Assembly (NCBI GenBank): GCA_963744145.1
Contig: CAVUSO010000001.1
Coordinates: 6,944,001 to 7,008,000, forward strand
DNA length: 64,000 nt
Source of the DNA: an uncultured cyanobacterium
Lineage (GTDB): Bacteria; Cyanobacteriota; Cyanobacteriia; Cyanobacteriales; CAWUOF01
Direction of reading: 5' to 3'
The first letter of the stretch is position 1; the number at the start of each line of letters is the position of its first letter. The notes beneath the pieces were generated by a model. It worked only from the letters and a program-made list of their open reading frames with translations. It did no database searches and was not told the DNA's origin. This document shows positions 1-64,000 of the stretch, piece after piece. The position numbers were made by a program, and so were the translations under genes.

Positions 1-45
1 AAAGTGAAGGGACTTATCCACCTGGATTACAACTCAATGCGATCG

Positions 46-802
46 CTAAATCTTTGGAGTAAATTGGCGAATTTGCTCCCATTCTTGCTCTGATAAAGGC
101 TGAGGAATTAGTTCGATCTTAAAACAATCTGCTGCGGCTAAAATTAGGGTATCGATTACAGTCGTAAACAGAGCATCTCCAGATAAAGATAAGGGTAATT
201 TGAGGGGAATTTCCGTTTCTCCAAAAACTTGATGAAATAGTTCAGCATCTGGCTCTAACCGCAGTGAACCATGTTGTAAAATTGCCTGACCATGTTTTAA
301 TTGAGCGCTCCCAATTAACTTAGAGCCATTCCCTAAGACTAAATCTGCTCCTGTAGCAGTACCAAAACAATTGGGATTGTGAATATAGTTTCTTTGCTCA
401 GAACCATAATGTAATTCTAATCCTAATCTTAAACAACCTTGAATTAAAAACTCACAGATCTGTTGATATACTTGAAGGCGATCGCCACTAAATTGGGAAG
501 TAATCACTGCGTAGGTTAAATCACCCTGGTGTAGTACCGCTCTACCACCAGTCGGAACGTTTAACCAGATCAAGCAATTGACCTTGCCAAGTTAAATTTT
601 GCCAAAAATCGGGCCATCGATGTTGATGATAGCCTAAAGAAATTGCTGGTGGAGACCAGGTATAAAATCTTAAAATCGAGGGCTGATCTCCCTGGAGCTG
701 CTGGGTAAATAACCATTGGTCGATCGCCATCTGGATTTTTCCGGGCGATCGTAACCAAGGAATCAAACGCCACACAGATTGTGATGGGGAACTACTGGGC
801 AA
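46..802 (-). CDS. Lipoate-protein ligase A / octanoyltransferase (LplA/LipM-like) family protein, split by a +1 frameshift at ~556-557
   Basis: ORF 542..832 carries WRLIP...MAIDQWL...PSILRFYTWSPPAISLGYHQ. ORF 46..573 carries PTGGRAVLHQGDLTY, KLIGSAQ and LQHGS. Removing one base at 556-557 restores VKRPTGGRAVLH. The TTG start at 802 is inferred. Confidence 0.85.
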
Positions 803-1262
803 ATTCTGCTTGGAGAAGATCATCATTATCATCAGCGATCGTCGCTACTACGGTAATCGCTCGGGAAATTTCCCCTAAACTCAAATCAGCTACTGAGCGA
901 GTTGAAATCACGACTACTTGCTGATCAACAATAGCAAATCGAGATTCAAAGGTATCTGACCAGTTCATTGATAATAATTTTCGCATTAATCGAGGTTCAT
1001 CTTTAGCGGGTAGGGAGAGAACTTTAGCCCAAACTGTCAAATTATCTAGATCCGTTGGACCTGTTAGTTGGACAAACACTTCCACGCTACCATATTGGAA
1101 CTTCCACAGATAACCACCATCGTTCTGACCCACCATCACCTTTTGGTCGAGTGCTAAACTAGCAATAATGGTCTCGATGTCTTCTGCTAGTTTAGTGGTA
1201 GCGACATCGGTGAGCTGTTCGTTGGTAATTACTTCTTCCGGAGACAGGTTTTGAGTAGACAT
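792..1262 (-). CDS. YbjN-like (type III chaperone fold) conserved cyanobacterial protein
   Basis: 156 aa ORF with WKFQYGSVEVFVQL and LSLGEISRAITVVATIADDNDD, typical of this family. Confidence 0.75.
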   Translation of the reverse strand: MSTQNLSPEEVITNEQLTDVATTKLAEDIETIIASLALDQKVMVGQNDGGYLWKFQYGSVEVFVQLTGPTDLDNLTVWAKVLSLPAKDEPRLMRKLLSMNWSDTFESRFAIVDQQVVVISTRSVADLSLGEISRAITVVATIADDNDDLLQAEFAQ

Positions 1263-1500
1263 TATGATTTTTTAGCTCACACTACTGGGTGATATCATTT
1301 TACAATGCGTCGGGTGTCATACCAATTTTTGATGAGGGTGCAGAGAATTGATCCCCTCAACCCCCAGCAGGGCTGTTTCATGCCTTAAGAAAACCTCTCC
1401 TCCAACCCCTCAAAACAACTTCGCATCGGACTGAGAACGGTGAGGAGCGGCTCAGATGTTATTCAGTTGATAAAGTAAAGGAAAAAGATATCGATCGAAT

Positions 1501-2397
1501 ATGGAAGAATCAGAAGTACGAAGATTAATTCTCAGTTACTCAGATAGGACAGAAGTTAATCTAATGGGTAGAGGGTTGACTAATTTGCCAAAAGAGATAG
1601 GACTGCTATGTGTTTTGAGAAAACTTAATCTGTCTCATAACCCATTAAAACTTCTACCAGAAGAGATCGGGCAACTTCATTCCTTGACCCATCTCTCTCT
1701 TGGTTGGAACACACTAACAAGCGTACCAGCAGAGATCGGGCAACTTCATTCTTTGACCCATCTCTATCTGGATAGTAACCAGCTAACAAGCATACCAGCA
1801 GAGATCGGACAACTTCATTCCTTGATCCATCTCTCTCTTAGTTGGAACCAACTAACAAGCGTACCAACAGAGATAGAGCAACTTCATTCCTTGATCCATC
1901 TCTCTCTTAGTTGGAACCAACTAACAAGCGTACCAACAGAGATAGGGCAACTCCATTCTTTAAAAGCGCTTTCTGTCGATCGTAACCCCATTGAAGATTT
2001 ATCTATTTTGGCTAATCATCCCAATCAAGATTTGAATGTTTACTGTTTTGGCGTCAATTTACCACGTCGCTACTGGACGCATTTAAACCAGTGGAAAGCT
2101 GAATGGTTACTTACAGAAGAAAATGCTGGAATTCGGAGAATTTTGATTCGGCAGCTAGGATACGATCGCATCATTGAAGAATTAAAAGCAATCGAAATCG
2201 ATCACTATCGAGAATATACCCTCCTCAAGATTGATGCAAATATTGATATTGAACCCATCCATTTACTAAAAATGACTTGTCCAAGTACAGATCATATTCA
2301 TGTCCTGCGTGTTCCACCTGTTCTTGATTCAGCTAGAGAAGCAATTCGCTGGGTTAACTGGGATGTTGACCCTGAATCTTTTGCTACGGAAACTTGA
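1501..2397 (+). CDS. Leucine-rich repeat protein with C-terminal DUF6745-like domain
   Basis: 23-aa LRRs (EIGQLHSLTHLSLSWNQLTSVP). The C-terminus LKMTCPST...LRVPP...AREAIRWVNW resembles DUF6745 (recognised by eye). Confidence 0.8.
   Translation: MEESEVRRLILSYSDRTEVNLMGRGLTNLPKEIGLLCVLRKLNLSHNPLKLLPEEIGQLHSLTHLSLGWNTLTSVPAEIGQLHSLTHLYLDSNQLTSIPAEIGQLHSLIHLSLSWNQLTSVPTEIEQLHSLIHLSLSWNQLTSVPTEIGQLHSLKALSVDRNPIEDLSILANHPNQDLNVYCFGVNLPRRYWTHLNQWKAEWLLTEENAGIRRILIRQLGYDRIIEELKAIEIDHYREYTLLKIDANIDIEPIHLLKMTCPSTDHIHVLRVPPVLDSAREAIRWVNWDVDPESFATET
1663..1962 (+). repeat. 69-bp coding tandem repeat (LRR units), about 4.3 copies
   Basis: Units start GAGAT at 1663, 1732, 1801, 1870 and 1939. Confidence 0.9.
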
Positions 2398-2559
2398 ATT
2401 ATTTATGGCGATCGTATTATTTTTCTTGGGAGAGCGATCGCTATCCCCATAAAGCCCCATGGCAAGTGGCCAAATATCAGACTCGCGATCGCTCCCAATC
2501 CAGCAAACCTTTAATCAACTTGCTAATGGGATTTAAGAATAGCGATCGCCATCAAACAA

Positions 2560-3324
2560 TCAATTCTCAACCAACACAGCATCAAGTAGCTCCCAATCAG
2601 TATCAACCCAGAATGTACCATCACTGAGGATTAACACATCATTAGGGGTTATTCCTGGAAGTACGGGGTTAGGTGTAGGTATAGTGGGCAAATCTTTAGC
2701 TTTGCATATTAATAACATCACTCTTATTAGTGCTGCTACTGAATCTTTATTAGCTAAATTTCCTATTTTATTCCAATTGACTCGACAAACTTCTCCATTT
2801 TCATCTTCTTCCATGTACAAGGGAATTGGTATTTGGGAAACGATAATATTTTTATCAGGAATATTAAAAACAGGAGTAGGAGGTATAATTCTGGCTAGTC
2901 TGCCAAAACCTTTATTAGCAAATTTATCAAAAATAGATGAAAGTGGTACTGTAAAAATTGCTAGGTTTTGTTGGGTAATATACCAATCAAAATCTTTAAG
3001 TTCAAGAGTGTAATTTGTGTTATTCCCATTAAGTCTATTATCTTCATTAATCTTTTCTACATAATCTTTAAATCGTTGGTCTTCTAATAAGTATAGATAC
3101 TTTTGTGCATCAAAGTCAAGATAAGAAATATCTAGTTGTACTTTTATCGCTATATCTAGCTGATCAGATCCATCTCCTACATAAATAGGTTCTGAACAAA
3201 TATAGGCTTTTTTTCCAAAATATAGATGTTTACGATCGGCAATGGTAATTTCGTCTCCAATATCAGGGACTGTTAAGGGTATAAATTTTGTAGTTTTATT
3301 TTTAGACTTGCGGTTCTTCCCCAT
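2560..3324 (-). CDS. Hypothetical protein, AT-rich
   Basis: 254 aa open frame with ATG start; no motif recognised. Confidence 0.6.
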   Translation of the reverse strand: MGKNRKSKNKTTKFIPLTVPDIGDEITIADRKHLYFGKKAYICSEPIYVGDGSDQLDIAIKVQLDISYLDFDAQKYLYLLEDQRFKDYVEKINEDNRLNGNNTNYTLELKDFDWYITQQNLAIFTVPLSSIFDKFANKGFGRLARIIPPTPVFNIPDKNIIVSQIPIPLYMEEDENGEVCRVNWNKIGNLANKDSVAALIRVMLLICKAKDLPTIPTPNPVLPGITPNDVLILSDGTFWVDTDWELLDAVLVEN

Positions 3325-3394
3325 TTTCTTGTTCCTATCTTATGCTCAATATTATATTTTACCATATGGCTGAAACCTCAGTATTGAGTAGCTT

Positions 3395-3459
3395 AGAAAC
3401 CGGGTTTCTTAGTCAACTCTGGGTGAGTCTGTCTTAATTATAACAGAAACCCGGTTTCT
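3395..3459. repeat. Inverted pair of the short palindromic intergenic repeat AGAAACCGGGTTTCT
   Basis: AGAAACCGGGTTTCT at 3395-3409 and its reverse complement at 3445-3459; a related sequence lies near 4083-4097. Confidence 0.75.
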
Positions 3460-3526
3460 TGACCCAGATTGCGTTCAATTATGGAATATATTACACTTAT
3501 GTGTAGAGAAAAGGGGGTCAAATAAA

Positions 3527-4024
3527 ATGACAACTATCAAATCAATACCAACTGCAATAACATCTCTTTATGAACAGGATTTTTATCTGTGGTTACAGAC
3601 AATTATCAACTTATTAAAAGAGGGAAAATTTGCCGAAATAGATTTAGAAAACTTACTAGAGGAACTGGAAAGTATGGGGAGCAGCGATAAAAATGCTTTA
3701 AAGAGTAATTTGAGGGTACTTCTCATGCACTTACTCAAGTATAAATATCAGCCGGAAAACCGAACAAATAGTTGGCATTACACCATTATAGAACATCGTA
3801 AACGCATCCGAGATACCTTCAAAACCAGTCCGAGTTTATATCGTTTTTTTGAAGAGATTTTTAATGAATCTTATCAAGATGCTAGGGAACTCACCGCAGG
3901 TGAAACAGGTTTATCTATTGTGATATTTCCCCCAGAGTCTCCCTTTACTGGAGAAGAAGTTCTTAATCCTGATTTTTTACCGACTGACAGCGATCTACCT
4001 GAAAATCCTGAAAATATTGAATAA
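3527..4024 (+). CDS. DUF29 family protein
   Basis: LYEQDFYLWL, IDLENLLEELESMG, LLMHLLKYKYQP, SPSL and FPPESPF are hallmark DUF29 motifs. Confidence 0.9.
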   Translation: MTTIKSIPTAITSLYEQDFYLWLQTIINLLKEGKFAEIDLENLLEELESMGSSDKNALKSNLRVLLMHLLKYKYQPENRTNSWHYTIIEHRKRIRDTFKTSPSLYRFFEEIFNESYQDARELTAGETGLSIVIFPPESPFTGEEVLNPDFLPTDSDLPENPENIE

Positions 4025-4178
4025 TTGAATCAGATATCCTTCTTTAGTAATTGCTTTTTTCAATGTTTTAGGACTTACGCAAAGAACCCGGGTTTCTGGG
4101 CTGCGGTTTCTAGTTATACCACTTCAAAACTTTGATAGTCCCTAGAAACGAGAGTTAATGAGTTGAATAGTTTAATAA

Positions 4179-5903
4179 TTATTTTTCTGCTAATTTATCG
4201 AGTTTTTCCTTAACTGCTAAATCTAATAGTGAACGTAGTAAGATTAAAAACCATAATCCTGAGAAACTAAATGCTGCTGTTGCCCAAAATTTATATTTTC
4301 CTAAAAGTAAAACTGTCCCCGCTAATAAGGTAAATCCAGTTATACAAGCATAAATTAAACTTTTAATTGCTAAGTTAATTCGCTTTAAAGTCCGATCATT
4401 ATCTTCTGATTTCACTCGGAAAATAATTTCTCCCCGTTCTAGTCTTTCTTCTACCCGTTGAATTAAGAGTTCCGATCGCGTCGGTTGTTGTAATTTATAT
4501 TTAATAAAATCTCTAGCTTGTCTACTAATTTCTACAATTAAATTTCCCTGTCCTTTTAGAGTTGTTAGACTTTTGACAAAAGGTTGGGCACAAGCAACGG
4601 GATTATATTGAGGATCTAAAGTGCGAGCAATTCCATCAAGAGTAGTTAAAGCTTTTAACACATAAGTCATTTGAGCTGGTAAGCGAAATGGTTGTTGCTC
4701 GAACATTGTATATAGTTCATTGCTCATTTCCCTAAAAGCTTTTAAATCTATTGGTTTTTCAGTAAATTGATCTAAGGTAAACTTTAATAGTCTTTTGACT
4801 GGTGCCAGATCAGACACGGGTACAATTAATCCCATCTCGATTAAAGCATCAAGAACAGCATCTGAATCTTTCTTTAAAACTGCAAAAAAAGTTTCAATCA
4901 TCTGTTCTTTTGTTAAAGATTTTATTTCTACCATCATGCCAAAATCGTAAAAAATTAAGCTGCCATCTTGACGGACTGCCATATTGCCTGGATGGGGATC
5001 GGCTTGAAAAAAACCATCTAGTAATAATTGTTTTAGATAACAGCAAATCCCCAGTTTATTCAGTTCTGTGATATCGATACCACAAGCTTCTAAAGTTGGG
5101 CGATCGTCTACTTTAATCCCTGGTAAATACTCAATAGTCAACACTTTGCTCGTGGTATATCGCCAATAGGTTTTGGGGATAATTATGCGCGGATAATCTT
5201 TAAAATTTTCGGCGAATCGTTCCGCATTTTTAGCTTCTTGCACATAATCAATTTCTTGATATAAGATTTTGAAAAATTCATCATAAATCAATTCTAATTC
5301 ATATTTCCTTGTCCAGGAAAAATAGTGCTGACAAAATCGAACCAGTTTACCCAACGCTTGAAAATCTAGATTGAATAACTTGTCTAAACCAGGACGTTGC
5401 ACCTTAACAATAACTTCTTCACCGCTATGGAGTCGGGCTTTATGTACTTGTCCTAAACTAGCAGCAGCGATCGGAAATCGTTCAAAATCTCGATAGAGAG
5501 CATAAAGAGAATTTCCTAATTCTGATTCCACTAGAGCGATCGCTTCTTCGGAACTAAATGCAGGTACACGATCCTGTAACATTTCTAATGCTTCGATATA
5601 CTCTAAAGGTAATAAATCAGCCCGAGTAGATAGGGACTGTCCAATTTTAATAAAAGTTGGTCCTAAATCAAGTAGTGTATTCAGTAACCATTGAGCGCGA
5701 CGTTTTTTTTGCCAAGTCGAATTATTTGCAAATATATCATCCCACCACAAATAAAACATCCATGTTCCTGCTGATCTAAAAACTTCCAGCTGACGTGCTA
5801 GAGGAGAAGATGCAAATTTTTGCCACCGTAATGGTTTGGATGCTGCTGGTTTGAGCATATTTTTATTGAGCTTATATGTTGATACTCCTTTAATTCTATT
5901 CAT
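4179..5903 (-). CDS. ABC1/AarF/UbiB family atypical protein kinase
   Basis: LGPTFIKIGQ, PIAAASLGQVH, VKVQRPG, ADPHPGN and YDFGM motifs; C-terminal hydrophobic helices. The true start may be downstream (MLKP, 5858). Confidence 0.92.
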   Translation of the reverse strand: MNRIKGVSTYKLNKNMLKPAASKPLRWQKFASSPLARQLEVFRSAGTWMFYLWWDDIFANNSTWQKKRRAQWLLNTLLDLGPTFIKIGQSLSTRADLLPLEYIEALEMLQDRVPAFSSEEAIALVESELGNSLYALYRDFERFPIAAASLGQVHKARLHSGEEVIVKVQRPGLDKLFNLDFQALGKLVRFCQHYFSWTRKYELELIYDEFFKILYQEIDYVQEAKNAERFAENFKDYPRIIIPKTYWRYTTSKVLTIEYLPGIKVDDRPTLEACGIDITELNKLGICCYLKQLLLDGFFQADPHPGNMAVRQDGSLIFYDFGMMVEIKSLTKEQMIETFFAVLKKDSDAVLDALIEMGLIVPVSDLAPVKRLLKFTLDQFTEKPIDLKAFREMSNELYTMFEQQPFRLPAQMTYVLKALTTLDGIARTLDPQYNPVACAQPFVKSLTTLKGQGNLIVEISRQARDFIKYKLQQPTRSELLIQRVEERLERGEIIFRVKSEDNDRTLKRINLAIKSLIYACITGFTLLAGTVLLLGKYKFWATAAFSFSGLWFLILLRSLLDLAVKEKLDKLAEK

Positions 5904-7948
5904 GCTTTAGATCGATCGACTAAATGGGGTAAACAGAGAGTAAAACAGGTTTCGTAAGATGAAGAATTTTCTAAAGGATTACTGGTGACTGTAATTGTAC
6001 CATTTAAGTGCTGGACTAAACACTTGACTAGTGCTAGTCCTAACCCAGTACCTTGAATTGCTTGTTTAGTAGCATCTTTACCGCGACGAAATTTATCAAA
6101 AATATGAGGAAGTTCTGTGGGAGCAATCCCCTGTCCAATATTGGTTAAGCTGATCACCATTTGATTAATTTGTTCATCAACTTGGTGAATTGCTTTTAAA
6201 ATCACAGTTGTCCCGGGATCAGAGTATTTACCAGCATTAGTTAATAGTTCTAAGAGGAGACGAGTTAAACTGTCCCGATCGGTTTGGATTTTTAGCGATC
6301 GGGTGGGAACATCTACGCACAAGCTGATCCCATTTTCCTGCCATTTTTGGATTAATGGAATAGTGATTTCCCGGATTAAATCTTTTAATTCTAAAGTTTC
6401 TATTTGGATCTGTGCTTGCTGAGATTCAAATTGTTGCAGTGCTAGTAAATCATTGACTAGATTGATTTCTTGGTTGCATTGTTGTTCGAGAATATCCAAA
6501 TATCTCATTGTTCGTTCTGGTGAAATTCCGGGCTGACGTAACATTCGGATTGCCAAATTCATGCTGGTTAAAGGTGTTCGCAATTCGTGACTCATGGTGC
6601 TGACAAATTCATCTTTAAGTTGATTTAATTGCCGGAGTTGGTCAACTTGTTGGCGAACTTTTTCATATAATTTTGCCTGGACTGCTAGAGAACCTTGCAA
6701 CTGAATAGTACGATCTTCAACTAAAGCAGAAAAGTGTCGATTGGTTTGATTATGGATAATCGCGATGCTAATTAGAGCTGCTACTAATTTAACAAATTCT
6801 AATTCTTCCGTTTGCCACGGACGGGGTTGACTTTGTTGCCATGCTAAAAATCCTAGCACTTTACTTTGTCCTGAACCGGAATTAATTCCTCCTAGGAGTG
6901 GGATCAGCAAGATGATGGGCATAAGTTCCCAAGTAAAAATATCAGCAATTTTAATTTCTGGCTCAGTGGTAATCAGTTCTTGTTGATCAGCGATCGCGAC
7001 AGGAGTTGAGGGATCACTAAATACTGTTTTACATAGATGACATTCTGATAACCAAAAGGATTTGTTCTGGTTTTGGTATTGTTTTCGTTTACCAACTGTG
7101 GCTGTTTTTACATTTTTTGACCATTCCTGGGCAACGGTTACCTTCGCATGAGGAATTAGTGATGAAGAAAACACAGTTTCGTTATACTTTAGCATTAAGA
7201 GTAAGCTGCGTTCTACTTCTAGTGCTGTAGCTGTACCATCAATTGCTAAGGTAAAAATTTGATTTAAGTCCTCAGAATTGAGAATTGCCCTGGTTAACTG
7301 CCCAATCATTTGTTGGTGTTGTCTAGATGAGTGTAATTTTTGTTCAGCCTCAGCGATCGCTTGCTTTTGCACTACTGGTAAAATTGCCAAAGATACTTGA
7401 TTAGTAAGGTGTTTGAGTTGTTTTTTTTCTAATTCCGTCCACTCTCTGACTTGGTTTTTTTGAGAACTTTTGCGACTACGGGAATTTTTCCTACCCAAGT
7501 CAACTCCCCGACTCAGCATCAAGAAAATTCCCCCATTTATTTTACTTAAAAAACGAGTGGCACTACCTAAAATTCTTCTAATTGGTAAATTAGCCCCACA
7601 TTCTAATCTAAAATCCGCGATCGTGGTAGTTTTGAGATCATTAACTTCCCATAGCTCATGGTCGAGTTCGGGATTGGTTATTAGCATAGTGAGGAGTTGC
7701 TGTCCCAATTCAGAAATTTGTAACCATGACATCTGGTCTACCTGAAGGGGTGATGGCCAACCAACTATTTGAGTAGTGGTGCAAATTAGACAATAGTCTA
7801 CCTGAAAAGCTGATCCTAACAGCTCGGCAATTTTGAGCAAGATTAGTTCTGAGTCAGGGTTAGTGAGGACTATTTGGGTAATCTGTTGCTCTAAGTGAGT
7901 GATTTCTAGCTGGGACTTCATCCTTGGCACCGATAGTCGTGAGCACAC
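5900..7948 (-). CDS. GAF-domain sensor histidine kinase
   Basis: Two GAF-like regions (REWTELE, RPWQTEELEF), H-box MSHELRTPLTS, N-box ELLTNAGKY and G2 GTGLGL. The start may be the ATG at 7921. Confidence 0.9.
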   Translation of the reverse strand: MCSRLSVPRMKSQLEITHLEQQITQIVLTNPDSELILLKIAELLGSAFQVDYCLICTTTQIVGWPSPLQVDQMSWLQISELGQQLLTMLITNPELDHELWEVNDLKTTTIADFRLECGANLPIRRILGSATRFLSKINGGIFLMLSRGVDLGRKNSRSRKSSQKNQVREWTELEKKQLKHLTNQVSLAILPVVQKQAIAEAEQKLHSSRQHQQMIGQLTRAILNSEDLNQIFTLAIDGTATALEVERSLLLMLKYNETVFSSSLIPHAKVTVAQEWSKNVKTATVGKRKQYQNQNKSFWLSECHLCKTVFSDPSTPVAIADQQELITTEPEIKIADIFTWELMPIILLIPLLGGINSGSGQSKVLGFLAWQQSQPRPWQTEELEFVKLVAALISIAIIHNQTNRHFSALVEDRTIQLQGSLAVQAKLYEKVRQQVDQLRQLNQLKDEFVSTMSHELRTPLTSMNLAIRMLRQPGISPERTMRYLDILEQQCNQEINLVNDLLALQQFESQQAQIQIETLELKDLIREITIPLIQKWQENGISLCVDVPTRSLKIQTDRDSLTRLLLELLTNAGKYSDPGTTVILKAIHQVDEQINQMVISLTNIGQGIAPTELPHIFDKFRRGKDATKQAIQGTGLGLALVKCLVQHLNGTITVTSNPLENSSSYETCFTLCLPHLVDRSKA

Positions 7949-8317
7949 TGGTTCAATTGATCGGGGCTTTTCAGATGTTAAAGACTATGACATAGTTACT
8001 TCAATTACGTGGTAGCAAGGTTTTTGCTGGCACACCGAACCGAGCGTAACTATATTTTGATGATTTTTTGCTTTGCTTGTATTAGTGGAAATGCGGAGAT
8101 TTCAAATCCACTTTACCACGGACGATTTGATAGCCCTAAATCCTATAACCTTCTCCTTTTTATCATAAGTTTTCTGATTAGCTACCAATCAAAGATGAAG
8201 AAAAAATGTCTGGGAATTTCCAGCAATTTATGATTTTTTTGGGTTACCTTTTTTTTTCTTAGTTACCCATGATGGGCAAATGTAATAATTTATACTTATA
8301 GTCCTTAAAGTCTAGAC

Positions 8318-9207
8318 TTATTCCCGTTGAGAACGCCGACGCTGGGCTTCCTGTTGAGCAGTTTCACTATTTTGACTGTAAATTTTCATCCGATTTTGTG
8401 CAGTCTCATAGCGTTCATCTTTACTAGATATACTTGCCATTAAATCAGAAGCCTTTTGCCATTTAGCAGCGATCGCTAACCATTCAGCTGAAGATTTAGC
8501 ACTTTTACCTTCTTTACTAGCTTGTTCAGCCATTCCTACCGCTTGAGCAAAATAATCTGTCGCAGTGGTTAAAGTGGGCTGAGGCTTTTGACTTTTTGGT
8601 AAATTAGTCTCAACTGCTGGAGTTTTTGCGGGTTGATTACCTTTCCACCATGAGGTCAGCCCAGCATAAACTAACCAGCCCAGCAAGACAACGACCAAAC
8701 TCACACTAGCACCACCGATAATACCTCGCCAAAACTGACGCTGTTCCCGCACCGAACGGGCTGAAGCAGTTTTGGGTAAATCTCGTTTATGGGATTGGTT
8801 TTTGTGTTGTTGCCAATCTTGAGCGAGACGGTGAAAAAAATTAGGTTTAACTAAGATAATTTCTTGGCCCATAACAACTGTTTTTCTGGTTCGCGACTAA
8901 TTTCTTCGAGCCAAAGGAGCTGCTGTTCACGGACAATCCGACTGTTAATTTTTACTCGTCGAATATGACGGGGAGCGAGCCACTCCAGAATTTCGCGGAC
9001 CCGTTCCACCAAAAAAGATTGTTCCAAATGAGAAACGCTCGACGCTTCGCACAAAAGTTGCAGAACACCATCGGCAAACATTGCTCTAGTTCTGACTCCA
9101 GCTTCTGCTAGCTTTTCATTCAGAACTTGAATAATGGCAGCAACGCTCCCTTGGCGTGCTTGCTGAACGATATCATCCATTGGATCTGTCATGTTTGCTT
9201 GCTTCAC
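8318..9207 (-). CDS. Conserved cyanobacterial membrane protein of unknown function, split by a -1 frameshift at ~8865-8870
   Basis: ORF 8851..9207 (ARQGSVAAIIQVLN...INSRIVREQQLLWL) joins ORF 8318..8872 (TM helix; AAKWQKASDLM) if one base is added, giving LLWA-QEIILVKPNFF. Confidence 0.75.
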
Positions 9208-9404
9208 GCAGTAACTAGATAGTTCTGACTTTTAACCTGATTTTTCATTTAGAATATCAGTTTTTGGCTTGGTTCAGTTGTTCTGGGTAGTAATTCTTGA
9301 GCTAGTTGATCTTGATTGGTGTATTTACCAGGTAAAATACAATTATTGGCCAAAGTTAGGATTTCCGGAAAAAGTAACATATTTTCACAAAAAAGAGAAC
9401 TAAC

Positions 9405-9962
9405 ATGACGGGAAAAATTATTCGCGGGTTAATTTTTGTAGTTGAGGACAATATTGATACTGATCAAATTATCCCGGCTGAATACCTGACCCTGGTTCCC
9501 TCTAAACCAGATGAGTACGAAAAACTTGGTAGTTATGCTCTGATCGGTCTGCCCGATCGCTATGGGAAATTTATTGTCCCTGGATCGCTGAAAACGCTCT
9601 ATCCTATTATTGTGGCTGGGGAAAATTTTGGCTGTGGATCTTCCCGCGAACACGCTCCCATTGCTCTGGGTGCTGCTGGTGTCCAAGCAGTAGTCGCTCA
9701 GTCCTATGCTCGGATCTTTTTCCGCAATTGCGCTGCTACTGGTGAACTTTATCCCTGGGAATCGGTGGGCAGATTATGCGATCGCTTTCATACTGGAGAA
9801 GAAGTATCAATCGACTTTGCCCAAAACCAACTGATTAATCATTCCCTCAATCAAGTATTTGATTTGAATCCGATCGGAGAAGTTGGACCAGTAATTGATG
9901 CTGGTGGGATTTTTGACTATGCCCGTCAAACTGGCATGATTGCTCAAAAAATGGCAAAATAG
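9405..9962 (+). CDS. leuD: 3-isopropylmalate dehydratase small subunit
   Basis: DNIDTDQIIPA, GENFGCGSSREHAP and SYARIFFRN motifs. Confidence 0.95.
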   Translation: MTGKIIRGLIFVVEDNIDTDQIIPAEYLTLVPSKPDEYEKLGSYALIGLPDRYGKFIVPGSLKTLYPIIVAGENFGCGSSREHAPIALGAAGVQAVVAQSYARIFFRNCAATGELYPWESVGRLCDRFHTGEEVSIDFAQNQLINHSLNQVFDLNPIGEVGPVIDAGGIFDYARQTGMIAQKMAK

Positions 9963-10019
9963 TTGTCTTGCTGGCAGTTAAACGCCAGAATAGGGATTAT
10001 TCACAAGTTATTTCCTCCT

Positions 10020-10364
10020 ATGCTATTGAAATCTACCACTCGTCATGTCCACATTTTTGCCGCTCAAGTCGTCAATAACGAGCTAATTGAAAGCGATCGC
10101 GTTTTGACCCTTGATATCGATCCAGATAATGAATTGAACTGGAATCAAGACTCTTTGCAAAAGATTTATCGGAAATTTGATGAACTGGTAGCATCCTACA
10201 ATCAAGCAGATTTAACCGAATATAATTTGCGTCGGATTGGATCAGACCTTGAGCATCTCGTCCGTGCGCTCCTGCAAAATGGTGAAATTAGCTACAATCT
10301 CAACAGCCGAGTAGTCAACTATAGTATGGGATTACCCCAAGTAGTTGCTAAAAATGGAAACTAA
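10020..10364 (+). CDS. ndhM: NAD(P)H-quinone oxidoreductase (NDH-1) subunit M
   Basis: MLLKSTTRHVHIF...LTLDIDPDNE...LTEYNLRRIGSDLE...YSMGLP; ATG at 10020. Confidence 0.93.
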   Translation: MLLKSTTRHVHIFAAQVVNNELIESDRVLTLDIDPDNELNWNQDSLQKIYRKFDELVASYNQADLTEYNLRRIGSDLEHLVRALLQNGEISYNLNSRVVNYSMGLPQVVAKNGN

Positions 10365-10590
10365 CCAATCCTCAAGTCCCCAACCAACCCGCTCCCCCTG
10401 GAATGATAAACCTTGGTGGTGTCAACCTTGGTCGGTGTTATTGACCGGGATCAGTGCGATCGCTGGGAGCTGGTGGTTGGCTAAAATGATCTGGTTAACA
10501 ATTATTGTGGCGATTCCCATATTGACCTGGATGGGTTTCTTTTTATTAATTTGGCCAAAATTGATGATGGATTACCCTGATCACAGCTAA
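10354..10590 (+). CDS. Small conserved membrane protein (DUF6737-like)
   Basis: PWNDKPWWCQPWSVLLTG plus two hydrophobic helices; overlaps the end of ndhM. Confidence 0.75.
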   Translation: METNQSSSPQPTRSPWNDKPWWCQPWSVLLTGISAIAGSWWLAKMIWLTIIVAIPILTWMGFFLLIWPKLMMDYPDHS

Positions 10591-10825
10591 TCAATAGCAA
10601 ATTGCGACAGAATTATGATGTAAGAACTGGATCTAATCAGAATTACATCACATCAGAAAGTTGAGTATTATGTAGCTCAACCTCATATAGGGGGTAAAAC
10701 TTTCTAGGTAATATGGTAGAAAAAGTTTCGTTATCGTTGTTGAGGTTAACGAAAACAAACGTCACATCAGCAATCACACCTACCTTTGCTCACTCGCAAA
10801 TTGCTGATCGACGCGAGGAAACCCC

Positions 10826-13141
10826 ATGCAAAATGCTCAGTCCATATTATGTTGTTCTAACCCGAACTGTCAGGTAGTCAATCCTCCGAGTTCTAAATTT
10901 TGTCAAAAATGTGGTACTTTGTTGCCTAAACGCTACTTGTGGCCGATCGGCAAAAGCATAGAAAGTTATAAAAGTGGTGACACGATCGCGAATCGCTATT
11001 TGGTCACCAAAGAGCGATTGCTGCTTGACCTCAACCCCATTCTTAGTCCCCATATTGTCGCCGATTTACCCTCAGCGATTACTACCTATCTCAAACTATT
11101 TCCCTACCGATTACACGTTCCCCAAGTGTACGGAATTCTGCCGCGTGAACAGGGAAAAAAATCCTCAGATATTTGGCTCCTAGAACAAATCCCGGTAGAC
11201 CCGAATACAGGAAAACTTACCCCAGAATTAGCTAGCGTATGGAAAGGTACTTCCACCATGCGTCAGCTCAATTGGTTATGGCAAATTGCCCAACTCTGGG
11301 AACCCCTAGCTGCCCAAAATGTGGCTTCTAGTTTACTCGTTCCACGTATAATCCGGGTAGAAGGTCCGATTGTGCGGTTATTGGAGCTGGTTTCTGATCA
11401 AAAAACGCCCCAGTTAAGTCAGTTAGGTGAGTTATGGTGGCAATGGATTAAAAATTCTCCATCAACGCTTCCCAGTTATTTAGAGCAAATTTGCCAAAAA
11501 TTAATTCACAATGAAATCCACTCATCAGAACAGTTGCTCGAACTGTTAGAACCAGGATTAAATGCAGTTGGGCAATTATCATCTCGGCAAATAAATATTG
11601 CTACTCAAACTGACCAAGGACCCAGTCGTCGTCGCAATGAAGATGCTTGTTATCCTGAATCAGGGACAATTATCGCAAAGTCTCCCGGAAGTGATGCTTT
11701 AGCGATCGTCTGTGATGGAATTGGTGGACATGAAGGAGGCAATGTTGCTTCAAATTTGGCCATTAAAACTGTCCAGCAGCAAGTTGAAAATTTAGAATTA
11801 ACTGATATAGCTCCTGATAATTTAATTAGTGAGTTAGAAGAGTCAGTCCGTCAAGCAAATGACTTAATTGCCCAACGCAATGATGCAGAGCAAAGACAAG
11901 CTCGTCAACGGATGGGAACTACCCTGGTGATGGCGTTAGCTCATCATCATGAAGTTTATATTACTCACATAGGTGATACAAGGGCTTATTGGATTACTCG
12001 GACTGGTTGCTATCAAATTACTCTAGATGATGATGTGGCTAGTCGAGAAGTACGTCTAGGTTATGCAATCTATCGAGAAGCTCTCCAACAAGCAACTGCG
12101 GGTTCTTTAGTTCAAGCATTAGGGATGAATTCTTCCAGTATGTTACATCCCACAGTCAGTCGTTTTGTGATTGATGATGATTGTGTTTTTCTATTATGTT
12201 CTGATGGATTAAGTGATAACGATCGAGTTGAACAAAATTGGGAAACTGAAATTTTACCAGTTCTGAATGGAAGTGTTACTGTCGCAACAGCAGCAGCAAA
12301 ATTAGTGGAAATTGCTAATCAGCAAAATGGTCATGATAATGTGACTGTGGCTTTAGTTCATTGTCAATTGACTCCAGCTGGAAATGATCAGATTAATTTA
12401 GAAGCTTTATTTACACAATTAGGATTGGTATTTTCTCCATCAGCAAATAGTGCGATCGCTCATCATGAATCAGTTCATGATCATCGGAGTTCTTCCCGTT
12501 TAAAAACACAATTAATTCAGGATGATCGTCCCCAACTAGGACTCACTGGTCTGTTAATCAGAATGGTGATTTTGTTAGGGTTGGGTGGATTATTGGTTTA
12601 TTTACTGACACCTTCACTAGGAGAAAAAATTAAGACTCTGCTCCGCATGAATCCGATTTTGAATCCTAGCTCCGTAGAAAATGGCTCTACCAATCCGACA
12701 GTCACTCCTAGGTCATCTTTAGAGGTGAACAATGTATTTAAAATTAAATCTTCTATTCCCACAGCTCAGTTACAGTTGTTGTTAAATCTAGAAAAGTCTT
12801 CTCCTAGTATAATAGTAGCAGATGGTACTATTTTAAAGCTTGAACAGAAACAAGGTAAATCTGAGACTTGGTTGAAATTAAAGGTTTGTAAAATTCCTAA
12901 TCCATCAAACCCAAATTCTCCAGAAACAGCTAGTTCGCGATCGCTTCGAGCAGGAGATTCGGGTTGGATTGAACAAACCAAATTTATCCCTTTTATTAGT
13001 GCTGATTCTGTGTCAGAAAGTGAATGTGGTGTGGGGATTGATCCGGTTAAATCTGTTTCACCTCAATCATCTCCTGAAACTCCTCATAATGATCTGAACA
13101 AACAAAATTCCGATAAACGGGATTTTAAAAAGAATTCATAA
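10826..13141 (+). CDS. PP2C-family Ser/Thr phosphatase with N-terminal Zn-ribbon and degenerate kinase-like region, C-terminal TM helix and extracytoplasmic domain
   Basis: CSNPNC..CQKC; PP2C motifs RRRNEDA, VCDGIGGH, MGTT, HIGDTRAY, LCSDGL and GHDNVT; TM segment LIRMVILLGLGGLLVYLL. Confidence 0.9.
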   Translation: MQNAQSILCCSNPNCQVVNPPSSKFCQKCGTLLPKRYLWPIGKSIESYKSGDTIANRYLVTKERLLLDLNPILSPHIVADLPSAITTYLKLFPYRLHVPQVYGILPREQGKKSSDIWLLEQIPVDPNTGKLTPELASVWKGTSTMRQLNWLWQIAQLWEPLAAQNVASSLLVPRIIRVEGPIVRLLELVSDQKTPQLSQLGELWWQWIKNSPSTLPSYLEQICQKLIHNEIHSSEQLLELLEPGLNAVGQLSSRQINIATQTDQGPSRRRNEDACYPESGTIIAKSPGSDALAIVCDGIGGHEGGNVASNLAIKTVQQQVENLELTDIAPDNLISELEESVRQANDLIAQRNDAEQRQARQRMGTTLVMALAHHHEVYITHIGDTRAYWITRTGCYQITLDDDVASREVRLGYAIYREALQQATAGSLVQALGMNSSSMLHPTVSRFVIDDDCVFLLCSDGLSDNDRVEQNWETEILPVLNGSVTVATAAAKLVEIANQQNGHDNVTVALVHCQLTPAGNDQINLEALFTQLGLVFSPSANSAIAHHESVHDHRSSSRLKTQLIQDDRPQLGLTGLLIRMVILLGLGGLLVYLLTPSLGEKIKTLLRMNPILNPSSVENGSTNPTVTPRSSLEVNNVFKIKSSIPTAQLQLLLNLEKSSPSIIVADGTILKLEQKQGKSETWLKLKVCKIPNPSNPNSPETASSRSLRAGDSGWIEQTKFIPFISADSVSESECGVGIDPVKSVSPQSSPETPHNDLNKQNSDKRDFKKNS

Positions 13142-13227
13142 CTTGATTAACTTTTAGGTTTAATCTGGGTTAAAGTTAAATTAGTTTAACCTGTTAATCA
13201 TTTAATCTTGATAGAGAATATATTGCC

Positions 13228-13405
13228 ATACGGTTCAGTTAACTGTAGGGGCGAACGCGAGAGCGTGCCGGAGGCATAGCATTCGGGCGATAATTCATCA
13301 CTTAAACCTTTACCCTGAGCGTAGTCGAAGGGCATTAATTTTAGATCCGAATGCTTCGCCCGGTTTTTCGCCGAGATCTCCAAAAACATTCTTAACTGAA
13401 TCCTA
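13228..13405. mobile_element. MITE/REP-like composite element, copy 1
   Basis: Ends TTCAGTTAA...TTAACTGAA are inverted. Internal GTAGGGGCG...GCATTCGG and CCGAATGCTTCGCCC arms, with a TTTACCCTGAGCGTAGTCGAAGGG unit at 13309-13332. Confidence 0.65.
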
Positions 13406-13420
13406 TTGTGCTATAGGCGA

Positions 13421-13676
13421 TCGCTTTGATGCGTAAATGGCCGAGGGCAAAGTATTTCAATTATGGTTCTATGGTTTGATTGAGGTTCACTATAATTTCA
13501 TCGCTTTGATTTATAAATGGCCGAGGGCAAAGTATTTCAATGATGGTTCTATGGTTTGATTGAGGTTCACTATAATTTCATCGCTTTAATGCGTAAAAAG
13601 GTCCGAGGGCAAAGCATTTCGGTCATGGTTCTCTGGTGTTAGACAATTCTGATCTGCCGAAATGCTTTGCCCCTAC
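13421..13676. repeat. 80-bp tandem repeat (2 full copies plus a partial third ending in a REP-like hairpin)
   Basis: 13421-13500 and 13501-13580 are near-identical. The third unit has AGGGCAAAGCATTTCGG...CCGAAATGCTTTGCCCCTAC inverted arms. Confidence 0.85.
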
Positions 13677-13698
13677 AAATCCGGACTGAAAATATAAT

Positions 13699-13892
13699 CC
13701 GGTTCGGTTAACTGTAGGGGCGTTCGCGTAGCGTGCCGTAGGCATAGCATTCGGGCGATAATTGATCACTTAAACTTTACCCTGAGTTTACCCTGAGCGT
13801 AGTCGAAGGGCGTAGTCGAAGGGCAGTTAATTTTAGATCCGAATGCTTCGCCCGGTTCTTCGCCGAGATCTCCAAAAAAAAATCTTGACTGA
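13699..13892. mobile_element. MITE/REP-like composite element, copy 2
   Basis: Direct-repeat homologue of 13228-13405 with a self-nested 24-bp unit at 13776-13823. Confidence 0.65.
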
Positions 13893-14309
13893 ATATAATT
13901 TAATATAAAGTTGATCTGTTGGCTTGCGAGAACCCCTACGGTTAACTGAACTGTATTGGAATATACTACTCATTCCTCCGTGACTGAGTGGAGCAGCATT
14001 AAGCTCTTAAATTTTGCGAATATCTAAATTAAATGCTGATCAGCTTATGGTCAAAATACACATTATTAATTAGGTCATTATAAAATCTATGATCAAGATG
14101 GAAAATTGTGAGAGTAGCCTGATAAACTTTGGTCAATATCATGATTATAAATTCGGCAAAGATCTGATAGCTAATTTACCAGAAAACGCAGTAAGAGTAA
14201 TTGTCAACATATATAAAGTTTTGTATCAAGATTTAACATTTCTGCAATTTAGCTTAATATTGATATTGAATTGGTATTACAAGTAGCGAAAATCAAGTGG
14301 AGCAAAAAC

Positions 14310-15398
14310 ATGAAACTTTCTATTTCTAAAACCCTACTCGGAATCAGCATTGCAACATTAAGTTTATTGGTAGTAACTGGACAAGCCAAAGCCGCAATGT
14401 TAACCACTGGAACTACATTCAGTATATCGACTGAGGATATGTGCGATAGCATGGGCTTGATCGTTAACGATACTGATGCAAACCACACTACTGACAGCAA
14501 TACAGGTTGGCAGTATACATCGAATCCAGACAGTAATGGGGTAGATGGTTTCTATTGGTTAAATCCAGGACCTGATGGAATAAACCACTATCAAATGAGA
14601 GGCGTTGCTGTTCTAGAAACTGCTACTAGCATTATTGTGGCTTTAAATGCTAATATGCCATTAGGTGGAGCTCCTGACCCTAATTTTTGGCATACAGTCA
14701 CAGGTAATCAAATAGGATGGGGTGACTTATTCTTCAACTTCAAAGGTGAAACCTTTGATCAAGCTCAAGCCGCAGGAGATTTGTTTGGAATTCGTTTTTC
14801 TTCAGCTAATGCTTCTACTGTAGGTGTTGGTCTTTATAGTGATGTAAAAGCTCAGACTTTGACTGACCAAAAAGACGGTTATACTGTTGCTAATTTTGGT
14901 GGGATTGATGGTGGACTCAATTCTTACGAAAGCCAAGTAATAGAGGGTGGTGGTAAAGTAGACTTCGGCGATGTCGATACTAACTACTTTACTAATAACG
15001 GCACAGACAATACATTTAACCTGGATTCGATCGCAACAGGAACATTACTCTCACCAATTTCTTTCTTATCAACAGGTTCTGTGACTCAAGCATTACTAGA
15101 TACTGGATATAATGCTAGTCTATTTAATGGTCTAAATAATCAAACTATTGGTACAAACACCATTGCTTTCGAGTTTAATAAATCTGCGATCGCTAATAAT
15201 GCTCAAGCAGCAGCAGCAGCTAACATTATACCAACTACATCAAGTCAAGTACCTGAATCTACTACATCCGATGAAGTACCTGAACCTACTACATCAGAGC
15301 AAGTACCTGAACCTACTACTATTGGTGGGATACTGTTAGGCGGTTTATTACTGAAGAAAATGAAAGCTAACCGCAAATTGAATAATGTTGCTCAGTAA
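14310..15398 (+). CDS. PEP-CTERM (exosortase-sorted) surface protein
   Basis: Signal peptide MKLSISK...QAKA; C-terminal VPEPTT, hydrophobic IGGILLGGLLL and basic KKMKANRK. The IGWGDLFFNF core resembles the cyanobacterial XDD3-type family (tentative). Confidence 0.88.
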   Translation: MKLSISKTLLGISIATLSLLVVTGQAKAAMLTTGTTFSISTEDMCDSMGLIVNDTDANHTTDSNTGWQYTSNPDSNGVDGFYWLNPGPDGINHYQMRGVAVLETATSIIVALNANMPLGGAPDPNFWHTVTGNQIGWGDLFFNFKGETFDQAQAAGDLFGIRFSSANASTVGVGLYSDVKAQTLTDQKDGYTVANFGGIDGGLNSYESQVIEGGGKVDFGDVDTNYFTNNGTDNTFNLDSIATGTLLSPISFLSTGSVTQALLDTGYNASLFNGLNNQTIGTNTIAFEFNKSAIANNAQAAAAANIIPTTSSQVPESTTSDEVPEPTTSEQVPEPTTIGGILLGGLLLKKMKANRKLNNVAQ

Positions 15399-15413
15399 TT
15401 AACAACTAAAATT

Positions 15414-15550
15414 ATGGTTCCTCCGCACTTGTGATGGAAAATCCCGTTTTAGGGCAGATGGCGAGGGGCAGAGAGCAGGGAAAAAGCTTACTACATAAGC
15501 TTTGTAAATTCAATAATTTTTACTGATCACCACAAGTACAGGGGAGCCAT
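15414..15550. mobile_element. MITE-like element with imperfect 23-bp terminal inverted repeats
   Basis: ATGGTTCCTCCGCACTTGTGATG (15414-15436) pairs with CACCACAAGTACAGGGGAGCCAT (15528-15550); internal AAGCTTA-n5-TAAGCTT hairpin. Confidence 0.55.
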
Positions 15551-15555
15551 CTTTT

Positions 15556-18500
15556 ATGAAGAGTATAAATATTTATTTAAGTATTATTCCTATAATTGTA
15601 ACAGTTACTAATAACAGTATTATTATAGCCCAGACTATCATACCAACTGCCAATAGTACAGGTACAATAATCAAATCAGTAGGCAATCAATATAACATCC
15701 AAGGCGGTAAATTATCCGCAGATAGAACAAACTTATTCCACAGTTTTGATAAATTTGGACTGAATACAGGTCAAATTGCTAATTTTATTTCTACTCCACA
15801 AATTCGTAACATTTTAGGAAGAGTAACGGGAGGAGAAGCCTCTATTATTAATGGTCTAATTAAAGTAACTGGTGGAGATACTAACTTATTTTTAATGAAT
15901 CCAGCAGGAATTGTATTTGGAAATAATGCGAGTTTGAATGTTACTGCATCATTTACTGCCACAACTTCTACAGGAATTGGATTCAATAATAATCAATGGT
16001 TTAATGCTGTTGGTAATAATAATTATAGTAATTTAATGGGAAATCCATTCCAATTTGCCTTTGATTTAACTAAGTCAGGAAATATTATCAATTCCGGAAA
16101 GTTAACCGTATCAATGGGAGAAAATTTAACATTATTAGGCGGTAACGTAATTAATACAGGGGAACTGACAGCACCTTCGGGTAATATTACTATTACTGCT
16201 GTCCCAAATCAGAATGTTGTAAAAATATCGCAACCTGGAAATATTCTAAGTCTAGAAATCGCACCACCACGAGATAATAATGGGCAAATATTACCAATAA
16301 ATTCTGTAGATTTACCAACTTTGCTAACAGGAACAGCTAAGAATGTAGATACAGGATTGAGTGTCAATACATTTGGTAATGTGCAATTAAATCAGTCAGG
16401 AATGATTTTACCAAATGAGCAAGGGGTAGCAATTACAGCAGGGAATATTTCAGTAGCAGGAATAAAGGGAAATTCAGTAGGTGGAAATGTAAATATTTTA
16501 GGTGACAAAGTAGGAGTATTTAATAGCAATATAGATGCTTCTGGTGTTGCTGGAGGGGGAACAGTAAGAATTGGTGGAGATTATCAAGGAGGGGGAATTT
16601 TACCTCATGCCACCCAAACTATTGTTGCACCCGATGCTAGTATTACTGCTAATGCAACAGGAATAGGAAATGGCGGCAAAGTAATAGCTTGGTCTGATAA
16701 TTTAACTCAATATTATGGCAATATAACTGCCCGTGGTGGTGTGAATGGTGGCGATGGCGGATTAGTAGAAACTTCAGGAAAAGACTTACTGATTTTTACA
16801 GGTGGGGTAGATGCGGGTGCAACATTAGGAAAACCAGGAACTTTACTCCTTGATCCCAAAAATATTACTATTACGGCTAGTTCACCCCTAACTACTATTT
16901 TTAACCCCAATACATCAGGTAGCTATTTTGGCTATTCAGTAGCCACAGATGGAAGCAACCTACTGGTTGGAGCATATCAGAACACATCGGGGGGAGTCTC
17001 ACAAGCAGGACAAGCCTTTTTGTTTAATACCAGTGGGTCGCTGTTGCAAACTTTCAATAACCCCAATCCTGTAACATCTGGCTGGTTCGGCAATTCAGTA
17101 GCTATATCAGGAAGCAACCTACTGATTGGGGCACCAAATAATACATCGGGGGGAGTCTCACAAGCAGGACAAGCCTTTTTGTTTAATACCAGTGGGGGGC
17201 TGTTACAAACTTTCGATAATCCCAATCCTGTAACACCTGGCAACTTCGGCTGGTCAGTAGCTATATCAGGAAGCAACCTACTAATTGGGGCAAATGGTAA
17301 CACATTGGGGGGAGTCTCACAAGTAGGACAAGCCTTTTTGTATAATACCAGTGGGGGGCTGTTGCAAACTTTCAATAACCCTAATCCTGTAACAGGTGGC
17401 AGCTTTGGCAGTGGAGTAGCTATATCAGGAAGCAACCTACTAATTGGGGCAGGAGGTAACACATCAGGGGGCGTCACATTTGCAGGACAAGCATTTTTGT
17501 TTAACACCAGTGGGGGGCTGTTGCAAACTTTCAATAACCCCAATCCTGTATTATTTGGATTATTCGGCAATTCATTAGCTATATCAGGAAGCAACCTACT
17601 AATTGGGGCAGGAGGTAACACATCGGGAGGAATCCAATTTGGAGGACAAGCCTTTTTGTTTAATACCAGTGGGATGTTACTGCAAACTTTCGATAACCCC
17701 AATCCAGGACCAACTGGCTTCTTCGGCTTGTCTGCAACTGCTATATCAGGAAGCAACCTACTGATTGGAGCAGCACTTAACACATCGGGGGGAGTTTCAG
17801 CAGCAGGACAAGCCTTTTTGTTTAATACCAGTGGGGGGCTGTTACAAACTTTCGATAATCCCAATCCTGTAGTAGGTGGCGAATTCGGCTTTTCTGCAGC
17901 TATATCAGGAAGCAACCTACTGGTTGGGGCACTAAATAATACATCGGGAGGACAAGCATTTTTTGGTAGTCCAACCTATCCAGGAGTATTATCTTTTAGT
18001 GATAATCCTAGTGCTTCAGTTAATGTTAATCCTACTGATATTACTAATGTTACCAATACAGGTACTAATGTGGTACTCCAGGCACATAATGATATTACGG
18101 TTGCCCAATCAGTTATCACCTCTGCTGGGGGAAATGGTGGTGCACTTACACTGCAAGCAGGACGCAGTATTTTAGTTAATGCCAATATCACTACCGATAA
18201 TGGAAATTTAACTCTAGTAGCGAATGAAACTGCCGCTAATGGAGTGCTAAGTCAATATCGAGATCCCGGTTTTGCTAATATTACCGTTGCACCTGGAGTC
18301 ATACTTAATTCTGGTACAGGTGATACGACAATTCGCATTAATACTGGTGTGGCTACAGGTAGTGGTGGTAATATTAGTTTGCAAAATATTATTGCTAACA
18401 ATCTGCTCGTCGAGAACTTAGGAGCTAGTAACAGTAACATTATTTTAAATACTCCCTTGACTTTGACCGGAAATATTACTTTAAATGCGAATGGAGATGT

Positions 18501-21454
18501 AATTACTCAATCGCTGACAACTCCGAAGAATAGCATTAGTATTACGAGCAATTTAGGTCAAATTGATACAACTAACGGCCCGCTTGATACTAGCTCAACT
18601 GGTGCGGGGGGAGATGTAACTTTAACAGCAAATCATCTCGGCATTATGACAGGTAATATTAATAGTAATTCTACCGGAAGTGGTAAAGGAGGAAATATCA
18701 CTATTACCAGTGGGGATGCGATCGATACCACTCTAGGAACTTTGAATTCTAGTTCAATGACAGGTCAAGGTGGAGATATTACCTTGAATGCGAATAGCAA
18801 TATAAAAATCGCTAATCTCAATACAAATAGCAATCTTAGTAGCGGAGCCGGAGGAAATATTACTCTCACTAGTAATGGCGGCTTAATTACTAATGTAGCT
18901 GGGACGATTAATGCAACTGCAAATTCAGGTAATGGCGGAAATATATCCCTAATGAGTACCAGCGATATTATCATCAATAATAATATCAATAGCAATTCTA
19001 ATGGGACGGGGAAAGGAGGAGATATTTCTTTAAATAGCACTCAGGGTGCGGTGCAGATTAATTCTCTCAATTCAACTTCAGCTTTTGGAAATGGTGGCAA
19101 TTTAACGATTAATGCGGCTCAGGATATTAAAGGATTGCTGCTCTTTGCTGATGCGACTAAAGGTCAGGGAGGAAATATTAGTTTCACTAGCACTAATGGA
19201 GCAATTAACATTAGTTCTCTCAGTGCTAATTCTCATAATTCTCAAGGTGGAACCTTATTTCTCCAAGCGAATGGCAATATCACCACGGGAGATTTAAGTG
19301 CTAAAGGGATTACGGGCATTAGTCAAGGTGGTCAGATTTCTATTATTAGTAAAAATACCGCGATCGCTGTAGGCAATATTACCACAACTGGTACAACAAG
19401 TGGGGGAAATATATCGTTACAAGCGAGTACCCAAATTACTACTAAACAAATTGATTCTAGTAGCATTAATGGAGCAGGTGGTAATCTCCTGATTAACTCC
19501 ACGGGAGATGTACAAGTGAGTAATATTAATACTTCTGGTCAGACAACGGGAGGTAATGTAGATATTACCGCAGATACATATTTGCGAGTAAATATACCCC
19601 TAACTATAGCTAATTGTGGCACAGTGAGTATTTGCACGATCGATAATAGTCAAGGAGGGAATATATTTCTCAGACATGGTGGTGATGGGGTGGTTCCATT
19701 TATCGTGGGAGATGCAACGCTCAATGGTACAGCAAGTGCAATATATAAAGGAAATGGGACAGAACAAAAGATTACGAGCGGTTCCTTCTTAGGAACTCAA
19801 GTGCAAGATAACGGGACACTGGGAATTATTACTAAGACCCCTGCTATATCCACCCCAACACCTGCTCCAACATCAACATCGACATCAACATCAACCTTTG
19901 CAACATTTGTACCAACACCAATACCAACACCAATACTAACACCAATACCAACCTCTGCTCTCACATTAACACCAACACCAACACCAACACCAACATTAAC
20001 ACCAACACTAACACCAACATTAACACCAACACTAACACCAACATCAACATCTGTACCAATAGAGGAGCATCAGAATAATTTAAATATCAATCCTGTGGAT
20101 TTAACTAAATTACCAGATCACCTAGATTCTTCCTCATTGTTCCAAGATGATACTTCTCAAAATTTGACCATTGATAAATCAATGAGTCAAGAATATACGA
20201 AGTATTTTGAGTCTAGCTGATATGGCAGAATTAAATACTAATAAAATCCGAGAGTCTCTGACTAATATTGAAAGACATACTGGGATTAGGCCCGCAATTA
20301 TTTATGTATTTTTTGCGCCTAGCACAATTACTCCTGTCCCTATCAATCATGATCTAAAAATTAATGAAAATACCTTAAAAGAACGAAATTTAGGGTTGTT
20401 AAGAGCGGGAATACCGGAAACCCAAGATCATTTAGAATTAATTTTAGTCGCAGCAGGTTCTCACCCAATTCGCAAGTCCTTAAATGTGACTAGAACTGAA
20501 GTTCTCGCGACTGCTAAAAAATTTCAGGATGCCATAGCTGACCAAAAAATCACGCGAGAATATGTAGTGCCAGCTCAACAAATGTATCAATGGTTAGTCG
20601 CTCCTTTAGCCAGGAATTTACAAGAATTGAATATTCAAAATTTGGTCTATATCATGGATCAGAAACTGCGGACTCTACCTTTAGCAGCGATGCAAGATGG
20701 TAAAGGTTTTCTGATTGAACACTATAGTGTGGGATTAATGCCAAGTTTTGCCCTGACTGACCCCAGTTATCAGGATATTCACCAGGCTCAATTATTGGCA
20801 ATGGGTAGCACTAATTTCTCGGAAGTCTTCCATCTCGGTACTTTACCATCAGTCAAAGCGGAAGTAAATTTGGCGCATCAAATTTGGGGAGGTAAATCTT
20901 TTCTGAATGACGAATTTACCCTGGAAAACTTAAAATCTCAACGGGAACATCATCCCTTTAGAATTGTCCATTTAGCTACCCATGCTGACATTGATCCAGG
21001 TACAGCAGACGACTCTTATCTTTATTTTACGAAGGAAAGATTATCTCTGCCTAATTTGCGTTCAATTAAGTGGAATAATCCCCCAGTGGAACTATTAGTT
21101 TTAAGTGCTTGTCAGACCGCAGTAGGAGATGAAGATGCAGAATTAGGTTTTGCGGGATTAGCAGTCCAATCTGGGGTGAAATCAGCCTTAGCTTCCTTAT
21201 GGCATATTTCCGATGAAGGTACTCTGGGATTAATGACGGAGTTTTACGAGCAACTGAAAACAGCACCAATAAAAGCCGAAGCTTTACGTCGCGCTCAGTT
21301 AGCAATGATGCGAGATAAAGTGCGCTTAGAAGCAGGAAAGTTAGTCACCAGTCAGCAATCTTTTCCCTTACCTCCTGAGTTAGTTGAGTTGCATCACCAA
21401 TTCAGTCATCCTTATTATTGGAGTGGGTTTACCATTATTGGTAATCCTTGGTAA
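15556..21454 (+). CDS. Array copy A: TPS/FHA N-terminal domain + 7 FG-GAP-like blades + beta-helix + Pro/Thr linker + CHAT protease; +1 frameshift at ~20210
   Basis: NLFHSF, NPAGIVFG and GTLLLDPKNITI in ORF 15556..20220; HLATH, LSACQTA, ASLW and HPYYWSGF in ORF 20207..21454. The sequence reads TTTGAGTCTAGCT where paralogues have TTTGGGCTAGCT. Confidence 0.88.
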
Positions 21455-21505
21455 ATTCACCGACTCGATCGATCTTGGTCTTTGGACCATCCCCAATGGT
21501 AACCT

Positions 21506-24500
21506 ATGAAACATTTCCTCCAGATTATTAACGGGTGTTTAACAATTTTCCCTGTAGGGATGATATGTGCTAATATTTGTCCTGGGTTAACACAATCCAT
21601 TATTCCTACTCGCAACGCTACGGGGACCTTAGTTACACCTGTAGGTAATAAATATAATATTAATGGCGGTACTCTTTCGGGCGATCGCACCAATTTATTC
21701 CACAGTTTTGATAAATTTGGACTTTCCACAGGTGAAACCGCCAATTTTATCTCTAGTCCAGGAATTCGCAATATTTTAGGGAGAATTAGCGGGGGAAATC
21801 CTTCCTTAATTAACGGATTAATTCAAGTAACGGGAGGGAATTCTAACTTATTTTTAATCAATCCTGCGGGCATTGTCTTTGGCTCTAATGCGAGTTTAAA
21901 TGTGCCCGCATCTTTTACCGCAACCACAGCGACAGGAATTGGATTTAGTAATAATCAATGGTTCAATGCGATCGGCAATAATAACTATAACAACTTAATC
22001 GGAACACCATCGCAATTTACCTTTGATTTCGCCAAATCAGGAAATATTATCAACGCGGGAAACTTAACCGTACCAGTCGGAGCAAATTTAACCTTACTGG
22101 GTGGTAATGTAATTAATACTGGACAATTGACTGCTCCTGCGGGAAATATTACTATTAATGCTGTGCCAAATCAGAATGTAGTAAAAATCTCGCAACCCGG
22201 ACATATATTAAGTTTAGAAATTGCACCTCCACGAGATTCTACTGGGCAAATATTGCCGATCGCACCTGCCGATTTACCTACTTTACTAACAGGAACAGCA
22301 AAGAATATAGATACAGGGTTGAGTGTTAATGCCAGTGGTAATGTGCAATTAAATCAGTCGGGCATAATTTTACCAAATAAGCAAGGTTTAGCAATTACAA
22401 CAGGGAATATTTCGGTAGCAGGAATAAGTGGAAATTCAGTAGGGGGAAATGTAAATGTTTTAGGAGATAAATTAGGAGTATTTAATAGCAATATCGATGC
22501 TTCTGGCGCTACGGGAGGAGGAATAGTAAGAATAGGTGGAGATTATCAAGGAGGAGGAACTTTACCCCATGCTAGTCAAACAATAATTGCGACCGACTCT
22601 AGTATTAATGCTAATGCCACAGAGACAGGAAATGGTGGAAAAGTAATAGTCTGGTCAGATAGTTTTACCAGTTATTATGGCAATATCACTGCTCGTGGAG
22701 GAGTCAAAGGTGGGGATGGTGGTCTAGTTGAAACTTCAGGCAAAAACTTACTAATTTTTACTGGAGGAGTAGATGCGGGAGCAAATTTAGGTAAACCAGG
22801 AACATTATTGCTTGATCCGAAAAATATCACCATTACTAATGTTAACTCACCCTTAGTTACACTTACCAACCCCAACCCTGTAGCAGGTAGCTTCGGTCTT
22901 TCAGTTGCAGTAACGAATGACAACAAGCTCTTGGTTGGTGCTTACCTTAACACATCGGGGGGATACACAGCAGCAGGACAAGCTTTTTTGTTTAATAGCA
23001 GCGGTGGACTGATCACAACTTTAGACAATCCCAATCCTATAGCAAATGGACAGTTCGGGTCTCAAGTTGCCGTAACAAGTAACAACAACCTGTTGATCGG
23101 CGCTCCTTCCAACCAACAATCGGGGGGGAGTATCATAGCAGGACAAGCTTTTTTGTTTAATAGTAGCGGTAATCTGCTCCGAACTTTAGACAATCCTGTT
23201 CCTTCAGGAGGATTCTTCGGATGGTCAGTAGCTGGAGTGGGCAGTAACTTGTTGATTGGAGCACCTTACAACCAACAATCGGGGGGGAGTACCATAGCAG
23301 GACAAGCCTTTTTGTTTAATAGTAGTGGTAATCTGCTACAAACTTTAGATAATCCCAATCCTGTAACAAATGGAGGATTCGGATGGTCAGTTGCCGCAGC
23401 AGGTAATAACCTCTTGATCGGCGCTCCTTACAACACATCGGGGGGATTACCATCTGCAGGACAAGCGTTTTTGTTTAACAGTAGTGGTAATCTGCTGCAA
23501 ACTTTAGACAACCCTAACCCTGTCTATGCTGGAGAGTTCGGATATTCAGTTGCCGGAGTAGGTAACAACCTGTTGATCGGAGCGTGGAACAATACATCGG
23601 GAGGATTACCATCTGCAGGACAAGCGTTTTTGTTTAACAGTAGTGGGACACTGTTGAAAACTTTAGATAATCCTAACCCTTATACGCCTGCAATGCTTGG
23701 AAATTTCGGAAATTCAGTTGCCGGACTAGGTAGTAATCTGTTGATCGGGGCCTATCAAAACACATCGGGGGGATTTACCGGAGCAGGGCAAGCTTTTTTG
23801 TTTAATAGCAATAATAGTAGTATTAATAATGGGCTACTACAAACATTTGATAATCCTAATCCTGCAACAAATGGCAACTTTGGTGCTTTCGTTGCCGCCG
23901 CAGGTAATAACCCGCTGGTCGGAGCTATTGGTAATGGAGTCTCAGGAGCAGGACAAGCGTTTTTGGTTAGTCCGACCTATCCAGGAGCATTATCTTTTAA
24001 TGACAATCCCAGTGCTTCAGTTAATGTTGATCCGATTAATATTACTAATGTTACTAATACGGGCACTAATGTCGTACTTCAAGTACATAATGATCTGACT
24101 GTTGCCCAACCAGTGATTACCTCTGCGGGAGGACATGGTGGAGCGATTACCCTGCAAGCAGGACGCAGTATTTTAGTTAATGCCAACATCACTACCGATA
24201 ATGGAAATTTAACTCTAGTTGCGAATGAAACTGCGGCTAATGGAATTCTAAGTCAATATCGAGATCCCGGTTTTGCTAATATTACCGTTGCACCTGGAGT
24301 CATACTTAATTCTGGTACAGGTGATACGGCAATTCGCATTAATACTGGTGCGGCGATCGGCAGTGGTGGTAATATTAGTTTGCGAAATATTATTGCTAAC
24401 AATCTCCTAGTCGAGAATTTAGGAGCTAGCAACAGCAACATTATTTTAAATACTCCCCCGACTTTGACCGGAAATATTACTTTAACTGCGAATGGAAATG

Positions 24501-27431
24501 TAACTACTCCGTCGCTGACAACTCCGGGTAATAGCATTAGTATTACGAGCAATTTAGGTCAAATTGATACAACTGGGGGCACTATTGATAGTAGCTCAAC
24601 TGGTGCGGGGGGAGATGTAACTTTAACAACAACTAATCTCGCCATTATTACAGGTAATGTTAATAGTAATTCTACTGGGAGTGGTAAAGGAGGAAATATC
24701 ACTATTACCAGTGGGGATGCGATTGATACCACTCTAGGAACTTTGAATTCTAGTTCAATGACAGGTCAAGGTGGAGATATTACCTTGAATGCGAATAGCA
24801 ATATAAAAATCGCTAATCTCAATACAAATAGCAATCTTAGTAGTGGAGCTGGGGGAAATATTACCCTGAATAGTAATGGCGGTTTAATTACTAATATAAC
24901 TGGGACGATTAATGCAACTGCAAATTCAGGTCATGGGGGAAATATATCCCTAATGAGTACCAGCGATATTATCATCAATAAGAATATCAATAGCAATTCT
25001 AATGGGACTGGGAACGGAGGAGATATTTCTTTAACTAGCACGAGTGGTGCGGTGCAGATTAATTCTCTCAATTCAACTTCAAAGTTTGGGAATGGTGGAA
25101 ATTTAACGATTAATGCTGCTAATAATATTAAAGGATTGCTGCTCTTTGCTGATGCGACTAAAGGTCAGGGAGGAAATATTAGTCTCACTAGCACTACCGG
25201 AGCAATTAATATTAGTTCGCTGAGTGCTAATTCTAATAATGCTCAAGGTGGAACCTTATTTCTCCAAGCGAATAGCAATATCACTACAGGAGATTTAAGT
25301 GCTAAAGGGATTACGGGGATAAGTCAAGGTGGTCAGACTTCTATTATTAGTAAAAAAGCCGCGATCGCGATTGGTAATATTACCACAAATGGTCCAGCAA
25401 GTGGAGGAAATATCTCCTTACAAGCTAGCACCCAAATTACGACTAAACAAATTAATTCTAGTAGCATTAATGGAGCAGGTGGTAATGTGCTAATTGACCC
25501 TACGGGAGATGTGCAAGTGAGTAATATTAATACTGCTGGTCAGACAACAGGAGGAAATGTGGATATTACCGCAGGTACATATTTGCGAGTAAATGTACCT
25601 CTAACTACAGCTAATTGCGGTACAGTGAGTATTTGCACAATTGGTAATAGTCAAGGAGGGAATATATTTCTCAGACATGGGGGTGATGGAGTAGTTCCAT
25701 TTATCGTGGGAGATGCAACGCTCAATGGTACAGCTAGTGCAATATATAAGGGAAATAGTTCAGAACAAAAGATTAATAGTGGTTCCTTCTTGATGACTCA
25801 ATTGCAAGATAACGGGACACTGGGAATTATTACTAAGACCACTGCTATACCAACACCAACACCTGCACCAACATCAACATCAACATCAACATCAACCCTT
25901 GCAACATTTGTACCAACACCAGTACCAACATCTACTCTAATACCAATACCAACACCAACACCAATACCAACACCTGCACCAACACCAATACCAACAACAA
26001 CACTAATACCAACACCTACTCCAACACCTGTACCAATAGAGGAGCATCAGAATAATTTAAACATTAATCCTGTAGATTTAACTAAATTACAAGATCATCT
26101 AGATTCTTCCCTATTGTTCCAAAATGATACTTCTCAAAATTTGGCAATTGATAAATCAATGAGTCAAGAATATACTCAATATTTTGGGCTAGCTGATGTG
26201 GCAGAATTGAGTGTTAGTAAAATCCGAGAGTCTCTGACTAATATTGAAAAACATACTGGGATTAAGCCCGCAGTTATTTATGTATTTTTTGCGCCTAGTA
26301 CGATTACTCCTGTCCCTATTAATAGCGAAGTAAAAATTACTGAAAATCCCTTAAAAGAACAAAATTTAGGTTTGTTAAGAGCGGCAATACCGGCAGCCCA
26401 AGATCATTTAGAATTAATTTTAGTCACAGGAAGTTCTCACCCAATTCGCAAGTCCTTAAATGTGACTAGAGAGGAAGTTCTTGCGACTGCTCAAAAATTT
26501 CAGGATACAGTAGCTGACCAAAAAATGACGCGAGAATATCTGGTGCCATCGCAAAGAATGTATCAATGGTTAGTCGCTCCTTTAGAACAGAATTTACAAG
26601 CATTGAATATTCAAAATTTGGTCTATATCATGGATCAGAAACTCCGCACTCTTCCTTTAGCAGCAATGCGGGATGAGAAAAGTTTTCTGATTGAACGCTA
26701 CAGTGTGGGATTAATGCCAAGTTTTGCCCTGACTGACCCCAGTTATCAGGATATTCATAGTTCTCAATTATTAGCAATGGGTAGCACTAATTTCTCGGAT
26801 GTCTTCCATCTCAGTGCTTTACCATCCGTGAAAGCGGAAGTAAATTTGGCGCATCAAATTTGGGGAGGTAAATCTTTTCTGAATGATCAATTTACCCTGG
26901 AAACCTTAAAATCTCAACGGGAACATCATCCCTTTACAATTGTCCATTTAGCTACCCATGCTGACGTTAATCCGGGTACAGCCGATGACTCTTATCTTTA
27001 TTTTACGAAGGAAAGATTACCTCTGCCTAATTTACGTTCAATTAAGTGGAATAATCCCCCAGTAGAACTATTAGTTTTAAGTGCTTGTCAGACCGCAGTA
27101 GGAAATGATAATGTGGAGTTAGGTTTTGCCGGATTAGCAGTCCAATCTGGGGTGAAATCAGCTTTAGCTTCCTTATGGCATATTTCTGATGAAGGTACTC
27201 TAGGATTAATGACGGAGTTTTACGAGCAATTAAAAACAGCACCAATTAAAGCCGAAGCTTTACGTCGCGCTCAGTTAGCTATGATGTCACCATGAAGTGC
27301 GTTTACAAGCAGGAAAGTTAGTCACCAGTAAGCAATCTTTTCCCTTACCTCCTGAGTTAGTTAATTTGCATCACCAATTCAGTCATCCTTATTATTGGAG
27401 TGGGTTTACCATTATTGGTAATCCTTGGTAA
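21506..27431 (+). CDS. Array copy B: TPS + 7-blade propeller + beta-helix + Pro/Thr + CHAT; +1 frameshift at ~27287 cuts off the last ~47 aa
   Basis: 1929 aa ORF ends at 27295; the paralogous tail EVRLQAGKLV...HPYYWSGFTIIGNPW continues in another frame to 27431. Confidence 0.9.
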
Positions 27432-27482
27432 ATTCACCGACTCCATCGACCTTGGTCTTTGAACTCTCCCAAATGGTAACCT

Positions 27483-27716
27483 ATGAAACATTTACTCCAG
27501 ATTATTAACGGGTGTTTAACAATTTTCCCGCTAGGGATGATATGTACTAATATTTGTCCTGGGTTAGCACAATCTATTATTCCTACTCGCAACGCTACGG
27601 GCACCTTAGTTACACCTGTAGGTAATAAATATAATATTAATGGTGGTACTCTTGCGGGCGATCGCACCAACCTATTCCACAGTTTTGATCAATTTGGACT
27701 TTCCGCAGGTGAAACC
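27483..27716 (+). pseudogene. 5' remnant of an array copy (signal peptide and start of TPS domain)
   Basis: MKHLLQIINGCL...NLFHSFDQFGLSAGET is near-identical to copies B and C; homology stops at 27716. Confidence 0.9.
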
Positions 27717-27744
27717 TTCTGCTGCCAATCTGCAAAAAATTACG

Positions 27745-27891
27745 CTAAGGATTATGAATCCATTCGTCATGAATTAAGTTAGTCCATTTAGCTCTAAAGA
27801 GATCGGCGATCGCTAATTGAATGAGAATATCTCTAAGATAGTTAGAATAAAGGACACAGGCATCGTATATTACTGTAAATTTGCTAGTCAT
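27745..27891 (-). pseudogene. Truncated PIN-domain (VapC/PIN_3-like) toxin, 48 aa
   Basis: Manual translation MTSKFTVIYDACVLYSNYLRDILIQLAIADLFRAKWTNLIHDEWIHNP*. The start overlaps the stop of the upstream HTH gene (ATGACTAG). Confidence 0.8.
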
Positions 27892-28339
27892 ATAGTCCTA
27901 ATTCTTCAGATATTACCACAATCTCATCTAAAACTTTGCTTCTGGCGGCATCAATATTGGTTTTGTATTCCATTAAGTCGGTAAAGCGGATGCGTCGATG
28001 TTTGCCGACTTTGTGATAGGGAATTACACCTTCTTCTAGTTGTTTGATTAGGAAGGGGTGCGAGACGTTGATTAAATCTGCGGCTTCTTGGGTGGTGAGT
28101 TCGGCATGGATGGGGATGATCGTTACGGCGTTGCCTTGGGACATCTGGGTTAAAATATCTATAAATAGGCGATAGGCGGCGGCAGGGATTGTGGCTGTCT
28201 CTTCACTGCCATCGGCTTCTACGATTTTGAGATGACGGACACTTTCGCTAATGTGCGAGGCAAGAATACGGCTGCTTTCTTTAGAAATTTCGGTTTCTTC
28301 TTCGGTGGGAATATGTAGAGACTGGTTTAGGGCAACCAT
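27884..28339 (-). CDS. Excisionase-like HTH_17 DNA-binding protein, putative antitoxin of an HTH-PIN pair
   Basis: ELTTQEAADLINVSHPFLIKQLEEGVIPYHKVGKHRRIRFTDL; coupled to the PIN fragment. Confidence 0.88.
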   Translation of the reverse strand: MVALNQSLHIPTEEETEISKESSRILASHISESVRHLKIVEADGSEETATIPAAAYRLFIDILTQMSQGNAVTIIPIHAELTTQEAADLINVSHPFLIKQLEEGVIPYHKVGKHRRIRFTDLMEYKTNIDAARSKVLDEIVVISEELGLYD

Positions 28340-28709
28340 TGGGCAACCTCAGATAGTTTTGTTTTTAGATTGCTGGAAATTGTTTGAATTTTGCTCAAAG
28401 TCTAGCATATTAAAACGCAATAAACGAAATAGTGACAGTGCAAGCGAGGGAAGCGATCGCACTTGGAGCAGATCAAGCCGTTGGTGCTTGGGGTGCTGAG
28501 TAAAGCAGCGCGGTATAATTGACTGTTGCCAAATTTTAGATCTATAAAGTCCGTGCCATTGAATTACCATTATTTTATGGTTATTTTCGGTGGCCCAAGT
28601 ACCTGCCTGCCGTCTTAGCCTTAGCAGATCAGATTTACAGCACATTAGACTGGTGGACTACCCCGCTACGAAGTGCGCCGGGAATACGATCGCAACCAAA
28701 ACTAATTGC

Positions 28710-29080
28710 TTCAAGGTAAAATCGACAATAAATATCCAATCTTGGCGATATTCTTTTTGACGATTAAGCTCATATAATCCAATCCGTCCTAGCCATTTTA
28801 AAAGTGCAAGTAAAGCTGGGAGTTTTCTGTTCTTCTAAGTTATTAAACAATTCTAAGGTTTTTTCTATTCCTCTAAAACTGCTCCCCCATTTAATTAAAA
28901 GTTGGATAGTTTTTTCTGCTTTTCTAAAGCTTTTTCTTTCCAATTATCTCGACCTGCACAAAATAACCGCGCTAATCTGCTAGGTGGGCTCTTGAACTCT
29001 GACATTAACTTTTACCTTTTCAAGTAAATGTGACACAGTTATTGCATGAATAATATCACTCAAAAACCCACAAAGTCAAC
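28710..29080 (-). mobile_element. Degenerate IS/transposase remnant
   Basis: Broken frames MSEFKSPPSRLARLF..GRDNWKEKALEKQKK (ATG 29005), IQLLIKWGSSFRGIEK and KWLGRIGLYELNRQKEYRQDWIFIVD resemble a cyanobacterial transposase-like ORF (from recall). The putative element end abuts the array remnant at ~29080. Confidence 0.55.
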
Positions 29081-29084
29081 AGCC

Positions 29085-29170
29085 TACCTCCTGAGTTAGT
29101 TCAATTGCATCACCAATTCAGTCATCCTTATTATTGGAGTGGGTTTACCATTATTGGTAATCCTTGGTAA
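29085..29170 (+). pseudogene. 3' remnant of the disrupted array copy (end of CHAT domain)
   Basis: TACCTCCTGAGTTAG...ATTGGTAATCCTTGGTAA encodes PPELVQLHHQFSHPYYWSGFTIIGNPW*. Confidence 0.9.
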
Positions 29171-29221
29171 ATTCACCGACTCGATTGACCTTGGTCTTTG
29201 GACTCTCCCAAATGGTAACCT

Positions 29222-32200
29222 ATGAAACATTTCCTCCAGATTATTAACGGGTGTTTAACAATTTTCTCGCTAGGGATGATATGTGTTAATATTTGTCCTG
29301 GGTTAGCACAATCCATTATTCCTACTCGCAACGCTACGGGGACTTTAGTGACCCCAGTAGGTAATAAATACAATATTAATGGTGGTACTTTTTCGAGCGA
29401 TCGCACCAACCTATTCCACAGTTTTGATCAATTTGGACTTTCCACAGGTGAAACCGCCAATTTTATCTCTAATCCCCAAATTCGGAATATTTTAGGGAGA
29501 GTTACGGGAGGAAATCCTTCCTTAATTAATGGATTAATTCAAGTTACGGGAGGAAATTCTAACTTATTTTTAATGAATCCTGCGGGAATTGTATTTGGCT
29601 CTAATGCGAGTTTAAATGTGCCCGCATCTTTTACCGCAACCACAGCAACAGGAATTGGATTTAGTAATAATCAATGGTTCAATGCGATCGGCAATAATAA
29701 CTATAACAACTTAATCGGAACACCATCGCAATTTGCCTTTGATTTTGCCAAATCAGGAAACATTATCAATGCGGGAAACTTAACCGTACCAGTCGGAGCA
29801 AATTTAATCTTACTAGGTGGTAATGTAATTAATACTGGACAATTGACTGCACCTTCCGGAAATATTACTATTAATGCGGTGCCAAATCAGAATATAGTAA
29901 AAATCTCGCAACCCGGACATATATTAAGTTTAGAAATTACACCACCAAGAGATCCTACTGGGCAAATCTTGCCGATCACTCCGGTTGATTTACCGACTTT
30001 GCTAACAGGAACGAATAATATAGATATAGGTTTAAGTGTTAATACCAGTGGTAATGTGCAATTAAATCAGTCAGGGATAATTTTCCCAAATCAGCAGGGT
30101 TTAGCAATTACAACAGGGCAGATTTCCGTAGCCGGAATAACCGGAAATACAATAGGTGGAAATGTCAATGTTTTAGGAGACAAAGTAGGAATATTTAATA
30201 GTAATATAGATGCTTCAGGTACTACGGGAGGAGGAATAGTAAGAATCGGTGGTGACTATCAAGGAGAAGGAATTTTGCCCCATGCTACTCAAACTATTGT
30301 TGCAGCAGATGCTAGCATCAATACTAATGCTACAGCAACGGGAAATGGTGGCAAAGTAATCGTTTGGTCTGATAATTTTACCAGTTATTATGGCAATATC
30401 ACTGCCCGTGGAGGTAGAAATGGTGGGGATGGTGGTTTAGTTGAAACTTCAGGCAAAAACTTACTAATTTTTACTGGAGGAGTAGATGCAGGAGTAACTT
30501 TAGGCAAACCAGGAACTTTACTCCTTGATCCTAAAAATATCACTATTACTAACGTTAACTCACCACTAGTTACACTTGTCAACCCCAATCATGTAGCAGG
30601 TGGACAGTTCGGTATTTCAGTTACAGCAACGAATGACAACAAGCTCTTGGTTGGTTCTTACTATAACACATCAGGGGGGGTCTCACAAGCAGGACAAGCT
30701 TTTTTGTTTAATAGCAACGGTGGACTGATCACAACTTTAGACAATCCCAATCCTATCATTAATGGACAGTTCGGGAATCAAGTTGCCGTAGCAAGTAACA
30801 ACAACCTGTTGATCAGCGCTCCTTACAATACATCGGGGGGGGTTATAGGCGCAGGACAGGCTTTTTTGTTTAATAGTAGTGGTAATCTGCTCCGAACTTT
30901 AGACAATCCCAATCCTGTAGTAAATGGAGCTTTTGGATGGTCACTGGCTGGAGTGGGCAGTAACTTGTTGATTGGAGCATATGGAAACACATCATTGGGA
31001 GGAATCCCAGTAGCAGGGCAAGCCTTTTTGTTTAATAGTAGTGGTAATCTGCTCCGAATTTTAGATAATCCCAATCCGATCATAACTGGTGGTGGCGCTT
31101 TCGGATGGTCAGTTGCCGCAGCAGGTAATAACCTCTTGATTAGCGCTCCTTACAACACATCGGGGGGGTTCACCCAAGCAGGACAAGCGTTTTTGTTTAA
31201 CAGTAGTGGGACGCTGATGCAAACTTTAGATAATCCTAACCCTGTAGTGAATGGACAGTTCGGATATTTAGTTACCGGAGTAGGTAACAACCTGTTGATC
31301 GGCGCTCCTTACAACACATCGGGGGGGTTCACCCAAGCAGGACAAGCGTTTTTGTTTAACAGTAGTGGGACGCTGATGCAAACTTTAGATAATCCTAACC
31401 CTGTAGTGAATGGAAGTTTCGGAATTTCAGTTGCCGGAGTAGGTAGCAATCTGTTGATCGGGGCGTATGGAAATAAATCGGGGGGATTGACTGGAGCAGG
31501 GCAAGCTTTTTTGTTTAATAGCAATAATAGTCATATTAATAATGGGTTACTACAAACATTTGATAATCCTAATCCTATAGCAGGTGGCAGCTTTGGCATT
31601 TCCGTTGCCGCAGCAGGTAATAACCTGTTAATCGGAGCTAATAGTAATGGAGTCTCAGGAGAAGGACAAGCGTTTTTGATTAGTCCGACCTATCCAGGAG
31701 TATTATCTTTTAATGACAATCCTAGTGCTTCGGTTAATGTTGATCCGATTAATATTACTAATGTTACCAATAGGGGTACTAATGTCGTACTCCAGGCACA
31801 TAATGATCTGACTGTTGCCCAACCAGTTACTACCTCTGCGGGGGGAAATGGTGGCGCACTTACTCTCCAAGCAGGACGTAGTATTTTAGTTAATGCCAAC
31901 ATCACCACCGATAATGGAAATTTAACTCTAGTTGCGAATGAAACTGCTGCTAATGGAGTGCTAAGTCAATATCGAGATCCGGGTTTTGCTAATATTACCG
32001 TTGCACCTGGAATAATACTTAATTCTGGTACAGGTGATACAACTATTCGCATTAATACTGGTGCAGCGATCGGCAGTGGTGGTAATATTAGTTTGCAAAA
32101 TATTATTGCTAACAATCTGCTCGTCGAGAATTTCGGGTTTGGTAATAGCAACATTACTTTAAATACTCCCCTGACTTCGACCGGAAATATTACCTTAACT

Positions 32201-35134
32201 GCCAATGGAAATGTGACTACTCCGTCGCTGACAATTCCGGGAAATAGCATTAATATTACTAGCAATTTAGGTCAAATTGATACTACTAATGGCACCCTTG
32301 ACACTAGCTCAACTGGTGCGGGGGGAGATGTAACTTTAACAGCAAATCATCTTGGTGTTATGACAGGTAATATTAATAGTAATTCGACCGGTAGTGGTCA
32401 AGGAGGAAATATCACTATTACCAGTGGGGATGCGATCGATACTACTCTAGGAACTCTAAATTCTAGTTCAGGGACAGGTCAAGGTGGAGATATTAACTTT
32501 AATGCAAATAGCAATATAAAAATCGCTAATCTCAATACGACTAGCAATGGTAGTGGAGCTGGGGGAAATATTACCCTGAATAGTAATGGCGGTTTAATTA
32601 CTAATATAACTGGGACAATTAATGCAACTGCAAATTCCGGTCATGGGGGAAATATATCCCTAAGGAGTGCTAGCGATATTATCATCAATAAGAATATCAA
32701 TAGCAGTTCTAATGGGACTGGAAACGGAGGAGATATTTCTTTAACTAGCACAAGCGGTGCAGTGAATATTAATTCTCTCAATTCAACCTCAGCATTTGGG
32801 AATGGTGGAAATTTAACAATTAATGCTGCTAACAATATTAAAGGATTGCTGCTCTTTGCTGATGCGACTAAAGGTCAGGGAGGAAATATTAGTCTCACTA
32901 GCACTACTGGAGCAATTAACATGAGTTCACTGAGTGCTAATTCTCATAATGCTCAAGGTGGAACCTTATTTCTCCAAGCGAGTGGGAATATCACCACGGG
33001 AGATTTAAGTGCTAAAGGGATTACGGGAATTAGTCAAGGTGGTCAGACTTCTATTATTAGTAAAAATGCCGCGATTGCGATTGGTAATATTACCACAACT
33101 GGTACTGCAAGTGGGGGAAATATATCGTTACAAGCTAGCAGCCAAATTGCGACTAAACAAATTAATTCTAGCAGTGTCAATGGAGCAGGTGGTAATGTCC
33201 TGATTGACCCCACGGGAGATGTGCAAGTGAGTAATATTAATACTGCTGGTCAGACAACGGGAGGTAATGTAGATATTACCGCAGGTAGATATTTGCGAGT
33301 AAATGTACCCCTAACTATAGCTAATTGCGGCATAGTGAGTATTTGTACAATTGGTAATAGTCAAGGTGGGAATATATTTCTCAGACATGGTGGTGATGGG
33401 GTGGTTCCATTTATCGTGGGAAATGCAACGATCAATGGTACAGCTAGTGCGATCGATAAAGGAAATGGGACAGAACAAAAGATTACGAGCGGTTCCTTCT
33501 TAGGAACTCAAGTACAAGATAACGGGACACTGGGAATTATTACTAAGACTCCTGCTATATCCACCCCAACAGCTGTACCAACACCAACATCAACCTTGGT
33601 AACATTTGTACCAACATCTACACCAACACCAATACCAATAACAACACCAACATCTACACCAACACCAATATCTACACCAACACCAACATCTACACCAACA
33701 CCAACATCTACACCAACACCAACATCTACACCAACACCAATAGAGGAGCATCAGAATAATTTAAACATTAATCCTGTCGATTTAACTAAATTACAAGATC
33801 AACTAGATCCTTTACCATTGGAGGAAAATGATCCTGCTCAAAATTTGGCAATTGATAAGTCAATGAGTCAAGAATATACCCAGTATTTTGGGCTAGCTAA
33901 TGTGGCCGAATTGAGTGTTAGTAAAATCCGAGAGTCTCTGACCAATATTGAAAACAATACTGGGGTTAAGCCCGCAGTTATTTATGTATTTTTTGCGCCT
34001 AGTACGATTACTCCTGTCCCTATTAATAGCGAAGTAAAAATTACTGAAAATCCATTAAAAGAACAAAATTTAGGTTTGTTAAGAGCGGCAATACCGGAAG
34101 CACAAGATCATTTAGAATTAATTTTAGTCACAGCGGATTATCACCCAATTCGCAAGTCCTTAAATGTGACTAGAGCCGAAGTTATTGCGACTGCTCAAAA
34201 ATTTCAGGATACTGTAGCTGACCAAAAAGTTACGCGAGCATATCTAGTACCCGCTCACCAAATGTATCAATGGTTAGTTGCTCCTTTAGAACAGAATTTA
34301 CAAAAATTAAATATTCAAAACTTAGTATATATCATGGATCAGAAGTTGCGGACTATACCTTTAGCGGCGATGCGCGATGGGAAAGGTTTTATAATTGAGC
34401 GCTACAGTGTGGGATTAATGCCAAGTTTTGCCCTGACTGACAAGAGTTACCATAATATTCACGATGCTCAATTATTGGCAATGGGTAGCACTAATTTCTC
34501 AGATATTTTTCATCTGGGTTCTTTACCATCAGTTAAAGAGGAAGTAAATTTGGCGCATCAAATTTGGAAAGGTAAATCTTTTCTGAATGACGAATTTACC
34601 CTGGAAACCTTAAAATCCCAACGAGAGCATAATCCCTTTAGAATCGTGCATTTAGCTACCCATGCTGACATTAATCCGGGTACAGCAGATGACTCTTATC
34701 TCTATTTTACGAAAGAAAGATTACCTCTGCCTAATTTACGTTCAATTAAGTGGAATAATCCCCCAGTGGAACTATTAGTTTTAAGTGCTTGTCAGACCGC
34801 AGTAGGAAATGATAATGTGGAGTTAGGTTTTGCCGGATTAGCAGTCCAATCTGGGGTGAAATCAGCCTTAGCTTCCTTATGGCATATTTCCGATGAAGGT
34901 ACTCTGGGATTAATGACGGAGTTTTACGAGCAACTGAAAACAGCACCAATTAAAGCCGAAGCTTTACGTCGCGCTCAGTTAGCAATGATGCGTGGTGCAG
35001 TGCGTTTAGAAGCTGGAAAATTAGTCACCAGTCAGCAATCTTTTCCCTTACCTCCTGAGTTAGTTGAGTTGCATCACCAATTCAGTCATCCTTATTATTG
35101 GAGTGGGTTTACCATTATTGGTAATCCTTGGTAA
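29222..35134 (+). CDS. Array copy C: intact TPS + 7-blade propeller + beta-helix + Pro/Thr + CHAT protease
   Basis: 1970 aa ORF; all motifs present, including HLATH and LSACQTA. Confidence 0.93.
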   Translation: MKHFLQIINGCLTIFSLGMICVNICPGLAQSIIPTRNATGTLVTPVGNKYNINGGTFSSDRTNLFHSFDQFGLSTGETANFISNPQIRNILGRVTGGNPSLINGLIQVTGGNSNLFLMNPAGIVFGSNASLNVPASFTATTATGIGFSNNQWFNAIGNNNYNNLIGTPSQFAFDFAKSGNIINAGNLTVPVGANLILLGGNVINTGQLTAPSGNITINAVPNQNIVKISQPGHILSLEITPPRDPTGQILPITPVDLPTLLTGTNNIDIGLSVNTSGNVQLNQSGIIFPNQQGLAITTGQISVAGITGNTIGGNVNVLGDKVGIFNSNIDASGTTGGGIVRIGGDYQGEGILPHATQTIVAADASINTNATATGNGGKVIVWSDNFTSYYGNITARGGRNGGDGGLVETSGKNLLIFTGGVDAGVTLGKPGTLLLDPKNITITNVNSPLVTLVNPNHVAGGQFGISVTATNDNKLLVGSYYNTSGGVSQAGQAFLFNSNGGLITTLDNPNPIINGQFGNQVAVASNNNLLISAPYNTSGGVIGAGQAFLFNSSGNLLRTLDNPNPVVNGAFGWSLAGVGSNLLIGAYGNTSLGGIPVAGQAFLFNSSGNLLRILDNPNPIITGGGAFGWSVAAAGNNLLISAPYNTSGGFTQAGQAFLFNSSGTLMQTLDNPNPVVNGQFGYLVTGVGNNLLIGAPYNTSGGFTQAGQAFLFNSSGTLMQTLDNPNPVVNGSFGISVAGVGSNLLIGAYGNKSGGLTGAGQAFLFNSNNSHINNGLLQTFDNPNPIAGGSFGISVAAAGNNLLIGANSNGVSGEGQAFLISPTYPGVLSFNDNPSASVNVDPINITNVTNRGTNVVLQAHNDLTVAQPVTTSAGGNGGALTLQAGRSILVNANITTDNGNLTLVANETAANGVLSQYRDPGFANITVAPGIILNSGTGDTTIRINTGAAIGSGGNISLQNIIANNLLVENFGFGNSNITLNTPLTSTGNITLTANGNVTTPSLTIPGNSINITSNLGQIDTTNGTLDTSSTGAGGDVTLTANHLGVMTGNINSNSTGSGQGGNITITSGDAIDTTLGTLNSSSGTGQGGDINFNANSNIKIANLNTTSNGSGAGGNITLNSNGGLITNITGTINATANSGHGGNISLRSASDIIINKNINSSSNGTGNGGDISLTSTSGAVNINSLNSTSAFGNGGNLTINAANNIKGLLLFADATKGQGGNISLTSTTGAINMSSLSANSHNAQGGTLFLQASGNITTGDLSAKGITGISQGGQTSIISKNAAIAIGNITTTGTASGGNISLQASSQIATKQINSSSVNGAGGNVLIDPTGDVQVSNINTAGQTTGGNVDITAGRYLRVNVPLTIANCGIVSICTIGNSQGGNIFLRHGGDGVVPFIVGNATINGTASAIDKGNGTEQKITSGSFLGTQVQDNGTLGIITKTPAISTPTAVPTPTSTLVTFVPTSTPTPIPITTPTSTPTPISTPTPTSTPTPTSTPTPTSTPTPIEEHQNNLNINPVDLTKLQDQLDPLPLEENDPAQNLAIDKSMSQEYTQYFGLANVAELSVSKIRESLTNIENNTGVKPAVIYVFFAPSTITPVPINSEVKITENPLKEQNLGLLRAAIPEAQDHLELILVTADYHPIRKSLNVTRAEVIATAQKFQDTVADQKVTRAYLVPAHQMYQWLVAPLEQNLQKLNIQNLVYIMDQKLRTIPLAAMRDGKGFIIERYSVGLMPSFALTDKSYHNIHDAQLLAMGSTNFSDIFHLGSLPSVKEEVNLAHQIWKGKSFLNDEFTLETLKSQREHNPFRIVHLATHADINPGTADDSYLYFTKERLPLPNLRSIKWNNPPVELLVLSACQTAVGNDNVELGFAGLAVQSGVKSALASLWHISDEGTLGLMTEFYEQLKTAPIKAEALRRAQLAMMRGAVRLEAGKLVTSQQSFPLPPELVELHHQFSHPYYWSGFTIIGNPW

Positions 35135-35185
35135 ATTCACCGACTCGATCGACCTTGGTCTTTGGACCATCCCCAATGGTAACCT

Positions 35186-38100
35186 ATGAAACATTTTCTC
35201 CAGATTATTAACGGGTGCTTAACAATTTTCCCGCTAGGGATGATATGTGCTAATATTTGTCCTGGGTTAGCACAATCCATTATCCCGACTCGTAACGCTA
35301 CAAACACCTTAGTGACCCCAGTAGGGAATAAATATAATATTAACGGTGGGATGCTCTCGGGCGATCGCACCAACTTATTCCATAGCTTTGATAAATTTGG
35401 ACTTTCCACAGGTGAAACCGCCAATTTTATTTCTAGTCCAGGAATTCGCAATATTTTAGGGAGAGTTACGGGAGGAAATCCATCCTTAATTAACGGACTC
35501 ATTCAAGTAACGGGAGGGAATTCTAACTTATTTTTAATCAATCCTGCGGGAATTGTATTTGGCTCTAATGCGAGGTTAAATGTGCCCGCATCTTTTACCG
35601 CAACCACAGCAACAGGAATGGGATTTAGTAATAATCAATGGTTCAATGCGATCGGGGATAATAATTATCATAATTTAATCGGAACACCATCTCAATTTGC
35701 TTTTGATTTAGCCAAATCGGGAAATATTATCAACGCGGGAAAATTAACCGTACCAGTTGGAGCAAATTTAACCTTACTAGGTGGTAATGTAATTAATACT
35801 GGACAACTAACAGCACCGACTGGAAATATTACTATTAATGCTGTGCCAAATCAGAATATAGTAAAAATTTCGCAACCTGGACATATATTAAGTTTAGAAA
35901 TTACACCACCGCGAGATACTACTGGACAAATATTACCGATCGCTCCCGTCGATTTACCGACTTTACTAACAGGAACAGCCAATAATATAGAGACAGGTTT
36001 GAGTGTTAATTCCACGGGTAATGTGCAGTTAAACCAGTCTGGCACAATTTTACCTAATGTTCCAGGTTTAGCGATCGCAACAGGGAATATTTCAGTAGCA
36101 GGAATAACCGCAAATGCGGGAGGGGGAAATGTCAATATTTTCGGAGACAAAGTAGGAGTATTTAATAGCAATATAGATGCTTCTGGTGTTGCGGGAGGGG
36201 GAACAGTAAAAATTGGTGGCGATTTTCAAGGAGGGGGAACTTTACCCCACGCTACTCAAACTATTGTTGCAGCAGATACCAATATTAATGCTAATGCTAC
36301 AGCCACAGGAAATGGTGGCAAAGTAATAGTATGGTCTGATAATTTTACCAGTGATTATGGCAATATTAATGCTCGTGGTGGTGTAAAAAGTGGTGATGGT
36401 GGTTTAGTCGAAGTTTCGGGCAAAGATTTACTAATTTTTACAGGAGGAGTAAATGCAGGAGCAACGGTAGGTAAACCAGGAACATTACTGCTTGATCCCA
36501 AAAATATCACCATTACTAATGTTAGCTCACCTTTAGCAACGATATTAAACCCGAACCCTGTAAACCTAGGTGGTTTTGGCATTTCAGTAGCTTCCAATAA
36601 TAGCAATCTGTTGATCGGGGCACCAGCTAATACATCAGGGGGAGTCACTACCGCAGGACAAGCCTATTTATTTAACACCAGTGGGGGACTATTACAAACT
36701 TTCAATAACCCCAATCCAGTTAAAAATAGCTTCTTTGGCAACTCAGTTGCTATATCGGGCAGCAACCTGTTAATCGGGGCACTAGCTAATACATCAGGGG
36801 GAGTCACTACCGCAGGACAAGCCTATTTATTTAACACCAGTGGAGGACTATTACAAACTTTCAATAACCCCAATCCGGTCAAAAATGGCTACTTTGGTAA
36901 TTCAGTTGCTATATTGGGCAGCAACCTGTTAATCGGGGCACCAGCTAACACATCGGGGGGAGTCACTACCGCAGGACAAGCCTATTTATTTAACACCAGT
37001 GGGGGACTATTACAAACTTTTAATAATCCCAATCCAGTTAAAAATGGCTTCTTTGGTAGTTCAGTTGCCCTATCCAATAGTAACCTCCTAATTGGGGCAA
37101 ATGGTAACACATCAAAGGGAGTTCCTACTGCTGGACAAGCTTATTTATTTAACACCAGTGGGGGGCTACTACAAACTTTCAATAACCCCAATCCTGTCTT
37201 ACTTGGCTACTTTGGTACTTCAGTTGCGATATCAGGTAGCAACCTGTTGATCGGGGCAATTGGTAACACCTCGGGAGGAATCTCAGGAGCAGGACAAGCC
37301 TATTTATTTAACAGCAGTGGAGGACTATTACAAACTTTCAATAACCCCAATCCGGTCAAAAATGGCTATTTTGGCACTTCAGTGGCGATGTCGGGCAGTA
37401 ACCTGTTGATCGGGGCAATTGGCAATACATCAGGGGGAGTTTCCACCGCAGGGCAAGCCTTTTTGTTTAACACTAATGGTAATCTACTACAAACTCTTAA
37501 TAGTCCAAATCCTCAAACTGCAAATGCTATCAATTTTGGCTCATCAGTCATTCCCAATCTTGGCAATTTTGGGTCATCAGTTGCTTTTGTAAACAGCAAT
37601 ATATTGGTAGGATCTGCTTTAGAAAAATCAGGAGGAGTAGCAAATGCAGGAAACAGCTATTTAATGGCTGCTGCTTATCCGGGTGCTTTATCTTTTAGTG
37701 ACAATCCTAGTGCTTCGGTTAATGTTGATCCTAGCGATATTACTAGAGTTACTAATACGGGTACTAATGTGGTATTACAAGCTAATAATGATATTACCGT
37801 TGCTCAATCAGTGATTAGTTCGGCGATCGGAAAGGGTGGAGCAATTACCCTGCAAGCAGGACGTAGTATTCTAGTTAATGCAAATATCACTACGGATAAC
37901 GGAAATTTAACTCTAGTTGCTAACGAAACTACGGCTAATGGAGTGCAAAGTCAATATCGAGATTCGGGTTTGGGTAATATTACGGTTGCGTCTGGAGTAA
38001 CACTTAACTCTGGTACAGGTGATACCACAATTCGGATTAATACAGGTACAACTACAGATAGTGGTGGTAATATTAGTCTGCAAAATATCACGGCTAAAAA

Positions 38101-40042
38101 TCTGCTCGTCGAGAATTTAGGAGCTAGTAACAGCAATATTATCTTAAATACTGCCCTTACTCCGACTGGAAATATTACTTTAACTGCTAATGGTGATGTG
38201 ACTACTCAGTCAATTAAAACTCCTAATAATATTAGTATTACTAGCAATTTAGGTCAAATTACTACCAAAAACATTGATTCGAGTAGTACCACTGGTATAG
38301 GTGGTAATCTGCTAATTAAAGCAATCGGAGATGTGCAAATTAGTAGTATTAATACCTCTGGTGGAACAACTGGAGGTAATGTCGATATTACGACTGGTAA
38401 ATATTTGCGAGTGAATAATTCGTTAACTACAGCTAATTGTGGAACGGTGAGTATTTGTACAATTGGTAATACTCAAGGGGGGAGTATTTTGCTCCGACAT
38501 GGTGGTGATGGTATTATACCTTTTATAGTTGGAGATGCTACCCAAAATGGTACAGCTAGTGCAATATATAAGGGAAATAGTCCGGAACAAAAGATTACTA
38601 GCGGTTCGTTCTTAGTGACTCAATTGCAAGATAATGGTAGATTGGGAATTATTACCAATGCTGCTCTTAATTCCGTAGATTTAACTACTTCACAAAGTAC
38701 AATAGGTGCAGTAAATAGTTTACCATTAAGTCCAAATACTACTTCCCAAGATTTGTCAACTGATAAATCAATGAGTAAAGAATTTACTCAGTATTTTGGA
38801 TTACCTGATGTCCCAGCAATTAGCAATAGTAAAATTCAAAAATCTCTGCTCAATGTCGAAAATGATACGGGGATTAAACCCGCAGTTATTTATGTATTTT
38901 TTGTTCCTAGTAGCATTACTCCAGTACCTAATAATCAGCAGTTAAATATTTCTGAAAATACCTTAAAAAACCAAAATTTTGATTTATTAAGAGCGACAAT
39001 ACCCGACGACCAAGATCATTTAGAATTAATTTTAATAGCCCAGGGTTATAAACCGATTCGCAAGTCATTAAATGCGACTAGAACAGAAGTTCTCGCTACT
39101 GCCAAAAATTTTCAAGCTACTGTAGCAAGTAAAATCAATGTAGCAGAATATATGGTTCCCGCTCAACAAATGTATCAATGGCTAGTAGCCCCTTTAGAAA
39201 ATGATTTACAAAAATTAAAGATTCAAAACTTAGTATATATAATGGATCGGGATCTTCGCACCCTTCCTTTAGCAGCAATGTATGATGGTAAAGGCTTTAT
39301 TATTGAACGCTATAGCGTCGGTTTAATGCCAAGTATTGCTCTAACTGATACCAGTTATAAGAATCTTAATAATGCCCAATTATTGGCAATGGGCAGTGCT
39401 AATTTCTCGGAAAGTTTCCATCTAGACTCTTTACCAGCAGCAGCAGAGGAAATAAATTTGGCTAATCAAATTTGGGGAGGGAAGTCTTTTCTAAATGACC
39501 AATTTACCCTGGAAAACTTAAAATCTCAACGAGAACATAATCCCTTTCGGATCGTCCATTTAGCTACTCATGCTGATTTTAATCCCGGTTTAGCTAAAGA
39601 TTCTTATATTTATTTTGCTCAGGAAAGATTACCACTACCTAATTTACGTTCTATTAAGTGGAATAATCCCCCAGTGGAACTATTAATTTTAAGTGCTTGT
39701 CGAACTGCGATCGGTGATGAAGATGCAGAATTAGGTTTTGCTGGATTAGCAGTCCAAACTGGAGTGAAATCAGCACTAGCATCCCTTTGGTATATTTCTG
39801 ATGAAGGTACTCTGGGATTAATGACAGAGTTTTACGAGCAATTAAAAACAGCACCAATTAAAGCTGAAGCTTTACGTCGCGCTCAGTTAGCAATGATGCG
39901 AGGTGAAGTGCGTTTGGAAGGAGGAAAATTAGTCACCAATCAACAATCTTTTCCCTTACCTCCTGCGATCGCTAATTTACATCACCAATTAAGACATCCT
40001 TATTATTGGAGTGGATTTACGATTATTGGTAATCCTTGGTAA
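35186..40042 (+). CDS. Array copy D: intact short variant lacking ~291 aa of beta-helix and the Pro/Thr linker
   Basis: 1618 aa ORF; junction SNLGQI|TTKNIDSS; CHAT motifs HLATH and LSACRTA. Confidence 0.93.
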   Translation: MKHFLQIINGCLTIFPLGMICANICPGLAQSIIPTRNATNTLVTPVGNKYNINGGMLSGDRTNLFHSFDKFGLSTGETANFISSPGIRNILGRVTGGNPSLINGLIQVTGGNSNLFLINPAGIVFGSNARLNVPASFTATTATGMGFSNNQWFNAIGDNNYHNLIGTPSQFAFDLAKSGNIINAGKLTVPVGANLTLLGGNVINTGQLTAPTGNITINAVPNQNIVKISQPGHILSLEITPPRDTTGQILPIAPVDLPTLLTGTANNIETGLSVNSTGNVQLNQSGTILPNVPGLAIATGNISVAGITANAGGGNVNIFGDKVGVFNSNIDASGVAGGGTVKIGGDFQGGGTLPHATQTIVAADTNINANATATGNGGKVIVWSDNFTSDYGNINARGGVKSGDGGLVEVSGKDLLIFTGGVNAGATVGKPGTLLLDPKNITITNVSSPLATILNPNPVNLGGFGISVASNNSNLLIGAPANTSGGVTTAGQAYLFNTSGGLLQTFNNPNPVKNSFFGNSVAISGSNLLIGALANTSGGVTTAGQAYLFNTSGGLLQTFNNPNPVKNGYFGNSVAILGSNLLIGAPANTSGGVTTAGQAYLFNTSGGLLQTFNNPNPVKNGFFGSSVALSNSNLLIGANGNTSKGVPTAGQAYLFNTSGGLLQTFNNPNPVLLGYFGTSVAISGSNLLIGAIGNTSGGISGAGQAYLFNSSGGLLQTFNNPNPVKNGYFGTSVAMSGSNLLIGAIGNTSGGVSTAGQAFLFNTNGNLLQTLNSPNPQTANAINFGSSVIPNLGNFGSSVAFVNSNILVGSALEKSGGVANAGNSYLMAAAYPGALSFSDNPSASVNVDPSDITRVTNTGTNVVLQANNDITVAQSVISSAIGKGGAITLQAGRSILVNANITTDNGNLTLVANETTANGVQSQYRDSGLGNITVASGVTLNSGTGDTTIRINTGTTTDSGGNISLQNITAKNLLVENLGASNSNIILNTALTPTGNITLTANGDVTTQSIKTPNNISITSNLGQITTKNIDSSSTTGIGGNLLIKAIGDVQISSINTSGGTTGGNVDITTGKYLRVNNSLTTANCGTVSICTIGNTQGGSILLRHGGDGIIPFIVGDATQNGTASAIYKGNSPEQKITSGSFLVTQLQDNGRLGIITNAALNSVDLTTSQSTIGAVNSLPLSPNTTSQDLSTDKSMSKEFTQYFGLPDVPAISNSKIQKSLLNVENDTGIKPAVIYVFFVPSSITPVPNNQQLNISENTLKNQNFDLLRATIPDDQDHLELILIAQGYKPIRKSLNATRTEVLATAKNFQATVASKINVAEYMVPAQQMYQWLVAPLENDLQKLKIQNLVYIMDRDLRTLPLAAMYDGKGFIIERYSVGLMPSIALTDTSYKNLNNAQLLAMGSANFSESFHLDSLPAAAEEINLANQIWGGKSFLNDQFTLENLKSQREHNPFRIVHLATHADFNPGLAKDSYIYFAQERLPLPNLRSIKWNNPPVELLILSACRTAIGDEDAELGFAGLAVQTGVKSALASLWYISDEGTLGLMTEFYEQLKTAPIKAEALRRAQLAMMRGEVRLEGGKLVTNQQSFPLPPAIANLHHQLRHPYYWSGFTIIGNPW

Positions 40043-40155
40043 ATTAATCGGTTTTATTGAGCTTTGTCTTTGGATCATTTACTCTTGCAGGATGGGAACG
40101 CAAGGTATGATCTAGATCAGCTCTTGTTGAGGATTACCAAATTCACCCATTATTT

Positions 40156-43100
40156 ATGATGATGAAACATTTGATCAAGATTATTAACGGGTATTTAATA
40201 ATTTTCCCTGTAGCAATACTATTTACTAGTATTTGTCCTGGATTAGCACAATCTATTATCCCGACTCGCAACGCTACAGGTACATTAGTGACACCAGTAG
40301 GTAATAAATACAATATTAATGGCGGTACTCTTTCGGGCGATCGCACCAATTTATTCCATAGTTTTGACCAATTCGGACTTTCCGCAGGTGAAACCGTCAA
40401 TTTTATTTCTAATCCCCAAATTCGGAATATTTTAGGTAGAATTAGCGGAGGAAATCCTTCCTTAATTAACGGATTAATTCAAGTTACGGGAGGGAATTCT
40501 AACTTATTTTTAATCAACCCTGTGGGCTTAGTATTTGGCCCAAATGCCAGGTTAAATGTGCCCGCATCTTTTACCGCAACGACAGCAACAGCGATCGGAT
40601 TTAGCAATAATCAATGGTTCAATGCGATCGGCAATAATAACTATAACAACTTAATTGGAACACCATCACAATTTGCCTTTGATTTAGTTAAATCGGGAAA
40701 TATTATCAACGCGGGAAACTTAAGAGTACCAACGGGAGAAAATTTAACCTTACTAGGTGGTAATGTAATTAATACCGGGCAACTGACCGCACCTGGGGGA
40801 AATATTACGATTAATGCTGTGCCCAATCAGAATATAGTAAAAATATCTCAACCTGGAAATATCCTCAGTTTAGAAATCACACCACCCAGAGATCCGAGCG
40901 GACAAATCTTGCCGATCGCTCCCGTCGATTTACCAACTTTGCTAACAGGAACAGCCAATAATATAGGCACAGGTTTGAGTGTCAATCCTCCTGGTAATGT
41001 CCAATTAAATCAGTCAGGAATTATTTTACCAAATCAGCAAGGTTTAACAATTACATCAGGTCATATTTCGGTAGCAGGAATACCCGGAAATACCGTGGGT
41101 GGAAATATCAATATTTTGGGTGACAAAATCGGATTATTTAATAGCAATATAGATGCTTCAGGTGCGGTGGGAGGGGGAACAGTAAAAATCGGTGGTGATC
41201 ATCAAGGAGGGGGAACCTTACCTCATGCTACCCAAACTATTATTGCTCCTAATGCAACCATCAATGCTAATGCCACAGTAACAGGAAATGGTGGCAAAGT
41301 AATAGTTTGGTCAGATAATTTCACCAGTTATTATGGCAATATCACCGCTCGTGGTGGCGTCAAGGTCGGCGATGGTGGTCTAGTTGAAGTTTCAGGCAAA
41401 GACTTACTAATTTTTACTGGAGGAGTAGATGCAGGAGTAAATCTAGGTAAACCAGGAACATTACTCCTTGATCCTAAAAATATCACTATTACTAATGCTA
41501 GTTCACCCCTAGTAACATTCTTAAACCCTAACCCTGTCAGTACAGGCAGTTTCGGTTTTGCAGTAGCTTCAGAGGGCAATAATCTGCTCATCGGAGCGCA
41601 ATTTAATACATCAGGGGGAGTCGCAAATGCGGGGCAAGCCTATTTATTTAACACCAGTGGGGGACTGCTGCAAACTTTCAATAATCCCAATCCTGTATCA
41701 GGTGGCTTTTTTGGCAATTCAGTAGCTATATCTGGTAACAACCTGTTGATTGGAGCACCGAATAACACCTTTGGGGGATTTACAACTGTAGGACAAGCAT
41801 TTTTGTTTAACACCAGTGGGGGATTGCTGCAAACTTTCAATAACCCTAATCCTATAGCAAATGGGCTTTTCAGTCAATCAGTAGCTATATCTGGTAGCAA
41901 TCTGTTGATCGGGGCACCGGGAAACAAATTAGGGGCGGTGACAGGAGCAGGGCAAGCCTACTTGTTTAATACTAATGGGGGGCTGCTGCAAACTTTCAAT
42001 AATCCTCATCCAGTCACACCTGGCAGTTTTGGCTATACAGTAGCTATATCCGACAGCAATCTGTTGATTGGGGCAATTGGCAATACATCGGGGGGAGTCC
42101 CATTGGCAGGTCAAGCCTTTTTGTTTAACACCAGTGGGGGGCTATTGCAAACTTTCGATAACCCCAATCCAATCACACCTGGCAGTTTTGGTTATTCAGT
42201 AGCTATATCAGGAAGCAACCTGTTGATCGGAGCGCAATATAACAACTCCTCGGGAGGAGTCTCAGGAGCAGGGCAAGCCTTTTTATTTAACACCAGTGGG
42301 AGGCTATTGCAAACATTCGATAACCCCTATCCCATACCAAGCGGCAACTTTGGTTTTTCAGTAGCTATATCTGGCAACAACCTGTTGATTGGGGCAATAA
42401 ATAATAATAATATACCGCTAGGAGTCCCAGGAGCAGGACAAGCATTTTTATTTAACAGTAGCGGCAATTTACTGCAAACATTAGAGAGTCCAACACCGGA
42501 ATCATCGGGTCAGTTTGGCTATTCAGTTACTCCTGTAGGTAATAATTTCTTGATCGGAGCTAACTATGAAACATCGGGAGGACAACTGGGTGCAGGAAAT
42601 ACCTATTTAATGGCTGCTGCTTACCCTACTGCTCTGTCTTTTAGTGATAATCCCAGTCAATCAATAAATGTTAATCCTGCTGATATTACTCGTGTCACCA
42701 ATACAGGCACTAATGTCGTACTCCAAGCACACAATGATATTACTGTTGCCCAACCAGTTATTACCTCTGCGGGGGGAAATGGTGGTGCATTTACTCTCCA
42801 AGCAGGACGCAGTATTTTAGTTAATGCTAACATCACTACGGATAATGGAAATTTAACTCTAGTTGCTAACGAAACTGCTGCTAATGGAGTGCAAAGTCAA
42901 TATCGAGATTCTGGTTTTGCTAATATTACTGTTGCACCTGGAGTAACACTTAATTCTGGTACAGGTGATACCACGATTCGGATTAATACGGGTACGGCTA
43001 CAGGTAGTAGTGGTAATATTAGTTTACAAAATATCACTGCAAAAAATTTGCTCGTTGAGAATTTAGGGTTTGGTAATAGCAGCATTATCTTAAATAATAC

Positions 43101-46071
43101 CCTTACTCCCACCGGAAATGTTACCTTAACTGCCAATGGTGATGTGACTACTCAATCAATTACAACTCCGGGTAATAGTATTAATATTACTAGCAGTTTA
43201 GGTCAAATTGATACTACTGGAGGTACTCTTGATACTAGCTCAACTGGTCTGGGTGGAGATGTGAGTTTAACTGCATCGACTCTCGCTATTATTACAGGTA
43301 ATATTAATACTAATTCTACGGTCAGTGGTGCGGGAGGAAATATCACTATTACCAGTGGGGATGCGATCGATACTACTCTAGGAACTCTAAATTCTAGTGC
43401 AGTTATCGGTAAAGGTGGAGATATTACTTTTAATGCGAATAGCAATATAAAAATCGCTAATCTGAATACGACTAGCAATGATAGTGGAGCTGGAGGAAAT
43501 ATTACCCTGAATACGACTGGGGGATTAATTACTAATATAACTGGTCTGATTACTACAACTGCAAATTCAGGTCAGGGAGGGAATATTTCCCTAGGGAGTA
43601 GCAGCGATATTATCATTAATAAGAATATTAATAGCAGTTCTAATGGCACTGGTAACGGAGGAGATATTTCTTTAACTAGCGCGATCGGTGCGGTGAATAT
43701 TAATTCTCTCAACTCAACTTCAGCTTTTGGAAGTGGTGGCAATTTAACTATTAATGCTGCTAATAATATTAATGGCTTGCTGTTATTTGCTGATGCGACT
43801 AAAGGTCAGGGAGGAAATATTAGTCTGACTAGCACTAGCGGCACAATTAATATTAGTTCTCTGAGTGCTAATTCTAATAATAGTCAAGGTGGAGCATTGG
43901 TTCTGCAAGCGAGTGGGAATATCACCACAGGAGATTTAAGTGCTAAAGGGATTACGGGAATTAGTCAAGGTGGTCAGACTTCTATTATTAGTAAAAATGC
44001 CGCAATCGCGATTGGTAATATTACTACAACTGGTACTGCAAATGGGGGAAATATATCCATCCAAGCTAACACCCAAATTACCACTAAACAAATTGATTCA
44101 AGTAGCACTACTGGAGCAGGTGGTAATGTGCTAATTGACCCTACGGGAGATGTGCAAGTGAGTAATATTAATACTTCTGGTGGTACAACTGGAGGTAATG
44201 TGGATATTACCGCAGGTAAATATTTGCGAGTAAATGTACCTCTAAATACAGCTAATTGCGGTACAGTGAGTATTTGCACAATTGGTAATAGTCAAGGAGG
44301 GAATATATTTCTCAGACATGGTGGTGATGGGGTGGTTCCATTTATCGTGGGAGATGCAACTATAAATGGTACAGCTAGTGCAATATATAAGGGAAATAGT
44401 CCGGAACAAACTATTACTAGCGGTTCCTTCTTTGCTACTCAATTACAAGACAATGGTACATTAGGAATTATTACTAATATTCCTTCCACACCCACACCCA
44501 CACCCACACCCACATCTACACCCACATCTACATTTACACCCATACCCATATCAACACCCATCCCCATATCAACACCCATACCTATATCAACACCCATACC
44601 TATATCAACACCCATACCTATATCAACACCCACACTCACATCTACATTTACACCTACACCAATATCAACACCAATACCTTCCAATAGCGATCGCGATAAT
44701 TTAGCAGCAATTAATCCAGTCGATTTAACCAAATTACAAAATCTCAACTCTTTACCATTGCTAGACAGTGATCCTTCCCAAAATCTCGCGATCGATAAAT
44801 CGATCAGTCAAGATTATACTAAATATTTTGGTCTGGCTGATTCTCCAGAAATTAGTGTGAGCAAAGTCCAAACATCTTTGGGCAATATTGAAAGCAATAC
44901 CGGGATTAAACCAGCCATTATTTATGCTTTTTTTGTCCCCAGTACGATTACACCAATTCCTAGTAAAAATGGGCTGAATCTAACTAATGAGCAGTTAGAT
45001 AGTAATTTAAGTTTATTACATACTACCCAACCGGAACAACAAGATCGCTTAGAATTGATTTTAATTACCGCCACATCCAAACCAATTCGCAAATCAATTA
45101 ATGTGACTAGAGCGCAAGTGATCGAGACAGCAACTAAGTTTCAAAATGCAGTAGTAAGTAAAATCAGGACGCAGGACTATTTGACTCCAGCTCAACAAAT
45201 GTATCAATGGTTAGTAGCACCTTTAAACAGAGAACTACAACAATTGAAAATTGACAATTTGGTCTATATTATGGATGCTAAACTTCGCACCATTCCTTTA
45301 GCCGCCATGCACGATGGTCAAGGTTTTATAATTGAACACTATAGTGTCGGATTGATGCCAAGTTTTGCCCTGACTGACCCTAGTCACCAAGATATTCACC
45401 ATGCTCAATTACTGGCAATGGGTAGCACTAATTTCTCAGATATTTTCCATCTCAATGCTTTACCATCAGTCAAAGAAGAAGTAGATTTAGCCCATCAAAT
45501 TTGGGGAGGTAAGTCTTTTCTTAATGACGAATTTACCCTCGAAAACTTAAAATCCCAACGAGAACATAATCCCTTTCGGATCGTCCATTTAGCTACTCAT
45601 GCCGATTTTAATCCCGGTACAGCAACCGACTCTTATCTTTATTTTACGAAAGAACGATTACCGCTACCTAATTTACGTTCAATTAAGTGGAATAATCCCC
45701 CTGTGGAACTATTAGTTTTAAGTGCTTGTCGAACTGCGATCGGTGATGAAAATGCGGAATTAGGTTTTGCGGGATTAGCAGTCCAATCTGGGGTCAAATC
45801 AGCCTTAGCTTCCTTATGGTATATTTCCGATGAAGGTACTCTGGGATTAATGACAGAATTTTATGAGCAATTAAAAACAGCACCAATAAAAGCCGAAGCT
45901 TTACGTCGCGCTCAGTTAGCAATGATGCGTGGTGAAGTGCGTTTGGAAGGAGGAAAATTAGTCACCAGTAAGCAATCTTTTCCCTTACCTCCTGAGTTAG
46001 TTAAATTGCATCACCAATTTAGCCATCCTTATTTTTGGAGTGGGTTGACGATTATTGGTAATCCTTGGTAA
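40156..46071 (+). CDS. Array copy E: intact TPS + 7-blade propeller + beta-helix + Pro/Thr + CHAT protease
   Basis: 1971 aa ORF (start may be 40162); all motifs present. Confidence 0.93.
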   Translation: MMMKHLIKIINGYLIIFPVAILFTSICPGLAQSIIPTRNATGTLVTPVGNKYNINGGTLSGDRTNLFHSFDQFGLSAGETVNFISNPQIRNILGRISGGNPSLINGLIQVTGGNSNLFLINPVGLVFGPNARLNVPASFTATTATAIGFSNNQWFNAIGNNNYNNLIGTPSQFAFDLVKSGNIINAGNLRVPTGENLTLLGGNVINTGQLTAPGGNITINAVPNQNIVKISQPGNILSLEITPPRDPSGQILPIAPVDLPTLLTGTANNIGTGLSVNPPGNVQLNQSGIILPNQQGLTITSGHISVAGIPGNTVGGNINILGDKIGLFNSNIDASGAVGGGTVKIGGDHQGGGTLPHATQTIIAPNATINANATVTGNGGKVIVWSDNFTSYYGNITARGGVKVGDGGLVEVSGKDLLIFTGGVDAGVNLGKPGTLLLDPKNITITNASSPLVTFLNPNPVSTGSFGFAVASEGNNLLIGAQFNTSGGVANAGQAYLFNTSGGLLQTFNNPNPVSGGFFGNSVAISGNNLLIGAPNNTFGGFTTVGQAFLFNTSGGLLQTFNNPNPIANGLFSQSVAISGSNLLIGAPGNKLGAVTGAGQAYLFNTNGGLLQTFNNPHPVTPGSFGYTVAISDSNLLIGAIGNTSGGVPLAGQAFLFNTSGGLLQTFDNPNPITPGSFGYSVAISGSNLLIGAQYNNSSGGVSGAGQAFLFNTSGRLLQTFDNPYPIPSGNFGFSVAISGNNLLIGAINNNNIPLGVPGAGQAFLFNSSGNLLQTLESPTPESSGQFGYSVTPVGNNFLIGANYETSGGQLGAGNTYLMAAAYPTALSFSDNPSQSINVNPADITRVTNTGTNVVLQAHNDITVAQPVITSAGGNGGAFTLQAGRSILVNANITTDNGNLTLVANETAANGVQSQYRDSGFANITVAPGVTLNSGTGDTTIRINTGTATGSSGNISLQNITAKNLLVENLGFGNSSIILNNTLTPTGNVTLTANGDVTTQSITTPGNSINITSSLGQIDTTGGTLDTSSTGLGGDVSLTASTLAIITGNINTNSTVSGAGGNITITSGDAIDTTLGTLNSSAVIGKGGDITFNANSNIKIANLNTTSNDSGAGGNITLNTTGGLITNITGLITTTANSGQGGNISLGSSSDIIINKNINSSSNGTGNGGDISLTSAIGAVNINSLNSTSAFGSGGNLTINAANNINGLLLFADATKGQGGNISLTSTSGTINISSLSANSNNSQGGALVLQASGNITTGDLSAKGITGISQGGQTSIISKNAAIAIGNITTTGTANGGNISIQANTQITTKQIDSSSTTGAGGNVLIDPTGDVQVSNINTSGGTTGGNVDITAGKYLRVNVPLNTANCGTVSICTIGNSQGGNIFLRHGGDGVVPFIVGDATINGTASAIYKGNSPEQTITSGSFFATQLQDNGTLGIITNIPSTPTPTPTPTSTPTSTFTPIPISTPIPISTPIPISTPIPISTPIPISTPTLTSTFTPTPISTPIPSNSDRDNLAAINPVDLTKLQNLNSLPLLDSDPSQNLAIDKSISQDYTKYFGLADSPEISVSKVQTSLGNIESNTGIKPAIIYAFFVPSTITPIPSKNGLNLTNEQLDSNLSLLHTTQPEQQDRLELILITATSKPIRKSINVTRAQVIETATKFQNAVVSKIRTQDYLTPAQQMYQWLVAPLNRELQQLKIDNLVYIMDAKLRTIPLAAMHDGQGFIIEHYSVGLMPSFALTDPSHQDIHHAQLLAMGSTNFSDIFHLNALPSVKEEVDLAHQIWGGKSFLNDEFTLENLKSQREHNPFRIVHLATHADFNPGTATDSYLYFTKERLPLPNLRSIKWNNPPVELLVLSACRTAIGDENAELGFAGLAVQSGVKSALASLWYISDEGTLGLMTEFYEQLKTAPIKAEALRRAQLAMMRGEVRLEGGKLVTSKQSFPLPPELVKLHHQFSHPYFWSGLTIIGNPW

Positions 46072-46203
46072 GGTAGAAATCTCACTCAATCTATTCTAGC
46101 CTAGATGTAGGTTTTAGGGTTGTTATAGCTGGATCTAAACTAGATTTGCTATGCTATCTCATAACCACTAAGCATTTTTGCTCACAAAACTGTAATTATA
46201 TCC

Positions 46204-49200
46204 ATGAAAAAAAGTATTGTAAAGATTATTAACGGACACTTGATAATTGGCACCATATGTATATGTATTGGTAATAGTGATCCTGGATTAGCACAATCTA
46301 TTATTCCCACTAGCAACGCGACAAACACATTAGTGACCCCAGTAGGGAATAAATATAATATTAACGGTGGGATGCTGTCGGGCGATCGCACCAACCTATT
46401 CCATAGCTTTGATAAATTCGGACTTTCCGCAGGAGAAACAGTCAATTTTATCTCTAATCCCCAAATTCGCAATATTTTAGGGAGAGTTACGGGGGGAAAT
46501 CCATCCCTAATTAACGGACTAATCCAAGTAACAGGAGGGAATTCTAACTTATTCTTAATCAATCCTGCGGGAATAGTATTTGGCACTAATGCGAGTTTAA
46601 ATGTGCCAGCATCTTTTACCGCAACTACAGCGACAGGAATGGGATTTAGTAATAATCAATGGTTCAATGCTTTTGGCAATAATAATTATAGTAATTTAAT
46701 TGGAACGCCATCTCAATTTGCCTTTGATTTAGCGAAATCGGGAAACATTATCAACGCGGGAAAATTAACCGTACCGCTCGGCTCAAATTTAACATTACTA
46801 GGTGGTAATGTAATTAATACTGGACAATTGACTGCACCTTCTGGAAATATTACGATTACGGCTGTCCCTAATCAGAATGTAGTCAAAATCTCGCAACCTG
46901 GAAATATTCTAAGTTTAGAAATTACACCACCAAGAGATACCACTGGTCAAATCTTGCCGATCGCTCCCGTCGATTTACCGACATTGCTAACGGGAACAGC
47001 CAATAATATAGAGACAGGTTTGAGTGTAAATGCAAGTGGTAATGTGCAAGTAAATCAGTCCGGCATAATTTTGCCTAATGTTTCAGGGTTAGCGATCGCA
47101 ACAGGGAATATTTCTGTAGCAGGAGTAACCGGAAATGCGGTAGGTGGAAATGTCAATGTTTTAGGAGATAAAGTAGGGTTATTTAATAGCAATATCGATG
47201 CTTCAGGTGTTGGGGGAGGGGGAACAGTAAAAATCGGTGGAGATTATCAAGGAGGGGGAACTTTACCCCATGCTACTCAAACGATTATTGCACCTGATGC
47301 AAGTATTAACGCTAATGCAACAGAAACAGGAAATGGCGGGAAAGTAATAGTTTGGTCAGATAATTTTACTAGAGATTATGGCAATATTATTGCTCGTGGT
47401 GGCGTCAGTGGTGGCGATGGTGGTCTGGTCGAAGTTTCTGGTAAAGATTTGCTAATCTTTACCGGAATGGTAGATGCGGGAGCAACGTTAGGTCAACCAG
47501 GAACCTTACTCCTTGATCCCAAAAATATCACCATTACTAACTCACCCCTAGCAACTATGCTTTTAAACCCCTATCCTTTGCCATTTGGCGTGTACAGCTA
47601 TGATTTAGCCTCAGATGGCAATAACGTATTAGTCGGGGCAATCTATAACACATCAGGAGGGGTCTTAGCAGCAGGTCAGGCATTTTTATTTAACACTAGC
47701 GGATCGCTATTGCAAACTTTCAATAACCCCAATCCTACATCAAATGGTCAATTCGGTATTGGAGTTGCGATATCTGGCAATAACGTGTTAATCGGGGCAA
47801 GTTGTAACACATCGGGAGGGTTCTCAGGCGCGGGCCAAGCCTTTTTGTTTAACACCAGCGGATCGCTACTGCGAACTTTCAATAACCCTAATCCTGTAAT
47901 AAATGGCAGTTTCGGCACTTCAGTTGCGATATCGGGCAGCAACCTGTTGATTGGAGCAAGTGGTAACACATCACTAGGGTTCTCAGGCGCGGGCCAAGCT
48001 TTTTTGTTTAACACCAGTGGATCGCTACTGCAAACTTTCAATAACCCCAATCCTGTAATAAATGGCAATTTCGGCATTTCAGTGGCGATGTCTGGTAGCA
48101 ACCTGTTGATCGGGGCAAATGGTAACACCTCACTAGGGGTCACAGCAGCAGGACAAGCCTTTTTATTTAATACTAGCGGATCGCTATTGCAAACGTTCAA
48201 TAACCCCAATCCTGCATATGGCAGCTTCGGCACTTCAGTGGCGATGTCTGGTAGTAACCTGTTGATCGGAGCAGATACTAACACATCAGGAGGAGTCCCA
48301 CAAGCAGGACAAGCATTTTTGTTTAACACTAGCGGATCACTACTGCAAACTTTCGATAACCCCAATCCTGTATCAAGTGGCAGCTTTGGTCAGTCAGTAG
48401 CTATATCCGGTAGCAACCTATTAATCGGAGCTCCGGATAACACATCAGGAGGTTACTCACAAGCAGGACAAGCCTTTTTGTTTAACACTAATAATAATCT
48501 ACTGCAAACCTTGAATAGTCCATTGCCGCAATCAAGTGGCAATTTTGGGTGGGCAGTTGCTTTGGTAGGTAGTAACATATTCGTAGGAAGCTTAAGTGAA
48601 ACATCACAAGGGGTATTAGGAGCAGGAAACAGCTATTTCATGACTGCTGCCTATTCTGGAGTTCTATCTTTTAGTGATAATCCCAGTTCTTCGGTTAATG
48701 TTGATCCGATTAATATTACTAATGTTACCAATACGGGCACTCATGTGGTACTCCAGGCACACAATGATATTACTGTTGCCCAACCAGTGATTACCTCTGC
48801 GGGGGGAAATGGTGGTGCACTTGCTCTCCAAGCAGGACGTAGTATTCTAGTTAATGCCAACATCACCACGGATAACGGCAATTTAACCCTAAGTGCGAAC
48901 GAAACTGCGGCTAATGGAGTTCTAAGTCAATATCGAGATCCTGGTTTTGCTAATATTACCGTTGCACCTGGAGTCACACTTAATTCTGGTACAGGTGATA
49001 CAACAATAAGGATTGCTACGGGGGCAACTCCAGGAAGTGGTGGTAATATTAGTTTGCAAAATATCACTGCGAAAAATTTGCTGGTAGAGAACTTAGGATT
49101 TGGCAACAGCAACATTATCTTAAATACTCCCCTTACTCCCACCGGAAATGTTACCCTAACTGCCAATGGGGATGTGACTACTCAGGGGATTACAACTCCG

Positions 49201-52126
49201 GGTAATAGCATTAGTATTACGAGCAATTTAGGTCAAATTGATACGACTGGAGGCACTATTGATACTAGCTCAACTGGTGCGGGTGGAGATATAACTTTAA
49301 CAGCAACTAATCTCGGTATTAGGACAGGTAATATTAATAGTAATTCGACCGGGAGTGGTCAAGGAGGAAATATCACTCTTACCAGTGGGGATGCGATCGA
49401 TACTACTCTAGAAACTTTGAATTCTAGTTCAGGGACAGGAAAAGGTGGAGATATTACCTTTAATGCGAATAGCAATATACAAATCGCTAATCTCAATACG
49501 ACTAGCAATGGGAGTGGTGCAGGGGGAAATATTACCCTGAATACTACGGGAGGCTTAATTACGAATCCGACTGGAACGATTACTTCAACTTCAACTTCAG
49601 GTCAGGGAGGGAATATTTTCCTAATAAGTGCTAGCGATATTATTCTTAACAAGAATATTAATAGCAGTTCTAATGGTACTGGTAAAGGAGGAGATATTTC
49701 TTTAACTAGCACTCAGGGGGCGGTGCAGATTAATTCTCTTAATTCAACTTCAGCATTTGGAAATGGTGGAAATTTAACAATTAATGCTGCTCAGGATATT
49801 AAAGGATTATTGCTCTTTGCTGACGCGACTAAAGGTCAGGGAGGAAATATTAGTCTCACTAGCAATACTGGAGCAATTAATATAAGTTTACTCAGTGCTA
49901 ATTCTAATAATTCTCAAGGTGGAACATTGTTTCTAAATGCGAATGGGAATATTACCACGGGAGATATAAGTGCTAAAGGGATTACGGGAATTAGTCAAGG
50001 TGGTCGGACTTCTATTACCAGTAAAAACGCTGCGATCGCTGTAGGTAATATCACTACAACTGGTGCAGCAAGTGGGGGAAATATATCCTTACAAGCTAGC
50101 ACCCAAATTACGGCTAAACAAATTGATTCTAGTAGCATGAATGGAGCGGGTGGTAATGTACGAATTGACCCCATAGGAGATGTGCAAGTGAGTAATATTA
50201 ATACTGCTGGTCAGACAACTGGAGGTAATGTAGATCTTACAGCAGGTACATATTTACGAGTAAATATCCCTGTCACTATAGCTAATTGTGGCACAGTGAG
50301 TATTTGCACAATTGGTAATAGTCAAGGAGGAAATATATTTCTCAGACATGGGGGTGATGGGGTAGTTCCATTTATCGTGGGAGATGCAACAATCAATGGT
50401 ACAGCTAGTGCGATCGATAAAGGAAATGGGACAGAAGAAAATATAACGAGCGGTTCCTTCTTAGGAACTCAATTGCAAGATAACGGGACACTGGGAATTA
50501 TTACTAAGACCCCTGTTATACCCACCCCAACACCTGCTCCCACATCAACATCAACATCAACCTTGGTAACATTTGTCCCAATATCAACACCTATATCAAC
50601 ACCTATATCAACACCTATTCCAACACCTATTCCAACTTCTGCTCCCATATCTGCACTAACATCTACACCAATACCAATACCAACCCTAATACCATTACCC
50701 ACCCTAACACCTACTCCAACACCTGTACCAATAGAGGAGCATCAGAATAATTTAAATATTAATCCTGTGGATTTAACTAAATTACCAGATCACCTAGATT
50801 CTTCCCCATTGTCTCAAGATGATACTTCTCAAAATTTGGCAATTGATAAATCCATGAGTCAAGAATATACGAAGTATTTTGCGCTAGCTGATGTAGCAGA
50901 ATTAAATACTAATAAAATCCGAGAGTCTCTGACCAATATAGAAAAACATACTGGGATTAAACCCGCAGTTATTTATGTATTTTTTGCAGCCTAGCACAAT
51001 TACTCCTGTCCCGATTAATCACGATATCAAAATTACTGAAAATACCTTGAAAGAACAAAATTTAGGGTTGTTAAGAGCGGGAATAGCGGAAACCCAAGAT
51101 CATTTAGAATTAATTTTAGTCCCAGCGGGTTCTCACCCCATACGCAAGTCCTTAAATGTCACTAGAGCCGAAGTTCTTGCGACTGCTAAAAAATTTCAGG
51201 ATACCGTAGCAGATCAAAAAAATACGCGAGCATATCTAGTCCCTGCTCACCAAATGTATCAATGGTTAGTTGCTCCTTTGGAACAGAATTTACAACAATT
51301 AAATATTCAAAACTTAGTCTATATCATGGATCAGAAGCTGCGGACTGTACCTTTAGCAGCAATGCAAGATGAGCAAGGTTTTATAATTGAACGCTACAGT
51401 GTGGGATTAATGCCAAGTTTTGCCCTGACTGACACGAGTTACCAGAATATTCACAATGCTCAATTATTGGCAATGGGTAGCACTAATTTCTCAGATATTT
51501 TTCATCTGGGTACTTTACCATCAGTCAAAGAAGAAGTAGATTTGGCACATCAAATTTGGGGAGGTAAATCTTTTCTGAATGACGAATTTACCCTAGAAAA
51601 CTTAAAATCCCAACGAGAACATAATCCCTTTAGAATCGTTCATTTAGCTACCCATGCGGACATTAATCCCGGTACAGAAGCCGACTCTTATATTTATTTT
51701 ACTAAAGAAAGATTATCCCTACCTAATTTACGTTCAATTAAGTGGAATAATCCCCCAGTAGAACTATTAGTTTTAAGTGCTTGTCAGACCGCAGTAGGAA
51801 ATGACAATGTGGAGTTAGGTTTTGCGGGATTAGCAGTTCAATCTGGAGTGAAATCAGCACTAGCTTCCTTATGGTATATTTCTGATGAAGGTACTCTGGG
51901 ATTAATGACAGAGTTTTACCAGCAATTAAAAACAGCACCAATTAAAGCTGAAGCTTTACGTCGCGCTCAGTTAGCAATGATGCGTGGTGAAGTGCGCTTA
52001 GAATCTGGGAAGTTAGTCACCAGTAAGCAATCGTTTCCCTTACCTCCTGCGATCGCTAATTTACATCACCAATTAAGACATCCTTATTATTGGAGTGGAT
52101 TTACAATTATTGGTAATCCTTGGTAA
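46204..52126 (+). CDS. Array copy F: TPS + 7-blade propeller + beta-helix + Pro/Thr + CHAT; +1 frameshift at ~50988
   Basis: ORFs 46204..50994 and 50975..52126; the sequence reads TTTGCAGCCTAGC where paralogues have TTTGCGCCTAGC or TTTGCACCTAGC. Confidence 0.88.
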
Positions 52127-52229
52127 TATAGAAATCCCACTCAATCTATTCTAGAATAGATGTAGGTGTTAGGGTTGTTATAGCCAAATCTGAACTTAGG
52201 TATGTAGTTGCGCTTCAGCGCTAAAATCC

Positions 52230-55200
52230 ATGAAAAAAAGTATTGTAAAGATTATTAACGGACCATTGATAATTGGCACCATATGTGTATGTATTGGTAA
52301 TAGTGATCCTGGATTAGCACAATCCATTATTCCTACTAGCAACGCGACAAACACCTTAGTGACCCCAGTAGGGAATAAATATAATATTAACGGTGGGATG
52401 CTGTCGGGCGATCGCACCAACCTATTCCACAGTTTTGATAAATTTGGACTTTCCACAGGTGAAACAGCCAATTTTATCTCTAATCCCCAAATTCGGAATA
52501 TTTTAGGAAGAGTTACGGGAGGAAATCCCTCCTTAATTAACGGACTAATCCAAGTAACAGGAGGGAATTCTAACTTATTTTTAATCAATCCTGCGGGAAT
52601 TGTATTTGGCACTAATGCAAGTTTAAATATCCCCGCAGCTTTTACCGCAACCACAGCGACAGGAATTGGATTTAATAATAATCAATGGTTCAATGCGATC
52701 GGCAATAATAACTATAACAATTTCATCGGAACACCATCGCAATTTGCCTTTGATTTAGCGAAATCGGGAAACATTATCAACGCGGGAAAATTAACCGTAC
52801 CGCTCGGCTCAAATTTAACCTTACTAGGTGGTAATGTAATTAATACTGGACAATTGACTGCACCTTCTGGAAATATTACGATTACGGCTGTCCCTAATCA
52901 GAATGTAGTCAAAATCTCGCAACCCGGAAATATCCTAAGTTTAGAAATCGCCCCACCACGAGATGCCACGGGGCAAATATTACCGATCAATCCCGTTGAT
53001 TTACCGACGTTGCTAACGGGAACAGCCAAGAATATAGAGACAGGTTTGAGTGTCAATCCAACGGGCAATGTGCAGTTAAATCAGGTAGGAGTTATTTTAC
53101 CTAATGAGCAGGGTTTAGCCATTACATCAGGGAATATTTCAGTAGCTGGAATAACTGGAAATGGAGTGGGGGGAAATGTCAATGTTTTAGGGGACAAAGT
53201 AGGGTTATTTAATAGTAATATAGATGCTTCTGGTGCGACGGGAGGGGGAATAGTAAGAATCGGTGGAGATTATCAAGGAGGGGGAACTTTACCCCATGCT
53301 ACCCAAACGATCATTGCACCAGATGCGAGCATCAATGCTAATGCCACAGCTACAGGAAAAGGTGGCGAAGTAATAGTTTGGTCAGATAATTTTACCAATT
53401 ATGATGGCAATATCACTGCTCGTGGTGGGAGCAAGGGTGGTAATGGCGGATTAGTAGAAACTTCGGGAAAAGACTTATTAATTTTTACGGGAGGAGTAGA
53501 TGCGGGTGCAGCATTAGGAAAGCCAGGAACATTACTACTTGATCCTAAAAATATCACGATTACTAATGCTAGCTCACCTCTAGTAACTATGCTAAACCCC
53601 AATCCGATCAATCCAGCTCTGTTTGGTACTTCAGTAGCTTCAGATGGTAACAACCTGCTGATCGGAGCACCAGATAACACATCGGGGGGTATTGGTCTAG
53701 CAGGGCAAGCCTTTTTATTTAACACCAGTGGGTCGCTGCTGCAAACTTTCAATAACCCCAATCCAGTACCAAGTGGCCACTTAGGTTATGCAGTTGCTAT
53801 ATCCGGTAGCAATCTTTTGATCGCAGCATCCAGAAACACATCGGGAGGAGTCACAGGAGCAGGACAAGCCTATTTGTTTAATCCTAGTGGGCAACTGCTA
53901 CATACTTTCGATAATCCCAATCCTGTAGTAAATGGTGACTTTGGCTATGGACTTACTATATCGGGCAGTAACCTTTTGATCGGGGCTTATGGAAACACAT
54001 CTGGAGGGATCACACACGCAGGACAAGCCTTTTTGTTTAACACCAGTGGAACGCTACTACAAACTTTCGATAATCCTAATCCTGTAATCAATGGCTACTT
54101 CGGCTATTCAAGTGCTATATCCGGCAGCAACTTGTTGATTGGAGCAATTGGCAACACATCGGGGGGGCTCCCATCGCAGGGCAAGCTTTTTTGTTTAATA
54201 CCAGTGGGGCATTGCTGCAAACTTTCGATAATCCTAATCCTGTAGCCAATGGCTACTTCGGCTTTTCAGTTGCTATATCGGGCAGCAATTTGTTGATTGG
54301 AGCGCCTAAAAACACGTCGGGGGGAGTCACTAATGCTGGGCAAGCCTATTTATTTAACACTGGTGGAGCGCTGCTGCAAACTTTTAATAACCCCAATCCT
54401 GTCACAGGTGGCGCAAATGGCAACTTTGGCATTTCAGGTGCTATATCCGGTAACAACCTATTGATCGGGGCGTCAGGAAATACATCGGGAGGGTTTACGC
54501 AAGCAGGGCAAGTCTTTTTGTTTAATCCTAACAATAATCTCCTGCAAACCTTTAATAGCCTAAATCCACAAACTTCTGGTAATTTTGGGGCATCAGTTAC
54601 TCCTGTAGGTAGCAATATATTAGTAGGAGCCTACGGCGAAACTTCAGGAGGAGTACCGACGGCAGGAAACAGCTATTTAATGGGTGCTGCTTATCCTGGT
54701 GTCCTGTCTTTTAATGATAATCCCAGTCAATCAATTAATGTTGATCCTATCAATATTACTAGCGTTACCAATACGGGTACTAATGTGGTACTCCAGGCAC
54801 ATAATGATCTTACTGTTGCCCAACCAGTTATTACCTCTGCGGGGGGAAATGGTGGTGCATTTACTCTCCAAGCAGGACGCAGTATTCTCGTTAATGCTAA
54901 CATCACCACGGATAACGGGAATTTAACTCTAGTTGCGAATGAAACTGCGGCTAATGGAGTGCAAAGTCCATATCGAGATCCGGGTTTTGCTAATATTACC
55001 GTTGCACCTGGAGTAATACTTAACTCTGGTACGGGTGATACCACGATTCGGATTAATACGGGTACGGCTACAGGTAGTAGTGGTAATATTAGTTTGCAAA
55101 ATATCACTGCGAAAAATTTGCTGGTAGAGAATTTAGGATTTGGCAATAGCAACATTATCTTAAATACTCCCCTGACTCCCACCGGAAATATTACCTTAAC

Positions 55201-58177
55201 TGCGAATGGGAATGTGACTACTCAGTCGCTGACAACTTCGGGGAATAGCATTAATATTACTAGCAATTTAGGTCAAATTGATACAACTAGCGGCACCCTT
55301 GATACTAGCTCAACTGGCTCGGGTGGAGATATAACTTTAGCAGCAAATAATCTCGGCGTTATCACAAGTAATATTAATAGTAATTCGACCGGGAGTGGTC
55401 AAGGAGGAAATATTACAATTACCAGTGGGGATGCGATCGATACCACTTTAGGAACGCTAAATGCTAGTTCAGAGACAGGTAAAGGTGGAGATATTATCTT
55501 AAATGCGAATAGCAATATCAAGATCGCTAATCTTAGTACAAATAGCAATCTTAGTAGTGGAGCCGGAGGCAATATTACCCTCACTACTACCGGCGGCTTA
55601 ATTACTAATACGTCTGGAACGATTAATGCAACTGCAAATTCAGGTAATGGCGGAAATATCTCACTAATGAGTACCAGCGATATTATTATCAATAATAATA
55701 TCAATAGCAGTTCTAATGGGACGGGGAAAGGAGGAGATATTTCTTTCACTAGCACTCAGGGTGCGGTGCAGATTAATTCTCTCAATTCAACTTCAGCGTT
55801 TGGAAATGGTGGCAATTTAACGATTAATGCTGCTAATGATATTAAAGGATTGTTGCTCTTTGCTGATGCGACTAAAGGTAATGGAGGAAATATTAGTCTC
55901 ATTAGCACTACTGGAGCAATTAATATTAGTTCGCTCAGTGCTAATTCTAATAATGCTCAAGCTGGAACCTTATTTCTCCAAGGGAATGGCAATATTACCA
56001 TAGGAGATTTAAGTGCTAAAGGGATTACGGGAATTAGTCAAGGTGGTCAGACCTCTATTATTAGTAAAAATGCCGCGATCGCTGTGGGTAATATTACCAC
56101 AACTGGTGCGGCAAGTGGAGGAAATATATCCATCCAAGCTAGTACCCAAATTACGACTAAACAAATTGATTCGAGCAGCACTACTGGAATGGGTGGTAAT
56201 CTGCTGATTGACCCCACGGGAGATATTCAAGTGAGTAATATTAATACTTCTGGGGGCACAATTGGAGGGAATGTGGATGTTACCGCAGGTAAATATTTGC
56301 GAGTAAATGTGCCCTTAACTACAGCTAATTGCGGCACATTTAGCGTTTGCACAATTGGTAATACTCAAGGAGGAAATATATTTCTCAGACATGGTGGTGA
56401 TGGGGTAACTCCTTTTATCGTGGGAGATGCTACAATCAATGGTACAGCTAGTGCAATATATAAGGGAAATAGTGCAGAACAAACTATTACTAGCGGTTCA
56501 TTCTTGACTACTCAATTACAAGACAATGGGACATTAGGAATTATTACTAATACTCCTTCTACACCAACACCAACACCCACATCCACACCTACACCTACAC
56601 CTACACTTACATTTACACCCACACCGATACCAACACCCACACCTACATTTACATCCACCCCAATATCCACCCCAATATCCACTCCAATATCCACACCAAT
56701 ATCCACACCAATATCCACCCCAATATCCACACCAACATCCACCCCAACATCCACACCAACATCCACCCCAATATCCTCAAATAGCGATCGCAATAATTTA
56801 GCAGCAATTAATCCAGTCGATTTAACCCAATTCCAATATCAACTAAAATCTTTACCATTACTAGATAATGCTAATTCCCAAAATCTCGCGATCGATAAGT
56901 CGATGAGCCAAGAATATACCAAATATTTTGGTCTGGCTGATTTGCCGGAAATTAGTGTGGGTAAAGTTCAAGAATCTTTAAGCAATATTGAAAATCAAAC
57001 TGGGATTAAGCCCGCAGTTATTTATGTATTTTTTGCACCTAGCACGGTTATTCCTGTCCCGATTAATCACGAGGTAAAAATTACTGAAAATCCCTTACAA
57101 GGACAAAATTTAGGTTTGTTACGATCGCGAAGCCAGGAGGAACAAGATCATTTAGAATTAATTTTAGTCACCGCCGGTTCTCATCCAATTCGCAAGTCCT
57201 TAAATGTGACTAGAGCCAAAGTGATCGCAACTGCTAAAAGATTTCAGGATACCGTAGCCGACCAAAAAATCATCGAAAAATATTATCTGGTGCCGGCTCA
57301 ACAAATGTATCAATGGTTAGTCGCTCCTTTAGAACAGAATTTACAACAATTGAAGATTCAAAATTTGGTCTATATCATGGATCAGAATCTGCGGACTATT
57401 CCTTTAGCGGCGATGCACGATGGTCAAGGTTTTATCATTGAACGCTACAGTGTGGGATTAATGCCAAGTTTTGCCCTGACTGACCCCAGTCACCAGGATA
57501 TTCATGATGCTCAATTATTGGTAATGGGTAGCACTAATTTCTCGGATGTTTTCCATCTGCGTGCTTTACCATCAGTCAAAGCGGAAGTAGACTTAGCCCA
57601 TCAACTTTGGCGAGGTAAATCTTTTCTCAATGACCAGTTTACCCTAGAAAACTTAAAATCCCAACGCGAACATCATCCCTTTAGAATCGTCCATTTAGCT
57701 ACCCATGCTAACGTTAATTCCGGCAACGCAGCCGAGTCTTATCTTTATTTTACTAAAGAACAATTACCTCTACCTAATTTACGTTCCATTAAGTGGAATA
57801 ATCCCCCAGTGGAACTATTAGTTTTAAGTGCTTGTCAGACCGCAGTAGGAGATGAAAATGCCGAATTAGGTTTTGCCGGATTAGCATTCCAAACTGGGGT
57901 AAAATCAGCTTTAGCTTCCTTATGGCATATTTCCGATAAAGGTACTTTGGGATTAATGACAGAGTTTTACCAGCAATTAAAAACAGCACCAATAAAAGCG
58001 GAAGCTTTACGTCGCGCTCAATTAGCGATGATGCGAGGTGAAGTGCGTTTGGAATCGGGCAAATTAGTCACCAGTCAGCAATCGTTTCCCTTACCTCCTG
58101 AGTTAGTTAAATTCCATTACCAATTCAGTCATCCTTATTTTTGGAGTGGATTTACAATCATTGGTAATCCTTGGTAA
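52230..58177 (+). CDS. Array copy G: TPS + 7-blade propeller + beta-helix + Pro/Thr + CHAT; -1 frameshift at ~54175 within the propeller
   Basis: ORFs 52230..54245 and 54191..58177; the sequence reads CCATCGCAGG where copy B has CCATCTGCAGG. Confidence 0.88.
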
Positions 58178-58404
58178 TTCCGAAATCTCACTCAAACTAT
58201 GGGAGAATAGATGCAGGTGGTGTGCTTGTTATAGCCTAAATCTGAATTAGATTTGCTATGCTACCTAGTAACCACTACGCATTTTACTCACAAAACGGTA
58301 ATTATATCCATAATTCTAGTGGGACTGGGAAAGGAGGAGATATTTCTTTCACTAGCACTCAAGGTGGAGTGAATATTAATTTTCTCAGTTCAACTTCAGC
58401 ATTT
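58178..58404 (+). pseudogene. Relic of a further array copy: intergenic spacer fused to a ~90-bp internal beta-helix fragment
   Basis: 58178-58311 matches the E-F spacer up to TATATCCAT; then SGTGKGGDISFTSTQGGVNINFLSSTSAF matches the beta-helix of the paralogues. Confidence 0.8.
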
Positions 58405-58448
58405 ATACCAATTGACTATGAAGATACATTGAGCAGATTGATCTGTGG

Positions 58449-58510
58449 GTGGGGGTGGGTTTTGATGATTAGTGGGTAAATAGCAAAAATCTCGGTGAAC
58501 CCACCCCTAC
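58449..58510. repeat. REP-like inverted repeat
   Basis: GTGGGGGTGGGTT ... AACCCACCCCTAC, one mismatch. Confidence 0.6.
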
Positions 58511-58567
58511 AGAAATCCACAAATTGAGGATAAAATTGGTAGATATAGTAACGAAAATTTCGCAATA

Positions 58568-58894
58568 TTAAGCCTCTATTGGTTCAAGGTGTCCTGAACC
58601 TGCAAGTGTTTTGAGGTCAATATCTGCGATACATTTTACTTTCACATAATTGAGCGTTAAATCACCAACTAAGTGAACTGTCCCTACTTGATGCTCAAAG
58701 TCAGCCTCGGTGAAATTAGATGCGTCGGGATCAAGTTTGACCCCTAACTCAGTACCACCTTTTGGTCCGGTAAATTTAATATGCACATAAGCACGGTCAA
58801 TACTTTCTTTAAAAGCAGCGACAGTTTTTTCAGGTCGCAGCGATACTTCAACAGGGTGATTTCCTTGAGATAATCGTTGCACTAACTCATTCAT
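58568..58894 (-). CDS. Stand-alone MbtH-associated domain protein, without the MbtH core
   Basis: ELVQRLSQGNHPVEVSLRPE...YVHIKFT..GGTELG...LTLNYVKVKCIADIDL resembles the C-terminal extension of long MbtH-like proteins (from recall); the conserved MbtH Trp motifs are absent. Confidence 0.65.
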   Translation of the reverse strand: MNELVQRLSQGNHPVEVSLRPEKTVAAFKESIDRAYVHIKFTGPKGGTELGVKLDPDASNFTEADFEHQVGTVHLVGDLTLNYVKVKCIADIDLKTLAGSGHLEPIEA

Positions 58895-59013
58895 TGTGGT
58901 TTTTCCTTGTTTTTGTAGTATTCGGACTATTTGTCAGCACCTGGAGAGAAATAGCAATCGCTCTCAACTATTATCAATATTAAGGAACAGCGATCGCATT
59001 TTAGCAACATTAT

Positions 59014-59352
59014 CTAAAGTTCAAACTCTTCTAGGACGGATATATCTCCTAATTCGACTTGGACACAAAATACTCTTCCAACTTCACCTTTAAAGGGTTT
59101 TAGTTGAATATAGTTATCTTGACTGCGAGAAGTAACTTCCTGAAGGATTTTACCAGCTCTAGACAATAATGTTATTCTCAGATTTGGGGGCAAATATGTT
59201 TCTCCGTCTGTCGGATGCAACTGAATCAATACGTGCAATCTTCCTTCTTCTTCTTGTACGATATTGACCAGCAGTGCAACAGTCAGATCACCCAGTTGTA
59301 TGCCCAGGTCTATGAGTTTTGCCCTCTTTGTGTCTTCTTCGTTGTCGCTCAA
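59014..59352 (-). pseudogene. C-terminal portion of a DUF1822 family protein
   Basis: KRAKLIDLGIQL...IQLHP...YLPPNL...QEVTSRSQDNYIQL...EEF matches the DUF1822 C-terminus; an in-frame stop lies just upstream, so the N-terminal part is missing. Confidence 0.7.
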
Positions 59353-60106
59353 GATTTTTGCTCTCTCTTCTATATTATTTTTAGATGTTACACTATTTAT
59401 TTAAACACAACAATAGTCCGGATACATTTTAAAGCATATTTATATCAGCATCAGAAGGGGAATAGCGATCGCTCTCAAACAAATCAGCAAACCTGTGAGG
59501 ATAGTAGCTTAATCAGTAAACGTAACCTGTGAAATACTTACCAAGTAATCATTTCAGCTATTAATCTCTTTTGAGTGTAACCTGTAAAATATAGCGATCG
59601 CCCCCATTACCCAGTATTATTCTCTCATCAAGGTCTGAAATATTTCCAAACTTTTGCCGTGAGCCCAGTCGAATAGTTGCACATCCATCGGTAACCAGTA
59701 TCGCACCAGCACAAATACACCACCCCGAAAATGTGATCGCCCAAATATCCCCATCAACCAGATAGCAGGACGATCGCATTTAAACTAGACTTCAGGATAG
59801 CGATCGCTCTCCACCCGTCACAACTGCGATCGCATCTCACCAAATATGGACAACTAGGAAATATAGGGGTAATCACATTGTCTCGGATATGGATGAGGTT
59901 TTGAGGGGTGCGATCGCCTTGTCCCAGATATAGACCCAGATGTAGATAAGAGTTTGAGCTATGTGATCGCCTTTTAAATTGACATAAAACTTAAGAAAAC
60001 TTAACAGAATTAATAAAATTCAAAAAATTAAATTTTTGGCAATTGTATTGACTAATACTATAGGTAAGGTTATACATGAGATATATCTATATTATGTCCA
60101 TAGGAT

Positions 60107-61051
60107 ATGGGTAATTCAGAGGAACCATCACAAGAACCATTGCGGGAGTCAGTACAGGAATCATCATTGCAAGAACCATCACAGGAATTACTAGAGGAAG
60201 TACCACAAGAACCATCACAGGAATTGTTAGAGGAACTACCACAAGAACCATCACAAGAACCAGCCGAAAATATTATTGATATTGATTTTGATGTTTTGCT
60301 AAAGCATCTGTCGAAAGGATGGACAAATTTTAAGATGTCAAGAAATAACCGGGACTTTAAGACATCTATTAAGTATTTTGATGATTTTAGTAAAAGTATT
60401 AACCAGTTAATAACCAATTGGGAAGGTAGCCAAAAAGCTATTGTAAATGCCCTACAAGTTGAACAAAATCATATTAAATCTAATGCCTATCCTTTGGAGC
60501 TTGAGAATGCTTTAAAAGAAGCTGGAGTCCCAATAAGAGGTAAATTTCCCAATTATGACTTTCCTCCTTTTAATCTAAAAATTGACCTGGAAAACTATAC
60601 AGTTACACTTAAAATGGGTCGAAAAACTTTTGGAGATGAATTTAAACAAATTTTTGAGCCTTCAAAAATAGCAGAATGGGTATCTAAACAATATAAACGA
60701 GTTGTTATGACTAAGTTTAATATTGAACAATTCTGTAAGGAACTTTTTTCTACCTATGAAATTTTAAACCGTCTGTCATTACATAAAAGTGAAATTACAT
60801 GGGGGCATCCAGTACCATTAAAGGAAATCTATAAGTTATTAACAGTAAAAACTTTTGCAAAAGCGGAATATCCAGAGTCTCTTTTTATCTATGACTTAGC
60901 GAGACTCAAAGAACAGTTTCCAATTTATCATGAAAGTCATAGATTCGAGTTAGTACCTTCTCGAAGTTCATCTAGTGGTTTTTTATTAGTAAATAGTAAT
61001 GGACAAGAATCTCGTGTTAGCGATCTAGCGATTTATGAAAAAGGGAATTGA
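60107..61051 (+). CDS. Hypothetical protein with acidic repetitive N-terminus; first gene of the ATPase cassette
   Basis: 314 aa ORF with QEPSQELLEE repeats; co-oriented with and 45 bp upstream of the first ATPase. Confidence 0.8.
   Translation: MGNSEEPSQEPLRESVQESSLQEPSQELLEEVPQEPSQELLEELPQEPSQEPAENIIDIDFDVLLKHLSKGWTNFKMSRNNRDFKTSIKYFDDFSKSINQLITNWEGSQKAIVNALQVEQNHIKSNAYPLELENALKEAGVPIRGKFPNYDFPPFNLKIDLENYTVTLKMGRKTFGDEFKQIFEPSKIAEWVSKQYKRVVMTKFNIEQFCKELFSTYEILNRLSLHKSEITWGHPVPLKEIYKLLTVKTFAKAEYPESLFIYDLARLKEQFPIYHESHRFELVPSRSSSSGFLLVNSNGQESRVSDLAIYEKGN
60131..60262 (+). repeat. 36-bp coding tandem repeat (QEPSQELLEExP)
   Basis: CAAGAACCAT starts at 60131, 60170, 60206 and 60242. Confidence 0.85.
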
Positions 61052-61096
61052 GCAAGAAAGTGAATAAGAGTCATTAAATCAAGAAGGATGTAACTA

Positions 61097-62299
61097 ATGA
61101 AAATTGACCAAGCTGATATTGAATACCTAAGAAAAGGAAAACCTCCTTTAAATGAAGAGCTATTAGCCGCAATGACGTTAGGCCGTCATTTATGGTTAGA
61201 CCGAGTACGAGATTACTATCTTGATAACTATATTGCTAATGGTGGCAGCAAAGTTAAGGTTCTAATTGGTAGTAAAGGAACTGGTAAAACTCATTTAATT
61301 CGATGTGTTCAGTTAGATGCTAAAAATCTCGGATATGAAATAGTTTATATTTCAGCCCGGAACTATAAACTTAATAATTTAATTGATTTGTACTGTGCTA
61401 TTGCCCAAAAAATTGATACTGATAAGTTAATTAAAGGGTTATGTTGTTGTGTTGCTGAAAAATTAGGGTATGGTAAAGATAAATATGACGGTACAGATAA
61501 TTTTTTATCTATGTTAATTGATATAGGTATCCCCCGCGAGCAAGTTATCCAAGATGTTAAAGCAAGTGCAGCAGAAATATTTCGTAATGTTGATTTTGGA
61601 CCATCTTTTAGAACATTTGCTTACCAAATTGTTAAATATCACATGATTGGTGGTAATGAATCTGATATTAAACTGGCATTAAAATGGGTATCTGGTCAGG
61701 CATTACAACGTAAAGAAAAACAAGCATTACTTTTATTTGAACGATTGCAAAAGAACAATGCTCGTTATTGGCTAAATTCTTTAATTCGGTTACTCCATCT
61801 TGCAGGTATAACTGGTTTAGTAGTAGCTATAGATAATTTAGAAGTAGTTACAGAACGTATTCCAGACACCAAAAAATTTCGCTATACTACAAATGCAATT
61901 AAGGATATCTATGAAATTTTTCGTCAACTGATTGATGATGCAGAATTACTAAATAATTTTCTGCTTTTATTAGCGGGAAATCAAGAACTTACTGAAGATG
62001 AGACTCGTGGCTTTAAAAGTTATGATGCGCTATGGATGCGGTTACAAACTGGATTTATTCAGAATATAAAGTTTAACCCTTTTGCTGATATGATTAATGT
62101 GGATTATCATTTAATCGCCCAGGGAAAAGACTTTCCTGATCGAATTCATGCTAAATTACGTCAAATATTTAAAGATATGAAAATTAAAATGAAATATCGT
62201 GGTTTTTCTAATCCGCAGTCTAGTAGTGATTTGCAATCTAGAGTAATGGAAGCAGCAATGATGATACCAGATGTTGAACTTAATACGGAGTCTAAATAA
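61097..62299 (+). CDS. BrxD/DUF2791-like P-loop ATPase (1)
   Basis: Walker A GSKGTGKT, Walker B-like LVVAIDNLE, plus FRQLIDD and SYDALWMRL typical of DUF2791. Confidence 0.8.
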   Translation: MKIDQADIEYLRKGKPPLNEELLAAMTLGRHLWLDRVRDYYLDNYIANGGSKVKVLIGSKGTGKTHLIRCVQLDAKNLGYEIVYISARNYKLNNLIDLYCAIAQKIDTDKLIKGLCCCVAEKLGYGKDKYDGTDNFLSMLIDIGIPREQVIQDVKASAAEIFRNVDFGPSFRTFAYQIVKYHMIGGNESDIKLALKWVSGQALQRKEKQALLLFERLQKNNARYWLNSLIRLLHLAGITGLVVAIDNLEVVTERIPDTKKFRYTTNAIKDIYEIFRQLIDDAELLNNFLLLLAGNQELTEDETRGFKSYDALWMRLQTGFIQNIKFNPFADMINVDYHLIAQGKDFPDRIHAKLRQIFKDMKIKMKYRGFSNPQSSSDLQSRVMEAAMMIPDVELNTESK

Positions 62300-63558
62300 T
62301 GCAGAAAAGTGATAATAATGTAAAACTTGCGATCGCAGTAGTAGAATCCTTAAGGTCTGGTATTCCTACTCGTGTTTCTACTAGAGCCTTACCAGATTTT
62401 CGCGATAATTTAACTCAACTGATTAAGCAGGATTTAAGTCAAATAGCTAAAGACAATATAGTTCCAGGTCGGTTAATCTGGGGAGCTTATGGGCAAGGAA
62501 AAACTCATGCTTTAACTATGGCAGAACATATTGCTCTAGAATCAGGATTTGCTGTTAGTCGTGTATCTTTCAATCGTGAAGTATCCTGTAACCATCTATT
62601 TAATTTTTATAAACAAGTAGCATCGGCAATCCGCACTCCAAATTCTCAAACCTTTGGGATTCAGCAAAAACTTGACAAGAAAAATAAAGCAGAATTACAT
62701 GAAAGTAGGATTCAAGAGCAAGATCGCTACATACATCCCCTACCAGCAATTGTTCTAGAGAATTACTTTGATACAACTGGCGAAGAACAAGATCAGCTCT
62801 ATGGCGATTTAATGGGAACGCAATTAGCAATGCCAGAAATTAGACGAATTTATCGTGCCAGTCAAGGAAAAGCAATGCCTAAGTTCCCAGCTTTTAAAGT
62901 CCGTAAAGATGCAAGTGCTTATTATGGTCTGATGGCAGATACTATTGTTTGGTGTGGTTATAAAGGTTGGGTAATCTTAATTGATGAAGTCGAATTAGTT
63001 GGACGTTTAGGTAAAGTTGCGCGTTTAGAAACCTATCAAAACTTAAATTGGTTACTAAATTGGTCAACCTTCCCATCAATGGCTATGCAATATCCTATTT
63101 ATACTTTGGGGGTTGTAGCATCTAGTTTAAGAAGTGATGTTTGGTATAATAGTAGCAATCCGACTAAAGATGCTAAAAGTGATCACCTAGCTATTCCAGA
63201 ATTAGCTGCTATTAAAAATGGAGAAGATGCAAAATTAGAAATGCAGCACTTTTTTGATAGAGCGATTGATAATAAGTTATGTCCGACTACTGAACCTTTA
63301 TCTAGAGATAATTTAAGTAACTTATTAAACAATTTAGCAAAATATCATAGTGTTGCCTATAACTGGAATGCAGAACTGAATATTGACAATCTGATTCAAA
63401 ATATGGGTGATCGTCCGGTACGCACTTATATTCGTGCAGCACTAGAAACGCTTGATATTCAGTTTCTTTATCAAGAAAATATTATTCCAATTCCCGATAA
63501 TTTAACAGAAGTAGATGTTAATGAGGATCAAGAACTTTTTAAATCAGAAGAAGGGTAA
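62299..63558 (+). CDS. BrxD/DUF2791-like P-loop ATPase (2)
   Basis: ESLRSGIP N-terminal motif, Walker A GAYGQGKT and Walker B WVILIDEVE; TAATG overlap with ATPase 1. Confidence 0.82.
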   Translation: MQKSDNNVKLAIAVVESLRSGIPTRVSTRALPDFRDNLTQLIKQDLSQIAKDNIVPGRLIWGAYGQGKTHALTMAEHIALESGFAVSRVSFNREVSCNHLFNFYKQVASAIRTPNSQTFGIQQKLDKKNKAELHESRIQEQDRYIHPLPAIVLENYFDTTGEEQDQLYGDLMGTQLAMPEIRRIYRASQGKAMPKFPAFKVRKDASAYYGLMADTIVWCGYKGWVILIDEVELVGRLGKVARLETYQNLNWLLNWSTFPSMAMQYPIYTLGVVASSLRSDVWYNSSNPTKDAKSDHLAIPELAAIKNGEDAKLEMQHFFDRAIDNKLCPTTEPLSRDNLSNLLNNLAKYHSVAYNWNAELNIDNLIQNMGDRPVRTYIRAALETLDIQFLYQENIIPIPDNLTEVDVNEDQELFKSEEG

Positions 63559-63782
63559 TTTAGATTATTAGACTAACAAAAAGTTTGAGGAGGTTTTAGG
63601 CGATCGCACTTTCCCAACAACACAATAAAAGCGATCGCACTAATCATTTGCCAAAAGGTTGCCCCCACTTCTCCCACATCTGGCGATTGAAAGGCGATCG
63701 CTCGCTACCTGCCTCAACCATTATCGCATCATATTGGATAGAATTGGGGAATTTGTGGCGCTCGCATTCCCTGAGATATGTA

Positions 63783-64000
63783 TCAATTATTATCTAATAC
63801 CTGTTGACATTCCCTTAATGGAAATTGCCGACCAACTAATTGATAATATGTAAGTTGTCCTTGAGCTACTCTCATTAAACAGATTAAAGACTCTTGCTTT
63901 TTTGCACTACCAGGCAAACCAGAATAATAATCATTTATAGAATCTTTTATTGTTGGTATACTTGGCGGATTTCTCGAAGCAAAACCACCTACGTGCCAAA
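63783..64000 (-). CDS. 3' end of a hypothetical protein running off the window
   Basis: Manual translation ...WHVGGFASRNPPSIPTIKDSINDYY...RQFPLRECQQVLDNN*, open to the window edge. Confidence 0.5.
   Translation of the reverse strand, partial: WHVGGFASRNPPSIPTIKDSINDYYSGLPGSAKKQESLICLMRVAQGQLTYYQLVGRQFPLRECQQVLDNN

Follow-up and report, generated by a model that had tools for sequence, protein, structure and literature searches.

What role might be played by a run of very large genes that each join a secretion domain, a propeller and a protease domain of the CHAT class, lined up in the genome of a filamentous cyanobacterium? We analysed such a run at positions 15556-58404 of a 64,000-nt window (the whole stretch of DNA under study), where the genes are predicted from their sequences to encode large secreted fibre proteins.

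Layout of the array and quality of the assembly

Positions 15556-58404 form a tandem array of seven co-oriented CHAT paralogues (copies A to G, 4.9-5.9 kb, all on the plus strand) with remnants of two more, so that the count given in an earlier note on this DNA (seven near-full-length copies and two relics) was borne out by ORF coordinates, Pfam matches and sequence comparison. From A to G the spacers measure 51, 1926, 51, 113, 132 and 103 bp, which agrees with the separation of ~50-130 bp given there for all but one disrupted copy. The disruption itself is real, but the 1926-bp gap between B and C can now be described more precisely as the two ends of an eighth copy around an insert of ~1.37 kb. 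The 5' part (27483-27716, plus strand) keeps the first 234 nt, with the signal peptide and the TPS start, and matches the start of B at 94% identity; the 3' part (29085-29170, plus strand) keeps the last 86 nt and matches the end of C at 97.7% identity. The insert (27717-29084) stands in place of the interior and carries an excisionase-family HTH_17 gene on the minus strand (27884-28339). DNA similar to this insert, with different flanks, was seen in an unrelated pond metagenome run. The ninth copy is a tail relic of 106 nt of the second beta-helix (58299-58404, plus strand), behind a spacer of the E-F type.

Only C (29222-35134, 1970 aa), D (35186-40042, 1618 aa, short of ~1 kb of beta-helix) and E (40156-46071, 1971 aa) are unbroken as assembled; A, B, F and G are each frame-broken by a single-nucleotide lesion. 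A 1-nt indel splits the frame in three of them: in A (15556-21454), +1 nt at ~20210 separates a TPS-propeller-beta-helix ORF (15556-20220) from a CHAT ORF (20207-21454), and the lesions of F (46204-52126) and G (52230-58177) are +1 nt at ~50990 and -1 nt at ~54176, the latter inside the propeller. In B (21506-27431), a +1 lesion with clustered substitutions leads to a stop 43 codons early, at 27295 after AMMSP, and the DNA for these last 43 codons runs on to 27431.

These breaks are not necessarily real. In the X1 short-read contigs, the extra base of A at 20210 is absent, a C stands at 20212 and KYFGLAD is restored, a correction that rests on one contig with a depth of 4.6. Elsewhere in the genome, a random sample of 40 adjacent ORF pairs contained 5 that are halves of a single gene, including PEP carboxylase, which points to consensus errors. 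Because the break in A is contradicted by X1 and the assembly also splits housekeeping genes, the number of intact copies may be as high as seven. An over-expanded repeat in the assembly was considered as well and rejected: DNA differences among the copies amount to 10-24%, and X1 contigs at >=97% match cover all 30 bins of 15500-35200 (160 of the 177 contigs at >=99%), so the paralogues are real.

Domain architecture and conservation

Each protein has the same order of parts: signal peptide, TPS domain, seven-bladed FG-GAP propeller, beta-helix, Pro/Thr linker and C-terminal CHAT. All seven copies match the Pfam models for TPS (E 1e-39 to 1e-43), FG-GAP_2 and CHAT (E 1e-56 to 1e-67), the tally for A, F and G being summed over two ORFs each, and GTLLLDPKNITI, HLATH and LSAC occur once apiece in every copy. 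The common domain set, the position of the propeller just after GTLLLDPKNITI and the retention of HLATH and LSAC in all seven copies, as described in the earlier note, were thus reproduced by Pfam search, fold matches and motif counts, and the HMM scan and structure prediction of copy C that it had proposed upheld its domain calls (TPS, integrin-like propeller, beta-helix and CHAT).

Using copy C as the reference (all features on the plus strand), a hydrophobic, signal-peptide-like N-terminus ending in GLAQ (29222-29311, aa 1-30) precedes the TPS secretion domain (29333-29944, aa 38-241; E 1.7e-42; TIGR01901 adhes_NPXG). The EtpA/HMW1-like helix extends to ~aa 459, and the closest solved relatives of aa 38-459 by sequence are EtpA (2e-27) and the HMW1 adhesin (1e-13). 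Directly past GTLLLDPKNITI (aa 431-442) comes the propeller (30599-31726, aa 460-835), for which a seven-bladed, integrin-alpha-like fold is confidently predicted (integrin alpha headpiece, E 5e-15); in paralogues without a propeller, the TPS helix runs straight into the second beta-helix at this site. The second beta-helix (31772-33547, aa 851-1442), which has Gly-rich repeats and is the region shortened in D, gave an EtpA fold match with the structure predicted for aa 851-1020. It is followed by a Pro/Thr-rich linker of variable, low-complexity sequence and differing length (33548-33757, ~aa 1443-1512) and by the CHAT module (33899-35131, aa 1560-1970; HLATH at aa 1810, LSAC at aa 1854). The predicted structure of this module (pLDDT 88.7) matches Csx29 over its full 411 residues (Foldseek, 7e-15), and its fold matches also include separase, DdvA and SAVED-CHAT, with a gingipain-like fold relationship. 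No Pfam match to PT-VENN, FHA-1 or FHA-2 was obtained in the array proteins at E<=1e-3.

The coupling of a conserved protease to a diversified module, which was the central claim of the note, holds in part. The propeller is indeed the most diverged module among the copies and the CHAT tail is conserved, but purifying selection acts on the propeller taken as a whole (dN/dS 0.16-0.31), and its dS exceeds that of the rest of the protein. The contrast between propeller and flanks is therefore in part recombinational homogenisation of the flanks, not faster change of the head. Along nearly the full length, dN/dS is 0.1-0.3 in all 21 copy pairs, broken copies included, and no clear positive selection appeared across these pairs. 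Within the propeller, entropy and dN/dS are highest in the 4-1 loops (1.62 bits, 0.62) and the 2-3 loops (1.05 bits, 0.46), compared with 0.59 bits and 0.15 in the scaffold; values near or above 1 were reached only by the 4-1 loops, in 6 of the 21 pairs with 26-29 codons each. In integrins the 4-1 and 2-3 loops make up the ligand-binding face, and by this analogy we take the two loop classes of the array propellers to share one face. In CHAT, the His and Cys are invariant in 46/46 aligned sequences, dN/dS among the array copies is 0.12-0.22, which means strong purifying selection, and identity is 41-60% across genera and 70-90% for rows from the same genome. One further genome copy (C1:7046788-7052835) combines a propeller of the local clade with a CHAT from another lineage, which shows recombination between heads and tails.

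Genome context and family distribution

The architecture belongs to a very large cyanobacterial TPS-CHAT family that bears generic names only, one branch of which has probably undergone a lineage-specific tandem expansion here. The survey of copy number suggested in the note gave 1-3 dispersed genes in each of five other genomes, against the seven-copy array here, and by this comparison an array of such size appears to be particular to the lineage. The genome has a tenth propeller-class copy outside the array, which is interrupted. Literature searches turned up no characterised example of such an architecture, in line with what the note had stated.

No transporter, sensor or immunity gene adjoins the array, no ORF of immunity size fits the 51-132 bp spacers, no CHASE2, DUF928, anti-sigma or TpsB gene lies within ~32 kb, and PADLOC gave no match for the array protein. 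No TpsB gene was found in the window, the nearest being ~73 kb off. Two TpsB genes of the genome pass the ShlB cut-off (ShlB/FhaC-type), both unlinked to the array, compared with 56 TPS matches; one is directly followed on the same strand by a TPR-CHAT gene.

TPS genes in this genome are coupled with CHAT genes, and the products of the latter have N-termini that are hydrophobic and resemble signal peptides. Genome-wide, 17 of 42 TPS-only ORFs, a tally that takes in halves of broken array copies, lie <=5 kb from a CHAT-only ORF (chance mean 3.0, maximum 10 in 2000 random placements), and such N-termini are present in 14 of 15 TPR-CHAT proteins examined, including all 10 beside TPS or TpsB genes. 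The TPS-only proteins are a different subfamily, similar to the array proteins in the TPS domain alone (31-43% identity) and with a C-terminal region of their own. DUF928 lies <=5 kb from a CHAT gene in 10/16 cases, compared with a chance mean of 1.4. Among 78 loci of other cyanobacteria, TpsB stands beside the TPS-CHAT genes in 6, CHASE2 sensors lie <=10 kb away in 14 and DUF928 in 11, and no small downstream ORF family recurs in more than 6.

Possible roles and relation to known systems

We tentatively favour, at somewhat below an even chance, the reading that the array encodes surface filaments exported by two-partner secretion, whose binding heads vary and which bring their own processing/release protease. 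The proteins would pass the inner membrane through Sec, and one of the two unlinked TpsB transporters in the outer membrane would recognise the TPS domain. An adhesin-like fibre on the filament surface would be built from the N-terminal beta-helix, the integrin-like propeller and the second, long beta-helix, and the paralogues would offer a repertoire of binding heads for putative ligands, differing chiefly in the two loop classes. By analogy with FhaB, CdiA and HMW1, CHAT on its flexible linker would be the last part to reach the periplasm, where it would probably serve as a stopper; as a processing/release protease it might cut its own or a neighbour's linker, and the fibre would be matured or shed.

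Several features argue for this reading: the EtpA/HMW1 kinship, the NPxG signature, the TpsB genes of the genome, the variable loops, the CHAT dyad under purifying selection, the TPS/CHAT gene coupling, the lack of an immunity ORF in the spacers, and the precedent of DdvA, a periplasmic TPR-CHAT whose own flexible linker is the proposed cleavage target in PMC11506125. Counted against it are the distance to the nearest TpsB and the four frame-broken copies, and a ~410-residue protease with a single use per molecule is costly. Furthermore, with CHAT conserved and the linker variable, a conserved external substrate fits at least as well as self-cleavage.

Contact-dependent delivery as in CdiA, where the propeller would bind a receptor on a neighbour (bacterium or grazer), export of the C-terminal half retained in the periplasm would resume and CHAT would be the toxin, is unlikely. 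The enzymatic domain does lie behind a linker at the C-terminal end of a TpsA, the binding module is placed mid-protein between two beta-helical segments as in CdiA, and the head/tail recombination in C1:7046788-7052835 would suit it. C-terminal caspase-like domains were also listed as possible toxins of polymorphic systems (Zhang et al. 2012, PMC3482391), but the table there does not give type V export for Tox-Caspase. Moreover, the C-terminal domain here is the least variable part rather than a polymorphic one, and immunity genes in the spacers, a recurrent small downstream ORF family and PT-VENN, FHA-1 or FHA-2 matches were absent at the scopes given above.

A receptor repertoire, in which a ligand at the propeller would activate the tethered CHAT to cut an envelope signalling substrate in kin/non-self recognition or defence, seems less probable still. 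It would account for diversification that centres on the loops while the scaffold stays constant and the protease conserved, and CHAT proteases of known function are switchable and substrate-specific (Csx29, separase and SAVED-CHAT, among the fold matches). DdvA, according to PMC11506125, is a periplasmic CHAT acting in signal transduction. At the family level, the CHASE2 and DUF928 neighbours in the 78 loci point the same way, as does DUF928 near CHAT genes in this genome; however, neither these genes nor anti-sigma or TpsB genes occur within ~32 kb of the array, PADLOC has no match, and the whole propeller is under purifying selection. In addition, apart from CdiA secretion arrest, no mechanism is known by which a TpsA could relay a signal along its length to a domain in the periplasm.

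It is improbable that the whole protein is exported as a secreted or surface protease, with CHAT degrading external proteins to which the propeller directs it, be it to remodel the matrix, to acquire nutrients or to attack grazers or phage particles. The intact dyad and the gingipain-like fold relationship are consistent with it, gingipains act outside the cell, and LepA of Pseudomonas aeruginosa is a TPS-secreted protease. However, in structure the module comes closest to CHAT enzymes that are regulated and intracellular or periplasmic, not to bulk proteases, an extracellular thiol protease needs protection from oxidation, and the TPR-CHAT partners of TPS genes are likely periplasmic because they have no TPS domain of their own. 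Finally, that the array consists mostly of birth-and-death pseudogenes with little present function is very improbable, since the four frame-broken copies, the two remnants (one replaced by a mobile insert) and the interrupted tenth copy are set against dN/dS of 0.1-0.3 nearly end to end in 21/21 pairs, breaks of a single nucleotide each, short-read contigs that contradict the break in A, and an assembly that splits PEP carboxylase and four other genes in 40 sampled pairs.

Compared with known systems, the TPS domain and beta-helix of the array proteins are closest by sequence and fold to the adhesins EtpA (ETEC) and HMW1 (Haemophilus influenzae), which need a ShlB/FhaC-type transporter such as the array genome encodes. 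Unlike the array proteins, these adhesins lack both the inserted propeller and the protease at the C-terminus, and their transporter genes are adjacent, whereas that nearest to the array is ~73 kb off. The propeller resembles that of integrin alpha (seven blades, TM ~0.65 normalised to the integrin headpiece), but with 17-20% identity and no beta-subunit partner, and no integrin-type Ca-binding DxDxDG loops were noticed in a read-through of the blades. CdiA/CdiB shares with the array a TpsA, a binding module between beta-helical segments, an enzymatic C-terminal domain, and arrayed paralogues with relics; the array differs in its constant C-terminal domain and in having no immunity gene, VENN pretoxin motif or FHA-1/FHA-2 Pfam repeats. 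The earlier statement that the array inverts the CdiA logic is only partly apt: its C-terminal domain is constant and its head varies, but the receptor-binding domains of CdiA vary too.

FhaB of Bordetella is the model for the proposed topology: the C-terminal part of this large TpsA probably stays in the periplasm and is removed proteolytically in maturation. No sequence similarity to the array protein was seen beyond the TPS domain. FhaB is cut by separate proteases, whereas the array protease would be part of the protein itself. The TPR-CHAT proteases (Csx29/Craspase, separase and DdvA) have the same fold, and their His-Cys dyad is conserved in the array CHAT; the latter has no TPR region and is fused to a secreted beta-helix protein, not to a CRISPR effector partner or a membrane anchor. 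In the split clusters of TPS exoprotein and TPR-CHAT genes (with DUF928 and CHASE2), the same two activities are encoded by neighbouring genes, both here and in other genomes; in the array, with neither DUF928 nor CHASE2 nearby, the protease is carried in cis.

Domain architecture and layout of the array

The paralogues of the array (window 15556-58404) are securely identified as exoproteins of the TpsA type that carry an integrin-like head as an insertion and end in a CHAT module, a predicted protease. Using copy C (1970 aa) as the reference, the TPS domain (aa 38-241) was detected in all seven copies (PF05860, E 1e-39 to 2e-43), and the NPxG signature was recognized in copy C (TIGR01901 adhes_NPXG, E 2.9e-23). 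It is preceded in B-G by a hydrophobic N-terminus ending in GLAQ, a putative signal peptide; the N-terminus of copy A is different. A phmmer search relates aa 38-459 to two TpsA adhesins of solved structure, EtpA (2e-27) and HMW1 (1e-13), and in a strand-rich AlphaFold (AF2) model of aa 31-1020 (mean pLDDT 79.6, propeller blocks mostly >90) the helical parts match EtpA (8e-13, Foldseek), so that model, Foldseek and phmmer all point to the beta-helical passenger of a TpsA protein. The propeller (aa 460-835) lies directly after GTLLLDPKNITI (aa 431). Seven repeats are visible in its sequence, PF14312 (FG-GAP) matches it with E down to 1e-40, and the model, confident here, is a closed, seven-bladed propeller that matches integrin alpha headpieces (5e-15, Foldseek). 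Because paralogues without a propeller in the same genome run from the TPS helix (to ~aa 452) straight into the second beta-helix (from ~aa 477), the propeller can be regarded as an inserted module. A homodimer prediction for the propeller head scored 0.00 and is evidence neither way. The second beta-helix is Gly-rich and extends to ~aa 1442; ~70 residues of Pro/Thr linker and a conserved stretch of ~45 residues come next. The CHAT module (aa 1560-1970) folds with pLDDT 88.7 and has a caspase/separase-type fold, with Foldseek matches to Csx29 of Craspase (7e-15), separase, SAVED-CHAT, gingipains and the anti-sigma factor DdvA (its periplasmic domain). Its catalytic His and Cys are invariant in all 46 aligned sequences.

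Very long plus-strand frames run from 15556 to 58177 in the ORF map, and an all-against-all DNA comparison resolved seven co-linear copies of 4.9-5.9 kb each: A (15556-21454), B (21506-27431), C (29222-35134), D (35186-40042), E (40156-46071), F (46204-52126) and G (52230-58177). TPS, FG-GAP_2 repeats and CHAT were found by Pfam in every unit, over two overlapping ORFs in A, F and G, and GTLLLDPKNITI, HLATH and LSAC occur once each per copy. The spacers between the copies (51, 1926, 51, 113, 132 and 103 bp) are of two sequence types, each duplicated along with the genes. Of an eighth copy, the two ends remain between B and C (234 nt from its start and 86 nt from its end), and its interior has been swapped for an insert of ~1.37 kb (window 27717-29084) with an excisionase-family gene; since similar DNA in a pond-metagenome run has different flanks, the insert may be part of a mobile element. 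A second sequencing run compared with the window, X2, shares only a small proportion of words with it, and these lie on the insert; none of the runs listed is of RNA. A ninth copy, downstream of G and separated from it by a spacer, is represented by 106 nt of its middle part. The earlier note had described a seven-copy array with two relics and short spacers, which is accurate by ORF map, Pfam, DNA comparison and motif counts; its domain architecture was upheld by the Pfam scan and the structure models of copy C, and its statement that all seven copies keep HLATH and LSAC was confirmed by motif search. An over-expanded assembly is ruled out, since DNA differences of 10-24% separate the copies and each is supported individually by the short-read contigs of run X1. 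One joint in X1 (31018 to 23303) was considered as a deletion; it equals the offset between copies B and C (7716) with 35 shared letters and was read as a graph crossing between paralogues. A promoter and terminator scan of 13000-22000 was uninformative on operon structure (31 promoter-like sites against 29.0 expected, 3 terminator-like against 6.4), and Rfam at gathering threshold gave no match across the window.

The copies had also been called near full length. All seven are present, but A, B, F and G are frame-broken as assembled, and only C, D and E are unbroken. The lesions lie at about 20210 (A), 27290 (B), 50990 (F) and 54176 (G). A and F carry one extra base each and G is one base short; in B, an extra base with clustered substitutions leads to a stop 43 codons early, with the remaining tail DNA still present. 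We distrust these breaks. Each of the 30 bins of 15500-35200 is covered by X1 contigs that are at least 97% alike (160 of 177 contigs reach at least 99%). At the lesion of A, one contig (depth 4.6) omits base 20210 and has C at 20212, a reading that brings back the family consensus KYFGLAD. At the lesion of B, X1 contigs list no difference, with coverage there uncertain. Outside these families, 974 pairs of adjacent ORFs lie on the same strand in different frames; of 40 such pairs drawn randomly, five clearly represent a single gene cut in two: PEP carboxylase (the halves matching profile positions 1-456 and 454-919; genome contig C1:4154431-4157482), a Ser/Thr kinase, a GT4 glycosyltransferase, an M50 site-2 protease and an NRPS. 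A GH116 glycosidase gene near one TpsB gene (9503-11930 of the surrounding locus, L004) is likewise in two frames. From the repair of A, the split pairs and the GH116 gene, the assembly probably carries indel errors, and frameshifts anywhere in this genome should therefore be treated with caution; the intact copies may number three to seven. Clustered substitutions accompany two of the four breaks (A and B), and the short-read version of the lesion in A creates a GGCC site. As a guess, consensus errors at methylated motifs of a long-read assembly are one possible cause.

Divergence between copies and expansion of the family

Divergence was measured in 60-codon windows over all 21 copy pairs. 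The propeller shows 60-74% amino acid identity (dS 1.0-1.2, dN/dS 0.16-0.31), and the TPS domain, beta-helices and CHAT core show 80-92% (dS 0.27-0.73, dN/dS 0.11-0.33). Variability is higher in the signal peptide and in the linker/pre-CHAT windows (aa 1441-1680), with identity 55-68% and dN/dS 0.31-0.53. The propeller is the oldest and least homogenized part, and the flanks look homogenized by recombination; A and B, for example, are 76% identical over the first 2.1 kb and 90% over the last 3.4 kb. A diversified module joined to a conserved protease, as proposed earlier, holds in that the propeller is most diverged and CHAT is conserved, but the propeller is under purifying selection overall. 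Variation within it is periodic: the 4-1 loop after NPNP has an entropy of 1.62 bits and dN/dS 0.62 (>1 in 6 of 21 pairs, 26-29 codons each), the 2-3 loop before AGQ 1.05 bits and 0.46, and the scaffold 0.59 bits and 0.15. In integrins, the 4-1 and 2-3 loop classes make up the ligand-binding face. By this analogy, the pattern supports a variable binding face on a constant frame, with positive selection not demonstrated.

The family itself is common. A search of 5.8 billion proteins (8000 candidates scored) gave at least 2915 matches at E<=1e-3. Among the 120 matches listed, all carry CHAT and 118 carry TPS (two list CHAT only), the best non-self match is 60% identical, and the only names are "CHAT domain-containing protein" and "filamentous hemagglutinin family protein". 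The propeller is present in 65 of these 120; in others, the middle of the protein consists of DUF5649 or DUF5650 repeats, contains two propellers or shows no recognizable domain. Of 401 genomes from the same order, 19 (14 of 142 genera) have the propeller class, 11 of the 19 belonging to one family, in a survey that scored up to three candidates per genome and thus shows presence, not copy number. The five best other genomes have 1-3 dispersed propeller-class genes, in draft assemblies that could collapse arrays. The genome studied here has ten copies: the seven of the array, intact singles at C1:2581637 and C1:7046788, and one at C1:7197372-7205266 that is interrupted by ~1.9 kb with a 421-aa minus-strand ORF without Pfam match, a DDE_3 transposase gene lying just upstream. 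All ten propellers form one clade (SH-aLRT 99; quick tree, 55 of 71 available rows), as do nine of the ten CHAT modules (100/100; careful tree, 55 of 126 rows). In the solitary copy at C1:7046788-7052835, the propeller falls in the local clade and the CHAT module groups with another lineage, which indicates that heads and protease tails have recombined. With the CHAT module as query, 78 related loci were found in other cyanobacteria, none with a propeller; tandem pairs of fused TPS-CHAT genes occur in 8 of them. Given a common family, dispersed genes elsewhere and local clustering in the trees, the array is an unusually large, lineage-specific expansion. What is new is a propeller-bearing branch as a seven-to-nine-copy tandem array with face-specific diversification. 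In full-text literature searches, TPS-CHAT proteins came up as annotation labels only, with no characterization, in line with the earlier note, whose author knew of no characterized system with this layout. In the portions available, the Nostoc-extract and diel-expression papers mention CHAT proteins in passing only, and a search for exoproteome work gave nothing relevant. Phage resistance in Nostoc 7120 is reported upon mutation of a protein with a filamentous-hemagglutinin N-terminal domain (PMC10811720).

Candidate secretion partners and genomic neighborhood

The genome holds 56 TPS and 85 CHAT matches against 2 ShlB-type transporters above cut-off. The two TpsB genes (ShlB/FhaC type), either of which may serve the array, are at C1:7081270-7083126 and C1:827354-829177, both outside the window. 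The former lies ~73 kb downstream of the window, with a TPR-CHAT gene immediately behind it on the same (minus) strand (C1:7078610-7083126 for the pair; L004:4611-9127), the product of which has a signal-like N-terminus; this arrangement suggests a third, proteolytic partner in two-partner secretion. Of 15 TPR-CHAT proteins examined, 14 have hydrophobic signal-like N-termini, among them every one of the 10 whose genes neighbor TPS or TpsB genes. TPS-only ORFs, whose products are a different subfamily from the array proteins, lie within 5 kb of a CHAT-only ORF in 17 of 42 cases (chance mean 3.0), a count that includes halves of broken array copies. Within the same distance of a CHAT gene are 10 of 16 DUF928 and 6 of 16 CHASE2 matches (chance mean 1.4 each). 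Clusters of tandem TPS-only exoprotein genes with a TPR-CHAT gene, DUF928 and a CHASE2 sensor recur at C1:3634410-3649815, 353430-372930, 7034274-7043265 and 7335548-7351270. In the 78 related loci of other cyanobacteria, CHASE2 (14), DUF928 (11) and TpsB (6) are neighbors, the first two beside fused TPS-CHAT genes; no CHASE2, DUF928 or TpsB lies within ~32 kb of the array. The largest neighbor family in the related loci (36/78) consists of generic PAS/histidine-kinase/receiver proteins linked by common domains and was set aside as uninformative.

At window 14271-15398, immediately upstream of the array, NCBIfam recognizes an exosortase-dependent surface protein of the XDD3 family (135 bits, cut-off 80), so the array adjoins another predicted cell-surface protein. 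Further upstream (1501-2397) is a leucine-rich-repeat protein fused to DUF6745. Downstream of the array lie a truncated DUF1822 remnant (59014-59352) and a stretch (60107-63558) that may be a defense-island fragment: it encodes a 314-aa protein, which has acidic Pro/Gln/Glu repeats and matches no family, and then, in adjacent genes, two BrxD-like P-loop ATPases with weak BrxD and SngB matches. PADLOC-DB 2.0 gave no family for copy C, and BrxD was weakly matched by these unrelated ATPases only.

Candidate functions and comparison with known systems

We tentatively favor a reading in which the array proteins would be displayed as surface fibers carrying variable binding heads, while the CHAT module would be retained in the periplasm behind the flexible linker and would process or release the fiber. 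It is favored by the regular coupling of TPS genes to CHAT genes with signal-like N-termini (in trans elsewhere, in cis here), by the strong conservation of the protease, by the absence of immunity genes and by the precedent of DdvA, for whose periplasmic CHAT autoproteolysis of its own linker is proposed (PMC11506125).

Delivery of a CdiA-like effector fits the layout and is unlikely. In CdiA, a polymorphic C-terminal toxin follows VENN or another pretoxin motif and an immunity gene lies immediately downstream, whereas the C-terminal module of the array proteins is constant and their most conserved part, and the 51-132 bp spacers hold no immunity ORF. No small downstream family recurs across the 78 related loci, and Pfam at E<=1e-3 gives TPS, FG-GAP_2 and CHAT only, with neither PT-VENN nor FHA-1/FHA-2 repeats. 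Zhang et al. 2012, in the part available, list C-terminal caspase-like toxins and do not list type V export (PMC3482391). Signaling from receptor to protease, the proposal of the earlier note, draws on the CHASE2 association of the family but finds no support at the array locus, and we consider it quite improbable. Doubtful too is a germline repertoire of surface receptors in which heads recognizing different foreign or kin surface structures would switch on the caspase-like protease, with cutting of an envelope signaling protein or death of filament cells; if true, receptor-coupled caspase activation would have a counterpart in bacteria, one that operates across the outer membrane via the two-partner secretion pore.

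The array is a natural experiment, with near-identical stalks and proteases and heads differing on one face, and it is suited to testing binding targets and the location and substrate of the protease. Nearly all that is understood of two-partner secretion comes from proteobacterial examples (adhesins, cytolysins and CdiA toxins), and the excess of TPS and CHAT matches over transporters suggests that cyanobacteria have built on this pathway an extensive and unexplored envelope system in which caspase-like proteases take part regularly. If the protease is a built-in release or signaling switch, type V secretion would be regulated in a new way and CHAT enzymes would have a new role outside the cytoplasm.

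Follow-up and report, generated by a model that had tools for sequence, protein, structure and literature searches.

This locus raises the question of why seven neighboring genes should carry repeats with an almost fixed scaffold and a few positions that differ from copy to copy. It lies in a 64,000-nucleotide stretch of an uncultured cyanobacterial genome (contig CAVUSO010000001.1, positions 6,944,001 to 7,008,000; here called the window). The original prediction, made from the DNA alone, was that the variable sites of 49 FG-GAP blades are under diversifying selection for binding specificity. The reading that we favor, with a probability of roughly 0.62, is that the array encodes seven FG-GAP_2 propellers whose specificity-determining loop positions lie on one face and have been selectively diversified, on like TPS, shaft, and CHAT modules. 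Open reading frame (ORF) listing and translation of the window gave seven neighboring paralogues in tandem on the + strand, with a TPS domain, FG-GAP_2 propeller, beta-helix, P/T linker, and CHAT domain as the order in each:

15556..21454, + strand: g1, TPS-propeller-beta-helix-P/T linker-CHAT paralogue in two frames (15556-20220 and 20207-21454), with a 1-nt frameshift near 20210
16876..17985, + strand: g1 propeller, seven blades plus closing strand
21506..27428, + strand: g2 paralogue; the ORF ends at 27295, and a frameshift near 27286-27292 puts the final ~45 codons of the CHAT tail, up to 27428, in another frame
22838..23986, + strand: g2 propeller, seven blades plus closing strand
29222..35134, + strand: g3 paralogue, intact, 1970 aa (Pfam TPS, FG-GAP_2, and CHAT; TIGR01901)
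30551..31699, + strand: g3 propeller, seven blades plus closing strand; the domain that was modelled (30500-31735)
35186..40042, + strand: g4 paralogue, intact but short, 1618 aa (translation, Pfam)
36518..37684, + strand: g4 propeller; blade 7 is 66 aa long, with a 13-aa duplication inside
40156..46071, + strand: g5 paralogue, intact, 1971 aa (translation, Pfam)
41494..42630, + strand: g5 propeller, seven blades plus closing strand
46204..52126, + strand: g6 paralogue in two frames (46204-50994 and 50975-52126), with a 1-nt frameshift near 50990
47539..48660, + strand: g6 propeller, seven blades plus closing strand
52230..58177, + strand: g7 paralogue in two frames (52230-54245 and 54191-58177), with a frameshift in a seven-G run at 54163-54169
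53565..54700, + strand: g7 propeller, seven blades plus closing strand, broken by the frameshift

The g4 beta-helix has 322 codons, compared with 613 to 614 in the other paralogues, and g4 lacks the P/T repeat linker. Because four of the seven genes (g1, g2, g6, and g7) are frameshifted, a share of the array may be nonfunctional; the g7 frameshift sits within the 2-3 loop of blade 4. Another paralogue, elsewhere in the genome, is broken by an insertion.

Domain membership was examined by profile scans of three paralogues. FG-GAP_2 (PF14312) scored 78.8, 137.7, and 130.4 bits (gathering cutoff, 23), and canonical FG-GAP (PF01839) gave no match in the three at an E value of ≤0.01. All three matched the TPS domain at the N terminus (PF05860; E = 1.7e-42) and CHAT over its full length (PF12770; E = 2.4e-62 to 4.8e-64), and g3 also matched TIGR01901 (81.6 bits; cutoff, 29.1). 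The motifs HLATHA and LSAC(Q/R)TA, which we take to be the putative catalytic His and Cys dyad of CHAT, are found in all seven translations, and CHAT, the putative effector domain, is conserved among the paralogues (mean dN, 0.09). A hydrophobic N terminus is visible in the paralogue translations, and export would probably proceed via a TpsB partner. A Pfam scan of 15 flanking ORFs in the window revealed no TpsB (ShlB/FhaC-type) gene; two PF03865 matches above the cutoff lie elsewhere in the genome, and a TpsB gene adjoins the homologous gene in one of four other genomes examined (G033, contig C50).

Blades were delimited in each gene between the motifs DPKNITIT and SF[SN]DNPS. This gave seven repeat units per gene, 49 in total, from 16876 (g1 blade 1) to 54664 (g7 blade 7), with the closing strand of the last propeller reaching about 54700; Tandem Repeats Finder detected the 159-bp period in all seven genes. 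The 42 full units include 28 of exactly 53 aa; the remainder are 49 to 56 aa, plus the one of 66 aa; the first unit of each gene (n = 7) is without the first strand and measures 44 to 47 aa. Column entropy, computed on 53 columns each occupied in at least 40 blades, is below 0.5 bit in 20 columns and below 1 bit in 32, and it is ≥2 bits in 12 columns (11, 28, 42, 44, 47, 52, 54, 63, 65, 73, 74, and 75) and ≥3 bits in 6 of them (28, 44, 47, 63, 65, and 75). The FG motif is retained in nearly every blade (F, 47/49; G, 47/49), as is GA (46/49 for each residue), which is followed by P in 14/49. Unit count, span, and entropy bear out the predicted 49 blades on a nearly invariant scaffold of ~53 aa between 16915 and 54690. 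The variants listed in the prediction are likewise present, namely, the loops VTSGW, VTPGN, VLFGL, YTPAMLGN, and IITGGGA, the pairs after GA, and exactly ten residue types directly after FG (Y, N, I, W, T, S, F, L, A, and Q). Since mean nucleotide identity between blades is only 64 to 69%, conservation of the scaffold is confined to the protein level, and recent copying alone cannot account for it.

The same columns are variable in 119 blades from 17 TPS-CHAT homologues (Spearman, 0.82) and in 183 blades from 10 other FG-GAP_2 proteins (Spearman, 0.73); which positions vary is therefore characteristic of the family. The array stands out not by that pattern but by a very uniform scaffold combined with fast change at the variable columns.

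An AlphaFold2 model of the g3 propeller (pLDDT, 85.6; pTM, 0.86) contains 28 strands in seven groups, which form a closed ring of four-stranded antiparallel blades. Its best Foldseek matches in the PDB are integrin alpha propellers (4wk4_A; E = 9.7e-17; TMq, 0.72; top hits, TMq of 0.67 to 0.72). We read the 49 repeats as the blades of seven closed, seven-bladed propellers, each of which sits between the N-terminal TPS domain and the beta-helical shaft, which is followed by the P/T-rich linker and the C-terminal, caspase-like CHAT domain. By DSSP overlay, a repeat unit runs from strand 3 (GQAFLF) through a short turn to strand 4 (LLQTF) and the long 4-1 loop and then from strand 1 (FGxSVA) through another short turn to strand 2 (LLIGA) and the long 2-3 loop.

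Selection was examined with codon models in our own GY94-F3x4 code, with the 49 blades on a fixed tree; in these within-window analyses, column classes were picked from the same data that were tested. M2a was preferred over M1a (likelihood ratio test [LRT] statistic, 146.8; omega2, 3.8; p2, 0.146, or ~15% of columns), with an omega of >1 at columns 28, 42, 44, 47, 63, 65, and 75 and eight further columns in the omega = 1 class. Pooled, the seven selected columns had an alpha of 1.3 and a beta of 3.9, compared with a scaffold omega of 0.14; in a site-wise alpha/beta grid, beta exceeded alpha individually (P < 0.05) at three of them (28, 42, and 47). Analysis of 15 sister-blade pairs, which involves no deep tree, also rejected M1a (LRT, 54.8; P = 1e-12; omega2, 4.15) and added columns 73 and 74 to the seven. 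When 10 pairs served to choose the columns and the 5 g2/g3 pairs to test them, alpha was 0.9 and beta 7.25 (P = 0.021); the reverse cross-validation was weak, with columns chosen on g2/g3 giving a nonsignificant omega of 1.18 on the other pairs. A model-free count at the nine columns showed that codon positions 1 and 2 differ at 131 of 260 sites (0.50) versus 68 of 315 four-fold sites (0.216), with an excess in 15 of 15 pairs. Across the seven paralogues, whole-domain omega values were 0.15 (TPS), 0.22 (beta-helix), and 0.20 (CHAT), and none of these control domains had a class with an omega of >1 (LRT, 0, 0.47, and 0). Loop dN/dS thus exceeds that of TPS and CHAT, as predicted, with an omega of ~3 to 4 at the selected columns.

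Loops that follow one another in an antiparallel blade of four strands emerge on alternate faces. Columns 28, 42, and 44 fall in the 4-1 loop, column 47 is the first residue after FG, and columns 63, 65, and 73 to 75 fall in the 2-3 loop; the more weakly variable columns 11 and 52 occupy turns of the opposite face and belong to the neutral class. Because of this alternation, every column of the positive-selection class (7/7 on the tree and 9/9 in the pair test) lies on one face of the modelled propeller, an assignment made by strand topology rather than measured distances. The fast-changing columns are therefore gathered on one face, as predicted, rather than scattered. Together with the rate comparison, this placement supports diversifying selection at these sites, and the fast-changing loop residues are as expected for a diversifying recognition surface.

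To address how general the pattern is, we used columns fixed beforehand in other genomes. Eleven within-protein sister-blade pairs from five other genomes gave an omega of 4.35 (P = 3e-6). Five orthologous blade pairs between two metagenome-assembled genomes (distant homologues) gave an omega of 0.15, which is below 1 (P = 1e-7), indicating that residues at the selected columns are constrained rather than neutral.

These data suggest a scheme in which ~40 of the 53 blade positions build the fold and are under strong purifying selection (omega of about 0.14), and seven to nine positions in the two long loops of one face would be specificity determining and form a putative recognition surface. 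After duplication of a blade or a whole gene, or after homogenization, these loop positions would be replaced faster than silent change accumulates; once set, the residues would be held, as between orthologues of another lineage. Point substitution would be the source of diversity, with short gene conversion tracts also carrying it between neighboring blades. Binding by the variable face is what we infer for the function of these positions. The flanking modules differ in history from the propeller: TPS, shaft, and CHAT are alike between paralogues (dS, 0.2 to 0.7), whereas the propeller is diverged (dS, about 1.0 to 1.2) with sharp boundaries: dS rises from 0.67 to 1.13 where TPS meets the propeller and falls from 0.98 to 0.41 where the propeller gives way to the shaft. 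A dS of 1.0 to 1.2 is also seen for blades 1 and 7, whose copies in the different genes are orthologous. The array may therefore be viewed as like delivery and effector modules bearing different recognition heads.

A possible but clearly less probable explanation is concerted evolution without positive selection. Here, frequent conversion would reset scaffold codons of neighboring blades again and again, making silent divergence seem recent, and leave loop codons older or imported, either by purifying selection against tracts that overwrite a blade's own loop residues or by tracts that bring loop codons in from other blades, and the omega of >1 would be an artefact of the comparison with a homogenized background. 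Gene conversion can inflate site-model tests, and its traces are evident: inner blades group by gene in g1, g4, and g6, and loop-sized exchanges are clear, the 2-3 loop of g2 blade 2 being 90% identical to that of g2 blade 3 and 64% identical to its g3 counterpart and the 2-3 loops of g3 blades 4 and 5 being 97% identical. Segmental conversion between blades is thus a source of part of the excess replacement. Conservation of loop positions between orthologues and a slightly raised synonymous rate at the selected columns (alpha, 1.3 versus 0.98; third-position divergence, 0.30 versus 0.216) also fit this explanation. However, g2 and g3 have a uniform dS of about 0.25 to 0.30 over all four domains, as after a single event spanning the gene. 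Even so, 48 of 82 first and second positions differ between g2 and g3 at the loop columns, versus 11 of 101 four-fold sites (five pairs summed). Within two codons of the selected columns, four-fold divergence is not significantly above that further off (0.236 versus 0.196; P = 0.41), and the excess survives removal of flagged segments with a possible genomic donor (0.40 to 0.50 versus 0.216).

It is doubtful, though conceivable, that the array is a library of recognition heads for a contact-dependent system, with frameshifted copies as silent donors from which segmental gene conversion re-sorts loop codons into expressed genes. Interchangeable TPS, shaft, and CHAT protease modules may then be aimed by propellers with a diverse top face. 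Such a system would resemble pilS/vlsE-type cassette variation but would differ in belonging to a free-living filamentous cyanobacterium and in varying a receptor-binding propeller rather than an antigen.

Neutral drift of unconstrained surface loops, with an omega of about 1 and no part in specificity, is quite unlikely. Variability peaks at the same columns in unrelated FG-GAP_2 proteins, and the eight columns of the omega = 1 class would suit it, but M1a, in which omega is at most 1, is rejected by both LRTs, divergence at replacement positions is 2.3 times that at four-fold sites, and the orthologue omega at the columns is significantly below 1. Less probable again is decay of a mostly dead array, with variation reflecting relaxed constraint. 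Four frameshifted genes and the broken paralogue elsewhere are in its favor; the scaffold omega nevertheless stays at 0.07 to 0.25 even in pairs with broken genes, TPS, shaft, and CHAT remain at 0.15 to 0.22 in all seven paralogues, the intact genes g3, g4, g5, and g8 carry the same variable-column pattern, and decay would not single out nine columns on the same face. A diversity-generating retroelement or like device that targets the loop codons for hypermutation might explain the sharp contrast between variable and fixed codons and the frequency of Asn at variable columns but is highly improbable, given that W, Q, E, K, and M also occur there, which adenine-directed mutagenesis of AAY codons cannot yield, that variation is between paralogous blades rather than template and variable repeat, and that a Pfam scan of 3 paralogues and 15 flanking ORFs (≥150 aa) revealed no reverse transcriptase.

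Among known systems, the integrin alpha propeller, the best structural match, shares seven four-stranded blades, FG and GA(P) motifs, repeat units offset from blades, and closure by an N-terminal outer strand; its ligand face is reportedly formed by the 4-1 and 2-3 loops. The array proteins differ in belonging to FG-GAP_2 rather than FG-GAP, in nearly identical blades, in a bacterial secreted-protein context without a beta-subunit partner, and in lacking the acidic Ca2+-binding hairpin, the 1-2 turn (typically SGSN) reading S/V-G-S/N-N with no acidic residue. The array proteins share with TpsA exoproteins (FHA and CdiA) an N-terminal TPS domain, an extended shaft of beta-helix-like repeats, and a diverged module in the middle, flanked by conserved parts, that resembles the receptor-binding region of CdiA. 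They differ from these exoproteins in that the recognition module is a propeller directly after the TPS domain and the C terminus is a conserved CHAT protease-like domain rather than a variable toxin. A CdiA-CT/CdiI-type system was considered and rejected on that conservation and because the intergenic gaps of 51 to 132 bp leave no room for an immunity gene. TAL effector repeat-variable diresidues, lamprey variable lymphocyte receptors, and other leucine-rich-repeat receptors consist of near-identical tandem repeats in which nearly all variation sits at a few fixed positions directed to one surface; as in the array, repeats evolve in concert and variable positions stay diverse, but the array fold is a closed propeller and not a solenoid. 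FG-GAP propellers are also borne by the Vibrio cholerae matrix adhesins Bap1 and RbmC. These are secreted bacterial proteins used in adhesion (PMC3161981). They are not known to have a TPS or CHAT domain, a tandem multigene array, or hypervariable blade positions. Coral tachylectin-2 is described as a multibladed propeller lectin and recognition protein with high amino acid diversity and positive selection (PMC2880987). It is of another propeller family and an animal immune gene, and its diversity is allelic rather than paralogous.

A full-text literature search found no paper treating the TPS, FG-GAP_2, and CHAT architecture, and the array represents a known type of system in an uncharacterized form. 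Should the propeller face prove to be a selected recognition surface, the family would be a candidate for recognition between cells, of the matrix, or of competitors in mat- and crust-forming cyanobacteria, and the nine columns mark exactly which residues to mutate or swap when testing specificity. The locus would also provide a clean natural case of repeat-variable residues on a closed propeller, with concerted scaffold evolution, homogenized flanks, and a diverged cassette in one locus. Proteins combining TPS, FG-GAP_2, and CHAT are common and multicopy in filamentous cyanobacteria, including Coleofasciculus, Spirulina, Symplocastrum, and Pleurocapsa.

The seven tandem paralogues in the window (g1 to g7) share a TPS-type N-terminus, an FG-GAP_2 propeller, a shaft and a C-terminal CHAT domain, and the TPS-type N-terminus, shaft and CHAT domain are conserved across this tandemly amplified array.

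15556 to 21454, plus strand: g1, TPS-propeller-shaft-CHAT paralogue with a frameshift near 20210
21506 to 27428, plus strand: g2, paralogue with a frameshift near 27286 to 27292
29222 to 35134, plus strand: g3, intact paralogue
35186 to 40042, plus strand: g4, intact short paralogue of 1618 aa
40156 to 46071, plus strand: g5, intact paralogue
46204 to 52126, plus strand: g6, paralogue with a frameshift near 50990
52230 to 58177, plus strand: g7, paralogue with a frameshift in a seven-G run, 54163 to 54169

Only g3, g4 and g5 are intact within the window; g1, g2, g6 and g7 carry a single frameshift apiece, and that of g7 is the only one in a homopolymer. Pfam matches to the TPS domain, FG-GAP_2 repeats and CHAT domain were present in 3 of 3 paralogues scanned, and g3 also matched NCBIfam TIGR01901, the filamentous-haemagglutinin N-terminal domain. 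The ~610 G/N/S/T-rich repeat residues between the propeller and CHAT matched no family and are read, from sequence, as a beta-helix-like shaft. The shaft is followed by a P/T-rich linker whose coding sequence is made of short tandem repeats with periods of 6 to 42 nt. These repeats lie at 19911 to 20049, 25849 to 26036, 33610 to 33740, 44500 to 44662, 50581 to 50731 and 56559 to 56776, and their unit and copy number vary among paralogues. In g4, the shaft has 322 codons (versus 613 to 614), the P/T repeat linker is absent, and blade 7 contains a 13-aa internal duplication (37451 to 37648). Three more paralogues (L013, L014, and L015) are found outside the window on the same 7.63-Mb contig (C1), at ~2.585, 7.048, and 7.199 Mb. 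One of the three is intact, with a 1984-aa open frame containing TPS and CHAT; another has a 2023-aa open frame; and in the third, blade 2 is broken by ~2 to 3 kb of sequence with two minus-strand ORFs (431 and 306 aa).

Propellers were cut into blades between DPKNITIT and SF[SN]DNPS, which gave 7 units per gene (n = 49) spanning 16876 to 54664; 28 of 42 full units are exactly 53 aa long. In a MAFFT alignment of the blades, 53 columns were occupied in at least 40 blades. Entropy was <0.5 bit in 20 of these columns and <1 bit in 32, while 12 columns had ≥2 bits and six (28, 44, 47, 63, 65, and 75) had ≥3 bits. The original prediction of hypervariable sites on a nearly invariant 53-aa scaffold in 49 blades is thus borne out, and all of the residues and loops it gave as examples occur in the alignment. 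Blade DNA identity averages 64 to 69%, so scaffold invariance exists at the protein level only and reflects selective conservation rather than a copying artefact. Variation falls at the same positions in TPS-CHAT homologues of other cyanobacteria (119 blades, 17 proteins; Spearman 0.82) and in unrelated FG-GAP_2 proteins (183 blades, 10 proteins; Spearman 0.73), so its location is a family trait.

The g3 propeller was modeled with AlphaFold2, using an alignment of the remaining window propellers, and the model (pLDDT of 85.6, pTM of 0.86) is a closed, seven-bladed propeller of 7 × 4 strands. Its predicted ring is closed by an N-terminal PLVTL strand lying against a C-terminal GQAFL(V/I)S strand. 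The best Foldseek match in the PDB was the integrin alpha propeller 4wk4_A (E value of 9.7e-17, TMq of 0.72), and 46 of 46 entries among the matches listed were integrins. Strands and loops were defined by overlaying the DSSP assignment of the model on the blade alignment.

Strands and loops of one blade (DSSP overlay)
Strand 3: GQAFLF, then short turn NTSGx
Strand 4: LLQTF, then long 4-1 loop NPNPxxxGx
Strand 1: FGxSVAx, then short turn SGSN
Strand 2: LLIGA, then long 2-3 loop xxNTSGGxxxA

Because loops alternate between faces in an antiparallel four-stranded blade, both long loops should lie on one face and both short turns on the other. All seven to nine columns selected in the codon analyses below lie in one of the two long loops (4-1 and 2-3) or at the residue that opens strand 1, and the model therefore places them on a single face, as had been proposed, by an argument from strand topology rather than measured distances. 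Columns 11 and 52, which are variable and sit at turns of the opposite face, behaved neutrally. In integrins, the face formed by the 4-1 and 2-3 loops is the ligand face.

Whole-domain rates were estimated by the Nei-Gojobori method.

Substitution rates per domain (Nei-Gojobori, 21 paralogue pairs)
Propeller: omega 0.24, dS 1.10
TPS: omega 0.15, dS 0.55
Shaft: omega 0.22, dS 0.40
CHAT: omega 0.20, dS 0.45

The whole-propeller omega masks two classes of columns. Codon models, run with our own GY94-F3x4 likelihood code on 49 blades with a fixed IQ-TREE topology, favored M2a over M1a (likelihood ratio test [LRT] value of 146.8), with an omega2 of 3.8 for 14.6% of columns. Columns 28, 42, 44, 47, 63, 65, and 75 had posteriors of >0.97, and columns 11, 19, 27, 48, 52, 68, 73, and 74 fell in the neutral class. 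When the synonymous rate was left free in a site-wise fit (24 × 24 alpha/beta grid), beta exceeded alpha with individual significance at columns 28, 42, and 47 only; the seven columns pooled gave an alpha of 1.3 and a beta of 3.9, and scaffold omega was 0.14. We also used the closest (sister) blade pairs, which avoid the deep tree of recombining repeats; one pair, involving the misaligned blade 2 of g9, was left out. Across 15 sister pairs from all ten paralogues, the LRT value was 54.8 (P = 1e-12) with an omega2 of 4.15, and the test selected the seven columns plus 73 and 74. S, N, G, T, and Y predominate at these nine columns; D, E, K, R, and H account for <4% in total. When columns chosen from the 10 pairs outside g2/g3 were tested on the remaining 5 (g2/g3) pairs, alpha was 0.9 and beta 7.25 (P = 0.021). 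Cross-validation in the opposite direction yielded an omega of 1.18, nonsignificant against its own alpha, and a beta of 1.48 when compared with the global silent rate (P = 0.017). A model-free count agreed: 131 of 260 sites at codon positions 1 and 2 of the nine columns differed (0.50), versus 68 of 315 four-fold sites of scaffold codons (0.216), and nine-column divergence exceeded four-fold divergence in 15 of 15 sister pairs. In the seven paralogues, no class with omega above 1 was detected in the control domains (LRT values of 0 for 405 TPS codons, 0.47 for 322 shaft codons, and 0 for 296 CHAT codons). The prediction that loop sites diversify faster than the TPS and CHAT domains therefore holds, with an omega of ~4 versus whole-domain values of 0.15 and 0.20, a comparison confounded by gene conversion. 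Pseudogene decay as the source of the variation was rejected, since scaffold columns keep an omega of 0.07 to 0.25 even in pairs with a broken gene. A DGR target was rejected as well: the variable columns include W, Q, E, K, and M, and the 18 proteins scanned with Pfam (3 paralogues and 15 flanking ORFs of ≥150 aa) contained no reverse transcriptase.

Although the signal of selection is clear and was replicated, gene conversion confounds it. Donor and acceptor blades have a common scaffold, so conversion tracts alter mostly variable codons and inflate omega. Loop-sized exchanges between blades do occur. Over the 2-3 loop segment, g2 blade 2 matches g2 blade 3 at 90% identity but its g3 counterpart at 64%, and g3 blades 4 and 5 match each other at 97%. 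Inner blades group by gene in g1, g4, and g6, while blades 1 and 7 group by position across genes, a pattern typical of inner repeats that evolve in concert. That conversion accounts for a large part of the omega excess nevertheless seems rather unlikely to us. The excess persisted when loop segments with a possible genomic donor were removed: flagging 6, 10, or 14 of the 30 segments, depending on the threshold, left values of 0.50, 0.465, and 0.40, respectively, versus 0.216. Four-fold divergence beside the selected columns was not raised (0.236 versus 0.196 elsewhere; P = 0.41), and dS between g2 and g3 was uniform (~0.25 to 0.30 in all four domains), which fits a single whole-gene event followed by loop change. 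Conversion appears to have homogenized the flanking domains and spared the propeller. Pooled dS in 50-codon windows was 0.42 to 0.72 in TPS, 0.89 to 1.59 in the propeller, 0.22 to 0.51 in the shaft, and 0.31 to 0.64 in CHAT, with sharp steps at both propeller edges (15634 to 58174, examined domain by domain). By domain, dS between paralogues rises from ~0.4 to 0.7 in TPS, shaft, and CHAT to ~1.0 to 1.2 in the propeller, and in blades 1 and 7, whose copies in the different genes are orthologous, it was likewise 1.0 to 1.2. Low dS in the flanks and high dS in the propeller indicate that the former were homogenized between paralogues while the latter retained old divergence.

Diversifying selection on the loop face was also examined in other genomes. 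Among 30 related genomes searched for close relatives, 6 had matches, the best at only 47% identity, and a single-protein scan returned 6 related loci. The propellers compared were those of Spirulina subsalsa, of three paralogue loci in Coleofasciculus, two of them usable, of two related cyanobacterial metagenome-assembled genomes (MAGs), and of others. The nine positions were set in advance, and the blades were aligned to the blade profile. Eleven within-protein sister-blade pairs gave an omega of 4.35 at these positions (P = 3e-6 versus 1), and the five from Spirulina and Coleofasciculus gave 8.4. In contrast, 5 orthologous blade pairs between the two MAGs, which are distant homologues, gave an omega of 0.15 (P = 1e-7 for being below 1), no different from that of their scaffold (0.13), with 38 of 64 four-fold sites differing. 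The pair G014_b1/J066_b6, which spans two genomes, was excluded from both groups. Since the nine positions vary among blades and paralogues and are held between orthologues (five pairs), they are not simply unconstrained; residues of the face change quickly once a duplication has occurred and are conserved thereafter. In these sequences the positions behave as putative specificity determinants, the orthologue side consisting of five distant-homologue pairs. The consensus scaffold within a protein is particular to each homologue (L016 from Spirulina subsalsa, L017 from Coleofasciculus, and L019), being GQAYLFNSSGxLLQTFDNPNP in Spirulina and GSAYLFDTVTGNLLQTFNNPTPEDND in L019, and the same positions vary in each. 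Scaffold homogenization with loop diversity thus recurs across lineages.

Taken as a mechanism, the array would present different recognition heads on like delivery and effector modules. The proteins may be exported via a ShlB-type partner; the genome has two ShlB-type genes, neither within the window, and such a gene adjoins the homologous gene in 1 of 4 other genomes. The propeller face would bind a target, and the CHAT domain could act as a protease that cleaves the target or its own protein. The propeller is an FG-GAP_2 member with an integrin-type fold but, unlike canonical integrin repeats, has neither Ca2+ hairpins nor a PF01839 match. The array proteins possess the TPS domain by which TpsA proteins are recognized. 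A conserved C-terminal CHAT domain (mean dN of 0.09) and intergenic gaps too short for an immunity gene (51 to 132 bp) set them apart from contact-dependent inhibition systems. The behavior of the array resembles that of repeat proteins with repeat-variable residues. Proteins with the TPS, FG-GAP_2, and CHAT architecture are widespread in cyanobacterial annotations, where they go by the name "CHAT domain-containing protein" or "filamentous hemagglutinin family protein." In searches covering literature outside subscription journals, we found nothing joining the CHAT domain, two-partner secretion, and cyanobacteria, or the CHAT domain and filamentous hemagglutinin; among the matches listed, the CHAT domain did not appear with FG-GAP or hemagglutinin, nor did FG-GAP occur in the 15 papers listed of 6,231 matched more broadly.

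Soil metagenome run X1 (short contigs) was compared over 15556 to 35134. Its contigs are ~300 to 450 nt long at a depth of ~1 to 12, with many cross-placements among paralogues (64 records fit two places). A single contig, at about half depth, is missing 1 nt at 20210/20212; it could be an intact g1 allele or a paralogue placed at 90% likeness. The window flanks encode a PP2C phosphatase with an N-terminal zinc ribbon (10826 to 13141) and a BrxC/BrxD-like ATPase ORF pair (61097 to 63558), and we saw no connection of either to the array. Immediately upstream of the array (14271 to 15398) is a gene for an XDD3-family exosortase-dependent (PEP-CTERM-type) surface protein (NF041930, 135 bits), predicted to be another cell-surface protein. 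The 1.8-kb spacer between g2 and g3 (27430 to 29221) contains an excisionase-family HTH ORF on the minus strand (27884 to 28339). Directly upstream of g3, the CHAT C-terminal tail motifs occur a second time (YWSG...GNPW, 29132 to 29167); this looks like a remnant of a paralogue since lost or of an insertion.
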